DNA of 64,000 nt from Candidatus Marinacidobacterales bacterium. GTDB lineage: Bacteria > Acidobacteriota > Vicinamibacteria > Marinacidobacterales > SMYC01. Both the position numbers and the translations under genes were made by a program. The DNA is taken from contig OZ250169.1 of the NCBI GenBank assembly GCA_965237955.1, positions 2,240,001-2,304,000 on the forward strand, given 5' to 3'. A model generated the notes under the pieces. The model saw only the letters and a list, made by a program, of their open reading frames with translations. It was not told the origin of the DNA and did not search any database. How positions within the stretch are numbered: position 1 is the first letter of the stretch; the number at the start of each line of letters is the position of its first letter. Shown here in pieces: positions 1 through 64,000 of this stretch.

Positions 1-1185
1 ATCTTCGTGCGTTGCGGCGTCAGAGCATTCGCGGTCCAGGCCTCGTCGGGCGCCATGGGCGGGAGCGAGTCGGTCGAGTTCATGAGCGTCTCGGACGCGG
101 GAGAAGATTGGACGGTGACGTGCGCGAGCTGCGACTACGCGGCCAACGCCGAGAAGGCCGCGTCGGTTGCGACGACCGTCGACGATCCTGAGGGCAACAA
201 CGAAATCGAGAAGTTCCCGACACCAGGTATCCGCACCATCAATGCGCTCGCAGAGCTCGACGACGGCGCGTCGGCGGAGCGACAGATCAAAACCCTCCTC
301 TATATCGTGGAGGATCAACCGACCCTGTTTCTTCTGCGAGGCGACCACGAGCTCAACGAGGTCAAGCTCGCCGCGGCGACCGGCACGACGAAGTTTCGGC
401 CGGCAACGCCCGAGGAGTGCCAGGAAGCGCTCGGTGCTCTGCCCGGAAGCCTCGGCGCGGTGGGCGTCACCGAGCTTCCCATCTATGCGGACGACGCGCT
501 GAGACAACGGCGCGGCATGGTCACAGGAGCAAACGAAGACGATTTTCATCTTCGTCACGTCGGCGTCGATCGTGATTTAGACAAACTCCAGCGGCTCAAG
601 TGGACGAGTCTGCGAAACGTCTTGCCCGGCGACGCCTGCGTTGCTTGCGGCAAAGAGCTCGCCGTCAAGAGAACGATCGAGCTCGGCCACATCTTCAAGC
701 TCGGCGTGCGGTACTCCGAGTCCATGAACTTGACTGTTCTCAATGAGCAGGGCAAAGAAGTGCCGGTGGTGATGGGCTCCTACGGCATCGGCATCGAAAG
801 ATTGGTCGCTGCGGTGATCGAGGCGTACCACGACGACAACGGGATTGTGTGGCCGTGGGCGGTGGCGCCTTTCCATATCGTCGTGACGCCGATCTCACTG
901 AAGAACGCAGACGTACTGAAAAAAGCCGAAAGCATCTACGAAGAGCTCGAGAAGAGCTTCGAAGTCCTTTTCGACGATCGCGACGAGCGGCCGGGCGTCA
1001 AGTTCAAAGACGCCGACCTGATCGGTGTGCCCCTGCGCGTCGTCGTCGGACCCAAAGGCCTCGACAAAGGCGTGGTCGAGCTTTTCGAGCGCGCATCGCA
1101 ACAGAAACACTACGTGCCTCTCGAAAAACTTCGAGACGAAGTGATGCGACGCGCCGAAGGACTCGCAAAGGCCTTGCCCCGTTGA
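1..1185 (+). CDS. proS: Proline--tRNA ligase, 5'-truncated by window edge
   Basis: GAMGGSESVEF, editing (INS) domain LRGDHELNEVK, IELGHIFKLG, MGSYGIG motif 3, anticodon-binding DDRDERPGVKFKDADLIG. Confidence 0.97.
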   Translation: MFVRCGVRAFAVQASSGAMGGSESVEFMSVSDAGEDWTVTCASCDYAANAEKAASVATTVDDPEGNNEIEKFPTPGIRTINALAELDDGASAERQIKTLLYIVEDQPTLFLLRGDHELNEVKLAAATGTTKFRPATPEECQEALGALPGSLGAVGVTELPIYADDALRQRRGMVTGANEDDFHLRHVGVDRDLDKLQRLKWTSLRNVLPGDACVACGKELAVKRTIELGHIFKLGVRYSESMNLTVLNEQGKEVPVVMGSYGIGIERLVAAVIEAYHDDNGIVWPWAVAPFHIVVTPISLKNADVLKKAESIYEELEKSFEVLFDDRDERPGVKFKDADLIGVPLRVVVGPKGLDKGVVELFERASQQKHYVPLEKLRDEVMRRAEGLAKALPR

Positions 1186-1210
1186 GCCCGTTGATCATGA
1201 TGAGCGCGAA

Positions 1211-2260
1211 GTGTCTCTAGAAGACTACGGCTGGTCGGATTTCTTCTCGACTTCGCTGCCGCCCGAGCTCGAGGCAGCTCGCGTGGTCCTGGTCAGCGGA
1301 GACTCTCTTCGACTCGTCGGTCGCGACAGGGAGCTCGTGGCAAGTGTTGCCGGCCGACTCAAACACGAGGCCTCGTCCGCGACCGAGCTTCCCGCCATCG
1401 GCGATTGGGTCGGGTTCCGGGAAAACCGCATCGAGATAGTTTTGCCCCGGCGGACACACCTGTCTCGCAAAGTCGCGGGCCGCCGCGCCGAAGAGCAGAT
1501 CGTCGCTACCAACATCGACACCGTGGTCGTGGTGATGGGGCTCGACGGCGACTTCAGCCCGAGACGCCTCGAGCGCTACCTGACAACGGTTGGGGAGAGC
1601 GGGGCGACACCCGTCGTGCTCCTCAACAAAGCGGACGTCACCGAATCACTCAAGGCGCAGCAGCGCGAGGTCGATACCGTTGCAATAGGCGTGCCTGTCA
1701 TCGTGTCGAGTTTGGTGGATGGACGATATGCAAAGGGCATCGACGAGGTGCGCGCTCACCTCCGCCACCGCGAGACCGCCGTACTCGTAGGCTCGTCGGG
1801 CGTCGGCAAGTCGACGCTCATCAACCGACTCCTCGGCGACGACGTTCAAAGAACGCGCGAGGTCCGAGCGTCGGACGAGCGCGGTCAGCACACCACGACG
1901 CACCGGGAGCTCTTCGTGTTGCCCGGAGGGGCGCTTCTCATCGACAACCCCGGAATCCGGGAGATCCAGCTGTGGGCGGACGAACGCGCGCTCGAGCAGA
2001 GCTTCGACGACGTTCGGCAGCTAGCCGAGGAGTGCCGCTACCGCGACTGCGCTCACGGTGAGGAACCCGATTGCGCGGTGAGCGGTGCGGTCGCCTCGGG
2101 CGAGCTTCCCGCGGAACGGCTCGAGAGCTTCCGAGATCTTCAGAAAGAGCTCCGCTCTCTCCACGTGCGTCAGGACGAGTCCGCGCAGCGGGTCGAAAAG
2201 AAGAAGTGGCGCGCTATCCACCGCGAGATGCGGAAATCGGGCCGTCACCGCCCTACCTAG
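1211..2260 (+). CDS. rsgA: Ribosome small subunit-dependent GTPase A
   Basis: Circularly permuted GTPase motifs NKAD, GSSGVGKS, HTTT, DNPG; zinc finger CRYRDCAHGEEPDC. Confidence 0.96.
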   Translation: MSLEDYGWSDFFSTSLPPELEAARVVLVSGDSLRLVGRDRELVASVAGRLKHEASSATELPAIGDWVGFRENRIEIVLPRRTHLSRKVAGRRAEEQIVATNIDTVVVVMGLDGDFSPRRLERYLTTVGESGATPVVLLNKADVTESLKAQQREVDTVAIGVPVIVSSLVDGRYAKGIDEVRAHLRHRETAVLVGSSGVGKSTLINRLLGDDVQRTREVRASDERGQHTTTHRELFVLPGGALLIDNPGIREIQLWADERALEQSFDDVRQLAEECRYRDCAHGEEPDCAVSGAVASGELPAERLESFRDLQKELRSLHVRQDESAQRVEKKKWRAIHREMRKSGRHRPT

Positions 2261-2266
2261 TTTTTA

Positions 2267-2331
2267 TTGAACTCGTTCAAAAATCGCTTGACAGATACCC
2301 GCGGTTTCTGCATAATTTGAACATGTTCAAA
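2267..2331 (+). promoter_or_regulatory. Sigma70 promoter flanked by two palindromic operators (probable TetR autoregulation)
   Basis: TTGACA 2288-2293, 17-bp spacer, CATAAT 2311-2316; TTGAAC-TC-GTTCAA 2267-2280 and perfect TTTGAACATGTTCAAA 2316-2331; GGAGG RBS before ATG 2361. Confidence 0.85.
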
Positions 2332-2360
2332 ATACATCAACCCACCGCAGGAGGTCACTC

Positions 2361-2735
2361 ATGGTCGTCGGAACCTACATCTTGTATCTCGTCGTCAGCG
2401 TCGCGCTTACGATTTGGGTCGGGCGTACGCTGTTCGTGAACGGCCGCGTTTTCCTCATCGACGTGTTCGCCGGCAACGAACCGCTCGCCGACTCGGTCAA
2501 CCAATTGCTCGTCGTCGGCTTCTACCTCGTCAACCTCGGTTTCGTGTCGCTAGCGCTGAAGCTCGGCTACGACGTGACCACGGTCCAACACAGTATCGAG
2601 GCTCTTTCGAGAAAGCTCGGTTTCGTGCTGCTCGTCCTCGGTGGGATGCACCTGTTCAACGTGTACCTGTTCACCAAGATCCAGAAGCGTCCCGAGCCTG
2701 AGCTTGAAAAAGAGCCTGTGGGGAACCGCGTGTGA
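2361..2735 (+). CDS. Small integral membrane protein (about 3 TM), coupled to TetR gene
   Basis: 124 aa, hydrophobic helices, RBS GGAGG, stop overlaps next start (GTGA). Confidence 0.85.
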   Translation: MVVGTYILYLVVSVALTIWVGRTLFVNGRVFLIDVFAGNEPLADSVNQLLVVGFYLVNLGFVSLALKLGYDVTTVQHSIEALSRKLGFVLLVLGGMHLFNVYLFTKIQKRPEPELEKEPVGNRV

Positions 2736-3397
2736 TCACGAAGACGAAGAAAGCCGGCAAGACGCGGGCGCTCATCGTCGACACCGCTATGCGCCTTTTC
2801 CGCGAGCGCGGCTATGAAGAGACCACCATGCGCGCGATCGCGGAAGAGGCGGGCGTCTCCCTCGGTAATGCTTACTACTACTTCCCCGGGAAAGAGAGTC
2901 TCATCCAGGCTTTCTATGGCCGGACGCACGAAGAACACCTGGTGGCGACCGAGCCCATCCTCGAACGCGAACGGGACCTCAAGGCGAGATTGAAAGGTGT
3001 GATGCGAGCGAAGATCGACACCATCATGCCGTACCACCGTTTCGCAGGCGTGCTCTTCCGAACGGCCGCGGACCCGGAAAGCCCGCTCAACCCGTTCAGT
3101 CCCGAGTCCCTGCCGGTCCGCGAACAAGCGACGTTGCTGTTCGAACAGGTCGTCGCCGGCTCCACGGCGAAGGTTCCCGGAAGCCTCGCCGCGGAGCTTC
3201 CCGCGCTCTTGTGGCTCTACCACATGGGTGTGATTCTTTTCTGGGTCCACGATCGCTCGAGCGGCTGCGAGAGAACCTACCGTCTCGCCGATGCGACCGT
3301 CGATCTCGTGGTTCGAGTCATCACGCTTCGAAGTAACGCGTTGTTCCGACCGCTCCTGCGCTCGGGACTCAAAGTGCTGCAAGAAGCGAAGGTTTAA
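2732..3397 (+). CDS. TetR/AcrR family transcriptional regulator
   Basis: HTH LFRERGYEETTMRAIAEEAGVSLGNAYYYFPGKE. Confidence 0.95.
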   Translation: MITKTKKAGKTRALIVDTAMRLFRERGYEETTMRAIAEEAGVSLGNAYYYFPGKESLIQAFYGRTHEEHLVATEPILERERDLKARLKGVMRAKIDTIMPYHRFAGVLFRTAADPESPLNPFSPESLPVREQATLLFEQVVAGSTAKVPGSLAAELPALLWLYHMGVILFWVHDRSSGCERTYRLADATVDLVVRVITLRSNALFRPLLRSGLKVLQEAKV

Positions 3398-3419
3398 CTT
3401 TTGCTGCCGCCGGACCACC

Positions 3420-3885
3420 ACCTGCTCGGGCGATCACGACGACGTTGTCGAGGCCTTCGGGCAGCTCGTTGGGTTTTTCCTCCTTCGTATCGGCGCTGTA
3501 TTTGTGCGTGTAGACCCAGCGCTCGTCGAAGGCGGTGATGCCAACGAGGTCCGCGCCGAACGCTTTGGCGACACGTTTGATCTCCACCGTCATGGCCTCA
3601 GCGGAAGGCACTTCGCGCTTTTGTCCGGCGGCACCTCTGAGGACCTGAACTCATCGAGGAAGCCTTCGCGGCGGTCTCGGTGTTCGCACCGCTCGGCGAA
3701 AACGTCGCTCGCGTACCACGACGCGTTCCGCACCGAGTAGACGTGTTGAGTGAAGCCGTCGACCTCGCGAAAGTGTTTGAGCGGCTTTCGATACGTCTCG
3801 TAGAAAATCTGAGATTTGCGGGAATGGACTTCCGGGTCCCAAAACGAGCGGCAATAGATGTCGTCGCGCTGTCGGCGAGAACAAG
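3420..3885 (-). pseudogene. Reductive dehalogenase (RdhA-like) N-terminal remnant
   Basis: Two frames read QRDDIYCRSFWDP...DGFTQHVYSVRNASW...REGFLD, then IKRVAKAFGADLVGITAFDERWVY...NVVVIA; no Fe-S or cobalamin C-terminal part. Confidence 0.65.
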
Positions 3886-4013
3886 GCGGTGTTTAAGGAG
3901 ATCTACTCTCTCGTCGGTGATGGTGATCAGATGGCATTGATCTTCAATCTCGAGAGCAAGTTGTCGGACGTACCCATTCAGTTTCGCGTCGTTTACGATC
4001 GCGTCAAGGACGA

Positions 4014-4361
4014 CTAGGAGCCAGATCGAAACGCGTTGCGAGCGCCGTCGACGTTCGGGTAGATCTGGAACACGCGCTCGAGTCCGACGAGCTCGATGAG
4101 ACGAGCCACTCGGCTTTCGAGCGCGGCCAGCTTCACGTCACCACCCCGCTCGGCCAGCTTCTTGTGAAGGCGTACCAGCACTGCGATGCCGTAGCTCGAG
4201 ATGAAACCGAGGCGAGAGCAATCGACGATGAGCTTGCGCGCCCCGGCGTCGACGAGCTTCCCGAGCTCGGAGACGAGCTCCTCGGCGTTCGTGGAATCGA
4301 TCCCGCCATCTGCCGAGAGAATCACAACGTCTCGGTCGGTGCCGTGATAGTACAGCTCCAT
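4014..4361 (-). CDS. STAS-domain anti-sigma factor antagonist
   Basis: G.ID...IVDCSRLGFISSYGIAVL pattern, ending LERVFQIY. Confidence 0.9.
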   Translation of the reverse strand: MELYYHGTDRDVVILSADGGIDSTNAEELVSELGKLVDAGARKLIVDCSRLGFISSYGIAVLVRLHKKLAERGGDVKLAALESRVARLIELVGLERVFQIYPNVDGARNAFRSGS

Positions 4362-4363
4362 TG

Positions 4364-4780
4364 TTAGCGCACCCGTTCGCGTTGCATCACCACTTTCGGG
4401 TAAATGCCGAAATGGAACGTGATGCCTTCACCCGGCGCGCCCCAAGCCACGTCCATACGGATCTCATCCACGAAAGGTATCAAAACCCGCAAGCCGACCC
4501 CGTAGCCGCCGATGAACTGATTCACGGCAAAGTCGTTCGACTCGTTCCATGTGTGACCGAAGTCTCCGAACGCCGCGAGCTGGAGACCGATATACGCGGT
4601 AAAGAACGACAAGCTGAACGGGCGCGGCTCCATCAGTAGAAAGCGATACTCGACGGTATTGATGAACTGATTCTTCCCCTCGGTGATGAGCTTGCCTTCC
4701 AGGTCCTCGGAAAACGCGGACGACGCAACGAGGACCGCAGCGACTACGATCCCCGCAAATCTCCGTTTGTCTCCGAACAT
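4364..4780 (-). pseudogene. Omp85/BamA-TamA family outer-membrane protein, internally deleted
   Basis: Signal peptide joined directly to the final beta-strands (NTVEYR...FGDFG...GYGVGLR...IRMDVAWG...FHFG); only 138 aa. Confidence 0.6.
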
Positions 4781-4869
4781 TCCCCTCCCGCCACGCGGCG
4801 ATCAGTATACTGTACGCGACGATCGAAGGCGTTTGCTCTCGGGCGATCGTGTCGCTATAAAGGTTGGCG

Positions 4870-6182
4870 ATGCCAGCCGGACGCTCGGGGCAAATCTCCC
4901 TCTTTCCCATCCTTCTCGTCAACTTCATCGGAACGCTCGGCTTCAGCATCGTCCTGCCGTTTCTGGTGACGCTCGTCGATCGCTTCGGGGGCAATGCCCT
5001 CGTCTACGGAGTCATGGGCGCAACCTATTCGGCGTTCCAGCTCGTCGGCGCACCGGTCCTTGGCCGGTGGTCGGATACTTACGGAAGGAGGAAAGTCCTT
5101 CTCCTAAGCCAGCTAGGAACACTCGCGTCCTGGATCGTGTTTCTGAGTGCTCTTTTCCTACCAGTGACGCCCATCGTCGACGTCGATTCGACGGTCTTGG
5201 GTGCGTTCGCTCTCACGCTCCCCCTCGTTGTTTTGTTCTTCGCGCGCGCACTCGACGGTCTCACTGGAGGCAATGTGTCTGTTGCGAACGCGTATCTCGC
5301 CGACGTCACCGAAGAGAGCGACCGGAAGATGAACTTCGGGAAGATGGCGGTGGTGGGAAACCTCGGCTTCATTCTCGGCCCCGCGCTCGCCGGGCTTTTC
5401 GGCGCGACGCGGTATGGCCAGATCGTTCCCGTCGCGATCGCGCTTGTGATCTCGGTCGTTGCATCCGCCGTCATCGCGTTCTACCTGCCCGAATCGCGCC
5501 CCCGCGTTCTCGAAGCGCCGCCGGAAGGCACGGCGCTCCGTAAAGTGTTTGGGCAGGAGCTGAAGGATTGCTACGAGATCGATGGAGGCGGGAAGGTCGG
5601 GTTCAAGCGAGTGCTCGCGATCCCGCATGTTCCTTTTCTGCTTTTCCTCTACTTCGTGATCTTTCTCGGCTTCAACCTCTTCTATACGGCGTTTCCCGTT
5701 CACGCGGTCCGAGGTCTCGAGTGGTCTATTACCGACATCGGCCTGTTCTACTCGTTCCTCGGCTTGACCACGGTGCTCGTTCAGGGACCGCTCCTGTCGA
5801 AGCTGGGACCGAAGATCTCCGATCGGACGTTGACCGTGATCGGAGCGGCGATCCTCGGTACGGGTTTTCTGTTCTTCACGAGCCCGTCTGGCCCCGTCCT
5901 CTACGCCGGGGCCGCCTTGTTCTCGTTGGGAAACGGCCTGATGTGGCCATCGTTCATGGGCTTTTGGCCAACGCCGCCGGTGAGAGATTTCAGGGCGCCG
6001 TGCAAGGCATCGGGAGCAGCGTTGGCAGTCTGGCGAGCATCGTCGGGCTCATCGTTGGCGGTGTTCTCTATGAGACGCTCGGGCGCGGAACCTTCGTCGG
6101 CTCGTCGGTGCTGATCTACGTCGTCGCCGGCGTCTGCATCGCGTTCGCCTACAGGGCTTCTCGCAACGCGCGCAGCACGTAG
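4870..6182 (+). pseudogene. MFS transporter (TetA/DHA1-like), frameshift near 5960
   Basis: Motif A GRWSDTYGRRKVLL, DGLTGGNVSVANAYLAD; C-terminus LLANAAGERFQGAVQG lies in another frame. Confidence 0.85.
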
Positions 6183-6556
6183 AGCGTCGTCTCGAGGTCT
6201 TCAGGCTCCATATCCTGCTCCACGTCGGGTGCGCGGCGAGCTGCTTCCCGTTGCAGTGCCGCAAGTGTCGCCGCACCTTGCTCGGTCAACTGCAGCAGCG
6301 GCGAGCGTCGGTGGTGCGGGTTGCGTTCGTACGTCGCCAACCCACTCTCGACGAGGCCGTCGGCTACTCTTTGCACGCCCTGACGGCTCTGCGCGAGCCC
6401 TCTCGCGAGTTGGGGGACGGTACCGCCACCGCCTGAGGCCGCCACGAGCAGTTGCCAGCACGCCCTCGACTGTCCGGAGCTTCGCGCCGTCTCCGTTTGA
6501 TGCTCGCGCTGGCGCGCGCCCAGAAGCCGGATTTCCTCGAGAACCAGATCGATCAT
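6149..6556 (-). CDS. MarR family transcriptional regulator
   Basis: TVPQLARGLAQSRQGVQRVADGL...NPHHRRSPLLQLTEQG winged helix; ATG at 6556 directly below the operator. Confidence 0.9.
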   Translation of the reverse strand: MIDLVLEEIRLLGARQREHQTETARSSGQSRACWQLLVAASGGGGTVPQLARGLAQSRQGVQRVADGLVESGLATYERNPHHRRSPLLQLTEQGAATLAALQREAARRAPDVEQDMEPEDLETTLYVLRALREAL

Positions 6557-6557
6557 C

Positions 6558-6592
6558 GACAATATATTGTCATATTGATTATATATTGTCAA
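6558..6592 (-). promoter_or_regulatory. Tandem palindromic operators overlapping the MarR promoter
   Basis: Perfect GACAATATATTGTC 6558-6571; 12/14 copy GATTATATATTGTC 6577-6590; TTGACA on minus strand at 6592-6587. Confidence 0.8.
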
Positions 6593-6814
6593 ACTACGTC
6601 AAAAACGACGACGCAGACACAGAGATTCCAATGTTTTGTTTGATTTGGAGACCCGGCTTAGCTTCTACGCTAACGCCTTCAGCGAGGTTCCAGCTCGTTG
6701 AACTGCCCACGGCTCGTGTTCGAGCTGGACGAGACCCTTGACCTCGCGGTTCATCTCCTCACGACCAAATCGCTTCTGATGTATGCAGACGGTCGCAGTG
6801 GCGCCCGATCCCGC

Positions 6815-7113
6815 ACGCGGTGAACAAGGCGACCGGCGAAGATTACGGACGCATCGACTTGCCCGCGCAAGTCAACACCGCGCCGATGACCTACATGCAC
6901 GAAGGACGGCGATACATCGTGTTGTCGGTCGGCGGACCGGACTTTCCCGCCGAGCACGTCGCTCTAGCCCCCTGGATCTTTGATTACTATACAAAGTTAG
7001 GCTTTTCGCCAGCCCATAAGATTCATAAGATTCATGCACTTAGAATGGTTTCGGCAAGCTCTGCTTTATCTAGTTTGTTCTGATACAGTGGACTAGCACT
7101 GCCTGAAGAGTAG
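6815..7113 (+). pseudogene. C-terminal remnant of a PQQ-dependent dehydrogenase, interrupted by a MITE
   Basis: NKATGE...APMTYMHEGRRYIV; removing the MITE restores the end HVALALPEE-stop. Confidence 0.75.
6964..7096 (-). mobile_element. 133-bp MITE, copy 1 (IS630-derived)
   Basis: Bounded by CTAG at both ends; reverse complement matches 43568-43700 at 131/133; ends resemble the IS630 at 53260-54448. Confidence 0.92.
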
Positions 7114-7114
7114 C

Positions 7115-8657
7115 TCAGCGCAACCAAGCTTCGGGGAACTCGGCCGCTTTCGAGCGGCCGCCATGGCGGAGGACGGCGTCGCCGTGCTTCTTCTCGGTAT
7201 ACGGGACCACGTGCGCGCACGCTTGGTTCTCGAGAAGCTCGTACAATCTATGCCGCAAGGACGCCTTGAGATCGGCCAGCTCTGGGTCATCGATCAAGTT
7301 CGTCATTTCACGAGGATCGTTCACCATGTCGTAGAGCTCTTCCGTGTCCCAAACGCCGTGATACTGAATGAGCTTGTAATCCGGCGTACGGATCGCGAAC
7401 GTCGGCGGCGTGTGCGGGAAATCGTATTCCCAGTAGTACTCGTAGAGAAACTCCTCGCGCCCGGTCCCCGTCATCATTTCCCCGGCTGTCGCATTCCCAA
7501 GGGACAGCAAGCTGACACCTTCGAACTGTTCGGGCATGTTCTCGATGCCGGCGAGCTCCAACACCGTCGGTGCGATATCGAGATTGGCCGCCAGCGCTTC
7601 GACGACAGTCCCAGAAGGAAACAAACCGGGGCCGTACGCTAGAAACGGGACCCGCATCGATTCCTCGTACGCGTTGCGCTTGTCGATCAACCCGTGTTCG
7701 CCAAACAGGAACCCGTTGTCTCCCATGAACAGGATCGCCGTCGTCTCCGTCAGCCCGTTCTCCTCCAAAAACACGAGAATACGGCCGAGGCTGTCATCCA
7801 CCGACGTCAGCGTTTGGTAGTAGCGACGCAAGTACTCGCGCACGTCGAGGTCGCTGTGGTAAGGAAAATCAACGCCGTGCCAGCTGTTTCTCTGGTTCTG
7901 TACCCACATGGGTTTTCCCGCGTAGTTTTCTGCGGTGTTCGCGGCACTCGCGGGAAGCTCGATGGCGGCGTCGGCGTAGAGACCGCGATACTCCTCGGCA
8001 GGATAGAAATCCGCGTGCACCGCTTTATGGGAGAGATAGAGAAAAAACGGTTTGCCGTCATCGCGCTCCTCTCGAAGCCAGCTCAGTGCGTAGTCGGTGA
8101 GCTCGTCGGTGATATAGCCTTTCTGAGGGACGTGTTCGCCGTCGACGTTCAAAACGCTTTCCCTGTTCGGATTGTCACCAGGGTAGTAGTCACCCTGCCC
8201 TTGAAAAACTCACCCAGTGGTCGAAGCCGCGCTGCGGGTCGTCGGTTGCCCCGCCCATGTGCCACTTGCCGATGAACGTGGTCTCGTACCCCGCTTCTTG
8301 AAGATACTCGGGGAAGAACGTCAACCCCTCAGTGCTCGCCTCGTTGTTGTCGACGACGCCGTGGTTGTGCATGTACTGACCGGTCAGGATGGTCGCGCGG
8401 CTCGGTGAGCACAGAGCGGTCGTCACGAAAGCGTTTCTGAAGTAGACACCCTCTTCGGCGAGACGATCCATGTTCGGCGTTTCGAGAAGCGGATTGAGAA
8501 ACCCCATGGCGTCGTAGCGCTGATCATCGACGAGGATGAAGATCACGTTACGCTGCTCGCCGCTCGTAGTCGCGGAAGGCTGATTCGCGGTGGCACATCC
8601 GATGATCCATGCGATCGCCGCGGTGCCGCACCAAAGCTTCGACTTCGCTTTTCTCAT
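7115..8657 (-). pseudogene. Formylglycine-type sulfatase (lipoprotein-like signal), frameshift near 8205
   Basis: ILVDDQR, LCSPSRATILTG, GKWH, GDNG..GEHG..DKR.AYEES; break lies in an A5 run. Confidence 0.9.
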
Positions 8658-9062
8658 AGCGCTCTCTATAATCGTAGTGCGCGTTGGAAGCAACCGGCTT
8701 ACCGGCTCCACCACGAACGAGGACGTCATGATGCAATCTTTCGTCGCCACAGTCTTCGTCATCTCGAGCTCGACCGCGGTCTCGCCCGCCGCGAGCCAGT
8801 CGGGCCTCGCCCAAGAGCTCGATGAAGCGAAAGCTCTTTACCAGAGCGCCAACTTCATTCGTGCAATGCAAGCGCTCGGGGCCGTCGTCCGTGTGCTCGA
8901 CGGCCCGAGGTCTCTTCTATATGAGACGGGCGGAATCGCTTCCTTCCAACCGCCAACCTGCCTTCAGCCACATCCAAGGCTGACGGAGGCGTTCGCCCGG
9001 TGTCACGCGGCGGCATTCGATTCTCGGCCGCCAGCAACTTAGAATCCTAGGTTGAGTCTGGC

Positions 9063-10142
9063 ATGAGAGAGTCTTTGCGGAACGCGACCTCGGTGGTCGT
9101 CAAGATCGGCACGACGAGCCTTTTGGACGCCCGCGGTATGCTCGATCTCCCGGTAATCGCGCGGCATCTCCGGGACCTCGTCGCGTTGAACCGCTCCGGA
9201 ATGCGCACCGTTCTCGTTTCCTCCGGCGCCGTGGGCGCGGGCTGTGTGTGGCTGCAACAGGGCAAGCGTCCGGTGACCATCCCGGAGCTTCAAGGGGCCG
9301 CCGCGGTCGGGCAGTCGATCCTGATGAACGCTTACAACACTTTGCTTTCCCAGGAGGGCTACGCGGTCGCCCAGTTGCTGTTGACGCACGAGGACTTCAA
9401 GAGTCGCGAGCGCTACTTGAACATCCGCAACACCCTGGCAGCGCTTCACGACAAACCGGTGCTGCCGGTTTTCAACGAAAACGATACCGTGGCAACGGAG
9501 GAGATTCGTTTTGGCGACAACGACATGCTCGCCGCGCTCGTCGCCGGCCTCATCGACGCGGACGTCACCGTGTTGTTCTCGGACGTCGACGGTTTCAACC
9601 TGAACGATACCGTGCTCGACGAAGTCCACACGATCACAGCCGACATGGAGAAGGCCGCCGGACCCGGAACCGGCAGCGGTGGCATGGTCACGAAGCTTCG
9701 CGCCGCCCAACACGTGACTCGTGCCGGTGGGTTCCTCGTCGTCGCCAACGGCAAGACCCACACACTGACCTCGATCCTCGACGGCGAGCGTGTGGGAACC
9801 CTTTTTGCTCCGAGGGGTGACCTCGACTCTCGCTCACGGTGGGTGCACGCGCTCGCGGAATCGGGCACGTTGGCCATCGATGCCGGCGGCGCCCGCGCGC
9901 TGCGCGAGCGGGGGAAAAGCCTCCTCCCTGTCGGCGTCACTTCGTGCGAGGGCTCCTTCGAGGTGGGCGACGTCGTCATCGTCGTCGGTCCGGACGGCCC
10001 GATGGCGAAAGGGTTGGTGAACTATCGCGCCGACGACGTACGCCGCATCCTCGGCAAGAAGACGAGTGAGATTGAAACGACGCTGGGACAAAAAGAGTTC
10101 GACGAGATCATCCATCGCGACAATTTGGTGTTGCTGCAATGA
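9063..10142 (+). CDS. proB: Glutamate 5-kinase
   Basis: VVKIGT, VSSGAVGAG, NENDTV, FGDNDML, GGMVTKL, C-terminal PUA domain. Confidence 0.97.
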   Translation: MRESLRNATSVVVKIGTTSLLDARGMLDLPVIARHLRDLVALNRSGMRTVLVSSGAVGAGCVWLQQGKRPVTIPELQGAAAVGQSILMNAYNTLLSQEGYAVAQLLLTHEDFKSRERYLNIRNTLAALHDKPVLPVFNENDTVATEEIRFGDNDMLAALVAGLIDADVTVLFSDVDGFNLNDTVLDEVHTITADMEKAAGPGTGSGGMVTKLRAAQHVTRAGGFLVVANGKTHTLTSILDGERVGTLFAPRGDLDSRSRWVHALAESGTLAIDAGGARALRERGKSLLPVGVTSCEGSFEVGDVVIVVGPDGPMAKGLVNYRADDVRRILGKKTSEIETTLGQKEFDEIIHRDNLVLLQ

Positions 10143-11326
10143 CGATGACCCAGCTTGCGCAAAACGCCAGAAAAGCAGCTCGCTCCCTCAGAACGATGAG
10201 CACGGTACCTAAGAATGAAGCGCTCTTCGCAATGGCGACGGCGCTCCGTGAACACCGGCACGATATCGAAGCCGCCAACGAAGAGGATCGCAAGAGAGAT
10301 CTTCCTGCTGCCAAGAAAGAACGCTTGCGCGTAGACGTTGACGCGATTGCCGAGAGCCTCGACGCCATCGCCAAGCTACCGGATCCCGTCGGTCGCACGG
10401 AAACCCGCGAGCCCGCGGGCGAGTTCCAGCTGAAGCGACAACGGGTGCCGCTCGGCGTGATCCTGATGATCTTCGAGTCCCGCCCGAACGTGACGCCGGA
10501 AGCGGGAGCGCTCTGTCTCAAATCCGGCAACGCCGTCATCCTGAAAGGCGGCTCCGAAGCGCGCCACACCAACGAGGCCATGATGCGCGCCATGGAGGGG
10601 ACGTTCCCCGATGGCGCGATTCAACTCGTGAGCGGTGGTCACGACGAGATCGGTGAGCTTCTCGGACTCGAAGAGCTGATCGATCTCGTCATTCCACGAG
10701 GTGGAGAAGGGCTCATCCGAGCGGTGGCGGCACAGTCGAAGATTCCAGTGTTGAAGCACTACCGGGGAAACTGTCACGTCTACGTGGACGCTGCCGCGGA
10801 CCTCGACATGGCTTATCGCGTCGTCGAAAACGCGAAGTGCCAGCGGCCGGCGACATGCAACGCTGCCGAGAAAGTCCTGATCCATCGTGACATCGCAGAG
10901 CAGTTCGTGCCCCGGTTAGCCGATCTCGGCGTCGAGCTACGCGGAGACGAGGCCGCGCGAGGACTGCTCGACATGAAATTGGCCACGGAAGAAGACTGGC
11001 CGGAAGAATACTTGGACCTCGTGCTCGGCGTGAAGGTAGTCGCGAGCCTGGACGATGCCATCGATCACATCGAGCACTATGGCTCGCGCCACACCGATGC
11101 GATCATCACCGAAGACCGAGCGGCCGCCGAGCGCTTTTTAGGGGAAGTCGATTCGGCCACGGTGCTCTGGAACGCGTCCACACGACTCGCGGATGGGGGG
11201 ATCTTCGGCCTCGGCGCCGAAGTCGGGATCTCGACCGACAAGCTTCACGCCCGAGGCCCCATGGGTCTCGAAGAGCTCACCACCTACAAGTGGGTAGTCG
11301 AGGGTCAAGGAAACTTGCGACAATAG
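10139..11326 (+). CDS. proA: Gamma-glutamyl phosphate reductase
   Basis: FESRPNVT, LKGGSEA, IPRGG, CNAAE, NASTRLADG, ISTDKLHARGPMGL. Confidence 0.97.
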   Translation: MTMTQLAQNARKAARSLRTMSTVPKNEALFAMATALREHRHDIEAANEEDRKRDLPAAKKERLRVDVDAIAESLDAIAKLPDPVGRTETREPAGEFQLKRQRVPLGVILMIFESRPNVTPEAGALCLKSGNAVILKGGSEARHTNEAMMRAMEGTFPDGAIQLVSGGHDEIGELLGLEELIDLVIPRGGEGLIRAVAAQSKIPVLKHYRGNCHVYVDAAADLDMAYRVVENAKCQRPATCNAAEKVLIHRDIAEQFVPRLADLGVELRGDEAARGLLDMKLATEEDWPEEYLDLVLGVKVVASLDDAIDHIEHYGSRHTDAIITEDRAAAERFLGEVDSATVLWNASTRLADGGIFGLGAEVGISTDKLHARGPMGLEELTTYKWVVEGQGNLRQ

Positions 11327-11356
11327 CCACGCAGTCACCTCGAGGAAGGGCGGCAG

Positions 11357-11886
11357 ATGGAATTCCTCTGGCAGGACGTTCGCTACAGTACCCGTAGCCT
11401 GCTGAGAACTCGGGGGCTCACCGCGCTCGTACTGCTCCTGATGGTGCTCATCTCGGGCCTCACCGTCGTCGTCTTCACGTTTCTCAACGCCGCACTCCTC
11501 CGAGCGTTGCCGTTTGCGGACGCGGATCGCCTGGTCATCGTTTTGGAAGCCCACCCGCGGCGCGGCCGTGACGGTGGTGGCCTTCGACCGGCAAATTTCC
11601 TCGATTGGAAATCGCAGAACGCTTGCTTCGAGGGACCGACTGCCGTCCCCAAGTTAGCGCAGGCAGAGCTCAGGGGTGAGAGCGGAGCTCAGCTTGTCGA
11701 CGTGCGCCTCACGCTCGAGGACTTTTTCCAGGTTCTCGGCGTACGACCCTTCCTCGGACGTGCGTTTGACGCAGACGATATGGTGGCGTTGCATTCCTCG
11801 TCGCGGCAACGGCGCTCGTGTCGTGCTACCTGCCCGCGCGCCTCGCCTCGCACGTCGACCCCGCAGAGGCGTTGCGCACGGACTAA
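11357..11886 (+). pseudogene. ADOP-type (Acidobacterial duplicated orphan permease) ABC permease, large internal deletion
   Basis: N-terminus WQDVRYSTRSL...LPFADADRLV; typical C-terminus CYLPARLASHVDPAEALRTD follows in another frame, whole remnant only about 530 bp. Confidence 0.8.
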
Positions 11887-11898
11887 TTAGTGCCTAGC

Positions 11899-13223
11899 TC
11901 ACGCGTCAGCAGTCCGGCGCCAAGGCGATCCGACAATCAGCGCGGCTCCGCCGAGCACGACAGCGACGGGGACGATCCGACGCCCGAGCGCTCCTTCCGC
12001 TCCGATACCACCCAACGCCAGCATCACGACCCCGGCGCAAACTCCGACTGCGCCCGCGATGGCGCGCCACGCGGGAACCGAGGCAGCGGCACCCTTTCTC
12101 GCCGTTTGTTCGAAGCGGCCGAAGACGGGGACGAAGATCGCAAGACCCGCCGCGTAGATCGCTATCCACATCGGGCGCGTCGCCCACCAGCTCCACGTTC
12201 CCGGTCGAAGATGGAGGCCCACGTCGCCCAACAGGTGAGCCAAACCGATGACGAGGACCATCACCGTGAGGTGCCACAAGTAGAGCGTCATGATCGTCCC
12301 GTTGACGAGGACGGTCGCTGTCCATGGCCCGAGTCGTTGCAGCCATCGACGAAACGGTTTTTCCAGAGCGAACACCAAACCGCCTTGGAAAATTCCGAGA
12401 GCGAACATCGCGAACGTCGGGGGTCTCGAGTTCGACACCGCTTCGCCGGGGACGGTGATCATGCTGATCGGATAGTCGGCCACGGTGACGAGAAAGATCA
12501 GCGTTCCGAGACCTCCTGTGACCCAAAGCCAGGCGCGCTCGGCGCCGGCGGTTTTTCCAGCGCGCCACAGGTACCCGAGCTGATGCACGCCGAGCCAAAT
12601 GAACGCGTAGTTGATCCAACGAAGTCCGGAGACGTCGGCGCGAAAGGCGATCGTATCGACTATCAAAGCGCCGAACGCGAGCATCCAGAAAGATGCCGCA
12701 CCGAACCGCCGAAAAACCAATGCGTGGCCGGTGCCGTGATCGCTACCATGATGTAGACCGCAAGGAACCAAGTCGGGATGAGCGCCGCTTGCGAGCCGAT
12801 ACGGATCATCTCCGGGTGGACGCCGAGCTGGTGCGCGATCACAGCGATGGCCGACCACGTCAAAAGAAGCGGGACGAGTGGGCCGACCAACCGTCTCAGC
12901 CGCGTGCCGATCCAAACCGCGTAGTCTTTGCCGTCCCGCCGCGCGGCCTCCCAGGAAATGCCGTTCGAGTAACCTCCGACGATGAAGAAGATCGGCATGA
13001 CCTGGAGAACCCACGTGAGCCACTGCGTCCACGGCGCAAGGCTCAACATGTCGCCAAGCTGGAGCTGACCATCGTCGGAGACGTACGCCGCCGCCACCGA
13101 CCAGTGGCCGAGCACGACAATGGTAATGGAAGCGGCGCGTAGAAAATCGACGTAGCGGTTGCGCGTTTCCGGCGTGCGCTCGGCGAGAGTCCTGGCTCGA
13201 GACCACACTGTCGGCTTGGACAT
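11899..13223 (-). pseudogene. Acyltransferase family 3 membrane protein, frameshift near 12715
   Basis: RNRYVDFLRA..VVLGHW, QVMPIFFIVGG, WFLAVY; then HQLGY, SNSRPP, MTLYLWH in a second frame. Confidence 0.85.
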
Positions 13224-13429
13224 GGCGCACCGCCCTCCGCGGCTAAAGAAAGGATTTCAAGAAGAATAGGACACTCGAGACCTCTAGGGCAAGCCGGGCA
13301 ACACCAAAATCAGATAAGCTCGCGACGCAAGAGGTGACGATGCTCCACAATTTTGGCCGCGGCGTGATCGGACTCGTGTTCGGTTTTTTTTCCTGACTCT
13401 CCCGAGCTACGCCGCCCAGAAGGTCATCC

Positions 13430-13905
13430 CCCAAAAAGTCATCATTGACACCGACCCGGAGTCGACGACGCGCTGGCCATTATCTTCGCCTTTCACTCAA
13501 CGGAGCTCGAGGTCCTCGGCCTGACGACGATTTTCGCCAACGTCGAGACAGAGCTGACGCTCAACTCCCTTCGCCTGGTCGAGATGAGCGGCAAGAACAT
13601 CCCGGTCGCCGAAGGCGCGGTCAAGCCCGTGTACATGCTATCGCTCCGTCGGCGCCACGAACGGTTTCTACGCGCACGATCCGACCGCCATGGCCTTCGT
13701 CGTCGATCGGAGTCTATTTCGAACGGAAGCTAGAGCGGTGCGAGTCATCACCGGTGGCATGGCCATCCGCGAAGTGATCGCCGCCACCGAGCGTCACTAA
13801 AGCCAACCCGGCCCGTGGTACAACATCCCCAAAGCCAACATCACCATGGAAGTCGACGGCCAGGGCGTTTTGGATCTCATCGAAAAGACGATCACAGACC
13901 GGTAG
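13430..13905 (+). pseudogene. Nucleoside hydrolase remnant
   Basis: KVIIDTDP(G)VDDALA, GLTTIFANV, IPVAEGA, HDP motifs spread over several frames with deletions. Confidence 0.75.
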
Positions 13906-13969
13906 ACGTACCTCATCTACCCGGTGTGTTGCCAGATCGCATAGAATCCCCGCCTGGGAGAATGAGCTG

Positions 13970-15592
13970 ATGAAGGACACACTAATAATGAAGCTACAAA
14001 ACGGCTGCTGGGCGCTCGGACTTTTGGCGCTCTCGGTATCCGCATCGGCCGCAGAGTCGCTGGACGCCTCTCCGGACGCTCGGCTCGATGAGCTGAAGCG
14101 CGAAGCCTCGGCGGAAGTCGAGAGCATGCGGAAATTTACCCAGGTCGCGGTCGACACGATCTTCAGCTACGGCGAGCTCGGTTTTCAAGAGTTCGAGACG
14201 TCACGCTACCTAACCGGATTACTCGCCGAGAATGGCTTCGACGTAGAAATGGGGATGGCGGGCATGCCCACCGCGTGGATGGCGCGTTGGGGATCGGGAG
14301 AGCCCGTCATCGCGTTCGGGAGCGATATCGACGGCATTCCCAAGTCGTCTCAAAAGCCAGGTGTCGCTTACCACGACCCGATCATCGAGGGTGCGCCCGG
14401 GCACGGTGAGGGACACAACTCAGGCCAGGCGGTCAACGTTACGGCTGCACTCGTTCTGAAGAAGATCATGGAGCGCGAGGGAATTCCGGGAACACTCATT
14501 CTCTGGCCTGGAGTTGCGGAAGAGCAGCTCGGATCGAAAGCGTGGTTCGTGAGGGACGGCTACTTCAAAAACGTCGATGCATGTGTGTTCACGCACGTCG
14601 GCCGCAACTTGGAAACGAGCTGGGGCCAGAAAAGCGGCAACGGGCTCGTGTCGGTGGAATACACGTTCCGGGGCGAGTCGTCCCATTCGGCGGGCGCGCC
14701 GTGGAGCGGTAGGAGCGCTCTCGACGGGGTCGAGCTCATGAACGCCGCCATGAACGCACGTCGTGAGCACTTGCGGCTTTCGCAGCGAACCCACTACGTC
14801 ATTACCAACGGCGGTGACCAGCCGAACGTCGTGCCCTCGGTCGCTTCCGTCTGGTATTACTTCAGAGAGCTCGATCAGCCGAACATCCAGCGCTTGTTCG
14901 AAATCGGCAACCAAGCTGCCAAAGCGGCCGCGATGATGACGGACACGGAAGTGGAGTGGCGCATTCTCGGCACCGCTTACCCGGGCCACTTCAACAAAGC
15001 GATCGCCGAAGCGCTGTACGAGAATATTCAAGTCGTGGGACTTCCACAGTGGAGCGAAGCGGATCAGAGATTGGCGAAAGCGCTTCAAAAAGAGATGGGC
15101 GCCGAGCCCGACGGGCTCGCGACCGAGCTTGCCGAGCTCACCGGGCCTGCTAAGGAGCCTCGGACCGGCGGCGGCTCGGACGATATCGGGGATATTTCTT
15201 GGAACGTGCCCACGGTAACGCTTCGGTTCCCGTCCAACTTCCAGACGGGCGGGGGCGGCCATCACTGGTCGAGCGCGGTCGCGATGGCGACTCCGATCGC
15301 TCACAAGGGCGCGACCGCCGGCGCCAAAGTCATGGCGATGACGGCACTCGACCTGTATCTGAACCCTGCCGTTCTCGAGGAGGCGCGCGCATACTTCCGC
15401 AACGTCCAAACCAAGGATCACGAGTACGCGCCTTTCATCTCCGACGACGATTTGCCGGCGATTCACCTCAACGAGGAGATCATGGCCAGGTATCGCGACG
15501 AAATGAAGATGTACTATTACGATTCCGACAAGTACGATACGTACTTGGAGCAGCTCGGTATCGACTACCCCACGGTTCGAGAAGAAAACTAG
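13970..15592 (+). CDS. M20 family amidohydrolase (AbgB-like) with signal peptide
   Basis: ELGFQEFET, GHGEGHN, VAEE, GESSHSAGAPW.GRSALD, GGSDDIGDISW. Confidence 0.9.
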   Translation: MKDTLIMKLQNGCWALGLLALSVSASAAESLDASPDARLDELKREASAEVESMRKFTQVAVDTIFSYGELGFQEFETSRYLTGLLAENGFDVEMGMAGMPTAWMARWGSGEPVIAFGSDIDGIPKSSQKPGVAYHDPIIEGAPGHGEGHNSGQAVNVTAALVLKKIMEREGIPGTLILWPGVAEEQLGSKAWFVRDGYFKNVDACVFTHVGRNLETSWGQKSGNGLVSVEYTFRGESSHSAGAPWSGRSALDGVELMNAAMNARREHLRLSQRTHYVITNGGDQPNVVPSVASVWYYFRELDQPNIQRLFEIGNQAAKAAAMMTDTEVEWRILGTAYPGHFNKAIAEALYENIQVVGLPQWSEADQRLAKALQKEMGAEPDGLATELAELTGPAKEPRTGGGSDDIGDISWNVPTVTLRFPSNFQTGGGGHHWSSAVAMATPIAHKGATAGAKVMAMTALDLYLNPAVLEEARAYFRNVQTKDHEYAPFISDDDLPAIHLNEEIMARYRDEMKMYYYDSDKYDTYLEQLGIDYPTVREEN

Positions 15593-15641
15593 TGGCGGGA
15601 TCCGCCGCCGGTTGCGTAGTCCTAGACGAAGGAGAGTCACC

Positions 15642-16469
15642 ATGACGGTCGCGCTTCCCAAAGCACCAGCGGTGGATCGCGAGTCGCTTAGAGCCGCAAT
15701 CCGCGAGGAATATCAGGAAGTTGCAAGGGAGCCCGGCAAGGGCTTTCACTTTCATACCGGACGTCGTCTTGCCGCCATTCTCGGCTACGACGAATCGTTG
15801 TTCGCGGGTGTACCGGAGACATCCATCGAGTCGTTCGCGGGAACCGGCAACCCGTTCAGTTTGGGAGCTCTCGATCCAGGAGAAAACGTCGTCGACATCG
15901 GCTGCGGCGCCGGTATCGACAGCCTCATCGCCGCACGCATGGTCGCGCCAAACGGCAAGGTCATCGGGATCGACATGACCCCCGCCATGCTCGACAAGGC
16001 AGAAAACGCTCGGCAAGAGGCAGGCGTAACCAACGCGGAGTTCAAAGAAGGCTACGGCGAGAAGCTCCCCGTGTCCGATGGGTGGGCCGATGTCGTGATC
16101 TCGAACGCTGCTTTCAACCTCATGCCCGACAAGCTGGCGGCGCTGAGAGAAATGTCGCGGGTGTTGAAGCCCGGCGGACGATTGCAGCTCGCCGACATCC
16201 TCGTTGAAAAGCCTGTGAACGAGAAAGCCAAGGAGCGCATCGACCTCTGGACTGGGTGAATCGCCGGCGCTCTGCTGGAAGCAGAGCTCGAGGCGGCGGT
16301 TGGCTCGACGGGTTTCGAGGGTTTCGAGATTACCTGGCGGGAGGAAGTTTTCCGCGACGCACCGCAACAATCGAGCGCGGCGAGCTTCGTTACTCTCGGC
16401 ATCAACTTCCGAGCACGGAAGCCGTCATTAGCTCGGCATCAATCAACGGCGACCCCTGAGTATCTTTAG
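15642..16469 (+). CDS. ArsM-like SAM-dependent methyltransferase, probable selenoprotein (UGA at 16257-16259)
   Basis: VDIGCGAGID, GIDMTPAML, RVLKPGG; frame continues past TGA as LWTG-U-IAGAL...INFRARKP to TAG 16467; SECIS-like hairpin; RBS GAAGGAG. Confidence 0.8.
16260..16298 (+). promoter_or_regulatory. Putative bacterial SECIS element
   Basis: Stem GCTCTGCT (16269-76) / AGCAGAGC (16280-87) with GGA loop, 17 nt between UGA and loop; lower stem CGCCG/CGGCG. Confidence 0.75.
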
Positions 16470-16479
16470 CCCAGCTCGC

Positions 16480-17631
16480 TCAGCCGACGCGGTCGAGGGC
16501 GTCTTCTAGATCGCGCGTCATCACATCGACGTCCTCGAGTCCGACACTCAGTCGAATGATGGTCCGGCCTTCATAGCGGAACGGATGCACGCGGTCGGTG
16601 ATGCGCTCAGCTTTGATAAGGCTTTGAAAGCCTCCCCAGCTCAAGCCGATGGCGAAGACCTGCAGCGGGTCGAGAAACGTCGAGAGCTGCGCGCGCGAGA
16701 GCTCTCTTTCGAGGATGAACCCGAACACACCCGTGGCTCCGGTCATGTCGCGTCGCCACACGTCGTGCTCTGGATCGCTCTCGAGCGCCGGGTGGATCAC
16801 GGTCTCGACCGCAGGATGCTCGTCGAGCCACTTCGCGAGCTCGAGCGCCGATGCCTGGTGCCGAGCCAGACGCAAAGGTAACGATCGAAGTCCTTTCAAG
16901 GCCGAGTAACAGCTCTCGGGCGAAGCGAAATGCTCAGTCGATTCATAGAAGGAGTGGAGCTCTTGGAATCGTTCCTCGTTGGTCGTGATCACTCCCAGCA
17001 GGGTGTCGGAGTGGCCTGCGATATATTTGCTTCCCGAGTGGATCGAAATGTCCACACCGTGCTCGAACGGTTTGAAGTAGATCGGTGTCGCCCAGGTGTT
17101 GTCGAGGACGGTCACGATGTCCTTCGGCCGCACGACGTCGACGACCGCGCGGACGTCTTGGAGCTCGAAAGTATTGGAGCCAGGGGACTCGAGATACACG
17201 AGCTTGGTGTTCCGTTTTATGAAGCGCTCCACATCGGCGCCGATGGTAGGCGGCAAGTACTCGACCTCGACTCGATATTTCGCCAGAACGCGGTCACAAA
17301 AATCGCGAGTCGGACCGTAGACGTTGTCGCTTACCAGGATATGGTCATCGCTTCTCGTGAATGCCATCAAGACCGTCTCGATGGCATCGAAACCCGAGTG
17401 GCACACCCGGCATGCGTAGCCGCCTTCGAGCTCCGCCAACGCCCGTTCGAGCTCGAGCTGTACCGGCGAGCCGAACGTTCCGTAGAGCTTTCCGTGAAAG
17501 GGTTTTTGGTCGGCCTCGATAAACGCCTCGTAGCTCTCGTACAAGACCGTAGACGCTCGATGCACCGGAGGATTGATCGTGTGAAACGGATCCGCCTGGT
17601 GAAACTTCTTGTTCTTTTCGTTCTCTACCAT
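16480..17631 (-). CDS. metC: Cystathionine beta-lyase
   Basis: NPPVHRASTV, ESPGSNTFE, DNTWATP, PLP lysine HSGSKYIAGHSD, IGLSWGG, IRLSVGLED. Confidence 0.88.
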   Translation of the reverse strand: MVENEKNKKFHQADPFHTINPPVHRASTVLYESYEAFIEADQKPFHGKLYGTFGSPVQLELERALAELEGGYACRVCHSGFDAIETVLMAFTRSDDHILVSDNVYGPTRDFCDRVLAKYRVEVEYLPPTIGADVERFIKRNTKLVYLESPGSNTFELQDVRAVVDVVRPKDIVTVLDNTWATPIYFKPFEHGVDISIHSGSKYIAGHSDTLLGVITTNEERFQELHSFYESTEHFASPESCYSALKGLRSLPLRLARHQASALELAKWLDEHPAVETVIHPALESDPEHDVWRRDMTGATGVFGFILERELSRAQLSTFLDPLQVFAIGLSWGGFQSLIKAERITDRVHPFRYEGRTIIRLSVGLEDVDVMTRDLEDALDRVG

Positions 17632-17733
17632 GGGGCTCGCCGCGGCAATACTGCACGAAGACCAGCTCGAGCATCAAGCTGCCGGGCTTTCCAGATCGGA
17701 TGTTTCTCGTCCCGACCCATCCGCTGAGCCGGA

Positions 17734-18246
17734 CTAGTCGACGATGCCGGTCTCCGAGCGATAGTAGCCTTCGATCGTCAATTGTTTGATTTGTGTGAGA
17801 AAGGCGTAACCCTTTGGCTCGTGGGATCGGCTCGTGTCCGAGATTGCCGCGAGCAACCGGTGTTGCTGGTCGCGGTCGAGCTCGGTGAAAGGTTTCCGCA
17901 TCGATCGGGAGACATGCTCGTCGAGCCACGAGAGCCCTTCGTTGAAACTGGTTTGGACAGCTGGCTCGGCTCGACTGAGAGCGAGGTCGATGTACTCGAG
18001 GACCGCCCCATCACGAGCGCCGGGGGGCCAAGGCCCGAGGATGACACATTCGGACAGACTGGCGACGGTCTCGACGTCCCCAGGTTCGAGAAACCGTGGC
18101 TGCCACGACGCTCCCGCGGCTACCCGGACGAGCGGGTCGTTTCTCAAAGCAGGGGGGACAAGCGGGAGCGCGGATGCGGAACCGAGAAAGCGTAACGCTT
18201 CCCGCCGGCTGAAACCGGAGCCCTGTCGGTGTTTTCCGGACGGCAT
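17734..18246 (-). CDS. Gluconate 2-dehydrogenase subunit 3-like protein, Tat signal; C-terminus possibly truncated
   Basis: SRREALRFL Tat motif; PGARD...YIDL; TIEGYYRSE. Confidence 0.65.
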   Translation of the reverse strand: MPSGKHRQGSGFSRREALRFLGSASALPLVPPALRNDPLVRVAAGASWQPRFLEPGDVETVASLSECVILGPWPPGARDGAVLEYIDLALSRAEPAVQTSFNEGLSWLDEHVSRSMRKPFTELDRDQQHRLLAAISDTSRSHEPKGYAFLTQIKQLTIEGYYRSETGIVD

Positions 18247-18306
18247 GGTTTGCCTCCTTAGCTACAGCACCAGTCGGGAACTCGAATGGCTTACTGTATG
18301 TTGGCC

Positions 18307-18609
18307 CTAGGTTCGATCGCAAGCGACGTAGGCGTCGATGACAGCGCGCTCGCCCGCCTTGCCGGGCATCGAGTTGCCGTGCTCCATGCCGACGATACCT
18401 CGATACCCCTTGGCCTCGTCGTGCATGAACCGGAGCTGGTCGACCCGATCCTCGCCGGCGTGATGCCGGAACATCCCGAAATGCGGAGCGTAGTCGAGGC
18501 CAAACCGCGTGCTTCCAGCAGACTGCGCGCCGCCGCCCCATGGGGGCCACGCCGGAAGCGCCGCCGCCAGGGTCGAGACCCCCGTACCGAGAAATGCTCT
18601 CCGGTGCAC
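18307..18609 (-). pseudogene. Hydroxypyruvate isomerase-like TIM barrel, internally deleted
   Basis: Tat signal + YAPHFGMFRHHAGED...FMHDE fused in frame to C-terminal KGYRGIVGMEHGNS; only 100 aa. Confidence 0.7.
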
Positions 18610-18731
18610 GGGGGCTATTCGTATCAGTCTTCTACACGCCGGTCAACGTCGCTCGGTCTCGTTGTTTTCGACGGTTGCGGATCGGTCAGGCGTCGACGAC
18701 AATGGCGCCGCGCCGCCACAAGGGAGGGGAC

Positions 18732-20551
18732 ATGATGAAGCCGAGACTCTTTGCGCGAGGATGGTTCCTTGGATTGGCCTCGCTGTTGTGGACGGTGACC
18801 AGCACTGAGGCGGCCGCGGCGCTACGACATCCTCTCGATGCGCTCGAGGCCGTCGAATACGAGGCAACCCTCCACATACTGGCGGAGTCTGGTCGCGTTG
18901 GCGAAAAGACTCTTTATCAGCTCATCACGCTCCGTGAGCCGTCGAAGGATTTCGTCAAAACGTGGAAGCCCGGTGAGCCGATACCGCGCTCCGCTTTCGC
19001 CGTCATCAAGGAGGGCCCGCGGACGTTCGAAGCCGTCGTCGATCTCGATGCCAAAAAGCTCAGCGACTGGCGCGAGGTGGAAGGCGTGCAGCCCGGCATT
19101 CTGTTAGACGAGTGGTCTCTGGCGGGGGAGTTGACGGTGAGCGATCCGCGCTGGCAAAAAGCGATGCACAAACGCGGCGTTACGGATTTCGAGCAAGTGT
19201 TTTGCCTGCCGCTCTCCGCGGGTTATTACAACATCCAGGACGAAGAAGGCCGGCGCCTCGTGAAAGTTCCTTGTAACGATCTACGCGGCTCCAAGACCAA
19301 CATCATGGGAAAGCCGATCGGGGGCGTTTTCGCCATCGTCGACCTCAACGCGCGCGAAGTCGTCGACGTCATCGACACCGGTGAGATTCCAATTCCGGAC
19401 GACTCCGCAAACTACGATCGGGATTCGCTCAGGCGAGTTGAAAGAGCCGCTCAAGCCGGTTCAGCACTCGTCGCCTCGAGGCAACAACTTCACCGTCGAT
19501 GGCATGTCCTGGTCGTTTCATTTCCGCATGGACAAGCGAGCCGGTCTCGTGGTCTCGCTCGCCGGCTACGAAGACGACGGAACGACCCGGCCGGTGATGT
19601 ATCAGGGCTACTTGTCCGAGATCTTCGTGCCCTACATGGACCCAGTCGTGGATATGTACTGGCGGACGTTCATGGACGTCGGCGAGTACGGACTCGGGTT
19701 GCTGGCGACGTCGCTCACGAAACAAAGCGATTGCGCGGCGAATGCCGTCTATTTTCCGGCGGTGCTGCAGATGCTTGGCGACGGCAAACCGGTGACGCTC
19801 GACGACGCGATTTGCCTGTTCGAGCGCAACGACGGCAACCCGTCGTGGCGTCACGCCGAGTGGATCAACGAGACGCACGAGAGCCGGCCGAAAGTCGATC
19901 TCGTGCTGCGCATGGCTTCGACGATCGGCAACTACGACTACTTTCTCGATTGGGTGTTCACCCAGGCGGGCGAGATCCGCGTCGCAGTGGGAGCGACCGG
20001 CATCGACCTGGTGAAAGCGGTCGCCTCGAAAACGATGTCTGACGCGACCGCCGCCGCGGACACGCGCTACGGCACCCTGGTCGCGCCGAACGTCGTCGCG
20101 CCCTACCACGATCACTTCTTCAACTTTCGTCTCGACCTGGATGTCGATGGTCCCGCGAACAGCTTCGTCAAGGACGCGGTGGTGCCGAAGGAGCTCGACG
20201 CGGATCATCCGCGGAAGAGTATTTGGGTCATCGACTCGCAAACCGTAAAACGAGAAAAAGCGCGGGGCATTTACCAACTACCACGTCTGGGTCACGCCCT
20301 ACGATGAAGCTCAAAAATTTGCGGGTGGCGATTACGTCAACCAGAGCAAGGGCGATGACGGGCTCGCGGTGTGGACACGTGCCGACCGTTCGGTCGAGAA
20401 CACCGATCTCGTCGTGTGGTACACGCTCGGCATGCGCCACATCACCGCGGCAGAGGACTGGCCGGTGCTGCCGACGAAATGGACCTCGTTCACTCTGAGA
20501 CCGTTCAATTTCTTCAATCGCAGCCCGGTGATCGATCTTCACTCGGAGTAG
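18732..20551 (+). pseudogene. Copper-containing amine oxidase, frameshifts near 19430 and 20265
   Basis: HPLDAL; TPQ consensus IGNYDY; Cu ligands YHDHFF and GMRH..AEDWPV. Confidence 0.9.
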
Positions 20552-20562
20552 CAGAACGATCG

Positions 20563-21058
20563 ATGCGTATCCGTGAACGCTGGCTCCTAACGACGTTTCT
20601 GGTGATGACGTCGAGCAACGCGTTCACCGCGGATCAACCGAACATCGTGCTCATCGTCGCGGACGATCTCGGTTGGAACTACCCCCAGGACATCTCCTGT
20701 AACGCCAACATGCAGCAACCAGGTCATCTCTATGCGTGCAAAGCCGCGGTCATGGCGAGATGCGCAGGCGCCCAGGATCGCTTCTGGGAAATGCATGACG
20801 CCATCTTTGCTCTACCGGAGCTCAGTGTGATCGCGCTCGACGCGTTGCCGGACGATCGGGCTGTCGGCAGAGGCGTTCGCGACGTGCGTCGCAAGTGACG
20901 ACGTCATGCGAGATCTACAGGCCGACATCGATCAAGGCAAGACGTTCGGAGTGACCGGTACGCCAGCGGTCTTCATCAACGGACGCAAGTTGTCATCGTT
21001 CCGGGCGCAGACTCTTGCCGCGATCATCGATCACATCGTCTTGGACGGCGATCGATAG
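20563..21058 (+). pseudogene. Chimeric remnant: sulfatase N-terminus fused to DsbA-like C-terminus
   Basis: Signal + QPNIVLIVADDLGW, then ACKAA..ARCA..QDRFWEMHD, and GVTGTPAVFINGR in the next frame. Confidence 0.65.
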
Positions 21059-21063
21059 CCCCC

Positions 21064-21399
21064 GTGACTCAAGACGAAGAGCCCGGTTTCACCCTCCACT
21101 TCGGCTGTGTTTCCTTGGTGATCGTCGTCGTTGGGGCCACCGCCCTCGCTTGGTGGTGGCGCGGTCGTGACGCTCTCTGGATCGCGGGTCTTGTCGCGAT
21201 CATCGTGGTGGGCACTCCCATCGTGATGACGCTTCTCGAAAGCCGGTGGTTCATCGTGACCGCCGCCGATCGTGACCGCGGCGTCCCAGGTACGTGCCCA
21301 CGCTGCCGCGAGGAGCTCACCGCCGTCATCGGCAAGAAGCGCTACACGGTGCGCTGCGGAATTTGCGGGTATCGGCGCAAGGGCCCACTAGTTCTCTAG
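21064..21399 (+). CDS. Small membrane protein with C-terminal zinc ribbon
   Basis: Two TM segments; CPRC...CGIC. Confidence 0.6.
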   Translation: MTQDEEPGFTLHFGCVSLVIVVVGATALAWWWRGRDALWIAGLVAIIVVGTPIVMTLLESRWFIVTAADRDRGVPGTCPRCREELTAVIGKKRYTVRCGICGYRRKGPLVL

Positions 21400-21908
21400 T
21401 CGGGGAGCAAACAATTATCCTGAAACAGATCGGCGAAGTCTCGCTTCATGCTCACGATCTCCCACGCGCGTTCGCGCGAGCTCGAGCATGCGCTCGCTGT
21501 GATACTCGAGCTCCCGCTCGCCATCATCGTGATCCAGCAACAAGACGAGATTCGTCTCGGCGCGGGAGGTCGCCTCGAGAACGTAACGATCTCCGGTCGA
21601 GTTTCCGAATGCAAAAATCCGAGACCCTCCGGTGCGCTCGCGAATGCGAAGAACTTTCCCCTCCCCGACGCCACGAGTACCTCGAGATGCAACGGTCTTT
21701 CGGTGATGAGCGTGCCGTCCAGATCGAAAACCGCGATGCGTCTTGCAGGCGGAACGTAGCTCTCACGGGTCGGGTCGGAAACGCTATCGACAAACGCGAG
21801 GATGCGCTCCTTGACGGGCCCGTCCGAACAGGTTCGGAGCCTGGGAATTGGACGCGGCGAATCCGGTACGTTCCGGCACGCGCCGACGAACGCTGCCGTC
21901 AACATCAA
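21396..21908 (-). pseudogene. HAD-family hydrolase lipoprotein remnant
   Basis: RIAVFDLDGTLITERP and C-terminal W.IVSMKRDF with the middle missing. Confidence 0.65.
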
Positions 21909-21980
21909 TAAAGACGCGGCGCGGCCCAGTTCGTTTCTTCAAGGCACAGCTGAGCCTTGGTGTTCGAGCTCGCTCGATAT

Positions 21981-22757
21981 CTACTGCTCGAGATACTTCG
22001 TCAATCCGCCTTCGGCGGTCTCACGGGAGAATGGCCCCTCCGCGGCATAGACATTGCCTTCATGGTCCACCGCCACACCTTCACCTGCGGCGCCGTTAGG
22101 CTCACCCGTCTCGTGCGGGGGGATGAAGGCGGTGACCTTGTCTTCGGTGGCGCTTCCGATACGGATACCTGTGCTCCAGTCGGGGTGGCGAGTCGGGTTC
22201 GATTCCGAGTCGATCGCATAGAGCGTATCGTTGTCGTCGATGAACAGCCCACTCACGCGGCCGAACTGCTCGTACGCGTCGATGAAATTACCGTCCTGGT
22301 CGAAGATCTGGATTCGATGATTTCCACGGTCGGCGACGAACAAACGTCCCTGAGAGTCGAACGCGAGCGCGTGCGGCGTGCGAAACTCGCCGGGCGCGTT
22401 GCCTATCCCTCCCCACTCCTTGATGTATTCCCCGTCTTTCGTGAACTTCACGATGCGTCCGGTCGAGCCCGGTGGGGGGTCGTCGGTTTGACCGCTATGC
22501 CCGTCCGAAACGAAAATGTCGCCGTTCGGTGCGGTGATCACGTCGCACGGCTGATTCAAGGTATCGGGACCATCGCCCGCCTCGCCCGCTTTTCCAAGCG
22601 TCATCAACACTTCACCTTCGGGGCTGAACTTGATGACCTGGTGCCCTTTGGTTCCCGCCTCGTTTCCTTGTGAATCGGTCACCCAAACGTTGCCGTCGCC
22701 ATCGACATGGATCCCGTGGGGAAGCACGAACATCCCCGCGCCAAAGCTAGTGAGTAC
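21981..22757 (-). pseudogene. NHL-repeat beta-propeller (PAL-like), N-terminus lost
   Basis: PHGIHVDGDGNVWVTD, NQPCDV, PHALAFDSQGRLFVADRGNHRIQIFD. Confidence 0.8.
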
Positions 22758-22759
22758 CG

Positions 22760-23853
22760 AAGGGCTACAGCAAGACCGCCGCGCCGCTCGTCGTCAAAGA
22801 TCTGGTCGTTACTGGCGTCGCCGGCGGGGAGTACGGCATCCGCGGGCTCCTCGACGCTTACCAAGCCGACACCGGCGAGCGCGCATGGCGACTGTAACCA
22901 TCTCCGGCCCGGGCGAGCGCGACCATGGGACCTGGGCCGGCGACTCGTGGAAGACGGGCGGATCGCCGACGTGGATCACCGGAGTGTACGATCCGGACCT
23001 GAACCTCGTTTATTGGGGCACCGGGAACCCCGGCCCCGACTGGAACGGCGAAGTGCGGATGGGCGACAACCTCTATTCGGACTCCGCGCTGGCCGTCAAC
23101 GCCGACAGCGGTGAGCTTCAATGGTATTTCCAGTTCACGCCATGGGACGTGCACGACTGGGACGCGATCCAAGTGCCTATCCTTGCTGATCTCGAGTTTG
23201 GCGGCGAGCCGCGCAAACTGATGCTGTGGGCCAACCGCAACGCCTTCTACTACACGCTGGATCGCGAGACCGGCGAGTTCCTGGTCGGGACACCGTTCGC
23301 GAAACAGACCTGGGCCGAGGGTCTCGATGAGAATGGACGCCCCATCCGCGCACCTGGAAAGCTCCCTACCCCTGACGGCAACATCGTGTCGCCAGCGATC
23401 GGCGGCGGCACGAACTGGTGGTCGGCCGCCTACAGCCCGAGAACCGAGCTCTACTACGTGAACGCGTACGACGGGGAGCAGGAGTTCTTCATTCGCGAAC
23501 AAGAGTACCGGGAGGGCGAGCAGTTCACCGGCGGCGGCGCCCAGAACGTGGAGCCCGCCGACAAATACAAGAGCGCGATCCGCGCCTTGGATCCGCGCAA
23601 TGGGGAGCGGCGCTGGGAGTTCGAGATCCAGTCACGCTCGACGTCCGGCCTCCTGGCGACGGCTGGCGATCTGGTCTTCGGCGGCACCGTCGATGGGTAC
23701 TTCTTCGCGCTCGACGCCGTGAACGGGAAGGAGCTGTGGCACATCGCCGTCGGCGGTCGCGTGCACACGGCGCCGATGACCTACGCCGTGAACGGCGAGC
23801 AGCTCGTCACCATCACCGCCGGCAACGTGGTGTTCACGTTCGGCCTCGACTAA
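22760..23853 (+). pseudogene. PQQ-dependent alcohol dehydrogenase-like, C-terminal part only
   Basis: GYSKTAAPLVVKD..GGEYGIRG; YWGTGNPGPDW; GDNLYS; HDWDA; APMTYAVNGEQ. Confidence 0.85.
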
Positions 23854-23860
23854 CTCTAGT

Positions 23861-24850
23861 TCAGGTCGGTTGAAACGATCGCTTCAGGCGCTCCAGGCCC
23901 TCGTCAATGGTGACGGACGGTGCGTATCCCAAGTCACGTCGGGCGGCGGAGATGTCGAACCAGTGTGAAGTGGCGAGCTGATGAGCCACGAAACGGGTCA
24001 TGGGCGGCTCTTCCGTGATGGACAATACGCGGTAAACCGTCTCCATCATCCAGCCCGCCATCACGGCCAAGGGCACCGGGATCGATCGCGTGACCGGTGG
24101 CACTCCGGCCGCGGCGAGTATCTTGTTGATGAGCTCGAAGATCGGCAAGGGCTCGTCATTGGAGATGAAGTAGGGCTTGCCGGCACAGGCAGCCCCGGGG
24201 GTGAGTTTTTCTGCAGCGAGAATGTGCGCGTCGGCGGCATTGTCGATGTAGATCGAGTCCACGAGGCAAGGCCGCCGCCCGATCTTTCTCAGCTTGCCCG
24301 CCCGACCCCGGGCCACGATTCTCGGAACCAGATGGTTGTCCCCGGGCCCCCAGATGAGATGAGGCCTCAACGCAACGGTGGCGAGCTCCGGGGCGTTCGA
24401 TTCAAGCACCTTGCGTTCGGCAATGGCCTTCGTTTCGGGATAGGCGGTATCGTAGCGAGAGGCGTAAGGAACGGACTCGTCCACTCCTTCCAGGTCTCGA
24501 GCACCAAAAACCACGCTGGGCGTGCTGGTGTAGACCAACGTGCGCACGCCCTCGCGGCGGCAGGCGGTGATGACGTTTTCGGTGCCGGTCACATTCGTTG
24601 CGAAGTAGTCGGCATAAGGCCCCCAGACTCCTGCCTTGGCTCCGACGTGGAAGACCACGTCCACATCGCGAACGGCTTCGGACACGGCCTCGCTGTCGGC
24701 GAGGTCTCCCTGAACGTGCTCGACCCCGAGGGATTGGAGACCGGCGTACGTTCCCCGAGAAAAACTCCTGACCTCATCACCCCGCGCGCGGAGCTTCGTG
24801 GCGATAGCCCCTCCGAGAAAGCCTCCCCCGCCGGTGACCAGCGCCTTCAC
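23861..24850 (-). CDS. oleD: 2-alkyl-3-oxoalkanoate reductase (SDR/3-beta-HSD type)
   Basis: TGGGGFLG, YTSTPSV, YPETK, LRPHLIWGPGDN; operon position. Confidence 0.9.
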   Translation of the reverse strand: MKALVTGGGGFLGGAIATKLRARGDEVRSFSRGTYAGLQSLGVEHVQGDLADSEAVSEAVRDVDVVFHVGAKAGVWGPYADYFATNVTGTENVITACRREGVRTLVYTSTPSVVFGARDLEGVDESVPYASRYDTAYPETKAIAERKVLESNAPELATVALRPHLIWGPGDNHLVPRIVARGRAGKLRKIGRRPCLVDSIYIDNAADAHILAAEKLTPGAACAGKPYFISNDEPLPIFELINKILAAAGVPPVTRSIPVPLAVMAGWMMETVYRVLSITEEPPMTRFVAHQLATSHWFDISAARRDLGYAPSVTIDEGLERLKRSFQPT

Positions 24851-26481
24851 CGGAGACGCTCGGTGGCCCACACGGCGAGCTTCTCGCGGAAGATCTTCGA
24901 GTTGTGGCGGATGTCCACGGGCAGGCTCTTGTGGAAGAGCAGCGTGTGGATTTTTTTCGTGTGAGGCTGGGCGGCGCCGAGCTCCAGTAGCTCCTGGCGA
25001 AGATCGTTGGGCGCCCGCGCGTCCGTCTCGAGCTCCACGACGAGCACAGGCTCGATCTCAGAGTGGACCTTGGCACCCACCAGTGCCGAACGGTAAACGT
25101 CGGGGTGCGCGTTGAACACACCCTCGCACGGAATCGTGTAGTAGGTCTCGTCACCCGTGACCACGCGATGGGACTTGCGGCCGCAGAACCACAGCCGGCC
25201 CTCGTCGTCGAAGTAACCGAGATCGCCCATGCGGTGATAGAACTCGGCAGAGTCGGCTACGGCAATCTTAGCGAGCTTGGTTGCGGCCTCACGGTTGAAA
25301 TACGATCGCGTGACCACGGGGCCCTTCACCGCGATCTCTCCCACCTCACCCGGGGGCACGCGAAGGGCTTCACTCCACGCCGCGATGGGTTCGTCGTCGA
25401 TCCGAATCACCTCGACCGTCATGCCGTTCACCGGTCGGCCGACGCAAACCCCAGCGCCTTGATCCGTCTTTTTCCGGGTCTCCGCAAGAACTTCTGCGCT
25501 GCCAATCGAGCAAACCGGCAGGGATTCGGTGGCGCCATAGGGGGTGAAGACCTGCGCTTCTCCCGACAGCATCTTGGAGAAGCGCTCGAGCACCCGGGCC
25601 GGCATCGGTGCGCCGGCGGAAATGGCGCGCCTGAGCGACGGAAGCTTCACGCCATGGGCTTCGCCATAGCGCCCGACCTTGTCGATGAGGGCGGGCGAGC
25701 CGAACATGTTGGTGACGCCGTGGCGGAGGATCGGCTCGATGATGTTCTCCGGTTTCACTTGGGCCGGACGGGTGGTATCCATGTCGGGGATGACGGCGGA
25801 CATCCCCAGGGCGGGATCGAAAAGGGCGAAGAGAGGAAAGGTGGGCATGTCCTTTTCACCAGGCTCGATGGAGTAGGTCTCGCGGATCATCTCGACCTGG
25901 GCGGAGAAATTGCCATGGGTGTAGACGGCGCCTTTGGGGACACCCGTGCTTCCCGAGGTGAATAGAATGGCCGCGGTCTCGTCCGCCGCGGTGGATACCG
26001 GAACGTAGTCGCTGTCGGCCCGTCCCCGAAGGGAGACGTCCTCGAGCGAATGCCCGCCCCAAAACCACCGGCGTCCCACCGTGACCTTGGTGCGGATCAT
26101 CCCTCTCGCCCACCCCAAGAGGATGCGTGCGGCATGGGCCTGCGGAATGCCGATGAAGGCCTCGGGCTTTGCTTCGGTCAAGCAGACGCCGAGGTTCTTG
26201 AGGCCCATCCCCGGATCCACCACCACGGGGACCGCTCCGCACCTGAACAGAGCGAAGGTGAGGGTGAAGAAATCCAGACTGGGCTTGACCATCAGGACGG
26301 TGCGGACGCCGCGGCCGATTCCCACGGACTGAAGCCCGCGGGCAAGAGCTCCGCTGGCTTCGTCGAGCTCTTTGAACGTCAGAGATTCACCAGACCAAAG
26401 TGTCGCCGCAAGGCTGTCCGGCTGGCGGCGGGCCATGGCCGGCAAGTGGGAGGCGATGTTGACGCCGGCTTCGCGACTCAT
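24847..26481 (-). CDS. oleC: Olefin beta-lactone synthetase (AMP-binding)
   Basis: NIASHL, FTSGSTGVPKG, PTFPLFALF, TPYGATE, HRMGDLG, VDIRHNSKIFRE. Confidence 0.92.
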   Translation of the reverse strand: MSREAGVNIASHLPAMARRQPDSLAATLWSGESLTFKELDEASGALARGLQSVGIGRGVRTVLMVKPSLDFFTLTFALFRCGAVPVVVDPGMGLKNLGVCLTEAKPEAFIGIPQAHAARILLGWARGMIRTKVTVGRRWFWGGHSLEDVSLRGRADSDYVPVSTAADETAAILFTSGSTGVPKGAVYTHGNFSAQVEMIRETYSIEPGEKDMPTFPLFALFDPALGMSAVIPDMDTTRPAQVKPENIIEPILRHGVTNMFGSPALIDKVGRYGEAHGVKLPSLRRAISAGAPMPARVLERFSKMLSGEAQVFTPYGATESLPVCSIGSAEVLAETRKKTDQGAGVCVGRPVNGMTVEVIRIDDEPIAAWSEALRVPPGEVGEIAVKGPVVTRSYFNREAATKLAKIAVADSAEFYHRMGDLGYFDDEGRLWFCGRKSHRVVTGDETYYTIPCEGVFNAHPDVYRSALVGAKVHSEIEPVLVVELETDARAPNDLRQELLELGAAQPHTKKIHTLLFHKSLPVDIRHNSKIFREKLAVWATERLR

Positions 26482-27380
26482 GCCCGTTCGGCCTTCAGAA
26501 AGTCCCCGATAAGAGCAAGGGATTCGTCCCGGGCATCCTCGAGAACCAAGTGCCCGGCCTCGGGGAAAACTTCAACGTGGGCGGCGTCGAACCGGCGGGT
26601 CCATTCCGAGAGCACCTGATCGTCGAAGATAAAGTCCTTCTTTCCCCACAAGATGAGCATGGGCTTTTCACGAAGGGAGCTCAACGCATCGGAAACACCA
26701 GCCAGACACTCGAAGCTGGGATCCTCCCGATCAAGTGGAATGTCCTGAACGAACCGCAAAACGGCAATTCTATTCTTGTAAGAATCGTAGGGGGCAAGAT
26801 ACCCGGCTCTCTCCGAGCCGCTGAGACGGCGCTTCTTGCAACCGGTGATCAACCAGCCCCTGACAAAGCCGTTGAGACCTCGGACGAACAACGCGCCAAC
26901 TCGGGTGCTCCGGCAAAACCAGAGGGACCAAGGCAACACCTTGGTTCCGGGGATGGGAAAGGCCGCCGTGTTCATGACCACGAAGCGTGAGACCCGTTCT
27001 GGATGACGCGCGGCATAGCCCATTGCGATCACACCACCCCAGTCATGCATCACCAGTGTGATGTTCTGCGTGATGTCCAGGTCGTCGAGCCAGGCCTCCA
27101 CGTCGTCGATGCGGCGCTCGAGTCGGTATTCATAGCGCGCGTCATCGGGCTTGTCCGAGAGGCCGCAGCCAATGTGATCCGGTGCCAGGATGCGGTGGGA
27201 CCCGCTCAGATCCTTGATGAGCTCACGGTAGTAGAAGGACCAGCCGGGATTGCCGTGAAGACAAACCACGGGATCACCGGCGCCCTCGTCCACGTAGTGA
27301 AGCTTCAGACCGCCGCGATCATAGTAGCGACTCGTGAAGGGGTAGAGGCTTGCTACCACTCGAGCCCGAGCATCAGGCAA
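26478..27380 (-). CDS. oleB: Beta-lactone decarboxylase (haloalkane dehalogenase fold)
   Basis: HGNPGWSFYY, PDHIGCGLSDKP, HDWGG nucleophile, AGHLVLED. Confidence 0.9.
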   Translation of the reverse strand: MPDARARVVASLYPFTSRYYDRGGLKLHYVDEGAGDPVVCLHGNPGWSFYYRELIKDLSGSHRILAPDHIGCGLSDKPDDARYEYRLERRIDDVEAWLDDLDITQNITLVMHDWGGVIAMGYAARHPERVSRFVVMNTAAFPIPGTKVLPWSLWFCRSTRVGALFVRGLNGFVRGWLITGCKKRRLSGSERAGYLAPYDSYKNRIAVLRFVQDIPLDREDPSFECLAGVSDALSSLREKPMLILWGKKDFIFDDQVLSEWTRRFDAAHVEVFPEAGHLVLEDARDESLALIGDFLKAERA

Positions 27381-28408
27381 TTCAGACCACTCCCTATTCC
27401 CAAGAAGGCAACCTCGTTGCCGGATGCCAGGACGTCGCGCTCAGCGGCGAGCGCCGCGGTGATGGGCAACGACACCGTTCCCATGTTTCCCAGGTAGGCA
27501 AAGGTCGTGAAGTCTTTGTCCTCCGGTATTTGAAACGCTTGCAGGATGAACGCCTGGTGGGTCGATCCCACTTGATGGCAGATGGTCTTGTCGACATCCG
27601 CTTCGCTCCAGCCCATCTCACCCAAGAAGGCCTTCCACGTTTCGAGGCCCAGGGCCACGCCGTGTTCCAGAACGGCCACCGAGTCCGTGGACATGAGCTG
27701 GCCGTAGGTGGCCTGTCCGTCCTCTCGTCCTGTCTCCTCCATCCCCCACCGGCAGAGCCCGTAGTGCTCAGGCGCGGTGCGGGTCACCCCTCCCAGGAGC
27801 CGGTGGGTCGACGCGGAGCCGAAGGAGCCATCGGTCAGGAGCACTGCCGCGGCCCCGGAGCCGCCGGTGAGGGTGGCCACGGACATCTTGAAGAGCTCCA
27901 TGTCGGGCTTTTCGATCAACCGGTCGATCATGATGTTCACGATCTCCCGGGCGCTCTCGCAAGAGACCACGAGGCCGGCGCGGATCTGGCCGAGCTCGAT
28001 ACGGTTGGCGATGTCGAGCATCCCGTTCAGCACGCCGAGGCACGCATTGGAGAGGTCGTAGACGGCGGCGGCGGGGCTGACGCCGACACCATGAGCCACC
28101 CGGCAGGCGGTGGCCGGCTCGAAGCTTTCCCGGCACACGCCGGCATAAATGAGGACGTCGATATCTCCCGGCTTAACCGCCGACGAGTCCAGGGCGGCAC
28201 GGGCAGCGGTGATGGCAGACCGGGACAGAGGTGTGTCAGGGGCCCACCAGCGGCGTTCGGAGATGCCGGTCAGGGTTTCCAACTGCCCGGGTTGAAAATG
28301 GAGCGCCCGGTAGACCGGCGCCAGACGAGCCTCGAGCTCGGCGGAGGTGACTACGGTCGGCGGTAGCTCGTATCCGATGGTCTCCACAAAGACCTTCGTG
28401 TACTTCAA
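27353..28408 (-). CDS. oleA: Acyl-CoA head-to-head condensing thiolase
   Basis: EPATA, NACLG catalytic Cys, CHQVG, GNMG, GIGSGLN. Confidence 0.92.
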   Translation of the reverse strand: MKYTKVFVETIGYELPPTVVTSAELEARLAPVYRALHFQPGQLETLTGISERRWWAPDTPLSRSAITAARAALDSSAVKPGDIDVLIYAGVCRESFEPATACRVAHGVGVSPAAAVYDLSNACLGVLNGMLDIANRIELGQIRAGLVVSCESAREIVNIMIDRLIEKPDMELFKMSVATLTGGSGAAAVLLTDGSFGSASTHRLLGGVTRTAPEHYGLCRWGMEETGREDGQATYGQLMSTDSVAVLEHGVALGLETWKAFLGEMGWSEADVDKTICHQVGSTHQAFILQAFQIPEDKDFTTFAYLGNMGTVSLPITAALAAERDVLASGNEVAFLGIGSGLNCLMLGLEW

Positions 28409-31400
28409 GGGACCCCACCGCCCCAGGTTAACTTGAAACCGGTCACCTTATAGATGAGACGGCCGTCCACCGAAAGCGTACCGGAGGCCTCGACGGTGTG
28501 GCTCCGATCATCGATGGCGGTGACCACTACATCGGCGACCACGCGGCTGTCGGTGGGAAGGACTTGCCCCCGGTAGAGCCAGATGTGCTCCGAGCCGGGT
28601 GTCATCGCCTCGAGACGGCCGTCGGCCGGGGCTCCCCATCGCTCGACCGCAAAGACTTTCATGAGCTGGATCAGAGATTCCAGTCCCAAAGATCCGGGCC
28701 ACACGGGGTCTTGATAGAAGTGGGCCTTGAAGAACCAGGCCTCCGGGTTCACCAGTGTCGTCCCTCGCACGAAACCGAGGGCCTTGGGACCACCGCCAGG
28801 GACGCAGAGCTCCACGTCGGTCACCATCTGAAACCGTTCATCAGGAAAGGGCGCCGCAAGAGGTATTGAAAAAGCCCGGGCGCGGCGACGCTCGTCGTCA
28901 GTGGGGACGTAGGGAGTGTCATCGCGGATGCCGATCTGACTCGCGAGGGCGTCCTTGGAGAAGAAGCCGAAAGTGGTATCACCGGTGTAGACCGGCCCCT
29001 GGGCCGAGCGGATCTCGAAGTCGTAGTTCTGCACGATCATGCCCGCCGAGCTGGACACACCGGTGATCTTCACGACGGTGCTCAGCACACCGATGTCGCG
29101 GGTGAGAGGAACATGCTGCACACCTTGGCCTCCAAGGTTGCGGAACGAAAGATCGATGTCGCTGGTCAAGGCGGAGCCCAGATAAGCCGCCAGCCAACCG
29201 CAAGGCTGAAGGCCCACTTCCAGAAGCACGGCGAAGGGCATGGTGTCCTGGTGGTCGGCGTTGAAGAACCACGCATCTTGGGGGACTTCGTACTGCGCTT
29301 CGATGACTCCGCCGGCCACGAGCTTCCACGGCTCGGCGTCGATCTCGGTGATGCGGTCGAGGAACTGATAGGGCGGGCCGGGCAAACGCGCGATGACCCG
29401 GTCCCGGTCGAACACTTCGTAGGGCTCACCGAAAGCGTCCGAGGGCTTGCCGATGGCGAAGGCGGTGATGCGATCCGTATCGAAGATGGCCGGTTTGCCT
29501 GTACAGGCTGCGGCCCAAGTTCTCTCGAAAGCGTCTCGGTCGACGCCATCGAGCTCGAGAGACATGTTCGTGATCTCCACGATGGCCTTTCCGTCGGCAA
29601 CCATGAGAGCGTCCACGATTACGTAGGGCTTCGGCTCGTATCCGATTTCCTTCAAAGAGATTTCGTATTGCACTTTCTCGGTGGACGCAATCACCTGGCC
29701 GCGGCACTTCAGTTGGCCGGCAACGCCGGGGACGGGTTGGTAGGCAACTTGATCCCGGGAAGCCACCCATCCCATGCGGAGCAGGAAGACACGCAGCGTG
29801 TGGAGGCAGCACTCGTACATGAGCGTGCCGGGCATGACCATGTCGTCGCGGAAATGGCAGGTCAGGAACCAGTCGTCGGGGTAGATGTCCGCCTCGGCCT
29901 TGATGATCCCCAGGCCGAATCTTCCGCCCTCGGGATCGAGATGAAGCACCCGATCCAGGAGCTTCATGGTGCCGCCGGGAAGGGTGGCGGGATGCTGCAC
30001 GGGCAGGTTCGCGAAGGCCTCACCGAAGCAGGCCGCGAGATCGCCGTCGCGCAGAGCCTGGATGGCGTCGTCGTCGTAGGACTCCACCGACATTTCGACC
30101 AGAGAATGCCAGTCGTCGGGCCGCACGCCGGGCTGGAGCCCCAGGTCCATCTCCGTGTGAACGATGCCCTCGCCGGCATCGAGCTCTTCCGCGGTGAAGA
30201 AGCCGGCGCATCCCTTCGTCATGCTCAGAAGAGGCTCCCCATTCACCGTGGCCTCGAAGTTGAAGCGGAACAGATGGGTTTCGCCCTGCCGGAAGAACTC
30301 GTCAATGGCGATGTCGTAGTGAATGGTCTCGCCGGCGCGAGGAAGACTTCGATGGAAGGTCACTTCGGCGTCGAGGAGACGGTAGACGGCGAGGCCCCGG
30401 GTGACGAAGTCGATGCCCAAGTAGGCCGACAGAAAAAGATCCGCCTGCCCGGCTTCAACGGCGATGCAGGTGGGGATCCGGCCGCCATCGAGATACCAGG
30501 CCTCGGGATGGATGTCATGCTCGGTCACCACCCGGCCATGGCTCATGGATCTCGGCTCACCGTGGATTTCCATGATGCGATCGACGAGCATCAGTGGCTC
30601 GTCGGGTAGACGCACCCGGGAGGGATGGCTGTCCACCGCCGCGAATTCGGGGCCGAGGACCTTGGCGATGGAGCCGATGGCGAACTGCAGACAGGCGTCC
30701 CGATCCAGAGCCGGCGCCGGGGCGGTAGACACCGGGGCGTCGCCCGACAATTCCAGCAGGTCCAGCAAGCGGTTTTGAAAAAAGAAATTCTTCGCCATGC
30801 CGTTTTGAAGGGCTTCGCTCACGCGCAAAAAAGTGCCGTGCGCCTCGCCGGTACGAAGCAACGTTTGGTGGAGCCCCCCAATGATGTCGTCGTCGTCGTC
30901 GATACCGACGCTGGGCCGGAGGGTTACCGGGGCAGGCGCCTTGAAAGGCCGGCCTCCTACGATGACCTGCAGCGAGCGATCGCGGCTCGTCGTCTCGGGT
31001 GAGGCGGGATTGGCAGAGGCCACGAGCGCTTGCCACGAGCTATTGATGAAGGGCCCGAGATCCAAGGGGACCCTTTCGGCGATGAGGGTGGCCACGCCTC
31101 GGAGCAGGGAATTGATTTCGCCCTGCTCCGGGACGTTCATCGAGACCGCCCGGTGCGGCCGGTCCTCGAGAATCCTATCGATCATCCGACTGGCGGAAGC
31201 ACCGGGCCCCATCTCGACGAATATCCTCACGCCGTCGGCGTACGCCTTTTGCACCACGGCGGGAAAATCGAAACCGTGAAGGGCCTGGTCGGTGATGGAC
31301 TCCGCCGCCGTCTCCCGGGTGAGCTGGTAAGCCTCTCCCGCGGCCACCGAGTAGAAGCGCACGCCATCGGGAGGTGTTGTCTCGAAAAGATGCAGGTCGT

Positions 31401-34400
31401 GATACGCCTTTTGAACCTCACCGAGCACGTCGCAGTGAACGGTAGCAACGCCGTTGACGGGAACAAGGCTTGCCCCCAGGGACGAGGCAAAGCTGGTCAC
31501 GGCGGATCGGTTGCCGCCGATGACGCATTCATCGGAGGTGTTCGTGATCAACAGGTAAACATGCTTCTGGTTTGAGAGGGCGGCCTTCACCGCCTCGGCC
31601 GGCCGGTCCACGACGCCGACCAGCCAGTCCACCGGGATTCCGGGATCCAGACCCCATGAGCGCCGGGCGGCCTCGCAAGGACCGGCCAGGTCGCTGACGA
31701 AAAGGGACGACGCTTCCATCCGCGCCAGCATGTCGTCTCGCTTCCTCCAGGTTCGCGTGGAGAACAGGGCCGCCGACTCGCCGAGGCTGTATCCGACGAC
31801 CGCATCGGGGCCGACGCCCAAGGTCTTCATGACGTCGGTCACCACGGTTCCGAAGGTGACCTGGCCGAAGATGAGAGCGTGGTGGCGCTCGTCAACATTC
31901 TCAGGAGGCGCAGCCCCCCAAAACCACTCAGGCACCATCTGCCGTTTCAAGTAGCGATTTTCGCCGTCGTGACGATGGAGGATCTCGGGAAAACGCAGAG
32001 CGAGCTCACGGCCCATGCCGTGGTAGTGATTTCCCGACCCCGGATAAACGAAGGCAAGGCTTCCCTCATGCGCCAAGGGTTTGTTGCTCTCGAAAACACG
32101 CGTCTCGTCGACACCCTCGAGCAGAGGGCTGACGTCGGACCCTCGTGCGGCGACCACGGCAAGGCCGAGCTTCTTTCTGGGCTCGAGCGGGTTTTCGTGA
32201 TGCCAGCGCGCCGCTAGTCTTCGGGCATCATTTTCGGGCTGTGACTCCAGCCAGTCGCTGAGTCGGCGGCTCTCGGCGGCGAGTCCCACCTCATCATCCG
32301 CCTCGATGGCAAAGAGGGCGTCGCTCGCCGTTCCTATTGAGCATCTCGTGCCGGCTACTGGCTGGTGAAACTTATCCGACTCGTATTCTTCCAGCACCAC
32401 ATGACAGCAGTTGCCGTCGACACTCATGCCGCTGACACCGGCGCGCCGGGGCCCCTCGGCCCGGTTTCTCAACCAGTGCCGGGCGGGACCGGGGAGCACC
32501 CGGTTGTAGAGGGCGAGAGCAGTCTTCGCCAGCGATGCCATCCCCGACGCGGCGCCGGCGTGGCCTACCGCCTCCTTGACGCTTCCCGTCGCCGGCCGCT
32601 CGGCAAGAGTCGCAAGGTGTTTCTCCAAGGCGGATTTTTCAGCGCTATCTTCACAAGAAATGCCGCTTCCATGGGTCTCGATGTAGCTCACCGTCGAGGG
32701 ATCGATTCCCGACTCTTCGTACGCTCGGCCGAGCGCCGACTCATAGGCGGCAACGGTGGGTACCGTCGTCTCGACGCCACCACCGGTCGCGCTTCCCAAC
32801 CCCTTGATCACGGCATAGACCCGATCGCCATCGGCCTCGGCGTCCTCGAGACGCTTGAGCACGAAGGCCGCGCCACCTTCACCGAGTAGGGGTGTCCCAC
32901 GCTGCCCATCGGGCCGGGCCTCGTGGGCCGCCAGCACCGCCCTCACGTCACCGGCCAGATCCACGGCGCCCACCAGGGCTTGATCCACGCTTTTCGTCTG
33001 GAGCGCGCGCACCGCCGCTTCGAGGGCCTTGAAGCCCGAGGTCTCCTCGCTGGATAGAGTGAAGCTCGGACCACCGATCCGGAACTCCCGGGCCAGGCGG
33101 CTGGCAACGATGCCGCCGAGCGCACCCATGGTCCTGTTGGCGATCAGGGGTGGAGCCGCGGCGTCGGCAAGAGCGTCTCGCGACGGCTCCTCGGAACCGA
33201 GCACCGACCAGCGGAAGTTGAAGTTCGTCGTGTTGAGATCCAGCCCGATGCCGACGAACACCCCGGTGGAGAGTTTCTCTTCGGTACCGAGACCCGCATC
33301 GTCCATGGCGCCCTTGGCGACGGCGAGCATCAACGACTGCTGAGGCAGCATGTGCTCGAGCTCCACCGGCGGGATCCTGAACCGGTCCAGTGGCAGAGAG
33401 AGCTCGCGCATGAAATGGCCCTTGAACTCAGCCGCCGATTGTCCACGGTCGTTGAACGAAGACGACTCCTGAACGCCCCACCACAAACCGTTCTCCTCCG
33501 GATCCCGACGTTCGTCGCCGAGCACGTGCTGAGTGAAGGCCTCCAGTGACTCGAGCGATCCGAAGTGAGCGTCCATGCCGACAATGGCCACCGGCGAGTC
33601 CGCTCGCATGACCGGCGTTTGGACAAGGCTCTTATCCCCGGTCCACTCCTCCACCAGCACATGGGCGTTGATGCCGCCAAAGCCGAAAGCGCTCACCGCG
33701 GCGCGGCGGGGGGTGGAGCCGTCTCGGGTCTCCCAGGGCTCGGCCTCGGCGAGCACCTTGAACGGGCTCGCCTCGAGATCAAATTTCGCGCCGGCGCGAG
33801 AGAAGTTGGCCGTGGGAGGAAGGGTCCGAGCTTTCATGGCGAGGAGAACCTTGATGAATCCCGCGGCGCCGGCGCCGGTGAGCAGATGCCCCACGTTGGA
33901 CTTCACGCCCCCAATCACGCACCGGCCGGCCTGCCCGTCATTCCCGGCCCAGAGCTTCGTCAAGCTCTCGAGCTCCACGGCGTCGCCCACCGGTGTGCCC
34001 GTGGCGTGGCATTCGATGAGATCCACGTCCTGCGGTGACCAGCCCGACTGCTCATAGGCCGGCCGCATGGCCCTGAGCTGCCCCTCGGTGCTGGGCGCCA
34101 AGAGCTTCCCTTCCACGTCGTTGGAAAGACCAATGCCGGTGATGACACCGTGAATGTGGTCTCCGTTTCTCAGCGCATCTTCCAGGCGCTTGAGCACCAG
34201 CATGCCGGCGCCCTCTCCCACTATGAGGCCGTCGGCCTTTTGATCAAACGGTGAGCAGCGACCCGAAGTAGACAGCGCCCGCAACTGGGAGAAGCCCATC
34301 TGGGTGTAGAGACAGTCAGTGCGGCACAACCCTCCGGCGACCATGGCGTCCGTGCGTCCCGCGATCAGTTCATCGGAGGCGAGCTTCAGAGCGTAAAGGG

Positions 34401-34995
34401 ACGAAGCGCAGGCGGCATCCAACGTGTAGCTTCCGCCACCGAGCCCGAGGGCCTTGGCCATCACACCCCCAGGGAGTCCGGCGACGTACCGATTAAGAGG
34501 ATGGGTGCGGCCCGGAGAAGTCGCGGCTGATACTGACGCGATCTGGCTGCCGGTGGCCTCGTCAAAGGTCTGACCGAGGATCTGCCGCGCCATCTTCGAA
34601 GCGCTGTCGGTGGGCAGCGCGATGTTCCCGATAATCACGCCCACGCGCTCGCGGGAATTCTCACTCAGCCCTGCGTCTTCCACGGCCTGCCTCCCAGCGT
34701 GGAGTGCCAGGTGAAAAAGAGGATCGAGGGCGGCGACAACATCCGGATCCAGATCCAGATCGCGCATGTCCAGATGGAAGTCCTCGATGAAACATCCTCT
34801 AGTGGAGTACACCTTGTCCGCTCGGCCGACTTCCGAGTCATAGGCCCGGGCGGCATCCAGGATCCAGCGATCCGAAGGCACTTCCCGTGAAGCATCCACT
34901 GAAGCGGCGATGTTGGCCCAGAAGCGATCGAGGTTCGGCGCTCCGGGGAAAATCCCGCCCATACCAACAACGGCGATGGGGGCGCGGGACTTCAT
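28405..34995 (-). CDS. PUFA-synthase-like PfaBC fusion: KS-CLF-AT plus FabA-type dehydratase domains
   Basis: KS DAACASS/HATGT/GHLL; CLF lacking Cys (SSEETS); AT GYSLG; active DH motifs CHFRDDMVMPGTLMYE and AHFYQDPVWPGSLGLE, each preceded by a pseudo-DH. Confidence 0.92.
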   Translation of the reverse strand: MKSRAPIAVVGMGGIFPGAPNLDRFWANIAASVDASREVPSDRWILDAARAYDSEVGRADKVYSTRGCFIEDFHLDMRDLDLDPDVVAALDPLFHLALHAGRQAVEDAGLSENSRERVGVIIGNIALPTDSASKMARQILGQTFDEATGSQIASVSAATSPGRTHPLNRYVAGLPGGVMAKALGLGGGSYTLDAACASSLYALKLASDELIAGRTDAMVAGGLCRTDCLYTQMGFSQLRALSTSGRCSPFDQKADGLIVGEGAGMLVLKRLEDALRNGDHIHGVITGIGLSNDVEGKLLAPSTEGQLRAMRPAYEQSGWSPQDVDLIECHATGTPVGDAVELESLTKLWAGNDGQAGRCVIGGVKSNVGHLLTGAGAAGFIKVLLAMKARTLPPTANFSRAGAKFDLEASPFKVLAEAEPWETRDGSTPRRAAVSAFGFGGINAHVLVEEWTGDKSLVQTPVMRADSPVAIVGMDAHFGSLESLEAFTQHVLGDERRDPEENGLWWGVQESSSFNDRGQSAAEFKGHFMRELSLPLDRFRIPPVELEHMLPQQSLMLAVAKGAMDDAGLGTEEKLSTGVFVGIGLDLNTTNFNFRWSVLGSEEPSRDALADAAAPPLIANRTMGALGGIVASRLAREFRIGGPSFTLSSEETSGFKALEAAVRALQTKSVDQALVGAVDLAGDVRAVLAAHEARPDGQRGTPLLGEGGAAFVLKRLEDAEADGDRVYAVIKGLGSATGGGVETTVPTVAAYESALGRAYEESGIDPSTVSYIETHGSGISCEDSAEKSALEKHLATLAERPATGSVKEAVGHAGAASGMASLAKTALALYNRVLPGPARHWLRNRAEGPRRAGVSGMSVDGNCCHVVLEEYESDKFHQPVAGTRCSIGTASDALFAIEADDEVGLAAESRRLSDWLESQPENDARRLAARWHHENPLEPRKKLGLAVVAARGSDVSPLLEGVDETRVFESNKPLAHEGSLAFVYPGSGNHYHGMGRELALRFPEILHRHDGENRYLKRQMVPEWFWGAAPPENVDERHHALIFGQVTFGTVVTDVMKTLGVGPDAVVGYSLGESAALFSTRTWRKRDDMLARMEASSLFVSDLAGPCEAARRSWGLDPGIPVDWLVGVVDRPAEAVKAALSNQKHVYLLITNTSDECVIGGNRSAVTSFASSLGASLVPVNGVATVHCDVLGEVQKAYHDLHLFETTPPDGVRFYSVAAGEAYQLTRETAAESITDQALHGFDFPAVVQKAYADGVRIFVEMGPGASASRMIDRILEDRPHRAVSMNVPEQGEINSLLRGVATLIAERVPLDLGPFINSSWQALVASANPASPETTSRDRSLQVIVGGRPFKAPAPVTLRPSVGIDDDDDIIGGLHQTLLRTGEAHGTFLRVSEALQNGMAKNFFFQNRLLDLLELSGDAPVSTAPAPALDRDACLQFAIGSIAKVLGPEFAAVDSHPSRVRLPDEPLMLVDRIMEIHGEPRSMSHGRVVTEHDIHPEAWYLDGGRIPTCIAVEAGQADLFLSAYLGIDFVTRGLAVYRLLDAEVTFHRSLPRAGETIHYDIAIDEFFRQGETHLFRFNFEATVNGEPLLSMTKGCAGFFTAEELDAGEGIVHTEMDLGLQPGVRPDDWHSLVEMSVESYDDDAIQALRDGDLAACFGEAFANLPVQHPATLPGGTMKLLDRVLHLDPEGGRFGLGIIKAEADIYPDDWFLTCHFRDDMVMPGTLMYECCLHTLRVFLLRMGWVASRDQVAYQPVPGVAGQLKCRGQVIASTEKVQYEISLKEIGYEPKPYVIVDALMVADGKAIVEITNMSLELDGVDRDAFERTWAAACTGKPAIFDTDRITAFAIGKPSDAFGEPYEVFDRDRVIARLPGPPYQFLDRITEIDAEPWKLVAGGVIEAQYEVPQDAWFFNADHQDTMPFAVLLEVGLQPCGWLAAYLGSALTSDIDLSFRNLGGQGVQHVPLTRDIGVLSTVVKITGVSSSAGMIVQNYDFEIRSAQGPVYTGDTTFGFFSKDALASQIGIRDDTPYVPTDDERRRARAFSIPLAAPFPDERFQMVTDVELCVPGGGPKALGFVRGTTLVNPEAWFFKAHFYQDPVWPGSLGLESLIQLMKVFAVERWGAPADGRLEAMTPGSEHIWLYRGQVLPTDSRVVADVVVTAIDDRSHTVEASGTLSVDGRLIYKVTGFKLTWGGGVP

Positions 34996-35004
34996 GGGAG
35001 GAGC

Positions 35005-38000
35005 TTAGACCGACAGACGATTACGGGTGAACGCCTCACTAAGAGAGGTGTCCACGACGCATTCATAGTCCTCGAGACGGGCCACGAGACCGCCGTCGCT
35101 GTCGAGGAACTCCATGTCAGCCCGAGCCCAGGAGTTTCCGCTCTCGCTGATCTTTACGACGACAGAGACTCCGTCGCCAGGAAATGAGTCTCTGAACTGA
35201 CGATAGCGCCCGGCAAAGGTCGGCAACGAGGCGGCTCCGTGAATCTCCCGGCTCCAGACAATCATCAGTTGGAAGGCGACGTCTAGCGCCAGAGGATCGG
35301 CGAGCCACGCGCTTCTGAGTGGCTCGGCGAGCCAACGGGAGGGAGGAACCGTCGGGCCGGTGCGGGCGGTGATGGCGTCGTCGGAGATACCTTCCACCTC
35401 TTGGATACCCTGCAGAGCGGGCCCCTGGAAGAGCAAGTCACGATAGATCTCGTCGCTCGGCCGGTGGTAGGGATGAGTGTTGGTGTTTAGCCGGGCGCCG
35501 GAAGCCGCGGGCAGCTTGGACGCCAGGTGAATCGTCGCTCGGGCATGGTGGTGCTCCTTGCCCTCGGCGCCGGTGCTGCGAATCTCCACGGGAACACTGA
35601 GGAAGCCGAAGCCGAGGCCGTTCGTCTTTATGGCCTTGCCGGTGAGGACCTGGGTGGCGCGGGTTTCGCCGGCATCCAGGGTAAGTCCCTTGAGCACTCT
35701 GAGGTCGTCGAATCCATGGAAGCGGAGGCCGGGATTCTTGTGCACGGCGCCATGGGCCATCCACTCGACGATGAGAGCCAGGGGAACGACGGCCCGGCCA
35801 TTCAATACGTGATCCTTCAGTATCGGCACTTGCTTCACACCGATCTCTCTCTCGAAGGCCACACTCAAGCTCGCACCCTTTTCCGGCGGCGCGAGCATCA
35901 CGACCTCTACGGCGTCCCGGCTGCCATGGCGAATCTCGTCCACCAGCGCCCGGCTTCCTTCTTGAAGACCGATGAGCCCCACGCCCTCGTCATGGAACAC
36001 CTTGGCCAGGGCCGGAGTGACCATGCCACCGTCCCAGGGACCCCAACCCACGGAAACCACCCGGGCGGAAGGAATCCTCGCGGCCAGCCGCCACGCGGTC
36101 TTGTTGAGCACCTCGTTGGCCACGGCATAGTCCACCTGGCCTTTGCGACCGAAGCGTGCCGTGGACGACGAGAAGAAAACCACGACCTTGAGGGCTTCGA
36201 CGTCCAAAGCGGACAGGAGGGCGGTCATGCCGGCAACCTTCGTCCCGAAGACCCGGGAAAACTGCTCCTCAGTCTTGTTCTCGATGAGCTGATCCGCGAG
36301 CACGCCGGCCCCGTGTACGAGACCGGTGATGGGTCCGAGCTTCGTGCGAACGTCAGCAAGGATGTCCTCAACCGCCGCACCGTCGCGAACATCCACCGCG
36401 CGGTACTCCACATGCCCGGCCGTCCGTGCCACATCGTCAAGAGTCTGCCGAATCTCGCGATTCACCATGAGGCGTCGGTACTCTTCACCCACGTGGCGGG
36501 GCGAGGCACCGGCACCTGCCCGAGTTGCGATCTCTTTCTTGATGGCCGCTTCGGCGGTAAGGCCATGAAGCCATGCGGGCTCGGCCGTGGGCTCTGGACT
36601 TCTCCCAAGAAGCACGAGCTTCGATCCAAAAGCCCGGGCCAGCTCCCGGGCGGCCGCCGCTGTCACACCTCTGGCTCCGCCTGATATCACAATGACATCG
36701 TCCCTGCCGAGCTCGAACGACGATTCACCGGGAACGATGGCGCGGGGCGAGAGCTCCAGAGTGACCCGGCCCGTGTGGGTGAGACCCACTTCGAGCGGCC
36801 CGTCGAAGAAAATCTCATCCACGATGCCGGCGGCGAGCGAGGCCGCGTCATGGACCCCCGACGTAACATCCATGGCCTTGCAGTGCACCTCGGGCCACTC
36901 GTGGCTTGCCGTCTTGGCGAGACCGGCCAGTCCGCCGCTTTGACACCGCGTCTCGGGGCCCGTGCCCTTCAATCCGAAGGAGCCGTCTAGACGGGACACG
37001 GTGACGAAGACCGAGCCTCGCGAGCGGCCGCTCCGGCGCAGTGCAGAGCTCACCCGACTCAGGAGCGTCAGCGAGTCGGCCAGGAACTGGTCGCTGTCGG
37101 GACTCGCCGGGCCGACCACGACGAGGCCACCTAGCTCCGACGGTGGCTCCAGGGATGCTGCGTCTTCCAGCGCGACGAGACGGGGCTTTAGACCCAGTGC
37201 CTCCATGCGATCGGCGACCTCGGCCGAGAGGCCGGAGTCGTCACGGGAGATCAGAACGACGGCGTCAGAGGCCAGAGAGAACTTCTTGCGCTCCGCCGCC
37301 TCGTCCAGGACTGTGACAGCGAGGACACTTCTCTCTGGCGCCTTGGCTCGAGACACACTAGCCCGCCGCACGAGCTCGTCTACATCCACACCCTCGGCCG
37401 GAATCGATGAAGGCGTGATGCGGGCTTCTACGGCATCCGACAGCGTGTCCACCACGTTGCGCACCGTCCGCCAGGAGTTGATGATGCCTTGGGCGATCTC
37501 GGGCATGGAGGGTGTCTTGTCCCTAAGGAAGGAGAAGATCTCCGCGCGCTTGACCTGATCGATGCCCAGATCCGAACTGAGATCCATGTTCATGTGGAGG
37601 GAGTCCACCGGAAATCCCGTCTTGGCCGAAACCGCCGCCAAAACGCTCGAGCTGATTCTGAGGTCAACGGTGGAAACCGACGCCGGCGTGCCACCGTTCG
37701 TGTCACTCTCAGTGTCAGTGTCAGCAGCAGTCTCCGCTGCTTCAATGGGGGCCGGCGATGGAGCGGCCGCGCCGTCTTCTGTGAGGAAGGCCACGACCTG
37801 TCCAAGAGTACGCAGGGTGCCGAGGTGCTCGGGGCCCACGGACGGCGCCTCGGGAATGCGTTGCTGCAACGCCGAGAGAATTTCCACGCGCTTGATGGAG
37901 TCGATGCCCAAGTCCGAGTCCATCTCCATGTCCAGGTTCAAGATGTCGACTGGGTATCCGGTCTTCTCGGCGACCACCTCGAGGAGAACCGCCTCCACCT

Positions 38001-41000
38001 TGCCGGCATCGATTTTGGAAGGCTTGCTGGTTTCCCCGGGAGAAGTGGCTCTCGGCGTCTCGGCCGGCGGAGGCGTCTCGGCGAGAGTGGGTGCCATCGC
38101 CGGAGCCGCAACCTGTACCGGCGGCGGCACGGGCACGGGAACGGGTTGGGCTCGAGGCAGGGGTGACGGTGCCAGGCCCAGCCGTTGCTCGACGAGGCGT
38201 TGCTTGTGATCGACCAAGGATTGAAGCGTGCGCTGGGCCGACTCCTGGCCCTGAAGGAACTGCCGATGGAGGGCGGCGGTTTGCTCCTGCATCTTTTGAA
38301 GCGCGGCCATGTTCTCCTGTGTCATCCGTAGCGCGTCATCAATTACGGCGTGCCCAGCGCTGCCCGGAGCGGATGGCTGTCGCGGGACGGCGGCAGCGTT
38401 CTCTTTGGGGGGCTCGGGGGTTTTGGCGGGTTCGGGTGGTTGACGACTCATGGTGGTTCGCCTTGGGGCCGGCGCCTCCTGCCTCTTTTTTGGTTTGACA
38501 TAGTTGGCGCCGCTAAGGGTCACAGTGAGAGCCGGCTTGGAACGCTCGTCCGCAAACGCCAAGGATGACGCCTCGGGGTCCCACTGATTTAAATCGACGC
38601 GGAAGCCGTAGGCAGAAACGCGGGCCAGAGCCCGGGCGAGGTCGACGGCTCCGGAGCGCTTGCCCGACGATGCATCGAGGGCATGCGCCACATGTTCTTC
38701 GCCCTCGAGAATCGACCGCACCAAGCCGGTGAGCCGGCTCCCCGGGCCGACCTCGAGAAAGAAGCGGGCGCCGTCTCGGTGCAGGTTTTTGATCTCATTG
38801 ACGAACTCCACCGGCCGGACGAGCTGATCGGCGAGCAGCGCGGCAATGCCGGAAGCCTCATCGGGATACGTTTCGCCGGTGGCGTTGGCGTAAACCTTGC
38901 GCCGGGGCGCCGCGATGTCGGCCCGGCCGAGCTCGGTAGCAAAGGGCTCCGCGGCATCGACCACGAGAGTGCTGTGAAACGCCGCGGAGACTGGAAGACG
39001 CTTGCATCTAACACCGCGCCTCTTGAAGGCCTTCACCGCTTTTTGGATCTCGTCGGTAGGACCGGACAGAACGAACTGGGCCGGAGCATTCTTGTTGGCC
39101 ACCACCAGGGCGAGTGAATCCTCGACGACGATGGATTCGATGGTGCTCTCATCGGACTCCACCGCCAGCATGGCGCCGCGGTCGCCGTTGCCCTCGCTCA
39201 TGAGCCGCCCGCGGAGCATGGAAAGGACGCTCAGGGTCTGGGCGTCGAACACCTCCGCCGCTTGCAAAGCCACCAGCTCGCCGTAGCTGTGACCCGCCAC
39301 GGCGGCAGGCTCGAGACCGAACCTCTGGAGCACGCCCAGGGCGCCCACCGAGACGGCGCCGATGGCTGGCTGGGCCACCTCTGTGGCGCGCAGCGCTCGT
39401 TCTTGAGCCTCTTTCGTCTCATCGTCGAAAGCCGGGTGCGGATAGATGACATCGCTGAGCCGGTTGCCGGCCCTGTCCAGCCTGTTCATCCTGTCCAGGC
39501 TGTCCAGTAGCTCGGGGAACTGACAGGCCAGATCCCTGAGCATTCCCACGCACTGAGAGCCCTGGCCCGGGAACAGGAAGGCTAGAGATCCTACCGGCGC
39601 TCCGGTGCCGTAAAAGGCCCCGTCCGGTGTAGTCCACGAAGTCTTGTCGGTATGGGTCTTCAAGAGTGTGAGGCCACCCTCGAGACACTTTCTGAGTTGG
39701 GTTGGCTCCGTGGCCAGGATCAGCCGGTGCGCGGCCTCATGACGGAACGAGCTTCGGGCCCGGGCGGCCAGGCCTCGCAGGGCTCGTATATCAATGCCCT
39801 TCCGATCGGACGGAAAGGCCTGAGCGACGCTTACGAGCTCCTCTCGAGTATCGGCCGAAAATGCCAGGAGCACGGTTTCGCCGTCGAAGTCCGGAGCGGC
39901 CTTGGCCGCTTCCGCTTCTTCGAGAACGCAGTGGAAGTTGCTCCCGCCAAAACCGAAGGCGCTCACCGCGGCCCGCCTCGGATGATCTGCGGAGGAAAGC
40001 CAGGGCTTCTTCGTGGTGTTGACGTAAAAGGGTGAGCCCCCATTCCTGAGCACATCCAGCGGCTCGGTGACTTTCAAAGTCGGGGGAAGAACCTTGTGTT
40101 TCAGCGCCAGGGCGGCCTTCATCACGCCGGCGATTCCGGCGGCAGCCTTGGTGTGTCCCAGCTGCGATTTGACGCTGCCCAGCGCACACCATCCTCCGTC
40201 GGCATCGGCTTCTCGGAACACCGCGGAAAGGGATTCGACCTCGGTGGCGTCTCCCACCTTCGTGCCCGTGGCATGGGCCTCGATGAGCTCGATGCTCCGG
40301 GCCGAGATCCCGGCGCCGGCGTAGGCGTCTCTGAGAGCCTTGGCCTGGCCGCTGGCTACCGGCGCGTACACCGCCGTGCCCTTGCCGTCGCTGGACGAGC
40401 CTATTGATCGGATCACAGCGTGGATGGTGTCTTGGTCTTTGCGAGCATCGGCCAGCCGCTTGAGCACCACGACGCCGAGGCCCTCACCGAGAATCGTGCC
40501 GTCCGCTGACTTGTCGAAAGGACGGCAATCGCCGGTAGGCGAGAGCGCCGGCGTCTTGCTGAAGCACATGTACATAAAAATGTCGTTGAAGGTGTCCATG
40601 CCTCCGGCAAGCACCATGTCAGAGCGTCCGGAGGCGAGCTCCAGGCCGGCAAGGTGAAGGGCGCCCAGTGAGCTGGCACAGGCCGCGTCCACCACGCAGT
40701 TGGTGCCACCGAGGTCGAGCCGGTTGGCGATGCGCCCGGCCACGACATTGCCCAAGAGTCCCGGAAAGGAGTTTTCCTGCCACTCCACATAGTTGTCGGA
40801 AATCTTCTGGACCACCGTGTCGGTAAGGTCGTCGGCGACACCGGATTCCTTCAGCGCCCGCCGCCACAGGGGGTGTCCCAAGCGGGCCCCCAGAGGAATC
40901 ACCAGCTCCAGCGTGCCCGTGACACCGAGAATCACGCTGGTCCGATCCCGATCGAAGCTTCCCTTCTCCCCATAGCCCGCATCTTCCAGAGCTTGGCTCG

Positions 41001-41319
41001 CCACCATGAGTCCGAGCAGCTGGGTCGTGTCCGTGGCCTCTATGTCGTTGGGCGCGATGCCGAAGGCAAGGGGGTCGAAGGCGACCGGTGACAGAAATCC
41101 ACCGCGACGGGCATAGGTGCGATCCGGTGCCTTGGGATCGTCGTCGAAGAAGTCCTCCACGTTCCAGTGGGTGGAAGGAATGTCGGTTATGGTGTCGACA
41201 CCGTTTTTGAGATTGGCCCAATAAGCCCCCACGTCATCGGCCTTGGGGAAGAGACAGGCCATGCCGACGATGGCCAGGGGCTCTTGTTGCATCCGAGTGT
41301 TACTGGACTTAGTGGACAC
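35005..41319 (-). CDS. pfaA: PUFA-synthase-like PfaA: KS-MAT-ACP-ACP*-KR-DH
   Basis: DAACASS, HATGT, GHTKAAAG; GHSYG; ACP DLGIDSIK; degenerate ACP DLGIDQVK; KR GGARGVT; DH DHVLNGRAVVP; GTG 41319 with GGAGG RBS. Confidence 0.92.
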   Translation of the reverse strand: MSTKSSNTRMQQEPLAIVGMACLFPKADDVGAYWANLKNGVDTITDIPSTHWNVEDFFDDDPKAPDRTYARRGGFLSPVAFDPLAFGIAPNDIEATDTTQLLGLMVASQALEDAGYGEKGSFDRDRTSVILGVTGTLELVIPLGARLGHPLWRRALKESGVADDLTDTVVQKISDNYVEWQENSFPGLLGNVVAGRIANRLDLGGTNCVVDAACASSLGALHLAGLELASGRSDMVLAGGMDTFNDIFMYMCFSKTPALSPTGDCRPFDKSADGTILGEGLGVVVLKRLADARKDQDTIHAVIRSIGSSSDGKGTAVYAPVASGQAKALRDAYAGAGISARSIELIEAHATGTKVGDATEVESLSAVFREADADGGWCALGSVKSQLGHTKAAAGIAGVMKAALALKHKVLPPTLKVTEPLDVLRNGGSPFYVNTTKKPWLSSADHPRRAAVSAFGFGGSNFHCVLEEAEAAKAAPDFDGETVLLAFSADTREELVSVAQAFPSDRKGIDIRALRGLAARARSSFRHEAAHRLILATEPTQLRKCLEGGLTLLKTHTDKTSWTTPDGAFYGTGAPVGSLAFLFPGQGSQCVGMLRDLACQFPELLDSLDRMNRLDRAGNRLSDVIYPHPAFDDETKEAQERALRATEVAQPAIGAVSVGALGVLQRFGLEPAAVAGHSYGELVALQAAEVFDAQTLSVLSMLRGRLMSEGNGDRGAMLAVESDESTIESIVVEDSLALVVANKNAPAQFVLSGPTDEIQKAVKAFKRRGVRCKRLPVSAAFHSTLVVDAAEPFATELGRADIAAPRRKVYANATGETYPDEASGIAALLADQLVRPVEFVNEIKNLHRDGARFFLEVGPGSRLTGLVRSILEGEEHVAHALDASSGKRSGAVDLARALARVSAYGFRVDLNQWDPEASSLAFADERSKPALTVTLSGANYVKPKKRQEAPAPRRTTMSRQPPEPAKTPEPPKENAAAVPRQPSAPGSAGHAVIDDALRMTQENMAALQKMQEQTAALHRQFLQGQESAQRTLQSLVDHKQRLVEQRLGLAPSPLPRAQPVPVPVPPPVQVAAPAMAPTLAETPPPAETPRATSPGETSKPSKIDAGKVEAVLLEVVAEKTGYPVDILNLDMEMDSDLGIDSIKRVEILSALQQRIPEAPSVGPEHLGTLRTLGQVVAFLTEDGAAAPSPAPIEAAETAADTDTESDTNGGTPASVSTVDLRISSSVLAAVSAKTGFPVDSLHMNMDLSSDLGIDQVKRAEIFSFLRDKTPSMPEIAQGIINSWRTVRNVVDTLSDAVEARITPSSIPAEGVDVDELVRRASVSRAKAPERSVLAVTVLDEAAERKKFSLASDAVVLISRDDSGLSAEVADRMEALGLKPRLVALEDAASLEPPSELGGLVVVGPASPDSDQFLADSLTLLSRVSSALRRSGRSRGSVFVTVSRLDGSFGLKGTGPETRCQSGGLAGLAKTASHEWPEVHCKAMDVTSGVHDAASLAAGIVDEIFFDGPLEVGLTHTGRVTLELSPRAIVPGESSFELGRDDVIVISGGARGVTAAAARELARAFGSKLVLLGRSPEPTAEPAWLHGLTAEAAIKKEIATRAGAGASPRHVGEEYRRLMVNREIRQTLDDVARTAGHVEYRAVDVRDGAAVEDILADVRTKLGPITGLVHGAGVLADQLIENKTEEQFSRVFGTKVAGMTALLSALDVEALKVVVFFSSSTARFGRKGQVDYAVANEVLNKTAWRLAARIPSARVVSVGWGPWDGGMVTPALAKVFHDEGVGLIGLQEGSRALVDEIRHGSRDAVEVVMLAPPEKGASLSVAFEREIGVKQVPILKDHVLNGRAVVPLALIVEWMAHGAVHKNPGLRFHGFDDLRVLKGLTLDAGETRATQVLTGKAIKTNGLGFGFLSVPVEIRSTGAEGKEHHHARATIHLASKLPAASGARLNTNTHPYHRPSDEIYRDLLFQGPALQGIQEVEGISDDAITARTGPTVPPSRWLAEPLRSAWLADPLALDVAFQLMIVWSREIHGAASLPTFAGRYRQFRDSFPGDGVSVVVKISESGNSWARADMEFLDSDGGLVARLEDYECVVDTSLSEAFTRNRLSV

Positions 41320-43057
41320 GTAGTTCCTCCACGGGCCGCAGCCGGTACTCGCTCCACGAGCGCAGTGGTTGGACGCCCTGGCTGCGAAGGGCATTGATAC
41401 GGGTCAGCAAGGAGGCGCCGTGCAAGATGTTCAACGCAACGGTGACGACACGGCGGTGTTCCGGCTCCTCCAGGAACGATCCCTTTACCCATCCATTGAA
41501 TGCCCCCATCGAGGGCCCGCACCAGATCTGGTAGTCGATGGTCCGGGAGGGATCGCCGGCATTGGCCCAGTTCGACGACTGGCCGAGATACCAGCGGAAG
41601 ACCAAGGCCATCTTGTGTTTGGGATCCTTCGCGGCTCGCTCGAGCTGGGCCGGATCCCTCTCAGCGAAGAAGTCGCGGCATTGGCTCCACACCGCGTTCA
41701 CCGGTGCTCGGAAGTAATTTTTTTCCAGCGCCGCCATATCGGTCTCGGGAATGGACTCCAGACTTTCACACGCCCGGTAAAGTTCGTAGAGCTTCTGGGC
41801 TCGCATGGCGAAGAAGGTGCCGCGCTTGAGCACCTGTACCTTCACACCCATCTCGAACATGTCGGCCGCTGGCGCCATGGCGACGTCGGCCTGCTCGGCG
41901 GCGGCGAGCATCGTGCGCACGGTCTGAGACGTACCCGCCTCGACGCAGGACTGGTTGACCGAGCCAGTGAGTATGTAGGCGGCCCCCATGGAAAGGGCCG
42001 CAGCGGCTGAAATCGGAGTGGAGATGCCTCCGGCGGCTCCCACCCGCAGGGTCTCACTGTAACCATGACGTTCCTGCATCTGATCCCGGAGCGCCATCAG
42101 CGCAGGTATGAGGGCCAGGGCCGGCTGGTTGTCGGTGTGACCGCCGGAGTCGGCCTCGGCGGTGATGTCCTGGGCCATGGGAATGCGGGCGGCCAGACGG
42201 GCCTGCTCCTCGGTGATGTTTCCTGTGTCGACGAGAGGCTTCAACAGACGCTCCGGTGGTGGGGAAAAAAACTTCGTGGCGACTTCTATGCGAGACACCT
42301 TGGCGATGAGCCGGTTCGGCGTCACGATGCGTCCCTGGGAATCTTCGTGAATCCCGTGGACGCGGTAGCGGACCACAGGAAGAGTGAGATCCAGATAGGC
42401 CGAGGCCGAGGCCAGGTGCACGCCGCGCTGAATGTAGAGCTCGACCACGGCGGACTCCAGACCGGGCTCGTTGGGGCTGTGGATGAGGTTGAAGCCGTAC
42501 GGCCGTCCCTCCAGAGAATGAGACAGGCGGTCGATGGCGGCTTCCACCGCCTCGAGAGGCAGGCCGGCAGCGCCGAAGAAGCCAAGCATGCCGGCGCGGC
42601 CCATGGCCTCCACGATTTCGGCCGAGCCGATCCCATTGGCCATGGCACCGGCGATGTAGGGATAGCGCAAGCCATGGTCTAAGAGGAATCCCGGGTCACC
42701 AAGGTGCTCGGGAGGGCTGGCCGGGGAGTAGCCGATTATGGGAAACGCTTCACCCTCGGTGACACCAGCTCCTAGAATCGCAGTGCCGCCGGTCACTCGG
42801 GCGCACGCGCCCCGATCCGAGATCAGGATCACGGGTCGTCCGGTATCCTGCACGGCCTCCCTGATGGCGTCTGGCCGGCGGTCCACACGGGAGGCGGGGC
42901 CCGTCCACCAGCCCAAAGGAGCCATGGACTTTGCCGAGGTATCGCTATCGCTCGAGCGATCCGGCTCCGAAACGAGCGCGTGAGCGCGATGCTCGTGGAT
43001 CGGCGCGTATCGCTGGTTCTTTGAGGCCACTCCGGTTCTCGCGCGTTCGCTGGTCAC
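41309..43057 (-). CDS. pfaD: PfaD-family enoyl reductase
   Basis: YIAGAMANGI, AEADSGGHTD, GAAGGI, APAADMFEMG, QIWCGPSMGAFN; start codon uncertain. Confidence 0.95.
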   Translation of the reverse strand: MTSERARTGVASKNQRYAPIHEHRAHALVSEPDRSSDSDTSAKSMAPLGWWTGPASRVDRRPDAIREAVQDTGRPVILISDRGACARVTGGTAILGAGVTEGEAFPIIGYSPASPPEHLGDPGFLLDHGLRYPYIAGAMANGIGSAEIVEAMGRAGMLGFFGAAGLPLEAVEAAIDRLSHSLEGRPYGFNLIHSPNEPGLESAVVELYIQRGVHLASASAYLDLTLPVVRYRVHGIHEDSQGRIVTPNRLIAKVSRIEVATKFFSPPPERLLKPLVDTGNITEEQARLAARIPMAQDITAEADSGGHTDNQPALALIPALMALRDQMQERHGYSETLRVGAAGGISTPISAAAALSMGAAYILTGSVNQSCVEAGTSQTVRTMLAAAEQADVAMAPAADMFEMGVKVQVLKRGTFFAMRAQKLYELYRACESLESIPETDMAALEKNYFRAPVNAVWSQCRDFFAERDPAQLERAAKDPKHKMALVFRWYLGQSSNWANAGDPSRTIDYQIWCGPSMGAFNGWVKGSFLEEPEHRRVVTVALNILHGASLLTRINALRSQGVQPLRSWSEYRLRPVEELRVH

Positions 43058-43100
43058 ATTATTCCGTCTCGCTCGCGGCTTGACGGCCGGTTAGGCCACC

Positions 43101-43465
43101 TATGAACCCGCCGCCTCCTGGCGGCGTGACCCAGAAAGCTTCGAGCGATGCGGCGTGAAGTGCTAGTTCCGCCTCCGGGAAGACCCTGTGCGGCCTCCGC
43201 AAGGAGAACCTGCATGCATGAATAAGAAAGCCTCTCGCATGTGCGATGGGAATGCAAGTACCACGTTGTGATCATACCGAAGTCTAGGAGGAAGGTGTTG
43301 TTTGAAAACCTACGCTGACGCGTGGGCGAATCCTTCGTGAGCTATGCGAGGTAAAACTGATCGAAGGCAACGCTCAGGCGGACCACATCCACATGTGTTT
43401 GAGTATCCCGCGTAAGTACAGCATATCTCACACGACCGGATTCCCGAAAGGGAAAGTGCGGTTCG
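43101..43465 (+). mobile_element. IS200/IS605 family remnant (left-end hairpin + degraded tnpA)
   Basis: Hairpin CGCCGCC-TCCT-GGCGGCG 43109-43126; SLSHVRWECKYHVVIIPK...DHIHMCLSIP (HUH) with stops and frameshifts. Confidence 0.85.
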
Positions 43466-43567
43466 CCGTTCGGTGAGAAGTCGCACACCGTCGCCCCGCG
43501 ACTTTTTCTTTTTCAGGAGGATCCGGGTGTCTCGAGATCCTTCGCCTTTGCGATCGTCGCTTGTCTC

Positions 43568-43700
43568 CTAGTCCCCTGTATCAGAACAAACTAGATAAAG
43601 CAGAGCTTGCCGAAACCCTTCTAAGTGCATGAATCTTATGAATCTTATGGGCTGGCGAAAAGCCTAACTTTGTATAGTAATCAAAGATCCAGGGGGCTAG
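43568..43700 (+). mobile_element. 133-bp MITE, copy 2 (IS630-derived)
   Basis: CTAG-bounded; 131/133 identical to 6964-7096 in inverted orientation. Confidence 0.92.
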
Positions 43701-43762
43701 CGAAAACGACAGCAATCGCTTGCTCGGTCGAGAAAGCGAGGCCCACAAGTCACTGAAAAGAA

Positions 43763-43839
43763 TGGCGCGCCCTAGGCGATTCGAACACCTGACCTACAGA
43801 TTCGTAGTCTGTCGCTCTATCCAGCTGAGCTAAGGGCGC
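43763..43839 (-). tRNA. tRNA-Arg(ACG)
   Basis: GCGCCCT/AGGGCGC acceptor, anticodon arm ACAGA-CTACGAA-TCTGT, GTTCGAA T-loop, encoded CCA. Confidence 0.97.
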
Positions 43840-43863
43840 GCACTGCGCTATGGTGAGACGGCC

Positions 43864-43892
43864 ATCGTAGCAAGGGCAGTAGACGGCGTCAA
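43864..43892 (-). promoter_or_regulatory. Sigma70 promoter of tRNA-Arg
   Basis: TTGACG, 17 bp, TACGAT with TGn extension. Confidence 0.75.
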
Positions 43893-43920
43893 GGTACCTA
43901 AGTTACTCTCTTCGGGTGGC

Positions 43921-44664
43921 TTGCCCAAACTTTGCGAGGGTGTTGCCGCCTTCACATCGCATGTGCGCGAAGCGTGCCCAATATATTGCCGGAACGTACA
44001 AAAACTATGCGCGGCATGTTCGTTTCGATCGATCTTTGGTTTCGCTGCCCTGTGGTTCGCCGTCTCGGCACACTCGAGCTCCGGCGAAGATCTGTTCTCG
44101 GGCTTCGAGAATGGATGGAGAAAGTCGTGGATGGAGCGGGCGATGGCGCGCCGCTCCAATACGTTTCGATTGGAAAGCGAGAAAGAGAATCGTTTTCTTC
44201 GGATCGACAGCCAGAACTCAGCCTCGGCGCTCTGGCGTCAAGTCGATCTCGATGTGACACAGGATACCGTCGTCTCGTGGCGATGGAGAGTCTCGAACAG
44301 TCTCGGTCACATCAAAGACGAAAGGCGGCTGGGGAGCGACGACTATGCTGCGAGAGTCGTGGTCATGTTCGACGGCAAGCCGTTCGGTCGCAACACGCCG
44401 TTTCTGATATACGTGTGGGCCGGGAATGAAGCCGTCGGGAACATCTACCCGAGCCCCTACACCGAGAAAGCGGTTACGATCGTTCTCCGTAGCGGAAACC
44501 TTGATAGCGGGGAATGGCTTATGGAAGAACGCGATGTGTCGGCCGACTTCGAGCGTTACTTCGGTCGTCCCGCGGAGCGCATTACTGGCGTCGCGCTCAT
44601 GGTGGACACGGACAACACCGACTCGCAAGCAACCGCCTGGTTCGACGACCTCATCGTTCACTGA
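43921..44664 (+). CDS. DUF3047-like protein
   Basis: WRWRV, DDYAARV, LIYVW, ADF..YFG, MVDTDNT..A.AWFDD; start codon uncertain. Confidence 0.8.
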   Translation: MPKLCEGVAAFTSHVREACPIYCRNVQKLCAACSFRSIFGFAALWFAVSAHSSSGEDLFSGFENGWRKSWMERAMARRSNTFRLESEKENRFLRIDSQNSASALWRQVDLDVTQDTVVSWRWRVSNSLGHIKDERRLGSDDYAARVVVMFDGKPFGRNTPFLIYVWAGNEAVGNIYPSPYTEKAVTIVLRSGNLDSGEWLMEERDVSADFERYFGRPAERITGVALMVDTDNTDSQATAWFDDLIVH

Positions 44665-45560
44665 ATCCTATGAGTTCAGATATCGACTTCGGGCTTCGTC
44701 ATCCCTTCCGCGAGATAAGCGTGCGCCATGCACGGGGTGTTGAACGCGAAACCGAGCTCGCCCTTCGAATCGACGACGATGATGCCGCCGCGACCGTGGG
44801 TGCGTGATTTGAGCACCCGAATAGCTTGTTGAGCCGCCTCACTCGGCCCGATGCCGGAGGTTAAGGACTCGACGGCGCGATGTGCCATCACGACGCGTAT
44901 GATGCCTTCGCCCCAACCCGTCGACGACGCAGCGCCTCGCCGATCGTCGGCGTAGAGCCCGGAGCCAACAAGCGGCGAATCGCCGACACGGCCCGGAAGC
45001 TTGAGGAGTGCTCCGCCCGTCGACGTCGCGGCGGCGACATGCCCGTCGCCATCACAAGCGAGCGCTCCGACGGTGTCGGCGGGAGAGGCGAGCCCACCCA
45101 GCCCATCCATTTCGTCGAGAGCTCCCGGCTTCTTGAAGCGTTTCGCTTTCTCGAAGCGCTTACGCTCACGGTCTTCGATGAGAGACTCCGGTGCACACGT
45201 CGCGATACCGGACTCGCGCGCCAGCTCGAGAGCACCGTCCCCCACCACCATGAGATGACGCGAGCTCTCCATGACCGCGCGCGCGAGCGCTACCGCATGG
45301 AGCACACCCGAAACACACGCGACCGAGCCCGCTTCCAAGTCTTCGCCGTTCATAATCGCGGCATCGAACTGCACTTCGCCGCGTGCGTTCAAAACCGCCC
45401 CTCGGCCCGCGTTGAACGTCGGATCCGCCTCCATGTGCTCGACCGCTCTTTGCACGGCGTCGACCGCCGAGCCGCAACTAAGCATCGTACGCGCAGGGCT
45501 CGCGATCTGTCTGGGTAGAAACTCCAGTGCTGCACGGAGCGTCCGTTTCATACAATAGCG

Positions 45561-45718
45561 GGAGCATCCGGGAACCGAGGCCGACTCAACACTGGTGCGA
45601 TCCAGCCCGTAACTAAGCATGGCCCGGGGATGTTTCGGCACTGTCAGTGGTGACACGCGTGAGCGTGATCCCGTTTAGGAGAATGTAACGAATGCCCATC
45701 CCTGTTCCCGGATGCTTC
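45561..45718 (+). ncRNA. Putative bridge/seek RNA of the IS110
   Basis: Closing stem GGAGCATCCGGGAAC/GTTCCCGGATGCTTC; TACAAT -10 box at 45551-56; loops carry junction copies CCGTAACTAAGCAT and TTAGGAGAATG; strand inferred. Confidence 0.75.
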
Positions 45719-45740
45719 ACGAAGTATGAAGGAGCATCTG

Positions 45741-47129
45741 ATGAAGCACAATCGTCGTCAACCCAAGAAGCGGACTTCTCCATCCCTGCTGAAGCAAATC
45801 AACGTGAATGTCGCTGGGATCGATTGCGGCTCGGCCGAGCATTTCGTCGCAGTTCCACCGGAGCGCGATCCTAAACCGATCCGTTCCTTCAGGAGTTTCA
45901 CGGCCGATCTTCATCGGCTCGCCGACTGGCTCGCGACTTGCGGCGTGACGAGCGTCGCGATGGAGTCGACCGGCGTCTACTGGATCGCCCTGTATGAAAT
46001 CCTCGAAGCCCGTGGCTTCCAGGTCCTCTTGGTCAACGCGCGCCACGTCAAAAACGTCCCGGGGCGCAAGAGCGATGTCAGCGATTGCGAATGGCTCCGG
46101 GAGTTGCACAGCGTGGGGTTGCTCCGCGGAAGCTTTCGACCCGAAGCAGCCATCACCGCCCTTCGTGGCTACCTCCGCCACCGAGAGACTCTCGTTCAGA
46201 GTGCGGTAACCCATATCCAGCGCATGCAGAAGGCTCTCGTGCAAATGAATCTTCAACTCCACCTTGTGGTCACTGATATCACGGGTGTCACTGGCATGCG
46301 GATTCTACGAGACATCGTTGCCGGACAAACCGACCCCCATCGGCTCGCTAAGCACCGTGACCACCGTTGTCAGTCCTCCGAGGCCGAGATCGCCGCTGCA
46401 CTCACCGGCAACTATCGCCCCGAGCACCTCTTCGCTCTCAAGCAGAACCTCGAACTCTTTGATGCTTTTCAGCTCCAGATCCAAACCTGTGACGTGGCCA
46501 TCGAATCGCACCTGCAGCTTCTAGCTCAACGCTCAACCCCGAACACCTCCTTGCCACCGCCTCGAAAATCGCGCAAGCCCCGAGTGAACGAACCTCGGTT
46601 CGAGCTCCGGCCTCTCCTCCACCAGATCGCCGGGGTCGACCTCTCCCAGATCGACGCCATCGGACCCTATTCCGCGCTTCGCTTGCTCGCCGAGATCGGT
46701 ACCGATATGAACCGATGGCCTACTGAAAAGCACTTCACTTCCTGGCTTACCCTCGCGCCCAATAACAAAATCTCCGGCGGGCGACTCCTCAGCTCGAAAA
46801 CACAACCCTCTGCAAACCGGGCCGCTGGCATTCTCCGCATGGCCGCACTCAGCCTCGGGCGTACACAGACCGCTCTCGGCGCCTACTATCGACGTCTCGC
46901 CTATCGCGTCGGTAAATCCAAAGCCATCACCGCCACCGCTCGAAAGCTCGCCATTCTCGTCTACCGCACTCTCAAGGATGGGCTCGTCTATCAAGACCCC
47001 GGGGCCGCCGCCTACAACGCTCAAGATCGCTCCCGTGCCGTGCGCCGCCTGACCCAACGCGCCGCTGACCTCGGTTTCGCTCTCATCGACACTCAAACGG
47101 GCGACGTCGTTCAGGCGGTAGTTTCTTAG
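45741..47129 (+). CDS. IS110 DEDD recombinase/transposase
   Basis: GIDCG, MESTGVYW, KSDVSD, C-terminal Ser motif NKISGG; RBS AAGGAG 45729-34. Confidence 0.95.
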   Translation: MKHNRRQPKKRTSPSLLKQINVNVAGIDCGSAEHFVAVPPERDPKPIRSFRSFTADLHRLADWLATCGVTSVAMESTGVYWIALYEILEARGFQVLLVNARHVKNVPGRKSDVSDCEWLRELHSVGLLRGSFRPEAAITALRGYLRHRETLVQSAVTHIQRMQKALVQMNLQLHLVVTDITGVTGMRILRDIVAGQTDPHRLAKHRDHRCQSSEAEIAAALTGNYRPEHLFALKQNLELFDAFQLQIQTCDVAIESHLQLLAQRSTPNTSLPPPRKSRKPRVNEPRFELRPLLHQIAGVDLSQIDAIGPYSALRLLAEIGTDMNRWPTEKHFTSWLTLAPNNKISGGRLLSSKTQPSANRAAGILRMAALSLGRTQTALGAYYRRLAYRVGKSKAITATARKLAILVYRTLKDGLVYQDPGAAAYNAQDRSRAVRRLTQRAADLGFALIDTQTGDVVQAVVS

Positions 47130-47297
47130 GAGAATGGTCTCGAACCCGATCATCGACGCCCGGTGGACTCCTTTGAGGTGGTCTTCAAGCTCACCTTCGG
47201 GTGTCGCCCACGCCCCGCCGTGGACGAGGATTGCGGGGCGAGCCTGGCGTGTCGCGGGCTTGTCCATCATATGGTTTCCTCCGCACCCGATCGCTAC

Positions 47298-47326
47298 AAA
47301 AAAGGCGCCTCGGAGAGGGAGGCGCC
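47298..47326 (-). terminator. Rho-independent terminator after tRNA-Glu
   Basis: GGCGCCTC-loop-GAGGCGCC followed by T6 on minus strand. Confidence 0.85.
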
Positions 47327-47336
47327 GATAATAGCT

Positions 47337-47412
47337 TGGTAGCGCTACGGGGATTCGAACCCCGGTTTGATGGCTGAGAACCACCCGTCCTAGTCCCCTA
47401 GACGATAGCGCC
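47337..47412 (-). tRNA. tRNA-Glu(CTC)
   Basis: GGCGCTA/TAGCGCT acceptor, anticodon arm GGTGG-TTCTCAG-CCATC, GTTCGAA, CCA; TTGACA upstream at 47471-47466. Confidence 0.95.
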
Positions 47413-47614
47413 ATCCAGGTGACTGCCAAGCAGTCTCAAAAAAATTAGCACACGCGGGAGACAGCTGTCAATTTTTAGGCTTGGGAGGCCACCCTCCAGG
47501 GTAGAAAAACCTGTTTCCCATGGTAAGATAAAAGAAACATCCAACAAATCCACGAGAGTTTATGACGGAGGGGGGAATCCCTCTGAACAAGCCACGCCAA
47601 GCCAAGCTGGCTCG

Positions 47615-50474
47615 ATGCTAAAAAGTCTTCGCAAACGTTTCGGAAATCTCATCGCAGGGAAGACCTCTGTCCTCGAGGAGGAGCAGCCCGATCCCGAGAT
47701 TCCGGATGAAGAGGCAGCACCCGAGGAGACCGACATCGAAGCGGTCCTCCTCGCCCGGCGCGAATCGCAAAAACGCGAATCGCGCCTCATCCTCACCGAG
47801 CGGATCCACAACCGAGCCCAGGTTCTACTGAACGAAGTCCGGACCGATCTGCTCCAAGAAATCCACCGGCGGCTCGAAGAAGAGATCCCGACGCAATCGC
47901 TCAAAAACCTTCTCGAAATCACGCTCGACACCGGCTTCACCGCTCGGCTCGACGCAGCCATCGACAAGATGACCACCCGCGTGCTCGACAAGCTCAAGGG
48001 AGAGTTCGCCTCGTGACAACGAGGCGGCGCCGCTGTTTCCTCAACGGGAAGGTTTCGCCAAAGAGCTGGCCTCCTATCGAGACGAGGTCCTCCGCAAACA
48101 CCTGCTCGTGCAAGTGGAGGTGCTCGCGCTCCCGACGTCCGCGCAAGCGATTCCACTCGACAGGGCCAGCGGTGAGGAGCTCACCGAACGCCTCGGGGAG
48201 TATTGGGCGAGCTGTCGCGAAGCGCTCGACAAGTTCTTTCGTTCCGTCGAAATGGCCCTTCTCGATGGCGCCCGCGAAGGGATTCGCCTCGATACGGAAT
48301 TGATCCGAGATCGCCTCGTCGCCGCCCAATACCGAAACGGCTACCGGCTGCTCGACGAGCGTTTCCGGAAAGTGTACGGTGAAATCGCGCGGCTCCAAAT
48401 GAGCACCGAGCCCGAAGCAGAACCACAAAGTCGGGCGGAGTTGGACCGGAAGGTCGTCGATGAAATCATCGTGCCGCTAGCTTACTTTATTCGCGAGCGT
48501 GCCGAACCCGAGCCCCGCGACGCGCTCTCGAGTCGGGCGGAGCTTTTTCGAGAAATCGTCGACAAGCTCGTCGCTACTCCCGAGCCGTTGAACCACACCG
48601 CCGAAGCAATCAAGCCGCTGCTCAGGAAGAGTGTCGAGCAAGCACGCCCCCTCGTTCTCAAGGATCACTCCTACTTACACACCATCGTCGAGAGCTTGAA
48701 ACCTGCAGCCATCCATCGGACTACGGCGCTCTTGAAAGTCTTCGAGACACTCGTGCAATCCGATCTCGACGAGAAATCGCTCGCCACAATCGAGCAAGTC
48801 ATTCGCCTGAACCGGGCTCAGTAGCGGCTGCTACAACAACTCGACAGCAACTACCCGGAGCTCGTCCCGCGCCTGAGCCCGCTCGACCGGGTCGATGATA
48901 AAGACGCCGCGATTCTCACCGAGACCATCGAGCAAGCCGCGCCCCCTACGCGCTGGTGCACGACCTATTCTTGAAGCTCGGCTATTTGGATTGGCCCGCT
49001 ACCCTGCCGGTTGACTCGCGCGAGCTCCTCCGTCTTCTAGCGGTGCTCGTGCTCACGCCGCATGAGCTCACCGCGTGGTTCTCGCTTTACCAAGGTGGCG
49101 AGGTATCGCGTGGCGACCGTGCGCAACTAGCGCGCGAGCTCGTCGACAGGCTCGGTCCCGGCTCCATTGGCCCCGACGAACGTCAGACGCGTCTCGAGGC
49201 GGTTCCGCTTCCCGTCGACGTGAACAAGGCGCTGATGTCGATGGGGTACCGACCGGACGACAAAGAACGTCTTTCGTCGTTCAAGGAGGAGGTGCAAAAC
49301 GCCATTACCGACGGCGATGCCGCCGAGCTCGCGAAATTCGATCCGCGGAATTCGACAACTCAAGACCGCGGTCGAGAACGAACGCGTGGAGCTTGGCGCC
49401 ACCGGAACCGACGGGGATCCCTACCGCGTCGAGATCTGGTTGACGAGCGAGGGCACGATGGTCGGGCTCGTCCTCTGCCACACGAGTGGTTTCGGGATGG
49501 CGCCGGTGGAAGTCGTGCGCCGCGACCCGAACGGGGGCAATCGCAAAGAGACAGAAGAGACGCTACGACGGCAACTGCAGAACCAGGCGCTCATCTATCA
49601 GAGCTTCCACAAGCTGTTCTCGCGAGATGTCCTTCTCGAAAAAAGCAAACGCCGCTCGCTCCCTTCGTTCGTCAAGAAACTCTATGAACCAACCGAAGCG
49701 AGCCGTCACCTTCTGCTGTCGCGGCTCCGCTATGCCAGAGAGCTGCTCGCACTTCTCACGTCGTTCGCGACGCTCATCGCGGAGGCCGATGCGGAATCCG
49801 CGAGCGACACCAAGGCAGTTCTGCAGATTCTGAGTGGCCTCGACCGGAAAGTGGCCGAGCTCGCCCAAAAGACGGAAAAGAGCCGTGACTCCGCCGAGTT
49901 TGCACGCGTCTTGAAAGAGTACGATCGCGCGCTCAAATACTTGAACACCGTCGTGATCCACGCGGTCAATCCATGGCTCAAGCGGCAAACCGCCGAGCTC
50001 GCCACCGAGTTCGAGTTTCGTAAAGAAGAAGTTTTGGGGGCGGTGAGGCTGTACACGTCCCAGAGGGGAATCGACTGGGATCAAGATGTCGAACGTTTCG
50101 AGGCTCATGGTATCCGCGGCACGCTCGGTTGCCGTGCGCTTATGCACCTTTCCGACGGCTCCTCCAAAGTAGTGGTCCTCAACTACCATCGACGCCACCA
50201 GAGCTGGCAAGTGCGCTATCTCGGTCCGCGGGTCACCGACGTGGTGCGGGAGGCGCTTCGCCAGAAAGGTAGGAGTCTTCCCGACGATTACGACGAGAAG
50301 CACGAGCAGGCGACGTTCAGCCTCGACGAGCAATCGTGCCGCTTCTTTCTCATGAAGCGCGAGGTCGCCCGCATCGAAGCCACGCTCGTTCTGGATTCGG
50401 ACCAAAAAGAAAATCTTTGGAACATCGTTTACTTGAAGTACAACGATGACGTCCTCACCGATAGGACGGCGTAG
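47615..50474 (+). pseudogene. Large (about 950 aa) alpha-helical protein of unknown function, fragmented
   Basis: Coding-like frames join via shifts near 48010, 48945 and 49340 and an in-frame TAG at 48822; no family recognised. Confidence 0.6.
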
Positions 50475-50545
50475 AGCAGGAGCGTCTAGTCACCCGAAAG
50501 CTCGTCGCACGTTGATCAGCTCGGCGAGCTGACTTATGATTCTAC

Positions 50546-53135
50546 GTGTCGCCACGACGCGTCCTGCTTCTTCTCACTTTCTTCATAAGCGGTCTCGCGG
50601 CCCTCATTTTCGAGCTCGCGTGGACCCGTCTGCTCCTCCTGTCGCTCGGAACCACGGCGACCGCCGTCGGCGTCGTCCTCGGCGCGTTCATGGGCGGGAT
50701 GGCGATCGGAAGCGCAGTTTCCGCCCACCCACTGTTCGCACGCAAAAACACCATCCTCACCTTCGCCGCGCTCGAAGCGCTCATCGGCTCGTATGCGCTT
50801 TTATCGCCGACTCTTCTCGCTGCGATCGGCGGAGTCCAAGGACAGGAGCTCCGGTTCTTCCTCGCGCTCATGAGCTTGCTGCCTGCGACGGTGGCGATGG
50901 GCGCGTCGCTGCCGATTCTCGTACGCGCGTTCGGCCACCGCCAAGTCGCCATCGGACTCGGCCAGCTCTACGCCGCTAACACCGCAGGTGCGGTGCTCGG
51001 CCTCTCCTCGCCGTGTTTTGGTTTTTCCCGAGCGTAGGACTCACCGCGACCGTGTGGATCGGTGCGGGGCTCGATTTTCTCGTCGTCGCGACGCTCGTCG
51101 TCGCCCACCGTCGCTTCCTCACGGACGCATCCCCCGAGGAAATCGCCGAACCGGTCGCAGCCGCGGCAGACTCAGTGCCGTGGCCGCTTCTCGCGACCGT
51201 CGCCGTTTCCGGTGCGAGCGCGATGGTGTACGAGGTCGCCTGGGGACGCACGCTTTCGATGGTCTACGGTTCCTCGGTGTACGGCGTTTCCATCATGCTG
51301 TCCACGTTTCTGCTTGGAATTACACTCGGGGCCGCGCTCGCCACGCGATTTCTGCGCGGGCATCAAATACTGGGGGCATCAAATACTGGAGACCCATTGC
51401 TCCGGCTTGCGAAAGTGCTCATCGCGTCGGCCACACTTGCTTTCGCGAGCCTTCTCGTTGCGCGGAGCTTGCCATTCGTTTTCTTGAACTTCTATGCGTC
51501 GATCGAAGGCGCCGAAGGCACACTGTTTTTATCGCAATTCATCATCGCCGCGTTTCTCATGTTGCCGTCGACCGCCGCGCTCGGTGCCACACTCCCGTTG
51601 GCCGCGTCAGCTCTTCCCGAAGGTCCCATCGGGGGTCGCATTGCGCGCTTGTATAGCTGGAATCTTATCGGCTCGGCCACGGGAGCGGTGATGGCATCCG
51701 TGCTGTTGCTCGCGAGCCTCGGGATCGAGTTCTCCATCCGGGGCGCGGCCGTGATCTCGCTGGCCTTCGCCATCTTCCTCGTCGCGCGCGCGAGCCTGTT
51801 TTCGGTGGCAAGTGGGGCTATCGCCGGCTCGTTCATCTTGATCATCCTCGCGCTCGACCCGAGCGGCGAGCGGGTGTTGAAAAGCTTTGGGGTCTATAGC
51901 GGCGCGAGAACCTACGCGCGATACGACGCGAGCCAGATGCGCGAGCTCGTCGCGAGCCACGAGCTTCTCTTCTACCGCGACGGGCCCACGGCGACTGTGG
52001 CCGTCCAGCAGATCGATCGGTTTCGACTTCTCAAGATCAACGGCAAGACCGACGCCTCGAACGGACCCGGCGACGTCGCGACCCAGCTGTTGTTGGGACA
52101 TCTTCCGTTTCTCGCCCACGACGCGAAACGGGTTGCGGTGATCGGTTGGGGCAGCGGCATGACAATAGGCGCGGTTTTGCGCCACGCGGTAGAGCGGGTC
52201 GATGCGTTCGAGATCGAGCCTGCGGTCATCGAAGCGTCGCGTTTTTTCGAGCCCGGAAACGGAAACCCGCTAGAAGACGACCGCGTCGAGTTGATCCTCG
52301 GCGATGCGCGCAACGAGCTCCGGCGTGGCACGGAAAGCTACGATCTGATCATCTCCGAACCGTCGAACCCGTGGATCACCGGTGTCTCGAATCTGTTCAC
52401 GCTCGATTTCTTCGAGCTCGCCGCCGCACGGCTCGCGCCTGACGGCATCCTGTGCCAGTGGTTCCATCTCTACGGCATATCGGAAGAATCGACGCGCTCG
52501 CTCATCGCGACGTTCCGACAAGTGTTCCCTCACGTGGTCGCGTTCCAGGATCGCGATCTCATTCTCATCGGTGCGAGGCAGCCGCTTCGCTTTTCGTTGG
52601 AAACGCTCGAGGGTTTTTATCGAACACCGGCTATCCAAGAGAGCCTCACTCGGGCGGAGATGCCGTACCCGAGCGACGTGCTCGTGAGCATGACCCTCGA
52701 CGACGACGGTACCCAGGCGTTTTCGATAGACGCCATCCTCAACACGGACGACAACATGCTTCTCGAGCTTCATGCGCCGCGCTCGCTCTACCGTGACGAA
52801 GTCGATTCGATTCTCAACACGATGCGGAGTACCCTCCGGATGTCATGGCCCACCTCGTCGACGTCGACTCCGAGCTCGACACCCGCCTCGAGCTCGCGGC
52901 GTCGTACTTCACCTCGGAGAAGCTCGACGAAGCCCTCCTGCAAACGGAGCTCGCGGTTTTGATCGAGCCCTCTTTCGAAGGCCAAAAACTTCGGGGACAA
53001 ATTCTGCAGCGTCTCGGGCGGGACGACGAAGCGAAGCAAGCACTTCAGGACGCGCTCGACGCAGGAGGGGACCCGACCGGCCGCCGCTTCGTCGAAGCGA
53101 TGCTACGGTCTCTCGACTCGCCCGCGGGACCCTAG
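50546..53135 (+). pseudogene. Fused membrane (MFS-like)/spermidine synthase-domain protein with TPR-like tail; frameshifts near 51000 and 52830
   Basis: SGLAALIFELAWTR, LYAANTAGA, LKINGKTDAS, IGWGSGMT, EIEPAV, DARN, YDLIISEPSNPW. Confidence 0.85.
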
Positions 53136-53148
53136 CCCCAGAAAAACA

Positions 53149-53236
53149 AACGCAAAGACGCCAAGACGCAAGGGCGCAAAGAAGTCGAGTCGACTGAAGC
53201 GACGCTGAACTCTTTGCGCCTTTGCGCCTTTGCGTT
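53149..53236. repeat. Inverted repeat built from 8-bp tandem units (CGCAAAGA x4 / CTTTGCG-core x3)
   Basis: Four imperfect units 53151-53182 and three complementary units 53211-53234. Confidence 0.85.
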
Positions 53237-53259
53237 AATCTTCTTGCCTCATCAGCACG

Positions 53260-54448
53260 CTAGTCCCATGGAACAGAAAAAGCTAGACAACACCGGCCCT
53301 TCTGTGATCTGCTAAATGCATGAAACACAAGGGCCGGCGAAAAGCCGAATTGAAGCTGTCGTCTCAAGAAAGCGAAGCGCTGACGCGACTGGCGCGACGC
53401 AGCCGTAGTTCGCCGCACCAAGCCTTCCGAGCGAAGATCGTGCTGGATTGCGCGGCGGGTCTGACGAATATGGAAGTTGCTAGGAAGATGCACACCATGA
53501 GGAGCACGGTGGGCAAGTGGCGAAGACGCTTTGTAGAACAACGAATGGAAGGGTTGTACGACGAACCTCGGCCGGGAGCGGCTCGCAAAATCGGCGATGA
53601 CCAGATCGAGGAAGTCGTGACCAAGACGCTGGCGACGACTCCAAAGGGGAGAACCCATTGGAGTACGCGCTCGATGGCCAAGCATCTTGGGCTGAGTCAT
53701 TCGACGATTGGACGTATTTGGCGAACGTTCGGGCTTCAACCGCACCGCTCGGAATCGTTTCGTCTCTCGCAAGACCCACAACTGGTCGAAAAAGTACGCG
53801 ACGTTGTTGGCCTGTATATGAACCCACCGGATAACGCGGTCGTCCTGTGCGTCGACGAGAAATCGCAGATTCAAGCGCTCGAGCGTGCTCAACCTGTCCT
53901 GCCCATGAGCTTGGGCCAGCCCGAGCGACAAACCCACGACTACATTCGGCATGGAACGACTGACCTGTTTGCCGCACTCGACGCCGCAACAGGTGAAGTC
54001 TTCGGAAAGTGCTACGCGCGACATCGAGCGCTAGAGTTCAAGAAGTTCCTCGCTGAGATCGAAGCAGCCGTTCCCAGCGAGTTGGACATCCACGTCGTGC
54101 TCGACAATCTCGCCACGCACAAGACACCGGCGATCAAACGCTGGCTTTCCAAGCGACCTCGGTTCCACTTTCACTTCACACCGACACACGCCTCTTGGCT
54201 CAACTTCGCTGAGCGCTTCTTTGGCTTGCTCACCGAACACGCCTTGCGACGAGGCTCGCACACGAGCGTGCCTCAGCTCCGCGTTGCGATACAAGACTAT
54301 CTCGATGCTCACAACGAGAACCCAAAGCCATTCAAGTGGACGAAATCCGCCGACCAAATCCTCGAAACCATCGCTCGGTTCGCCCAGCGAACGCTCGATA
54401 CACATGGCAAATCGAATTTGGACAGTAATTAAAGATCCAGGGGACTAG
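53260..54448 (+). mobile_element. IS630 family element inserted at CTAG
   Basis: Ends CTAGTCCCATGGA... and ...TCCAGGGGACTAG; right CTAG is the stop codon of the adjacent glycosyltransferase. Confidence 0.93.
53320..54432 (+). CDS. IS630 transposase
   Basis: HTH region, [12 protein letters not shown] motifs [19 protein letters not shown]; intact 370 aa. Confidence 0.95.
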
Positions 54449-55632
54449 CGCCCGAGCAAGCTCTCGTAGAGGGCAAGAACTTCGGCAGAACGTTTGGCCC
54501 AGGAAAATTCTGCTTCCGCGAACCTCCTGCCTTCTTTGCCCCACTCGTTCAGGATGTCAGGCTCTGACACCGCGGCGCCAATCGCCCGGCCGAGGGCTTC
54601 GACGTCGCCGGGGGCGACGAGAAGGCCGGAGAGGCCGTCCACGACTTTGTCGGGAATGCCCCCGACCCTCGTCGCGATCACGGGCGTACGATGCGCCATC
54701 GCTTCGAGCGTGACCATCGAGCTCCCTTCGTAGAGCGTGGGGTGCACGAACAAATCGGCGCGCTCGTACAAAGCGTGGAGAAGCGCGTCCGAAACCGGCC
54801 CTGCCAACAGAGCTTGGTTCCCGATCCCTCGAGCGCGGACGGCGTTCTCGATTCTCGACCTCGCCGGACCGGCACCGACGAGGATCCAGCGCCACTTCAC
54901 GGGCATGTCATCGACGACATCGGCGAGGGCGTTGACGAGGCCCACGAAGCCTTTGTTGTCTTCGAGACGGCCGACCGAGAGGAGCATGGTGTGGGTGTCG
55001 TCGATTCCGAGCGCACCCAGGCTCACCGGCTCTCGTTCGCGGTCGATCTCTTCGAGGTCGATCGCATTCGGAACCACGACGATTTTCTCGGAATCAACAC
55101 CCAGATGTTCTTGTACGTCATCCACCATGGCAGCATCCGGTGCGATGACCCGGGCAGCGTGTCGCGCCGCATATCGAGTAGCACTTCGAAGCGGTAGGTA
55201 AGCGGCTCGTTTCGCGGGCGCGCTCTTGAACTCTTCCATCCCATGCGGATGCAACACCAATGGTGCCGAGTCCTCGTTGCGGAGGAACGCGTAACCGAAT
55301 CCCGCGCCGGCATCGGCTTGAACGATGTCGGGCTCGAACGTGCTCAGAAGCTCTCGCGCTGCACGGAGGCTCCAAATCAAGTAGTTCGTGTTCCGGTCGG
55401 CCACGACGAAACCCTTTCGCCGTGGCCACGGTAGCGCACGGTAGGGAACGAACGCGTAGCTCTCGTCACGCGGTTCGGACAGCGGCTGTTCGGGCGGCGA
55501 CGTGAACACGCGGAGCTCACATCCGGCGCGCTCGAGGTGGCGTTTCAACGAACCGACGTGGCGTTCGAGCCCACCGTGTCCGTGAAGTGGGAAGACCGCG
55601 CGCGACAGCAAAGCGACTTTCATGACATTCAT
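54445..55632 (-). CDS. Glycosyltransferase family 4
   Basis: GGLERH, SVGRLEDNKG, EGSSMVTLEAMA, GGIPD. Confidence 0.92.
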   Translation of the reverse strand: MNVMKVALLSRAVFPLHGHGGLERHVGSLKRHLERAGCELRVFTSPPEQPLSEPRDESYAFVPYRALPWPRRKGFVVADRNTNYLIWSLRAARELLSTFEPDIVQADAGAGFGYAFLRNEDSAPLVLHPHGMEEFKSAPAKRAAYLPLRSATRYAARHAARVIAPDAAMVDDVQEHLGVDSEKIVVVPNAIDLEEIDREREPVSLGALGIDDTHTMLLSVGRLEDNKGFVGLVNALADVVDDMPVKWRWILVGAGPARSRIENAVRARGIGNQALLAGPVSDALLHALYERADLFVHPTLYEGSSMVTLEAMAHRTPVIATRVGGIPDKVVDGLSGLLVAPGDVEALGRAIGAAVSEPDILNEWGKEGRRFAEAEFSWAKRSAEVLALYESLLGR

Positions 55633-56819
55633 GACAGGGCGGCCTTCCGGTATACGGTTTCGATTTGCGGCAGCACGACGGCCTCGGAGAAACGATCTCG
55701 GGCGCGCGTCCTCGCACCACGGCGCAGACGCTCGGAAAGTGCGTCATCGGAGAGCACCCGCGCGAGCGCTCTCGCGAGCTCTCGAGTGTTTCGACCGAGT
55801 AGTCCACTTTCCTCGTGCACCACTGCGTCTTCGCTTCCGCCGGTCGGCTCGACGATCAAGACCGCACCTACCCCCAAACCATCGATAAGAACTCGCGACA
55901 ACGGTTCCTGCCAACGCGACGGGAACAAGACCGCGGCGGCATGTTGCATCAACTGGAGCGCTCGCTCCTCGGAGACCCACCCGAGAAACCGTACGTCATA
56001 TCGAAGGCTCTTCGCTTTTTCTTGAAGCTCCGCTGACAGACTCCCCGCTCCGGCGATCACTAGCGGCACGTCCGCGCGAGCTTCTTCGAGGATGGTAAGA
56101 AGTCGATCGGGCGCTTTGTTGGGCTCCAGCTTTCCGACAAACAGCACGTAGCGGTCGGGAACGTCGTCGGGTCGCGGAAGCTCGACATCCGAGGCGATCA
56201 GGAAATTTGGCAGGAAATTCGGGACCACGTGAACGTTATCGAGGGGCAGCGTTTCCGAAACGTACTCGCTCACGGCCACGACCGCCTTGGCTTCGGCGAG
56301 AACTCGTTGGCGCCGGGCGAGCTCCGCGCCGACGACAGGCGGAAGCACCGGAGCGAGCGGCCAGAGTAACGGCCGGTGGCGACCCACACACACGACCCGG
56401 CGGGCATAGCTGCAACCCGGACATGCCTCCGTCCCCGAAAGCATCGTGGACCAAATGCACACCGGCCAATAGTCCCGAACGGTGACGACCATCGGCAGCC
56501 GCTGGCACGCCGCACGGGTCGCCATCGCCGACATCCAGTGTTGCGCGTGCACGATGTCCCATGCTTCTTCTCCTATTGCCTGCTCCAGTCCTTCCGCGTA
56601 GGCACGCTCGCGCGCGTGGCTGCCGAGCGCGGCTTTCGGGATCGAGATTTCCGAGACCGGAATGCCTTCCCAATCGGTTTGACCTTGCGGCTCGGCACGT
56701 CCAACGACGACCCGCACACGGTGCTCACGATGCGCGAGCGCCGCGGCGAGCGTTGCCGTCGATCGGCCACTGCCTCCCGAGCCCGGAGGGAAGGCGTCGC
56801 TCGTCAGGAGAATATTCAT
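55629..56819 (-). CDS. Glycosyltransferase family 4
   Basis: FPPGSGGSG, RDYWPVC Cys cluster, VGKLEPNK, PSRWQEP. Confidence 0.88.
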   Translation of the reverse strand: MNILLTSDAFPPGSGGSGRSTATLAAALAHREHRVRVVVGRAEPQGQTDWEGIPVSEISIPKAALGSHARERAYAEGLEQAIGEEAWDIVHAQHWMSAMATRAACQRLPMVVTVRDYWPVCIWSTMLSGTEACPGCSYARRVVCVGRHRPLLWPLAPVLPPVVGAELARRQRVLAEAKAVVAVSEYVSETLPLDNVHVVPNFLPNFLIASDVELPRPDDVPDRYVLFVGKLEPNKAPDRLLTILEEARADVPLVIAGAGSLSAELQEKAKSLRYDVRFLGWVSEERALQLMQHAAAVLFPSRWQEPLSRVLIDGLGVGAVLIVEPTGGSEDAVVHEESGLLGRNTRELARALARVLSDDALSERLRRGARTRARDRFSEAVVLPQIETVYRKAALS

Positions 56820-57982
56820 GACGCGTGCTTCTTCGTGGGCGACCCCAATAGGCCCAATAAGATTCGCTCGAGCTCCTCGCAGTGCCGCTTCCAGCTGAAC
56901 TCGGCCGCGACGCGTTCTCGGGCGGAGCGTCCCTTCGCACGCGCCGAGGCGGTATCGTCAACAAGGACTCGGATTGCCTCGGCCATCCCGTCAATCCCGT
57001 CAATGTCTCCCTCGGACACCAAGGTCCCTTCACTCTCGCGAACAATCTCCCGAAGCGGCGCCACGTCGAGTGAGACCACGGGAAGACCCATGGCCATGTA
57101 CTCGAAGATTTTGAGCGGAGACCAGAAAAACCCGAGCTGCATTGGACCCAGACGCGCAGGCTGGTAGGGAGCGACACCGACGTCCGCCCATTTCAAGTAG
57201 GCCGGTACCTCGTCGTAGGGCACCGCGCCGGTGAACAGCACGCGCTCACTCACGCCGAGCTCGTCGGCGAGAGCGATGGCTTCACTGAGACGCGGTCCAT
57301 CTCCTACGAAGAGGAAAAACGCGTCGGGAAGCTTCGCGGCGCACCGGACGAGCATGTCCGCCCCGTGCCATGGACGAAAGCTTCCGGAGAACACGACCAC
57401 CGATCGATCGTCGGGAATCGGAAGAGGCTTCCGCTCGACGTTCGGTCCGAAGCGGTCGACGTTCGCACCCCAGTGCACCTGGTGAACTTTCTCAACCGGC
57501 ACGTCGTCGGGAACGATCGAAGGTAGCGGCGTCACCAGCGCACTCGCCTTCGCGCACATCGCGTCGCGCAGTCTTTGCATCGGTCGTAGCAAAGCGAGTC
57601 GGTCCAACGTGCTCTTCAGTGAGCCGGGGTAGTCTTTGAGCGGGGCATTGATCTCGAGAAGTGCAGGGATTCCCCGCTGATACGCGGCGCGGACGCCTTC
57701 TCCGGCGAAGTTGTAGTAGCGCTCCATGACCGCGTCGATGCCGAGTCGATCCAAGAGCTCGCCCACGCCTCGCCGCGCGGTCCAGCGAAAGAAACGATGC
57801 TCGAGGAGCGTCGGGCTCGGGTGCAGCTCGAAGCTCGACGGTGGTTTCCCGTCGCCCACAAGCGCAACGACGTGTAGTTCATGACCTCGCTCCGATAGTC
57901 CACGAGCGACTTCCTCCACGTGTACCGAGCCCCCGGTGCGACCGGGCACGTGTTGGTCGGAAGCAACGTAGAGAATCTTCAA
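56816..57982 (-). CDS. Glycosyltransferase family 4
   Basis: GGSVH, FSGSFRPWHG, SPLKIFEYMAMGLPVV. Confidence 0.92.
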   Translation of the reverse strand: MKILYVASDQHVPGRTGGSVHVEEVARGLSERGHELHVVALVGDGKPPSSFELHPSPTLLEHRFFRWTARRGVGELLDRLGIDAVMERYYNFAGEGVRAAYQRGIPALLEINAPLKDYPGSLKSTLDRLALLRPMQRLRDAMCAKASALVTPLPSIVPDDVPVEKVHQVHWGANVDRFGPNVERKPLPIPDDRSVVVFSGSFRPWHGADMLVRCAAKLPDAFFLFVGDGPRLSEAIALADELGVSERVLFTGAVPYDEVPAYLKWADVGVAPYQPARLGPMQLGFFWSPLKIFEYMAMGLPVVSLDVAPLREIVRESEGTLVSEGDIDGIDGMAEAIRVLVDDTASARAKGRSARERVAAEFSWKRHCEELERILLGLLGSPTKKHAS

Positions 57983-59031
57983 ACAGCCTCGAGTAGCAGA
58001 AAGAACGGGCCGGTGCGCATACGTCCGAACAGTGCCACGTCGAGCTTCATGATGTAGGAGGCGAGCGTCAGCGGCGCGTGTGCCCAGCGGCCGACGTCCG
58101 GTTTCGTGGACTCATGATGGTGATGGTGATCATCGCCGTGCCTGTTGTGGTTGCCGGGCGAGCCAGACGGCTCCGCGAAGAAGTTGTGCTCGACGAGCGG
58201 CAACATGAGGTCTTCGAACAAAGCTTTGAAGAGCACGTTGTAGTAGCGGATCTTGGCAATCTTGAAACCCGTCTGCTCGAGCACCGCATCAAGCTGCGCA
58301 TAGCTTCTCAGAACGTTCCGGTGATCGGATTTTCGCTCCCGCTCGAGCTCGTTGTCGACGAGACCTTTGGAGTCGAGCCAGTGCACGAGGCGATTGACGC
58401 TCCGTTGGAATACCGCGAGGCGGGAGCTCATCATCACGTGGGAGTAGAGAAAGAGCTTCCCGCCAGGCTTCAACACGCGCCGGGCTTCGGTGAGCATCGA
58501 CGTGACCCCCTCTTCGTCGAGATGTTCGAGCACGTCGAGGGAGTACGCTTTGTCGAAGCTCTCGGCTTCGAACGGGAGAAGACGGACATCACCGCGGGTG
58601 AGATCCACCGTGGCCAGAGGCTCCGGCGCAAAGTGCGCGCCGGCATCGATCCCGACGAGCTGCCCGCAGCTCGCGCGGCTATAAAAGAGGAACTGGCCTT
58701 TGCCGCAGCCGATGTCGAGAACTCGATCGTCGGGCGTGGGCCGGAGCATCTTCGACATCATGTCCATCTTGATTTTCGCGGAGAGGAACAGCGGCTTGAT
58801 GACGCCAGCGCGGTGATGGAACTCTTCCTCGGCGTAATCGGTGAGATCGTCGAACGTATCCACCGGCGGTCTCAGATCGAGGTAGCCCCGCTCGGCAAGC
58901 GCGGGGAACCGACGCCCGCACTCACGACAGCGCATACCCTCGGTCTCCGCGTCGAGAGGTAGCGCGGAGCCGTTGCCGCTCGCCCGGCAAAGGGGACAAC
59001 GCACGACGCTTTTGAGGTATTCCGAGATCAA
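57979..59031 (-). CDS. Class I SAM methyltransferase with N-terminal Trm112-like zinc ribbon and His-rich insert
   Basis: CPLC...CREC; VLDIGCGKG; LDVLEHL; RVLKPGG; HNRHGDDHHHHHE. Confidence 0.88.
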   Translation of the reverse strand: MISEYLKSVVRCPLCRASGNGSALPLDAETEGMRCRECGRRFPALAERGYLDLRPPVDTFDDLTDYAEEEFHHRAGVIKPLFLSAKIKMDMMSKMLRPTPDDRVLDIGCGKGQFLFYSRASCGQLVGIDAGAHFAPEPLATVDLTRGDVRLLPFEAESFDKAYSLDVLEHLDEEGVTSMLTEARRVLKPGGKLFLYSHVMMSSRLAVFQRSVNRLVHWLDSKGLVDNELERERKSDHRNVLRSYAQLDAVLEQTGFKIAKIRYYNVLFKALFEDLMLPLVEHNFFAEPSGSPGNHNRHGDDHHHHHESTKPDVGRWAHAPLTLASYIMKLDVALFGRMRTGPFFLLLEAV

Positions 59032-60422
59032 GACTCCCAGCCTCCATCTCCATCGTCGTCTTCATCGTCTTCACCATCAGGGGCACGTCCCGGAAGCTCG
59101 TCCCGCGCGAACAAGTACCGGCCCACGACCGACATCAGGCGCGGTGGGACCTCTCGGAACTGGTCGTTGACGACCTCCCGCCAAATCAAACGGTCGCGGT
59201 TCATGAGACCGAGACCGAACTGCACCATCAGCCCCACGTTCCACAGCATGAAAACGCTCGCGAGCGCGACCACTCCGGCGCGGCGCGTGTAGGAGGCGAC
59301 AAGCGCGAACAGTGTCGCACCCCACACGGCAAAAATGACCGTCGCGCCCACGAATCGCCGCGCGCCGAAGCCGCCGGCTTGCGTCCACGAGTCGACCGCC
59401 CCGGAAATGTAGACCTGCGATAGAAGGCCCAGCAAAAGCGCAATCCCCGCGACCCGCTCGCGCCGGAGCAACAGGAGCCCACCGACGGTAAAGAGCAAGA
59501 GAATGGGACTCCAGAAGTAGAGCCCGTGCTCGGTTGAAAAAAGGACCTCGAGCGCATGCGGTGAATACCAGAACATTTTATTCTGGATGTGCTGGGATGG
59601 AAGAGGCCGGCCGTTCAAAATCTGGTAGACGACGAGCTGGGGACTGAAGATGAGGAGCGCGGAAACGCCGAATGCGGCGGCGCGCTGGGCGCTTTTTCGA
59701 AGCTCCCAGCTCGCGACGAGAGGCACGAGCGCAGCCATCGCAAAGAAAAAGTCTTGCTCGCGCACGAGCGCCATGAGCCCGGCCGACGCTCCCCAGATCG
59801 CCCAGCGCCGGACGCTAGGAGACGCCACCACCCACGGCCCGAGACTGAAGAAAACGGCGACGGCAAAGAGCGACGCCGCGTGGCTCATCCCCGGAGCGAT
59901 GTACATGTAATACGCCACTGGCGTCGCCCACCAGAGAGCAACAACGGCGATGAAGCACGTGAACGGTTCGGCAAACCGGCGCGCCAGTCGATAGCTCAGA
60001 AAGAGCCCGAGCGCTCCGTAGAACGCCGATGCCAACGACACCGCGGTGCGGTAGGGCTGGGACATTCCGTCGGCCTCGACGTCCGCGCCGAGAGCACCAA
60101 AAACGACCACGCCGACGTGGGTCGCGATGTAAAACGGCGACCACAACACCGCGGTGCCCATGGGCCCGAAGTTGAGCTTCAAACCCGTGGGCGTGCTCCG
60201 ATCGAGAAACGTTTCTTTGAACCCTTGTCGCCCCTCCGGATCTTCATCGTAGAAATGCCGATACTCGTCTTCGAAGCTCACGTCGTAGTCGAACAGAATG
60301 GACGGCAGGTACGAGAAGTACTCGACCGCGTCCGATTCCGCGATGCGCGGGGTCACAAGGACAAGAGAGCCGAACAAGAGGACGGCCAAGACGAGCTCGG
60401 TGCGGTCGCGAAACCACGTCAT
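59028..60422 (-). CDS. Polytopic membrane protein, probable GT-C fold glycosyltransferase
   Basis: Acidic SDAVEY loop after TM1, many TM helices, VREQD, HGLYFWSP, FGARRF. Confidence 0.7.
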   Translation of the reverse strand: MTWFRDRTELVLAVLLFGSLVLVTPRIAESDAVEYFSYLPSILFDYDVSFEDEYRHFYDEDPEGRQGFKETFLDRSTPTGLKLNFGPMGTAVLWSPFYIATHVGVVVFGALGADVEADGMSQPYRTAVSLASAFYGALGLFLSYRLARRFAEPFTCFIAVVALWWATPVAYYMYIAPGMSHAASLFAVAVFFSLGPWVVASPSVRRWAIWGASAGLMALVREQDFFFAMAALVPLVASWELRKSAQRAAAFGVSALLIFSPQLVVYQILNGRPLPSQHIQNKMFWYSPHALEVLFSTEHGLYFWSPILLLFTVGGLLLLRRERVAGIALLLGLLSQVYISGAVDSWTQAGGFGARRFVGATVIFAVWGATLFALVASYTRRAGVVALASVFMLWNVGLMVQFGLGLMNRDRLIWREVVNDQFREVPPRLMSVVGRYLFARDELPGRAPDGEDDEDDDGDGGWES

Positions 60423-61261
60423 GACGACTTCTTCACGAGGAGCTCCAGGTTACTAATAATGATGTTCTGCGTGAACCCGTTGTGCTCGAGGAAGCGTCGG
60501 AGGAATTTGGGGACGTTGCGGGTAAAAAACCCGCTCACGTGGCGCTCTTCGCGAACGACGTCGAAGCCCACCCGCTCGAGCCACCGGTGCACCCGCGCGA
60601 CCGTGACCCTTTGGATGAGGTCGTCTTCTTTGGTCTCTCCGCGTTCGGCCATCAGTTTGAACGTGTTCGACTCGCGGGGCTCCTGCAACCAGCTCGGCTT
60701 CTTCCGCGCGATTTCGAAGTTCAGCCGGAACGCCCAGCTCCGTGGCATGAGGAGGTGGATCGGAATCGGAATCTTCAGCCGCGACAAGTGCGAGCCCGCG
60801 AAACTAAGATACGGCGGGGTTTGCAGAAACAGCACCCCACCCGGCCGGAGCACCCGGTGGCATTCGCCGAGATACGCCTCCGCGGAATCGACGTGCTCGA
60901 TCACCGAGTGCGACAAAACGAGGTCGAAGCTCTCGGGTGCAAAAGGAAGTCTGGTTCCGTCCCCTTGGACGAAAACGGCGTTTTCGAGGCCGCGCTCTCG
61001 TGCGAGCTTCTCGCCTGCGTCGCCGAACTTGTTCTTGATGTCGAGACCTATTGCTTGGTCGCACTCCTCGGCAAACGACACCGCGATGCCGCCCGAGCCG
61101 CACCCGGCGTCGAGCACACGGCCTTGGACGTCGATATCGTCCCACTCGAGACGCTTCAGGATTTTCGCGCTCCGGTAGTACTCGAAGAGCGCATAGTGAT
61201 AGCTCGAGCGGAACCGGATGTCGCCGTGTCTCCGGATCGCGTCGTTGTCAATCTCGCGCAT
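60419..61261 (-). CDS. Class I SAM methyltransferase
   Basis: VLDAGCGSGG, FDLVLSHSVIEHV, RVLRPGG. Confidence 0.9.
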   Translation of the reverse strand: MREIDNDAIRRHGDIRFRSSYHYALFEYYRSAKILKRLEWDDIDVQGRVLDAGCGSGGIAVSFAEECDQAIGLDIKNKFGDAGEKLARERGLENAVFVQGDGTRLPFAPESFDLVLSHSVIEHVDSAEAYLGECHRVLRPGGVLFLQTPPYLSFAGSHLSRLKIPIPIHLLMPRSWAFRLNFEIARKKPSWLQEPRESNTFKLMAERGETKEDDLIQRVTVARVHRWLERVGFDVVREERHVSGFFTRNVPKFLRRFLEHNGFTQNIIISNLELLVKKSS

Positions 61262-62375
61262 GCTGGTAGAGCTCGAGATAAGCTCGAATCGCAGCTTCAG
61301 GACGAAACTCTCGCTCGATGCGATCCCGCGTTATCTTGGACGAGCGTTTCCCCCGCTCGAGCTCGGTTCGGATCACTTTCGCGAGCGGCTCGATTTGTTC
61401 TCGGGGAACGACGCGCACATCGTCCGGAAAAAGCTCGCTGAGCTCTACGCCGCCTGGATGGTCCGCGGACACGACGCGCAGACCGGAAGCGAGCGCTTCG
61501 GCAGCGACCGTCGGGAACGCTTCGAGCCGCGACGGCAGCACGAACAGATCCGCCGCGTGGTAGTACCGCGGAAGCTCGCGGTTGTCGACGAGACCCAAAA
61601 GCGTCACCGCGTCGGAAACTCCGAGTTCGTTAATCAGGCGCTCGAGCTCGGAACGCGACTCGCCATCGCCTGCAATCGCGAGCTTCGCGTCGGGAAACTT
61701 GCTGAGGACCGCCGGCATCGCCTCGATGGCGTAGCGTTGACCGGCGAGTGGATGAAGTCTCTTCACGTTGAGAAGTAGGGGGCCCTCGATACCGAGAGAG
61801 CGTCTCGCTTCGGCGCGCTCTGCGTCTGTCGGTGCGCGGAACCGAGAATCCACTGGCGGGTAGACGACGGCGCTCCGCTTCGGAATCACCCCGAGCTCGA
61901 TGGAACGCTCGAGCAACAACCGGCTGTAGAACGTGACGTGTGCAGCGTTCTCGTTCATCCACAAGAACGGGTCGATACGGCGCAGGCGACGCGGCGTGTA
62001 GTGCCATATCTCGGTCCCGTAGTGGGTGAGCAGGAAGGGTAGACCTCCGCGATAGGCCAGTGCCGCTGCGACTTGATTCATGAACGTGTTCGAGTGCACG
62101 TGCACGACGTCGACATCCTGAAACGCATCTTTGGCTTTCGCGCGCACCGAGAGCCACGTCTCGAGTTGGGTCAGGCGCAGCTTGCGACTGAGACCGTTAC
62201 GGGGTTTGCGAATGTAGTGAACGGTCTTGTTCGTCGGCTCGCCCGCTCGGGGCTCGAACGCCATGAGACGCACTTCATGCCCCCGTTCCACGAGTCCGTC
62301 GTGCAACAGTTGCGGCAACAGCGCGTTCGCCGCTTGATCGGGCGGGAGGTGGGGCGTGACCATGCAGATCTTCAC
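61248..62375 (-). CDS. Glycosyltransferase family 4
   Basis: THYGTE, VKRLHPLAG, PSRLEAFPTVAAEALASG. Confidence 0.9.
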   Translation of the reverse strand: MKICMVTPHLPPDQAANALLPQLLHDGLVERGHEVRLMAFEPRAGEPTNKTVHYIRKPRNGLSRKLRLTQLETWLSVRAKAKDAFQDVDVVHVHSNTFMNQVAAALAYRGGLPFLLTHYGTEIWHYTPRRLRRIDPFLWMNENAAHVTFYSRLLLERSIELGVIPKRSAVVYPPVDSRFRAPTDAERAEARRSLGIEGPLLLNVKRLHPLAGQRYAIEAMPAVLSKFPDAKLAIAGDGESRSELERLINELGVSDAVTLLGLVDNRELPRYYHAADLFVLPSRLEAFPTVAAEALASGLRVVSADHPGGVELSELFPDDVRVVPREQIEPLAKVIRTELERGKRSSKITRDRIEREFRPEAAIRAYLELYQHARD

Positions 62376-63322
62376 GCGGCCACCCACTTGTCACGGAACT
62401 CGTGGAAGGTCGAGCCGACGGCGCCGTTTTCGGTCAGATAGGAAAGAAGCGTTTCGAGCTCACGGTAAAACGTCTCGACTTGCTCCTCCGTCTGGTTGTA
62501 GGGACTTCCACCGGCCAGGAGCTCGCTCGAGTGGAAGATGATGTTGGCCGTCGGGGCCTCCCCATCGAGCACGCGGCGCGCGAGAAGGAGCATGTCTTCG
62601 GTTTTGGAGTACGACGGTCGCAGCCAAATGGGCCGCGTGATCTTCAAGAGCCGAAGCGCGCGGCGAAACTGGTAAGCACTGGTGACATCGGCATAAGCCT
62701 TCTCGAGCCACCGCGGCCACTTGCGATCGAGAGCGCTGGTAATCGGTATCTCGAGGAGCCGACTCTCGCCCGCGACGCGGGGATCGTCACCGCTCACGAA
62801 ATAGGGAACGAGCGGCGCGCCTGCGAACGACGGGCCGCCTTTGCGCTTTTCGTTGAAGAACGGATCGACGCTCGAGTCGACGAGATAGCCGAGCTCTTCG
62901 AGGATGGCCACTTGCCAACCGGTGAACCCGTTCCGTCCCGCGCGGTACGAGACCGGCGCCGTCCCCGACACTTCGCTCACCGCTTCGGTAAGCACCTTCA
63001 GCTGCTCTTTGAACTGCGTGGGCGAGAGGTTCAGCGGGTAGAGGTGCCCGTTCACGGCAGGCGGCGTCGACCACGGGTGGTGGTGGGTCGCGATTTCGCA
63101 CCGACCGGTGGCGGCGAGCTCTTTCAACACGCCGCGAGCGCCGTCGTCTTTGGCCATCTCGTAGGTGACGAGATAGGTCGGCGGCACGCGGTATCGATCG
63201 CAAACTTCCTGGAGCCGGGGGAGCTGGTACGCGTTTTTCACCGGGAGAGCCTCGCGCGCGGATGCGTCCCACTGGTTGTCCGCCTCGGTATCGACCCCGA
63301 GAAGGACGTGCGCCTTCATCAC
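62372..63322 (-). CDS. Polysaccharide deacetylase (WalW-like)
   Basis: VDTEAD, HHHPW, YRAGR, VDSSV, FHSSEL. Confidence 0.85.
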   Translation of the reverse strand: MMKAHVLLGVDTEADNQWDASAREALPVKNAYQLPRLQEVCDRYRVPPTYLVTYEMAKDDGARGVLKELAATGRCEIATHHHPWSTPPAVNGHLYPLNLSPTQFKEQLKVLTEAVSEVSGTAPVSYRAGRNGFTGWQVAILEELGYLVDSSVDPFFNEKRKGGPSFAGAPLVPYFVSGDDPRVAGESRLLEIPITSALDRKWPRWLEKAYADVTSAYQFRRALRLLKITRPIWLRPSYSKTEDMLLLARRVLDGEAPTANIIFHSSELLAGGSPYNQTEEQVETFYRELETLLSYLTENGAVGSTFHEFRDKWVAA

Positions 63323-64000
63323 GCTTCTCGATCCTGATCCGAGTCGCCGAAGCTGACGTGCCAGCGCGATGTGTCCCGGAAGAAAAGCTCGTCGACGTGG
63401 TCGCTATGGATGCGAACGCAAAACTGCATCGGGCTCTCGATGCGCATGAATCCCTTGCTCGCGAGCCGCGCCTGAAGCCTGCGATCGAACGTGAACGTTT
63501 GCATGCGGGCGGCTTCGTTGTCACCCGCCCACGAGAACGCGTGGTCGAGGAGCGAGCCTACCGTCGCCTTGTCGTCTGGGTCCGCGAGCAGATCCACCAC
63601 GAGTGCTAGCTTCAAACCGTTTCGTTCGGTGGCGCGCAGCACGACGTAGCCGGTGAGCACACCATCCTTGCGAGCCTCGAAGATATCGTAGCTGATATGC
63701 GGCACTTTACGGTACTTCCACTCGAGATAGTGAGCGCTCCGCTCGGCAATGAAGTCGTACGCCGGGGCCACACGCTCCCACAGAGCGTCGTACTCCGGAC
63801 CGAACGGCTCTGCCGCCCGGCCGACGTCCACGGTGTCGCCGCGGCCCTTGGTATCGCTACGGCGCCTCGGAAACACGAGCCACAAAAAGAGCTTCGCCAG
63901 GGGTGCAGCCACGGCGGCCGCCGTAGAATTGGCACCGAAGCGCCGCTCGAGAAGAGCGCCGACGTCCACGACCGCCGAGTAGCACGGCACCGGACCGACA
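63319..64000 (-). CDS. GNAT-like acetyltransferase, 5' part outside window
   Basis: RSAHYLEWKY...GYVVLR...VVDLL pattern; operon context. Confidence 0.7.
   Translation of the reverse strand, partial: VGPVPCYSAVVDVGALLERRFGANSTAAAVAAPLAKLFLWLVFPRRRSDTKGRGDTVDVGRAAEPFGPEYDALWERVAPAYDFIAERSAHYLEWKYRKVPHISYDIFEARKDGVLTGYVVLRATERNGLKLALVVDLLADPDDKATVGSLLDHAFSWAGDNEAARMQTFTFDRRLQARLASKGFMRIESPMQFCVRIHSDHVDELFFRDTSRWHVSFGDSDQDREA

Follow-up and report, generated by a model that had tools for sequence, protein, structure and literature searches.

We analysed a window of 64,000 nt (the whole stretch of DNA, positions 2,240,001 to 2,304,000 of contig OZ250169.1 from a Candidatus Marinacidobacterales bacterium), in which positions 15642-16469 of the forward strand form a reading frame whose sole internal stop is the TGA at 16257-16259, followed by 69 codons to a TAG. 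The table-11 list of open reading frames ends this gene at DLWTG; re-reading the DNA bore out the statement of the initial annotation that the frame stays open for 69 codons beyond that point. Translated across the UGA, the product reads ...DLWTG*IAGAL...INFRARKP..., which places residue 206 in the context U-I-A-G. The features of the locus, in window coordinates, are as follows.

13970..15592, forward strand: M20 amidohydrolase (TIGR01891, above cut-off), upstream of the gene with a gap of 49 nt and not seen beside its homologues
15629..15634, forward strand: Shine-Dalgarno-like AAGGAG, 7 nt 5' of the ATG
15642..16469, forward strand: coding sequence, 275 aa with the predicted Sec206; class I SAM methyltransferase, ArsM/AS3MT fold
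15744..15761, forward strand: FHFHTG motif, roughly at the site of the ArsM N-terminal Cys and Cys-free here
15840..15854, forward strand: GTGNP motif, with T68 in place of CmArsM Cys72 (Thr in 120/120 top protein homologues)
15888..15914, forward strand: SAM-binding motif I, VVDIGCGAG, carrying the only Cys, C88
16107..16109, forward strand: A156, in place of CmArsM Cys174 (Gly in 120/120 top protein homologues)
16257..16259, forward strand: in-frame UGA, predicted Sec206, counterpart of CmArsM Cys224
16269..16287, forward strand: predicted bacterial SECIS, 8-bp stem with GGA loop, loop start +17 nt from the UGA (5' arm GCTCTGCT at 16269-16276, loop GGA at 16277-16279, 3' arm AGCAGAGC at 16280-16287)
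16429..16477, forward strand: 49-nt stretch without counterpart in related strains, associated with a 13-residue low-confidence tail
16480..17631, reverse strand: cystathionine beta-lyase (metC; TIGR01324, above cut-off), convergent with the gene

The ATG at 15642 is the start at which the closest homologues begin to align. At the other end, contigs from two of four other runs carry a single A in place of 16429-16477 (joint 16428->16478), and the shorter strain version would stop after RKPS, at a length of 262 aa and close to the metC stop. It appears that the 49-nt stretch eliminated the original stop codon and added a tail of 13 residues, across which the structure model has a pLDDT of 58-65; these last residues look strain-specific. 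No second copy of the stretch was found in the genome, so that nothing points to a repeat or to the footprint of an IS. Elsewhere in the window, genes at 7115-8762, 11899-13230 and 18540-20551 are split across frames, being either pseudogenes or products of assembly indels; presumably they encode sulfatase-like, acyltransferase-like and copper amine oxidase-like proteins.

Judged by its pattern of conservation, the hairpin 3' of the UGA behaves as a SECIS element. The 8-bp stem and GGA loop at a distance of 17 nt, as first described, are indeed present, and the copy in the window reaches -24.3 kcal/mol (spacing 17, loop GGA, 8 bp). These values lie within the bSECIS model as we re-implemented it from an excerpt of PMC13188914, section 5 (loop 3-9 nt, stem 4-16 bp, spacing 16-37 nt, G in the first two loop positions, MFE <= -7.5). 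The fold by itself is modest when compared with shuffled sequences (z -2.29; 6/200 shuffles equally good), and similar hairpins follow 31 of 3020 (1%) long TGA-ended frames of the genome, among them this gene and two other apparent selenoproteins. Across homologues, the re-implemented model passes 55/56 TGA loci versus 4/11 Cys forms of the same branch and 4/14 canonical ArsM loci. At least six of the eight stem pairs are kept in 56/56 and 77/77 TGA loci versus 1/14 Cys forms, and two-sided compensatory changes occur at four stem pairs. At the pairing positions, two rare codons, GCT and GCA, are close to fixation: GCT accounts for 46/50 Ala codons at codon +4 (12.5% elsewhere in the same genes) and GCA for 47/50 at codon +8 (11.2% elsewhere). 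Of the 12 loci closest to the window sequence (among which two pairs are apparently the same genome), 11 have no synonymous difference from it in the 11 codons 3' of the UGA, compared with a pS of 0.48-0.82 elsewhere.

The genome, which is 97.96% complete, encodes selA, selB and selD above curated cut-offs and carries a tRNA-Sec(UCA) alongside a tRNA-Trp(CCA). Among the best 80 of 499 confirmed GTDB loci, 55 have TGA at the aligned position, with the frame open for 55-81 codons past it, and 25 have Cys; of the latter, 11 belong to the same branch and 14 are canonical three-Cys ArsMs. A set of 80 metagenome loci is composed of 77 TGA and 3 TGC forms. The TGA form is common to many phyla, the nearest named relatives being Acidobacteriota (Vicinamibacteria) MAGs at 78-79% identity, and a close TGA orthologue was found in 13 of 40 related genomes (frameshifted in two of the 13). 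We found selA in 47/55 genomes with TGA, 1/11 with the branch Cys form and 8/14 with canonical ArsM, counts taken from incomplete MAGs; the association between Sec and selA rests on only three phylogenetically independent pairs (sign test p 0.5). As in other bacterial selenoproteins, the UGA is aligned with a Cys of homologues and the sequence is conserved on both sides of it. The initial annotation had proposed looking for homologues with an aligned TGA or Cys, for conservation of the hairpin and for selA, selB, selC and selD: homologues of both kinds exist, the hairpin is conserved among those with TGA, and all four sel genes are in the genome. Taken together, the comparative data make it virtually certain that UGA206 is read as Sec. 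Two further apparent selenoproteins lie near 6965657 and 6249356 of the genome contig (both on the reverse strand), each with an 8-bp hairpin at +19 nt, and we take them, by their motifs, to be a formate dehydrogenase alpha subunit and a DsbA-like UxxC protein. The selD gene (4040942-4043400 of the genome contig, reverse strand) itself uses Cys (CGGCAAK), not Sec, and its product is presumably, again by motif, fused behind an N-terminal pyridine-nucleotide oxidoreductase-like domain.

The suspicion that the TGA is one mutation in a decaying region, raised as a caveat when the gene was first noticed, can be set aside. Measured against the window sequence, pN is 0.10-0.25 after the hairpin versus 0.13-0.24 before the UGA, with pS at about 0.5-0.8; purifying selection 3' of the TGA equals that on the 5' side, and decay into a pseudogene was rejected. 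This match, together with the frozen synonymous codons of the hairpin, implies that the gene is intact and recoded. That the TGA is a genuine stop, whether it terminates a 205-aa protein or arose as a nonsense mutation, or that it is translated under a TGA=Trp code, is extremely improbable: 43 of the top 120 database homologues do end at W-T-G and four are given Trp (all gene-caller outputs), and two relatives carry frameshifts, but selection continues undiminished past a TGA that many phyla have in common, the SECIS is conserved in TGA forms only, tRNA-Trp(CCA) occurs in the genome together with a Sec-type tRNA(UCA), and metC in the window itself terminates at TGA. Contigs from RNA runs match the gene 5' of the UGA at 91-97% identity, the UGA region being found only in contigs of relatives; since contigs cannot show transcription, we do not count them as evidence of expression.

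The structure model of the full-length protein (pLDDT 92.8; folding alignment of 61 rows, with loci L051 and L078 excluded) is predicted to adopt a class I SAM fold nearest to the ArsM structures, with 4fr0, 6cx6 and 5evj as best matches (Z 25.6-26.9; Foldseek E 1.5e-19) and a Z of 26.9 to 6CX6 (rmsd 4.4, 233 aligned residues). In the HMMER alignment to CmArsM and CrArsM, T68 corresponds to Cys72, A156 to Cys174 and residue 206 to Cys224, so the UGA does fall on the catalytic Cys of ArsM, as had been claimed from the sequence. The accompanying claim that the other ArsM cysteines are replaced and the N-terminal Cys missing holds as well, with the correction that one ordinary Cys, C88, remains in the protein; it is often Ser or Ala in homologues. 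The FHFHT motif is kept in most members, though 6 of 66 branch loci have lost both His and another five have lost one, and the equivalent of Cys174 is missing throughout the branch. An ArsM has been defined as retaining at least three of the four conserved Cys (CmArsM 44/72/174/224; PMC5552862), Cys174 and Cys224 both being required; of these, only the 224 position is kept here, as Sec. According to an excerpt of PMC3877260, neither As(III) nor MMA(III) is methylated any longer once CmArsM carries C174A or human AS3MT carries C156S, and a model of AS3MT places As 2.7 A from the sulfur of the Cys224 equivalent and 4.5 A from the SAM methyl. Because only the Cys224 position is retained in the branch, ordinary arsenite methylation is unlikely, TtArsM being a reported exception with one Cys. 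A chemistry unlike that of ArsM, which the initial annotation had put forward, is likely.

The protein scores 213.3 bits against NF008823 (arsM), where the cut-off is 263 (E 4.5e-63), and its top NCBIfam matches all lie below their cut-offs as well: NF041537 (251/510), NF041536 (240/575) and NF047649 (207/460). The second Sec-bearing C-terminal domain or tail that goes with these three families is not present in the protein. It does have the architecture of the NF041537-like group, in which the methyltransferase domain bears Sec at position 224 and is devoid of equivalents of C72 and C174. An unrooted tree of 105 rows resolves canonical ArsM (support 100/99), the NF041537-like group (100/100) and a branch of 75 rows (84/83) to which the protein belongs; Sec and Cys forms are intermixed, with four or more changes between them. 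On this comparative evidence, the protein is part of a branch that is widespread and mis-annotated, falls short of the cysteine criterion for ArsM and is without a model of its own among the NCBIfam matches.

The initial annotation had left it open whether this kind of protein is already catalogued. It is an ArsM-like selenoprotein of a kind known since 2007-08. Excerpts of two reviews (PMC13188914, PMC9312934) list a Sec arsenite methyltransferase (UxxG), citing Fomenko et al. 2007, and eight such sequences appear in the excerpted GOS survey (PMC2398784). As far as these sources describe it, that family (PRK11873/NF008823; example WP_011987699.1) likewise has Sec at the C-terminal catalytic Cys, within UxxG, and a UGA with SECIS; the protein studied here differs in score, with 213 against the cut-off of 263. 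NF041537 (ArsM/AhpD), NF041536 (ArsM/DUF2284) and NF047649 (methyltransferase/UXPK-star) are listed in the excerpt of PMC13188914 with reference to Haft and Tolstoy 2025. Members of NF041537 likewise place Sec at this site and are devoid of C44/C72/C174 equivalents (GVGNP, SNGV), but they possess a second Sec domain and a different Cys two residues earlier (S-[FY]-C-GVGNP), and their group is separate from this branch in the unrooted tree; the comparison rests on two members above cut-off, drawn from 201 genomes of another phylum. Our literature search retrieved no paper on the branch or its substrate and no experiment on any branch member, although Fomenko 2007, Haft and Tolstoy 2025 and BSepDB may cover it. 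Two NF041537-like standalone proteins (loci L187 and L190) have C-x(5)-U-K-P-K at the C-terminus, consistent with double selenoproteins of the UXPK-star type.

CmArsM (4FR0, 6CX6), CrArsM (5EVJ) and human AS3MT (8XT7) share with the protein a common fold (Z 20-27, ~28-31% identity), the SAM motif and the site of the last As-binding Cys, but three of their four catalytic cysteines are gone here. TtArsM of Thermus thermophilus likewise works with one catalytic chalcogen, adjacent His being proposed as ligands in the excerpt of its paper, which also calls it distant from ArsM (25-32% identity); we liken it by description, and in contrast to TtArsM the His pair of this branch is not universal. MddH, MddM1/2 and TMT1A/B also have a class I SAM fold and offer a precedent for S-methylation in sulfur detoxification. 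As excerpted, their descriptions set them apart as UbiE/UbiG-type enzymes (MddM1/2 being ~200-210 aa), do not present them as ArsM-like or as selenoproteins, and ascribe no catalytic Cys to MddH and MddM1/2, which methylate H2S and methanethiol.

The genomic context of the branch points to reactive sulfur. A TusA domain is found in 18 of the top 120 protein homologues; the TusA Cys is invariant in 21/21 aligned fusions, and Sec forms of the fusion exist. Genes for rhodanese, persulfide-dioxygenase-like protein, TusA, DsrE or TauE occur at 20/66 branch loci from four phyla, and the neighbouring rhodanese is often fused to ArsR. With OsmC included, sulfur-gene neighbours are seen at 27/66 loci, leaving 39/66 without any of these. 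About 0.6% of random windows of this genome match the sulfur-neighbour seeds. The counts are inflated, since these very loci supplied the seeds and a TusA fusion was the starting point of the metagenome scan; many loci are, in addition, kin. No sulfur-carrier gene was found beside the gene in the window or in the 1.5-kb flanks of 13 close relatives, although a Cys/Met PLP lyase adjoins it in 3/13 relatives as it does here. The contrast with canonical three-Cys ArsM is weak: of 14 such loci, rhodanese and DsrE flank two (a near-identical pair) and ars genes flank only two. As for the branch, the 353 predicted neighbour ORFs of the 66 loci gave no match to Acr3, ArsC, ArsD, ArsP or ArsH in a search that may miss small genes and scanned long ORFs in part; a CitMHS/ArsB-like transporter (L032) and a pair of ArsA-like ATPases (L052) are doubtful ars matches. 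In one large group of soil metagenome loci (among L128-L176), the C-terminal TusA-like domain has decayed: the proteins end ~96 codons past the Sec and have lost the TusA Cys, the Sec methyltransferase being intact.

We tentatively propose that the protein is an ArsM-fold SAM methyltransferase that methylates sulfur instead of arsenite, a reading that we put somewhat short of an even chance. SelB would bind the GGA hairpin and deliver Sec-tRNA, a step that follows the established bacterial mechanism and is hardly in doubt. The lone selenolate would then stand at the As(III) site of ArsM, beside the SAM methyl. From the TusA fusions, the sulfur-gene neighbours, the missing clear ars context, the loss of the Cys174 equivalent and the separate canonical arsM of 27/50 TGA genomes (with a three-Cys paralogue in this genome too), we infer that Sec206 may capture sulfane sulfur, which TusA, DsrE or rhodanese would supply as persulfide carriers or a lyase would provide as persulfide, to give Enz-Se-S(-); placement and capture are conceivable steps to which we assign the same restrained confidence as to the sulfur reading itself. 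SAM would methylate the Se-bound sulfur, a thiol would free methanethiol or methyl-persulfide, and the outcome would be detoxification of reactive sulfur. Against this mechanism, the nearest solved structures are those of arsenic methylases, TtArsM is reported to methylate arsenite with a single Cys, and the known H2S/methanethiol methylases (MddH, MddM1/2) are of UbiE or UbiG type. The broader notion, that the ArsM scaffold has been repurposed across several phyla as a Se-dependent persulfide methyltransferase fed by TusA/DsrE/rhodanese, is more doubtful still. If true, such an enzyme would constitute an unrecognised route to methanethiol/DMS and would let sulfur leave the relay without a reductant; it would have escaped notice because the database entries end at the UGA.

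Three other substrates have to be weighed. The first reading, rather unlikely in our estimate, is of a selenoenzyme that methylates a metalloid held by one protein ligand, be it an R2As(III) species (e.g. dimethylarsinite, aryl- or alkyl-arsinites) or an Sb, Te or Se species, and that finishes or replaces the last ArsM step. The retained ArsM fold and Cys224 position fit it, as does the binding of DMA(III) by one Cys reported in an excerpt of PMC3877260, and a separate canonical arsM is present in 27/50 TGA genomes; none was found, however, in the other 23/50 (incomplete MAGs). ArsS exceeds its cut-off in only 7/50 of these genomes, on which count a role as partner in an arsenosugar pathway was rejected. 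Although this genome does carry a three-Cys ArsM paralogue beside a radical SAM gene, acr3 was not found in it at 98% completeness, the 66 branch loci are without a clear ars neighbour (the doubtful L032 and L052 apart), and the TusA fusions would be left unexplained.

A methyltransferase for an organic thiol, a selenol or another small toxic molecule is still less probable. Sec would here serve as nucleophile (through a Se-methyl relay) or as redox handle, the neighbours reflecting a shared stress regulon. These include OsmC (11/66 loci), a recurrent MFS transporter (13/66) and a FAD-binding/BBE oxidase that adjoins the gene at six of the 66 (L011, L024, L035, L046, L047 and L067, mostly Desulfobacterota), and the Cys/Met PLP lyases flanking the gene here and in three of 13 relatives would suit it too. 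The invariant fused TusA-type Cys is nevertheless unaccounted for, and we found no substrate clue.

A true arsenite methyltransferase, in which His36/His38 or a dimer partner stand in for the lost cysteines as proposed for TtArsM, is the least credible of the three. TtArsM itself works with one Cys and two His according to the excerpted preprint (bioRxiv 10.1101/2021.07.12.452139), most members keep FHFHT, and many homologues bear the JGI label 'arsenite methyltransferase', an automatic name. Yet the loci in which one or both His are gone led us to reject a general replacement of Cys by His in the branch, CmArsM and AS3MT cannot do without the Cys174 equivalent (excerpt of PMC3877260), the NF008823 score falls short of its cut-off, and ars context is missing.

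The top 120 database homologues comprise 43 that end at W-T-G, 71 full-length proteins with Cys and six with W, Y or R at the site. The Sec call corrects a systematic annotation error by which 43 proteins are cut just before the catalytic residue, and many full-length homologues are labelled 'arsenite methyltransferase' though they are without the cysteines needed for that reaction; surveys of arsenic methylation may miscount such truncated and misnamed sequences. Direct expression is possible for the Cys orthologues, which makes the substrate readily accessible to assay. Sulfane sulfur would mean a chemistry new among selenoenzymes and a further source, likewise new, of volatile methylated sulfur; an arsenical would mean that one Se ligand does the work of several Cys.

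The three-Cys ArsM paralogue of this genome belongs to a cluster (L182:5175-10035; genome contig ~7276-7281 kb) that also holds a metallophosphoesterase-like gene, a flavoprotein and one further ORF next to the radical SAM gene. Where tested, all fall below family cut-offs, the best match being arsinothricin ArsM (212/500), and the cluster possibly encodes an organoarsenical pathway.

Follow-up and report, generated by a model that had tools for sequence, protein, structure and literature searches.

Positions 23861 to 43057 of the window (the whole stretch of 64,000 nt that was analysed) are filled by seven minus-strand open reading frames with zero internal stops. According to Pfam and NCBIfam models, their order is pfaD-pfaA-pfaBC-oleA-oleB-oleC-oleD. 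The first gene, pfaD (41309..43057, minus strand as for every feature below), encodes an FMN enoyl-ACP reductase (TIGR02814, 634.6 bits, above the cut-off of 449); its start is uncertain, and residues 1-45 are poorly conserved, with dN/dS of about 1.0 compared to 0.17 over residues 46-575. It is followed by pfaA (35005..41319; TIGR02813, 1447 bits, cut-off 1010), with the Pfam domains KS-MAT-ACP1-ACP2-KR-DH(PKS) and the motifs DAACASS, EAHATGT, GHTK, GHSYG, YAVAN and HVLNGRAVVP. The third gene is the fusion pfaBC (28405..34995), for which Pfam gives KS-CLF-AT-(DH'-DH)x2 with dehydratases of FabA type. Its best PDB match is the KS-CLF chain of a PUFA synthase (6riw, E 4.7e-139), and its FabA matches carry the His motifs CHF/AHF. 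The AT has the motif GYSLG, which is that of PfaB-type AT domains (PMC12895367), and a downstream His.

The ole set is complete. The product of oleA (27353..28408; PRK09258, 475 bits, cut-off 285), a head-to-head Claisen condensing thiolase, aligns end to end with the solved OleA-type structure 3row and retains Glu97, Cys123, His278 and Asn308. The oleB gene (26478..27380) is predicted from its motifs to encode a beta-lactone decarboxylase of haloalkane-dehalogenase fold; HGNP, the Asp nucleophile in HDWG and the C-terminal His are kept, and dN/dS is 0.16. For both OleA and OleB, these residues are the ones that we take to be catalytic. A predicted beta-lactone synthetase, oleC (24847..26481; PRK09274, 754 bits, cut-off 478), and a predicted 2-alkyl-3-oxoalkanoate reductase with the motifs GxxGxxG and YxxxK, oleD (23861..24850), complete the block. 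The best matches of both are Ole models, at scores under the lineage-specific cut-offs of these Xanthomonas and Shewanella models (OleC 682/659 bits with NF045786/NF045785, cut-offs 900/850; OleD 453/447 bits with NF042422/NF042423, cut-off 580). All seven genes are under purifying selection, with dN/dS of 0.11-0.21 across all catalytic parts and the ole genes as conserved as the pfa genes, as estimated from pairwise comparisons among 8 related genomes, which are not independent.

Taking the most likely starts, five of the six gene junctions overlap: pfaD/pfaA by 11 nt, pfaBC/oleA by 4 nt, oleA/oleB by 7 nt (GTG 27359; 28 nt with TTG 27380), oleB/oleC by 4 nt and oleC/oleD by 4 nt (GTG 24850). 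At the sixth, pfaA/pfaBC, there is a gap of 9 nt. For pfaA the GTG at 41319, behind a GGAGG, was preferred, the listed start at 41394 being probably too long. The same seven-gene order was found, with 75-91% protein identity, in 7 of 18 genomes of the same family, which excludes a chance arrangement, and the pfa-ole order also occurs in three more distant Acidobacteriota. The seven-gene block itself contains neither a PPTase gene nor one for a hotdog thioesterase. In a genome-wide profile search, the sole PF01648 match of the host was a Sfp-type (HetI/Sfp-like) PPTase on contig C1 at 4033425, 1.75 Mb from the cluster, and the PPTase is encoded in trans family-wide. The three PF13279 matches of the host genome are all outside the cluster as well, and no pfaT-like gene is linked to it. 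The earlier note, made from the window alone, had described a tightly coupled seven-gene pfa-ole operon, without PPTase or thioesterase, in a probable acidobacterium. The model matches, uninterrupted frames and intact catalytic motifs confirm the gene identities, and the coupling, the two absences and the acidobacterial host stand as well.

Relation to known pfa and ole systems

Citations of PMC3098273, PMC4882568, PMC5067506, PMC6463001 and PMC7064751 refer to excerpts of those papers. In Geobacter (Citrifermentans) bemidjiensis Bem, a pfaD-A-B-C-oleABCD-pfaE tandem, its order being known from the text of a review, is reported together with production of C31:9 (PMC4882568, PMC3098273). Shulse and Allen's class of secondary lipid synthase called Type I is defined by pfaD (ER) in first place, a pfaA of KS-MAT-ACPn-KR and a fused pfaBC of KS-CLF-AT-DH2 (PMC3098273), and this layout is found here. 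The gene order and the pfaBC fusion are those of G. bemidjiensis. Unlike in that species, the host is an acidobacterium, and there is no pfaE at the end of the cluster, the PPTase being in trans; according to PMC6463001, pfaE may be encoded elsewhere in a genome. PfaA also differs, with one serine-bearing and one serine-less ACP compared to five serine-bearing ACPs in Geobacter PfaA.

The KS-AT part of PfaA is 57-60% identical to PfaA of Geobacteraceae and 40-42% to that of Shewanella, Colwellia and Moritella (about 41% for Shewanella, which lies in a separate clade); the C-terminal part is 46-47% identical to Geobacteraceae PfaA. In the tree, the KS-AT falls in a Geobacter-planctomycete-Elusimicrobiota clade (22 rows, SH-aLRT 98), within which no nearest sister stands out. 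The KS groups with the Geobacter/Gemmata type, apart from Types A and B; a separate pfaB, 4-6 ACPs and a KS of the gammaproteobacterial clade, the traits of the Type A/B EPA/DHA synthases, were not found. The nearest named relatives of OleA are from Geobacteraceae (66-67%), planctomycetes and Verrucomicrobiia, at 66-68% overall. By sequence, then, both PfaA and OleA belong with the Geobacter/planctomycete Type I enzymes. Vertical descent across Acidobacteriota was rejected when the 8 acidobacterial PfaA rows were held together (AU p 1.9e-5, LG+G4, quick tree of 28 rows).

The Shewanella system (pfaABCDE and oleABCD, making C31:9) comprises the same enzymes and, by inference, works by the same chemistry, with OleA using Pfa ACPs (PMC6463001). 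It differs in having separate pfaB and pfaC, 4-6 ACPs, co-produced EPA and a pfaT thioesterase. The Ole chemistry would be shared with oleABCD of Xanthomonas campestris (PMC7064751), and the OleA catalytic residues align with the solved Xanthomonas-type OleA. Xanthomonas oleABCD and lipstatin-type oleACD draw on type II fatty acids or have no oleB, whereas the block here has oleB and, ahead of oleA, a dedicated megasynthase. Given the published C31:9 producer of this gene order and the occurrence in 7 of the 18 family genomes, the novelty implied by the earlier note largely falls away; the pathway itself adds little beyond bringing a marine family of acidobacteria into the range of a published cluster type.

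A serine-less second ACP in PfaA

The only unusual feature of the cluster lies in the carrier region of PfaA. ACP1 (37771..38007; PF00550) has the motif LGIDSIKR, with the Ser codon at 37897-37899. It is the only serine-bearing carrier of PfaA, and its Ser is present in 8/8 genomes, with dN/dS of 0.11. In the ACP-like domain ACP2 (37429..37668), the motif is LGIDQVKR, with a Gln codon at 37555-37557. The serine position is Gln, His or Arg in all 8 genomes and in 13/13 proteins of the host's clade, compared to a serine-less ACP in 1 of 110 other relatives. The earlier note had passed over this missing phosphopantetheine serine. ACP2 is 39-49% identical to the neighbouring ACP1, and structure prediction gave it a four-helix ACP fold (pLDDT 80-89). 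As judged from these alignments, ACP2 cannot accept phosphopantetheine at the usual site, has drifted away from ACP1 and is now under conservation as strict as that of the AT and DH domains. We predict that it is a structural or docking element and not a carrier.

A first homologue search with the ACP region was biased to many-ACP proteins, and ACPs were recounted on the nearest KS relatives; among these relatives, nine full-length PfaA have one ACP and 49 have two normal ACPs. PfaA here does not carry multiple tandem active ACPs, and the single-ACP relatives of the same PfaA clade make it a variant and not a break with the family. These counts would also fit ACP2 being a dead relic, inherited from an ancestor with two ACPs and retained only because losing or unfolding it would disturb PfaA, in an otherwise unchanged pathway. 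We do not favour this explanation, but take it seriously, as the substituted residue is itself variable and ACP2 has a dN/dS of 0.21 (linkers 0.48; 95% column bootstrap for ACP2 0.14-0.30), double the value for ACP1, which could partly reflect a relic domain needing only to stay folded. The 80 columns of ACP2 are, however, indel-free across 8 genomes, compared to 14-25% gaps in the flanking linkers, and 47 of the 80 are invariant, including Val, Ala and Phe at +1, +4 and +7, which are absent from Ser-type ACPs. Moreover, the single-ACP relatives indicate that a relic could be deleted, and yet ACP2 was kept in all 13 clade proteins.

ACP2 has the same three residues in common with 49-50 of 50 tandem ACPs of the threonine type, which belong to Type R-like megasynthases of acidobacteria; at these positions, Ser-type ACPs have Ile (997/998), Val (993) and mostly Leu (876). 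ACP2 is equidistant from both groups (38-39%) and might have been borrowed from the threonine type and not derived from ACP1. This origin appears improbable, as the ACP tree (74 columns) joins ACP2 and the threonine-type ACPs solely as long branches, the helix III region is mismatched, and no threonine-type ACP was found by motif scan in the host genome or in three family loci.

For ACP2 as a structural or docking element, there is a likeness in the engineered Ser-to-Ala PUFA synthases (Hayashi et al. 2016, PMC5067506), where a non-carrying ACP-folded domain also stands in tandem with active ACP in subunit A. In that work, inactive ACPs raised PUFA output 1.7-3 fold over the shorter parent, for reasons left unexplained in the excerpt. 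Those are 5-ACP arrays with a measured effect, while the array here is natural, of two ACPs at about 40% identity, and any effect is argued by analogy. By that analogy, ACP2 may be a natural case of the inactive-ACP yield effect, and we lean slightly towards ACP2 supporting flux through ACP1 as the engineered ACPs do. More tentatively, and with rather less probability, the clade may have turned a duplicated ACP into a non-carrier subunit that docks partner domains or OleA beside the sole working ACP, so that flux increases or chains are directed into the olefin branch, and perhaps the hydrocarbon itself is altered. If so, the unexplained gain in yield from engineered inactive ACPs would have its first counterpart in nature, and its mechanism could be sought most simply in this two-domain array. 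Whether tandem ACPs of PUFA synthases act as more carriers or have a structural role becomes testable with a natural array of one active and one dummy domain that purifying selection maintains. The serine-less ACP could inform PUFA and hydrocarbon engineering, and outweighs the pathway itself in importance.

Proposed pathway and product

We consider it likely that the locus is an intact, coupled Type I pfa-ole block of the Geobacter kind, with this one-plus-one ACP arrangement, whose product is a long, polyunsaturated olefin of the head-to-head type, with C31:9 or a near relative of it as the probable structure. The single PPTase encoded in trans would prime ACP1. Going by the domain content and by characterised PUFA synthases, MAT would load malonyl, the two KS domains would alternate and KR would reduce; the PKS-type DH with PfaD would give saturated steps and the FabA-type DHs cis double bonds, so building an oxygen-independent methylene-interrupted chain such as 16:4. 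From the Shewanella work, OleA would then take two chains off the ACP and condense them, which agrees with OleA drawing directly on Pfa ACP-bound chains (PMC6463001). OleD would reduce the keto acid, OleC close the beta-lactone and OleB decarboxylate it to an alkene sitting in the membrane. The earlier note had this pfa-to-ole logic right. The sequence does not reveal chain length or the number of double bonds, and output may be low, with one active ACP compared to five in Geobacter PfaA.

Alternatively, the main output of the synthase could be polyunsaturated acyl chains that the PfaB-type AT releases and that go into phospholipids or some other lipid, the Ole branch being minor or conditional. 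The AT of PfaBC does keep the GYSLG serine and His that are tied to terminal acyl transfer (PMC12895367), and Photobacterium profundum SS9, with adjacent pfa and ole operons, makes EPA and, in the excerpt of PMC6463001, no detectable hydrocarbon. We regard this as unlikely here: oleA overlaps the pfaBC stop, the four ole genes are conserved like the pfa genes, the Type I prototype is reported as a C31:9 producer (PMC4882568), Pfam finds no acyltransferase gene for lipid incorporation in the block, and FabF/FabZ-type genes of its own, besides three desaturase matches, are present in the genome.

The earlier note had left the choice between olefin and beta-lactone. Since oleB is intact, the olefin is the likely product and the lactone part of that claim is weak. 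An end product in the form of a beta-lactone or beta-hydroxy acid (a secreted inhibitor or surfactant) would draw on OleA, OleC and OleD, which are common to lactone pathways (PMC7064751), and OleB activity is predicted only. This is very improbable, as oleB is coupled by 4-7 nt overlaps, keeps its nucleophile and His motifs under purifying selection, and is retained in all 7 relatives (8/8 genomes with the host), whereas lactone clusters in the excerpt of PMC7064751 are those without oleB; nor does the block bring along a gene for a transporter or a tailoring enzyme.

The family might add to the sources of C31-type polyenes in sediments. In three marine-sediment runs labelled metatranscriptomic, 5-9% of words were found, as short pieces of mixed relatives; the RNA-library contigs on the cluster, 212 of 372 of which were under 90% alike in run X3, show neither strand nor level. 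They do not demonstrate expression of the copy studied here and do not speak against it.

Movement of the block and its insertion site

Between genera, dS of the cluster is 0.27 compared to 1.05-1.37 for housekeeping genes, controls that leave out RsgA and ProB (found in 2 and 1 of 5 genomes). These sequence comparisons show that the pfa-ole block, some 19 kb of lipid genes, moves between genera of the family and lands at different sites. The earlier note had suggested either selection on the product or recent acquisition, and both apply, with dN/dS of the catalytic parts on one side and lateral movement on the other.

A tRNA-Arg(ACG) gene (43763..43839), which the earlier note had not listed, ends 705 nt upstream of pfaD. 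It belongs to the surroundings and has no part in the pathway; on its 3' side lies a variable region, which in this genome holds the cluster. A sister genome (G006) is collinear on both sides, with about 46 kb of other DNA at the site and its pfa-ole copy on another contig. The site is thus marked as variable by synteny only: the last 14-25 nt of the tRNA gene occur once in the host genome, giving no att repeat, and no integrase was found among the 50 window ORFs scanned. The GC of the block is 63.7% compared to 60.2%, in the top 0.2% of 19.2-kb windows. On account of GC3 (0.70-0.82, around a genome-wide median of 0.75) and of the missing att repeat, a recent foreign island of the classical type was rejected; the data nevertheless support transfer within the family.

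A structured RNA was considered in the DNA upstream of pfaD and rejected (covariation in 4 of 103 predicted pairs, with an unfavourable covariation term of +5.8, and no Rfam match). This non-coding leader or promoter region (43058..43450) travels with the cluster and shares 75-79% identity with the sequence upstream of pfaD in four other genomes (G015, G018, G005 and G012). Flanks differ among the relatives, and no accessory gene was found to travel with the block; the only shared flank gene is TrmO-like, located upstream in 3 genomes of one genus.

Anatomy and surroundings of the pfa-ole block

On the minus strand from 43057 to 23861 we identified seven ORFs with zero internal stops as PfaD, PfaA, PfaBC, OleA, OleB, OleC and OleD, using Pfam and NCBIfam. 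With the likeliest starts, their junctions consist of five overlaps of 4-11 nt and one gap of 9 nt, which bears out the run of coupled, co-directional and open genes described in an earlier note. Scores exceed the curated cut-offs for PfaA (1447 versus 1010 bits) and PfaD (635 versus 449 bits), and the cut-offs for OleA (PRK09258, 475 versus 285 bits) and OleC (PRK09274, 754 versus 478 bits). The Xanthomonas and Shewanella Ole models are the best matches of OleC and OleD, but the scores lie below the cut-offs of those models, and the PfaB model gives 115 against a cut-off of 144. Active-site motifs, backed by alignments to solved structures, are present in both KS, the CLF (which has no Cys), both AT, the KR, the DH of PKS type, the two FabA-type DHs and all four Ole proteins. 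Anatomy and intact motifs are established.

As the same note had stated, there is no PPTase or thioesterase gene within the block. The sole PF01648 match in the 8.1-Mb genome is a HetI/Sfp-like PPTase 1.75 Mb away (locus L001, G000:C1:4033254-4033802). Its homologues occur in 17 of 18 family genomes, cluster-less ones included, with the match in G008 only 36% identical. This PPTase may act on PfaA as well as on the type II ACP.

Near the block, genes for a sulfatase (7115-8762) and a copper amine oxidase (18540-21399) are split by frameshifts. The indels are missing from close strains in the environmental sequencing runs X5 and X8, and at the sites in the amine oxidase gene run X4 agrees with the window; by these contigs the splitting is decay specific to the strain. 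Since flanking genes are decaying, the intactness of the 19 kb is one more indication that the block is used. Contigs in X4 and X5 span the oleD border. Two more genes seem to be split or truncated: a spermidine-synthase-like one (50533-52962) and a PQQ-dehydrogenase-like one whose end is at 23853. The IS110 transposase (45726-47129) and the IS630 transposase (53320-54432) have 11 and 38 near-identical full-length genomic copies, respectively. Co-directional genes of a surface polysaccharide locus (54445-63990) encode four GT4 glycosyltransferases, two methyltransferases, a PMT-like membrane protein and a polysaccharide-deacetylase-like protein.

Distribution, placement and lateral movement

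The same-family genomes belong to Acidobacteria / 'Candidatus Marinacidobacterales', in agreement with the acidobacterial host suggested earlier. An OleA orthologue (86-92% identity) occurs in 7 of 18 same-family genomes, spread over three other genera, and all seven have the complete seven-gene order (identity 75-91%); none was found in the remaining 11, several of which are incomplete, or in 36 genomes from elsewhere in the order. A survey scoring only five candidates per genome found an OleA-like gene at E 1e-40 in 7 of the 400 Acidobacteriota sampled, and in 32 of 400 genomes when the class was surveyed. Among the former seven, G113, G139 and G407 have the identical order, G081 has pfaD-pfaA-pfaBC-oleA-oleB, G435 and G222 have oleABCD with no pfa within the 40 kb examined, and in G233 oleA sits at the end of a contig. 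Two Elusimicrobiota loci read pfaA-pfaBC-oleABCD. The survey (families f103 and f5) also brought up another, divergent type of OleA with 36-40% identity, which 15 of the 18 genomes of a different family in the class carry; in genome G060 (loci L030 and L062) this type lies upstream, with oleABCD preceding pfaD-pfaA-pfaBC and the block order thus reversed.

Over the KS-AT region, PfaA shares 57-60% identity with Geobacteraceae and up to 62% with planctomycetes and Elusimicrobiota; for Shewanella, Colwellia and Moritella the figure is 40-42%. The KS-AT tree places PfaA inside a clade (SH-aLRT 98) that also holds Geobacteraceae, planctomycetes, Elusimicrobiota and Verrucomicrobiota, and the placement of OleA agrees. 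A single clade of the eight acidobacterial PfaA rows was rejected (AU p 1.9e-5), which means that the phylum gained such clusters repeatedly or exchanged them.

Across eight genomes, dN/dS (Nei-Gojobori, pairs pooled) is 0.11-0.21 in all catalytic domains and Ole proteins and 0.4-1.0 in linkers, which establishes conservation. For dS, rpoB and proS served as the only two housekeeping controls. Between the window's genome and G008 the block is far closer (0.25-0.27) than rpoB (1.05) or proS (1.37), and between G012 and G015 it is more diverged (0.53-0.57, with rpoB 0.16 and proS 0.27). The closest genome by ProS (G006, 79%) is collinear with the window over 1-21.8 kb and again from tRNA-Arg on, the two stretches being separated there by about 46 kb of different DNA; its collinear site lacks the window's IS110, and its pfa-ole copy is located elsewhere. 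At the counterpart of that location the window's genome has IS elements, with no remnant of pfa or ole genes. A leader of about 400 nt accompanies the block. The dS discordance and the site differences establish that block and leader move among genera. No att repeat was found, and codon GC is normal. In only three genomes, all of genus g6, a TrmO-like gene lies directly upstream of the pfaD leader (L020:14078-14914, L027:5356-6156, L029:5100-6509).

A serine-less ACP domain in PfaA

PfaA has two ACP-like domains. ACP1 carries the canonical LGIDSIKR, and in the neighbouring ACP2* the serine position (Gln codon 37555-37557 in the window) is Gln, His or Arg (CAG, CAC, CGC) in 8 of 8 genomes. The same replacements occur in 13 of 13 clade proteins found among the nearest database relatives, some of them from the same genomes. 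The other 114 proteins examined comprise 108 with all Ser, 4 without an ACP match, 1 cut off and 1 with Trp at the serine site in a degenerate last ACP. In an ACP-region search all 119 non-clade proteins were all-Ser, with 5-13 ACPs each. Among the best 150 matches of an ACP2* profile against 1.84 billion representatives, a ranking biased toward many-ACP proteins, the one close domain is the clade's own (170 bits), followed by a runner-up at 78 bits. No ACP2*-like domain turned up in 400 sampled Acidobacteriota. In contigs of runs X1, X3 and X4 a change in the third base of the Gln codon (37555) gives His, an alternation also seen among genomes.

ACP2* is 39-49% identical to ACP1, compared to 64-100% between the last ACP of all-Ser arrays and its neighbour (n 96 and 119), and is less acidic (D+E 9, K+R 8) than ACP1 (13 and 6). 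Its dN/dS is 0.21 (0.14-0.30), compared to 0.48 (0.38-0.58) in linkers, 0.19 in AT and 0.21 in DH; its alignment has 0 gaps and 47 of 80 invariant columns. AlphaFold2 models predict four-helix ACPs for ACP1 and ACP2* (pLDDT 77-92 and 80-89) with a disordered linker, and both modelled folds match solved ACPs. Serine loss with retained constraint is established. Two points speak against a special role: some constraint would be expected of a folded relic as well, and PfaA proteins with one ACP are not uncommon, with 9 full-length cases among the nearest relatives. As for a dummy ACP, Hayashi et al. 2016 (PMC5067506) report that an extra Ser-to-Ala ACP gave output of 170-300% of the shorter parent and unrelated inserts about 3%. 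A search of papers outside subscription found none on natural pseudo-ACPs in PUFA synthases.

Known systems, product and Thr-type arrays

The system as a whole is of a known kind, and the dummy ACP makes it a modest variant. Geobacter bemidjiensis Bem has tandem pfaD, A, B, C, oleA, B, C, D and pfaE and produces C31:9 (Yoshida et al. 2016, PMC4882568). Shulse and Allen 2011 (PMC3098273) call such a layout Type I, found in Geobacter, Pelobacter, Desulfuromonas and Gemmata and proposed to supply olefin synthesis; in the available portion of that paper Acidobacteria appear with Type R only. Our literature search for oleA, olefin or PUFA synthase in Acidobacteria returned nothing for the window's lineage, and the order name 'Candidatus Marinacidobacterales' occurs in none of the papers covered. 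According to Allemann et al. 2019 (PMC6463001), OleA joins the pathways, probably via ACPs, and in P. profundum the operons are adjacent and hydrocarbon is undetectable. Beta-lactone products go with oleB-less clusters (Smith et al. 2020, PMC7064751).

By analogy with characterised homologues (PMC6463001, PMC11962503, PMC12895367), a 16:4-type chain would be built on ACP1 independently of oxygen, OleA would condense such chains, and OleD, OleC and OleB would then yield a C31-type polyene. The product is probably a polyunsaturated olefin; that it is exactly C31:9 is only slightly favoured.

Other Acidobacteriota (loci L119-L137, L145 and L146) encode KS-AT-KS/CLF-ACPn-KR-DH megasynthases of about 2900-3500 aa with a Type R-like layout, in which Thr replaces the phosphopantetheine Ser in each of the tandem ACPs (LGIDTVKQAE; 50 domains in 17 genomes). 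Among the best 150 matches of the ACP2* profile there were 71 such domains in 15 proteins, one protein having four Thr ACPs and one Ser ACP. Three helix II residues are common to ACP2* and the Thr-type ACPs, a likeness that may reflect either convergence or borrowing. Thr-type arrays are absent from the part of PMC3098273 available to us and were not found by literature search; they are possibly more surprising than the pfa-ole finding. Either phosphopantetheine is attached to the Thr or these arrays do not act as carriers.

Follow-up and report, generated by a model that had tools for sequence, protein, structure and literature searches.

Among the described RNA-guided IS110 systems, IS621 and ISCro4 (PMC11208160; PMC11208158; PMC13626964; PDB 8wt6, 9t56) combine a DEDD + Ser catalytic set, a 5′ RNA with a target loop and then a donor loop, a 2-nt core, and a 2-nt handshake after the 3′ guide, and each IS621 loop pairs with the top and the bottom strand. 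The element described here has the same catalytic set and core length, its AG core being CT on the other strand, and its predicted RNA has the same order of loops and a candidate 2-nt handshake behind the 3′ guide of the target loop. It differs in that its site is inverted relative to the element, its recombinase has 462 aa rather than 328, its guides are 5 nt long, and its donor guides both match one strand, one of them displaced by ~27 nt. The IS1111-group seekRNAs ISEc11, ISKpn4 and ISPa11 (PMC11187229) share with it the order of pairing, a top-strand match 5′ of a bottom-strand match, and this group also has sub-terminal inverted repeats. In contrast to the IS1111 group, the RNA here lies upstream of the gene and no long non-coding region follows it (the recombinase gene ends within the right end, and ~260 nt lies upstream), the protein is longer than 330-350 aa, and the 7-bp repeat sits 34-35 nt in from the left end, on the far side of a hairpin, instead of a few bases from both ends.

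The element is a multi-copy, ISPpu9-like IS110 with an AG core. ISPpu9 / MITEPpu9 of Pseudomonas putida KT2440 (PMC12288879; PMC8450116) have this core in common with it, and a 43-nt left box with an inner palindrome and a short right box were found here as well. By our reading of Table S2, the 43-nt left box of ISPpu9 holds an inner palindrome and an end CAAACA that is the inverse of TGTTTG 5 nt before the right AG, which is the geometry seen here. ISPpu9 also has an internal promoter, like the one predicted here, and a published ISPpu9 primer reads CCCG-C-GTAGG-A, in which the loop motif leads into the left target GTAGG-AG. The recombinase resembles the ISPpu9 tree row in PMC11208160 Supplementary Table 1 in a comparison made by eye. 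The ISPpu9 target differs from that of the element, at which no ssr9-like module was seen. In the accessible text of the ISPpu9 papers (PMC12288879; PMC8450116), guides are not mapped, the group is described as lacking end repeats, and a folded donor is not put forward.

The structural papers and two recent preprints disagree on whether the moving form of an IS110 element is single- or double-stranded. Excision of a single strand has been reported for IS621 and CazIS110-1, and CazIS110-1 also integrates single-strand donors; in these copy-out accounts one strand is excised, rejoined and inserted, as is proposed here, and their accessible text describes no folded donor end (10.64898/2026.08.31.748434; 10.1101/2025.10.25.684509). 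The stem-loop gate of ISPpu10 (10.64898/2026.03.19.712850) likewise involves DNA secondary structure in recognition, but that hairpin is in the target, beside the guided site, whereas the fold considered here is in the donor.

The window, a stretch of 64,000 nucleotides of contig OZ250169.1 from a Candidatus Marinacidobacterales bacterium, had been annotated from its letters as holding an IS110 element within an asparaginase gene, which was borne out (PF01112). The initial annotation singled out two non-coding segments, 45607-20 (segment 1) and 45675-85 (segment 2), as matches to the left and right junctions. The features at this locus are as follows:

44676-45480, minus strand: 3′ part of the interrupted host asparaginase gene (PF01112, E 3e-80; orthologs in 20/20 relatives searched)
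45476-45480, plus strand: left target 5-mer AACTA of the host, with an invariant C before it at 45475 (11/11 left junctions; empty paralogs)
45481-45482, plus strand: AG core, left copy (junctions, orthologs, empty sites)
45483-45489, plus strand: first 7 nt of the left end, of which the predicted handshake reads nucleotides 1 and 2; in the predicted fold this is the unpaired side of the bubble
45490-45504, no strand assigned: inner DNA hairpin of the left end, with CGCG arms at 45490-93 and 45501-04
45507-45513, plus strand: displaced donor site, CTGTC and then the TG pseudo-core side, to which the fourth guide is a same-sense match
45517-45523, plus strand: AGAAACT, inverted repeat of the right end (47120-26), closing the 43-nt left-end box 45481-45523
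45551-45556, plus strand: -10-like box TACAAT, predicted internal promoter
45558-45722, plus strand: predicted bridge RNA, a closing stem and two twin loops (covariation; no Rfam family)
45585-45590, plus strand: 5′ side of the target loop, predicted right-target guide (complement of the top strand) and core-G partner
45611-45619, plus strand: 3′ side of the target loop, left-target guide AACTA, AG and handshake CA (functional part of segment 1)
45641-45647, plus strand: 5′ side of the donor loop, fourth guide CTGTCAG, same-sense to 45507-13
45675-45683, plus strand: 3′ side of the donor loop, with the right-end guide TTAGG and AG and a possible AA handshake behind them (segment 2)
45741-47129, plus strand: IS110 recombinase of 462 aa, or 467 with the ATG at 45726 as start (PF01548, PF02371, NF033542)
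47120-47132, plus strand: right end, AGTTTC, TTAGG and AG core (17/17 right junctions)
47133-47270, minus strand: 5′ part of the interrupted asparaginase gene, 46 codons (ortholog comparison)

The recombinase carries the PF01548 RuvC-like domain (E 7e-23) and PF02371 (E 8e-12), and scores 253 bits against NF033542 (cut-off 140). Residues D28, E75, D112 and D115 (DEDD) and S345-G346 align with the IS621 motifs. Profile searches hit IS621 8wt6 and ISCro4 9t56, and a single-sequence search gave no hit to IS621 (328 aa) at E 0.01. The predicted model has a pLDDT of 86.6; relative to IS621 there are two insertions, at about 170-300 and 420-462. No relatives of the element were found in viral contigs.

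The junctions fix the core. In this genome the 17 right junctions without exception finish ..TTAGGAG (one of the 17 has 3 extra bases), and 11 of 11 left junctions read CAACTAAG followed directly by CAT. The CT(a/t)AG core of the initial annotation is not borne out; rather, three comparisons give AG. Four empty paralogous sites read ..CAACTA-AG-flank, so that insertion is precise at the short core without other duplication. Among nine asparaginase loci examined, the spacing from HGGA to SAVDA is 39 residues in 8/8 matched orthologs, which fits an AG core, whereas the CT(a/t)AG reading gives 40. Finally, a contig spanning the empty site in asparaginase shows 10 letters, the number expected from AG, whereas CT would require 13. 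With AG as the core, 7 of the 11 bases of segment 2 belong to the element and not to the host. A divergent empty allele had raised the suspicion that flank bases are carried in by the element, an idea which was dropped because the four empty paralogs already carry the target letters.

Homologs were gathered as 158 stretches, of which 134 were parsed and 24 were not. In these 134, the 5′ RNA has two twin loops, each of the pattern NNNNN-C-A-N-UGGUG...CCCG-N-NNNNN-AG, although the parsers require CCC[GA], A[AG] and GTTT[CT], so that these letters and the core agreement of 123/123 are partly by construction; more than one left core was a candidate in 19/119. The consensus structure pairs 95% of cells, with 15/28 pairs compensated and 0/500 shuffles as good. 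An Rfam scan gave no family over the element. A -10-like box stands on the sense strand just upstream of the RNA in 62/76 homologs (6.3 in shuffles), and a sigma-70 scan for a full site gave 0 sites. These data point to a 5′ RNA that folds into a target loop and a donor loop, as in IS621. The initial view that the 5′ non-coding region is a (predicted) guide RNA with a non-IS621 layout is supported. The letters on which that view was built were confirmed, namely the 13/14 match of 45607-20 to 45472-85, the identity of 45675-85 with 47126-36, TAGAAACT at 45516-23, TACAAT at 45551-56 and a closing stem (45562-75/45704-17); the loop stems CTGG/CCAG and CGTT/AACG are absent from the consensus. An antisense RNA is not needed, because the -10-like box is on the sense strand and sense pairing gives the canonical target geometry 3′ of the core.

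Covariation links the target guides to the left and the right flank on opposite strands, in the IS1111-like order, which is reversed relative to the element in comparison with the IS621 type. The left-target guide matches its flank at 4.36/5 positions versus 2.13 (z 21.9, n=98) and the right-target guide at 2.74/5 versus 1.81 (z 11.4, n=107), although at the 17 sites of this element's own family the latter matches only 1.1/5. Covariation with the donor is also seen at the two handshake nucleotides (z 8.4 and 6.6, n=75). Thus, the run of segment 1 from target into donor sequence, which the initial annotation took as a sign of a new architecture, is real and is the known handshake (handshake guides are described in PMC11208158). 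In segment 1, the letters CCG belong to a stem of the RNA that does not vary in 48/48 aligned RNAs; at the equivalent position, only 7/98 homologous targets have them. The letters AATG behind the core form a near-conserved motif of the RNA (ATTG 51, AATG 47, AGTG 18 of 134) that equals the right flank in only 3/109 unique sites. The U-G wobble suggested for the mismatch fails, as 11/49 genomic C-AACTAAG sites are occupied against 0/58 with another base in place of C, among them 0/18 with the perfectly pairing T. Similarly, the target is not 16-18 nt long but C-AACTA-AG with a poorly matched right side; the long target was discarded with 8 different right-flank 5-mers among 17 junctions. As an internal control on how the target is read, the guide follows the duplex flank at 24 discordant positions versus 5. 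Folded, attC-like targets were considered and rejected (inverted arm at 16/81 sites against 8.8 in shuffles, maximum 16; duplex flank favoured 24 to 5).

The two segments are therefore not both target guides: one is in the target loop and the other in the donor loop, where host bases had been claimed for segment 2 and mostly the element's own right end is found. This 3′ donor guide equals the right end in 118/123, with a weak possible handshake (z 2.6 and 4.0). The same-sense match in separate domains had been noticed, and the unusual feature missed is a displaced fourth guide on the same strand. IS621-type donor pairing on opposite strands directly beside the core was not found in the homologs, and a guide complementary to the donor beside the core gave no signal (best z 2.6 over 10 shifts). 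Instead, the 5′ side of the donor loop matches, same-sense, a site 24-30 nt inside the left end, between the covarying hairpin and the 7-bp repeat of the right end. The match is 4.10/6 versus 2.58 (z 15.2, n=93 unique pairs), with no other register of the 18 above z 4.3. With one element per cluster at 90/80/75/70% protein identity, z falls to 13.0/6.8/4.8/3.2, and at 70% a neighbouring register is as good (3.1 vs 3.2). In 64 non-overlapping sister pairs, full compensation is seen for 11/40 RNA columns that changed, and for 0-3 when any of five other registers is taken; the left-target guide is tighter (30/50). A held-out set (22/40 stretches parsed, 18 unique; five parsed rows come from one genome, and about five visibly mis-parsed rows were kept) gave z 5.0, and no other register reached p<0.05. 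With unrelated letters, the guide matches at 6/6 both in paralog family B, at 49% identity, and in another family at 44%, and in the nearest relative, L084, guide and displaced site have changed together. In the copies of this genome, position 45509 is A in 10/11, which would make a G.T wobble, and G in the asparaginase copy. In six AA-core proteobacterial plasmid elements the match is 0-3/6 in register, and four of the six reach 4-5/6 only after a 1-nt shift. A rival partner, RNA-RNA pairing included, was not found in seven other regions; the top hits of that search were the guide itself and the neighbouring stem. For ISPpu9, the fourth guide is predicted as GCTGT-C. Both donor guides are same-sense, and therefore both would pair with the bottom strand. 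Wobble asymmetry, taken as a strand test, did not single out the bottom strand (30 vs 22).

The left end itself appears able to fold. The arms of the inner hairpin covary at offsets 7/13 (offsets found in 49/90), with 304/414 cells paired versus 225 when shuffled and 55-131 when slid, and a position beside the inner stem avoids pairing (1/69 vs 6.4). AGAAACT (45517-23), earlier set against a proposed circle joint, is instead the inverted repeat of the right end (47120-26); it is paired in the predicted fold of 87/90 modelled joints and lies 5+2 nt from both core and pseudo-core. The bottom strand is thus able to form a stem, a bubble of 13-14 nt and a second stem, a mimic of the double-stranded site. 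Folding of the top strand is at least as good, the bottom strand being the lower of the two in 35/90.

Taken together, the covariation suggests that a predicted four-guide bridge RNA would read the target as a duplex and, probably, the element's own joined ends on one folded strand. The recombinase would cut and rejoin only the bottom strand (CT at the core, the equivalent of the IS621 'top' strand), and this exchange would copy out a single-stranded circle. In the circle, AGTTTCT would pair with AGAAACT and the inner hairpin would form, leaving a mismatched bubble of 13/14 nt, about the size of the region that IS621 opens. The donor loop would then pair with both sides of this pre-formed bubble, so that neither second-strand synthesis nor melting would be needed. 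The target loop would open the duplex C-AACTA-AG site, its C probably read by the protein, and a single strand exchange favoured by the 2-nt handshake would insert the strand, to be resolved by replication. In integrons, the inserted single strand of a cassette is resolved by replication, and the DNA fold of attC is read by a tyrosine recombinase without RNA. The predicted folded donor fits single-strand copy-out. Two reports count against it: mutating the inner palindrome of the ISPpu9 A box did not stop minicircle formation, circles being the one outcome scored (PMC12288879), and at one junction CazIS110-1 did about 20-fold better with a double-stranded donor.

Alternatively, the same fold and pairings may arise as a cruciform from a supercoiled double-stranded circle, or be made by the recombinase, the intermediate not being single-stranded. 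The near-equal folding of both strands would suit this, as would the preference of CazIS110-1 for duplex donor and the detection of ISPpu9 circles by PCR, which does not reveal strandedness. We consider it unlikely, since a stem of 7 bp next to a mismatched bubble of 13/14 nt is weak (-7.1 kcal/mol in this element) and would be a poor competitor of perfect duplex. It is also decidedly unlikely that there is no fold and that the displaced site is an inverted duplex half-site, at which the donor loop of a second RNP, forming a half-match or DBL-DBL complex, anchors excision; IS621 is reported to form half-match and donor-only complexes, and ISPpu9 circles need the A box but can dispense with its inner palindrome, but the covarying hairpin at offsets 7/13 and the 5+2 nt spacing of the end repeat from core and pseudo-core are left unexplained. 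That the fourth-guide match is a functionless relic of a short duplication or of repeated left-end/RNA copying, with protein alone reading the left donor end, is very improbable: the match is imperfect, weak in one subclade and drawn from relatives that are not independent, but sister pairs show compensated changes, lineages at 44-49% identity match with unrelated letters, and the guide's loop position is the twin of that of the right-target guide. The initial model, in which the core is CT(a/t)AG, both same-sense segments guide to the target (or the RNA is antisense) and the target spans 16-18 nt, has next to no chance of being right, because, although its two literal matches exist and ISPpu9 is described as making an antisense RNA over the equivalent region, the core is AG by empty sites, segment 2 follows the element's own end, CCG and AATG are conserved RNA letters, and right flanks vary among junctions.

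If the folded-strand donor holds, a large, phylum-spanning clade of long IS110 recombinases would, on balance, have single-strand transposition hard-wired into its ends, the RNA reading a folded, pre-opened strand, and a single-stranded oligo or circle would be its programmable donor, an RNA-guided counterpart of the integron cassette. A clade with an RNA able to pair both donor halves only on one folded strand offers a sharp test of strandedness. It would also explain the unmapped ISPpu9 guides, as published covariation pipelines, so far as described, took about 25 nt on each side of the core and the displaced site would lie at +24 to +30. A bridge recombinase of this kind would accept single-stranded cargo, and ordinary duplex DNA could not stand in for its donor, a point of relevance to off-target half-match events. 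Four metatranscriptome runs yielded 16 contigs, two of which extend over the left end and into the RNA, covering its 5′ half, in data that do not distinguish strand, ends or DNA carry-over; one of these two runs in from the host flank. Eight runs of contigs contained no circle joint, and natural head-to-tail joints are present in homologs L003, L060 and L107. A literature search covering openly readable text found no paper that describes the displaced same-strand layout of donor guides.

The asparaginase gene, which lies on the opposite strand, is split by an IS110 element (window ~45481-47132, forward strand). Its recombinase of 462 aa matches the domains PF01548 and PF02371 as well as NF033542, and has the same DEDD and serine residues as IS621. 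The AlphaFold model of this protein, built on 55 sequences (1 of them out of frame), is a confident prediction (pLDDT 86.6). The element belongs to the IS110 family and would act like a bridge recombinase. The genome holds 10 full-length copies (at least 98.5%), 1 split copy and fragments, which offer 11 left and 17 right junctions. The neighbouring features in the window are:

35005-43057, reverse strand: polyketide-synthase-like frame of 2129 aa with a neighbour of 582 aa, presumably PUFA-synthase pfaA/pfaD genes, judged from motifs
43763-43839, reverse strand: tRNA-Arg(ACG)
43921-44664: DUF3047 protein, from a domain match
47337-47412, reverse strand: tRNA-Glu(CTC), a short distance 5' of the asparaginase gene

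The left junctions read CAACTAAG followed by CAT in 11/11 copies, and all 17 right junctions end in AGTTTC-TTAGG-AG before 8 different 5-mers. The CT(a/t)AG core of the initial annotation is contradicted by three observations. At four paralogous sites that are empty and share 96-100% of their letters with the filled flanks, the sequence is CAACTA-AG-flank; the HGGA-to-SAVDA spacing is 39 residues in 8/8 pattern-matched orthologs (9 loci examined), which fits an AG core, whereas the former core would give 40; and the empty asparaginase site has, in contigs from two DNA runs, the 10 letters that AG needs. With AG as the core, TTAGG belongs to the element. A C precedes the target 5-mer in 11/11 insertions, and 11/49 sites with this C are filled versus 0/58 with another base. 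The RNA has U at that position, so that the C is probably read by the protein rather than through the U-G wobble proposed earlier.

Some sites show further variation. The empty asparaginase allele (sequencing runs X1 and X5) differs in 7/10 letters around the site (window 45476-45482 / 47133-47135) on a contig about 98-99% alike elsewhere, and probably represents a sister lineage. The bases directly after the right core at G000:C1:1171193 (coordinates of the element's genome) differ between run X16 and the genome, and the junction at G000:C1:2895072 has three extra bases; right joints may sometimes be imprecise.

Homologs were gathered from 77 genome and 80 metagenome loci, and no relatives were found in viral contigs; 134/158 stretches, the window included, could be parsed. 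An alignment of 48 RNAs gave a closing stem and two twin domains, with 95% of cells paired and 15/28 pairs compensated, a figure equalled in 0/500 shuffles. Each domain consists, in order, of 5 variable bases, C-A-N, UGGUG, a hairpin, CCCG-N, 5 variable bases and the core. A -10-like box lies 5' of the RNA in 62/76 representatives versus 6.3 in shuffles, and no Rfam model matches the predicted RNA.

Three guides occupy the expected places. Left cores were placed independently of the guide, through their distance from the inner repeat (AGAAACT, 45517-23). On this basis domain 1 (the target loop) equals the left target on its 3' side at 4.36/5 versus 2.13 shuffled (z 21.9, n=98), and its 5' side is complementary to the right target at 2.74 versus 1.81 (z 11.4, n=107). 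Directly 3' of the domain-1 core, two bases covary with positions 1 and 2 of the element (z 8.4 and 6.6, n=75) and are followed by an invariant U; this pair corresponds to the handshake described for IS621 (PMC11208158). The 3' side of domain 2 (the donor loop) equals the right end in 118/123, through the variants TTAGG, TTGGG, TTGAG, TTAAG and TCAGG, and in one genome's family both RNA and DNA switch to an AA core. Both junction repeats reported initially are present in the sequence. The first (45607-20) comprises a target guide, core and handshake, but its CCG is invariant RNA stem found in only 7/98 targets. The second (45675-85), taken for another target guide, is the donor guide with core, and its AATG equals the flank in 3/109 sites. 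The guide order, with the top-strand match first, agrees with IS1111 seekRNAs (PMC11187229) and would correspond to IS621 geometry with the site reversed, where AG reads as CT on the opposite strand. The right-target guide of this element's family predicts TTGAG and matches its own 17 sites at only 1.1/5; hence this family seems to insert mainly through the left half, which speaks against the long target once suggested.

The fourth guide (domain 2, 5' side, 45641-47) departs from expectation. The complement of the DNA just inside the left core reached at best z 2.6 over 10 shifts. Instead, this guide equals, in the same sense, a stretch ending 6 nt before GAAAC (4.10/6 versus 2.58, z 15.2; n=93 unique pairs, 35 distinct hexamers), the best of 17 other registers giving z 4.3. 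With one element per cluster at 90/80/75/70% identity, z was 13.0/6.8/4.8/3.2 (n=76/34/16/10), and at 70% the next register scores equally well. Among 64 non-overlapping sister pairs, 11/40 changed columns were fully compensated, as compared to 0-3 in five other registers and 30/50 for the left-target guide. A held-out test covered 40 stretches at 37-70% identity: 13 from plasmids, 25 from genomes and 2 for paralog families. Of these 22 parsed, 18 of them unique, and z was 5.0, with mis-parsed rows kept and 5 parsed rows from one genome. All 6 positions match in two distant families whose letters are unrelated, and the match is weak among the AA-core plasmid elements of proteobacteria. In the window, guide and site (45507-11) both read CTGTC, the other 10 copies having CTATC at the site; an 85% relative (L084) has CTATC in both. 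These comparisons strongly support a putative displaced, same-strand donor guide.

Owing to the same-sense match, the bottom strand would be the pairing partner of the two donor guides. At the inner repeat this strand reads AGTTTC, 5 bases, a 2-base pseudo-core (its G conserved in 80/93) and the guided bases, an inverted version of the spacing at a genuine site. When joints were modelled, the end repeat was paired in 87/90 predicted folds and its flanking position covaries (64 versus 40.9); in 49/90, an inner hairpin lies at offsets of 7 nt from the core and 13 nt from the repeat. Its arms pair in 304/414 cells versus 225 shuffled and 55-131 slid, and the base beside its stem avoids pairing. 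The predicted fold is a stem, a 13/14-nt bubble and a stem, in which the guided stretches would face each other like opened duplex strands. Targets are unlike the donor, the right-target guide tracking the duplex flank 24 to 5. In IS621, the equivalent of the folding strand is cut first (PMC11208158), and single-strand excision is reported for IS621 and CazIS110-1 in the preprints 10.64898/2026.08.31.748434 and 10.1101/2025.10.25.684509. The guide strand, the stems, this strand equivalence and the reported excision favour a donor that would be a folded single-stranded circle pairing with both donor guides; one strand exchange could then insert it, followed by replicative resolution. Such a single-strand mechanism is plausible; a cruciform would fit the sequence as well, the top strand folding as well as the bottom. 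Against the fold stands an inner-palindrome mutant of ISPpu9 that still formed circles (PMC12288879).

The core, the loop motif, the end repeat and a left box of 43 nt are also present in ISPpu9, and by eye the recombinase resembles the row for the ISPpu9 cluster in a table of PMC11208160. The element lacks the donor-loop feature of IS621, in which the loop pairs with opposite strands on either side of the core, and two features of the IS1111 group, a long non-coding region 3' of the gene and inverted repeats close to both ends. No folded donor is mentioned in the text passages covered of the IS110 literature, including 10.64898/2026.08.14.744561, 10.64898/2026.10.21.760802 and PMC13604230.

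The target used most often, likely the end of another IS, is a repeated sequence lying shortly after a transposase-like frame; this frame weakly matches Mutator/IS256 (PF00872, E 0.06, below cut-off). The repeat is empty at G000:C1:313557 and 3680244 and has filled left junctions at 541034, 2886910, 2893425, 3067234 and 3883671; the full AGTTTC precedes the 5-mer in 4/5 filled copies. A second target (G000:C1:3182441/3177785, 1093035) coincides with the end of a different repeated element. Perfect pairing is seen between TGTTG, the right flank of this target, and CAACA-CU at window 45587-93, a position shifted by two bases from the register of the family; this could reflect chance or slippage of the register. 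Left-target guides end in GTT in 36/76 representatives (e.g. L094, L100, L106, L109), whose flanks resemble integron attC sites. In an AA-core proteobacterial subgroup (L158-L166), the insertions lie in A-runs within transposase-like frames, presumably IS3-type frameshift sites, with guides TAAAA/CAAAA/AAAAA.

The RNA layout of the element recurs, with different guides, in two paralog families at 46-49% identity (G000:C1:4255252-4256911 and six more, 4904923, 4910170-4911175). Sites of family B are often donor-end-like (TAGTTTC before the 5-mer) and include insertion at a related element's right end; these would be natural half-matches or tandem events. The RNA model also weakly matches (E 0.003) G000:C1:4677596-4677768 on the reverse strand, away from known copies; this locus might represent an additional family or a derivative that has no gene.
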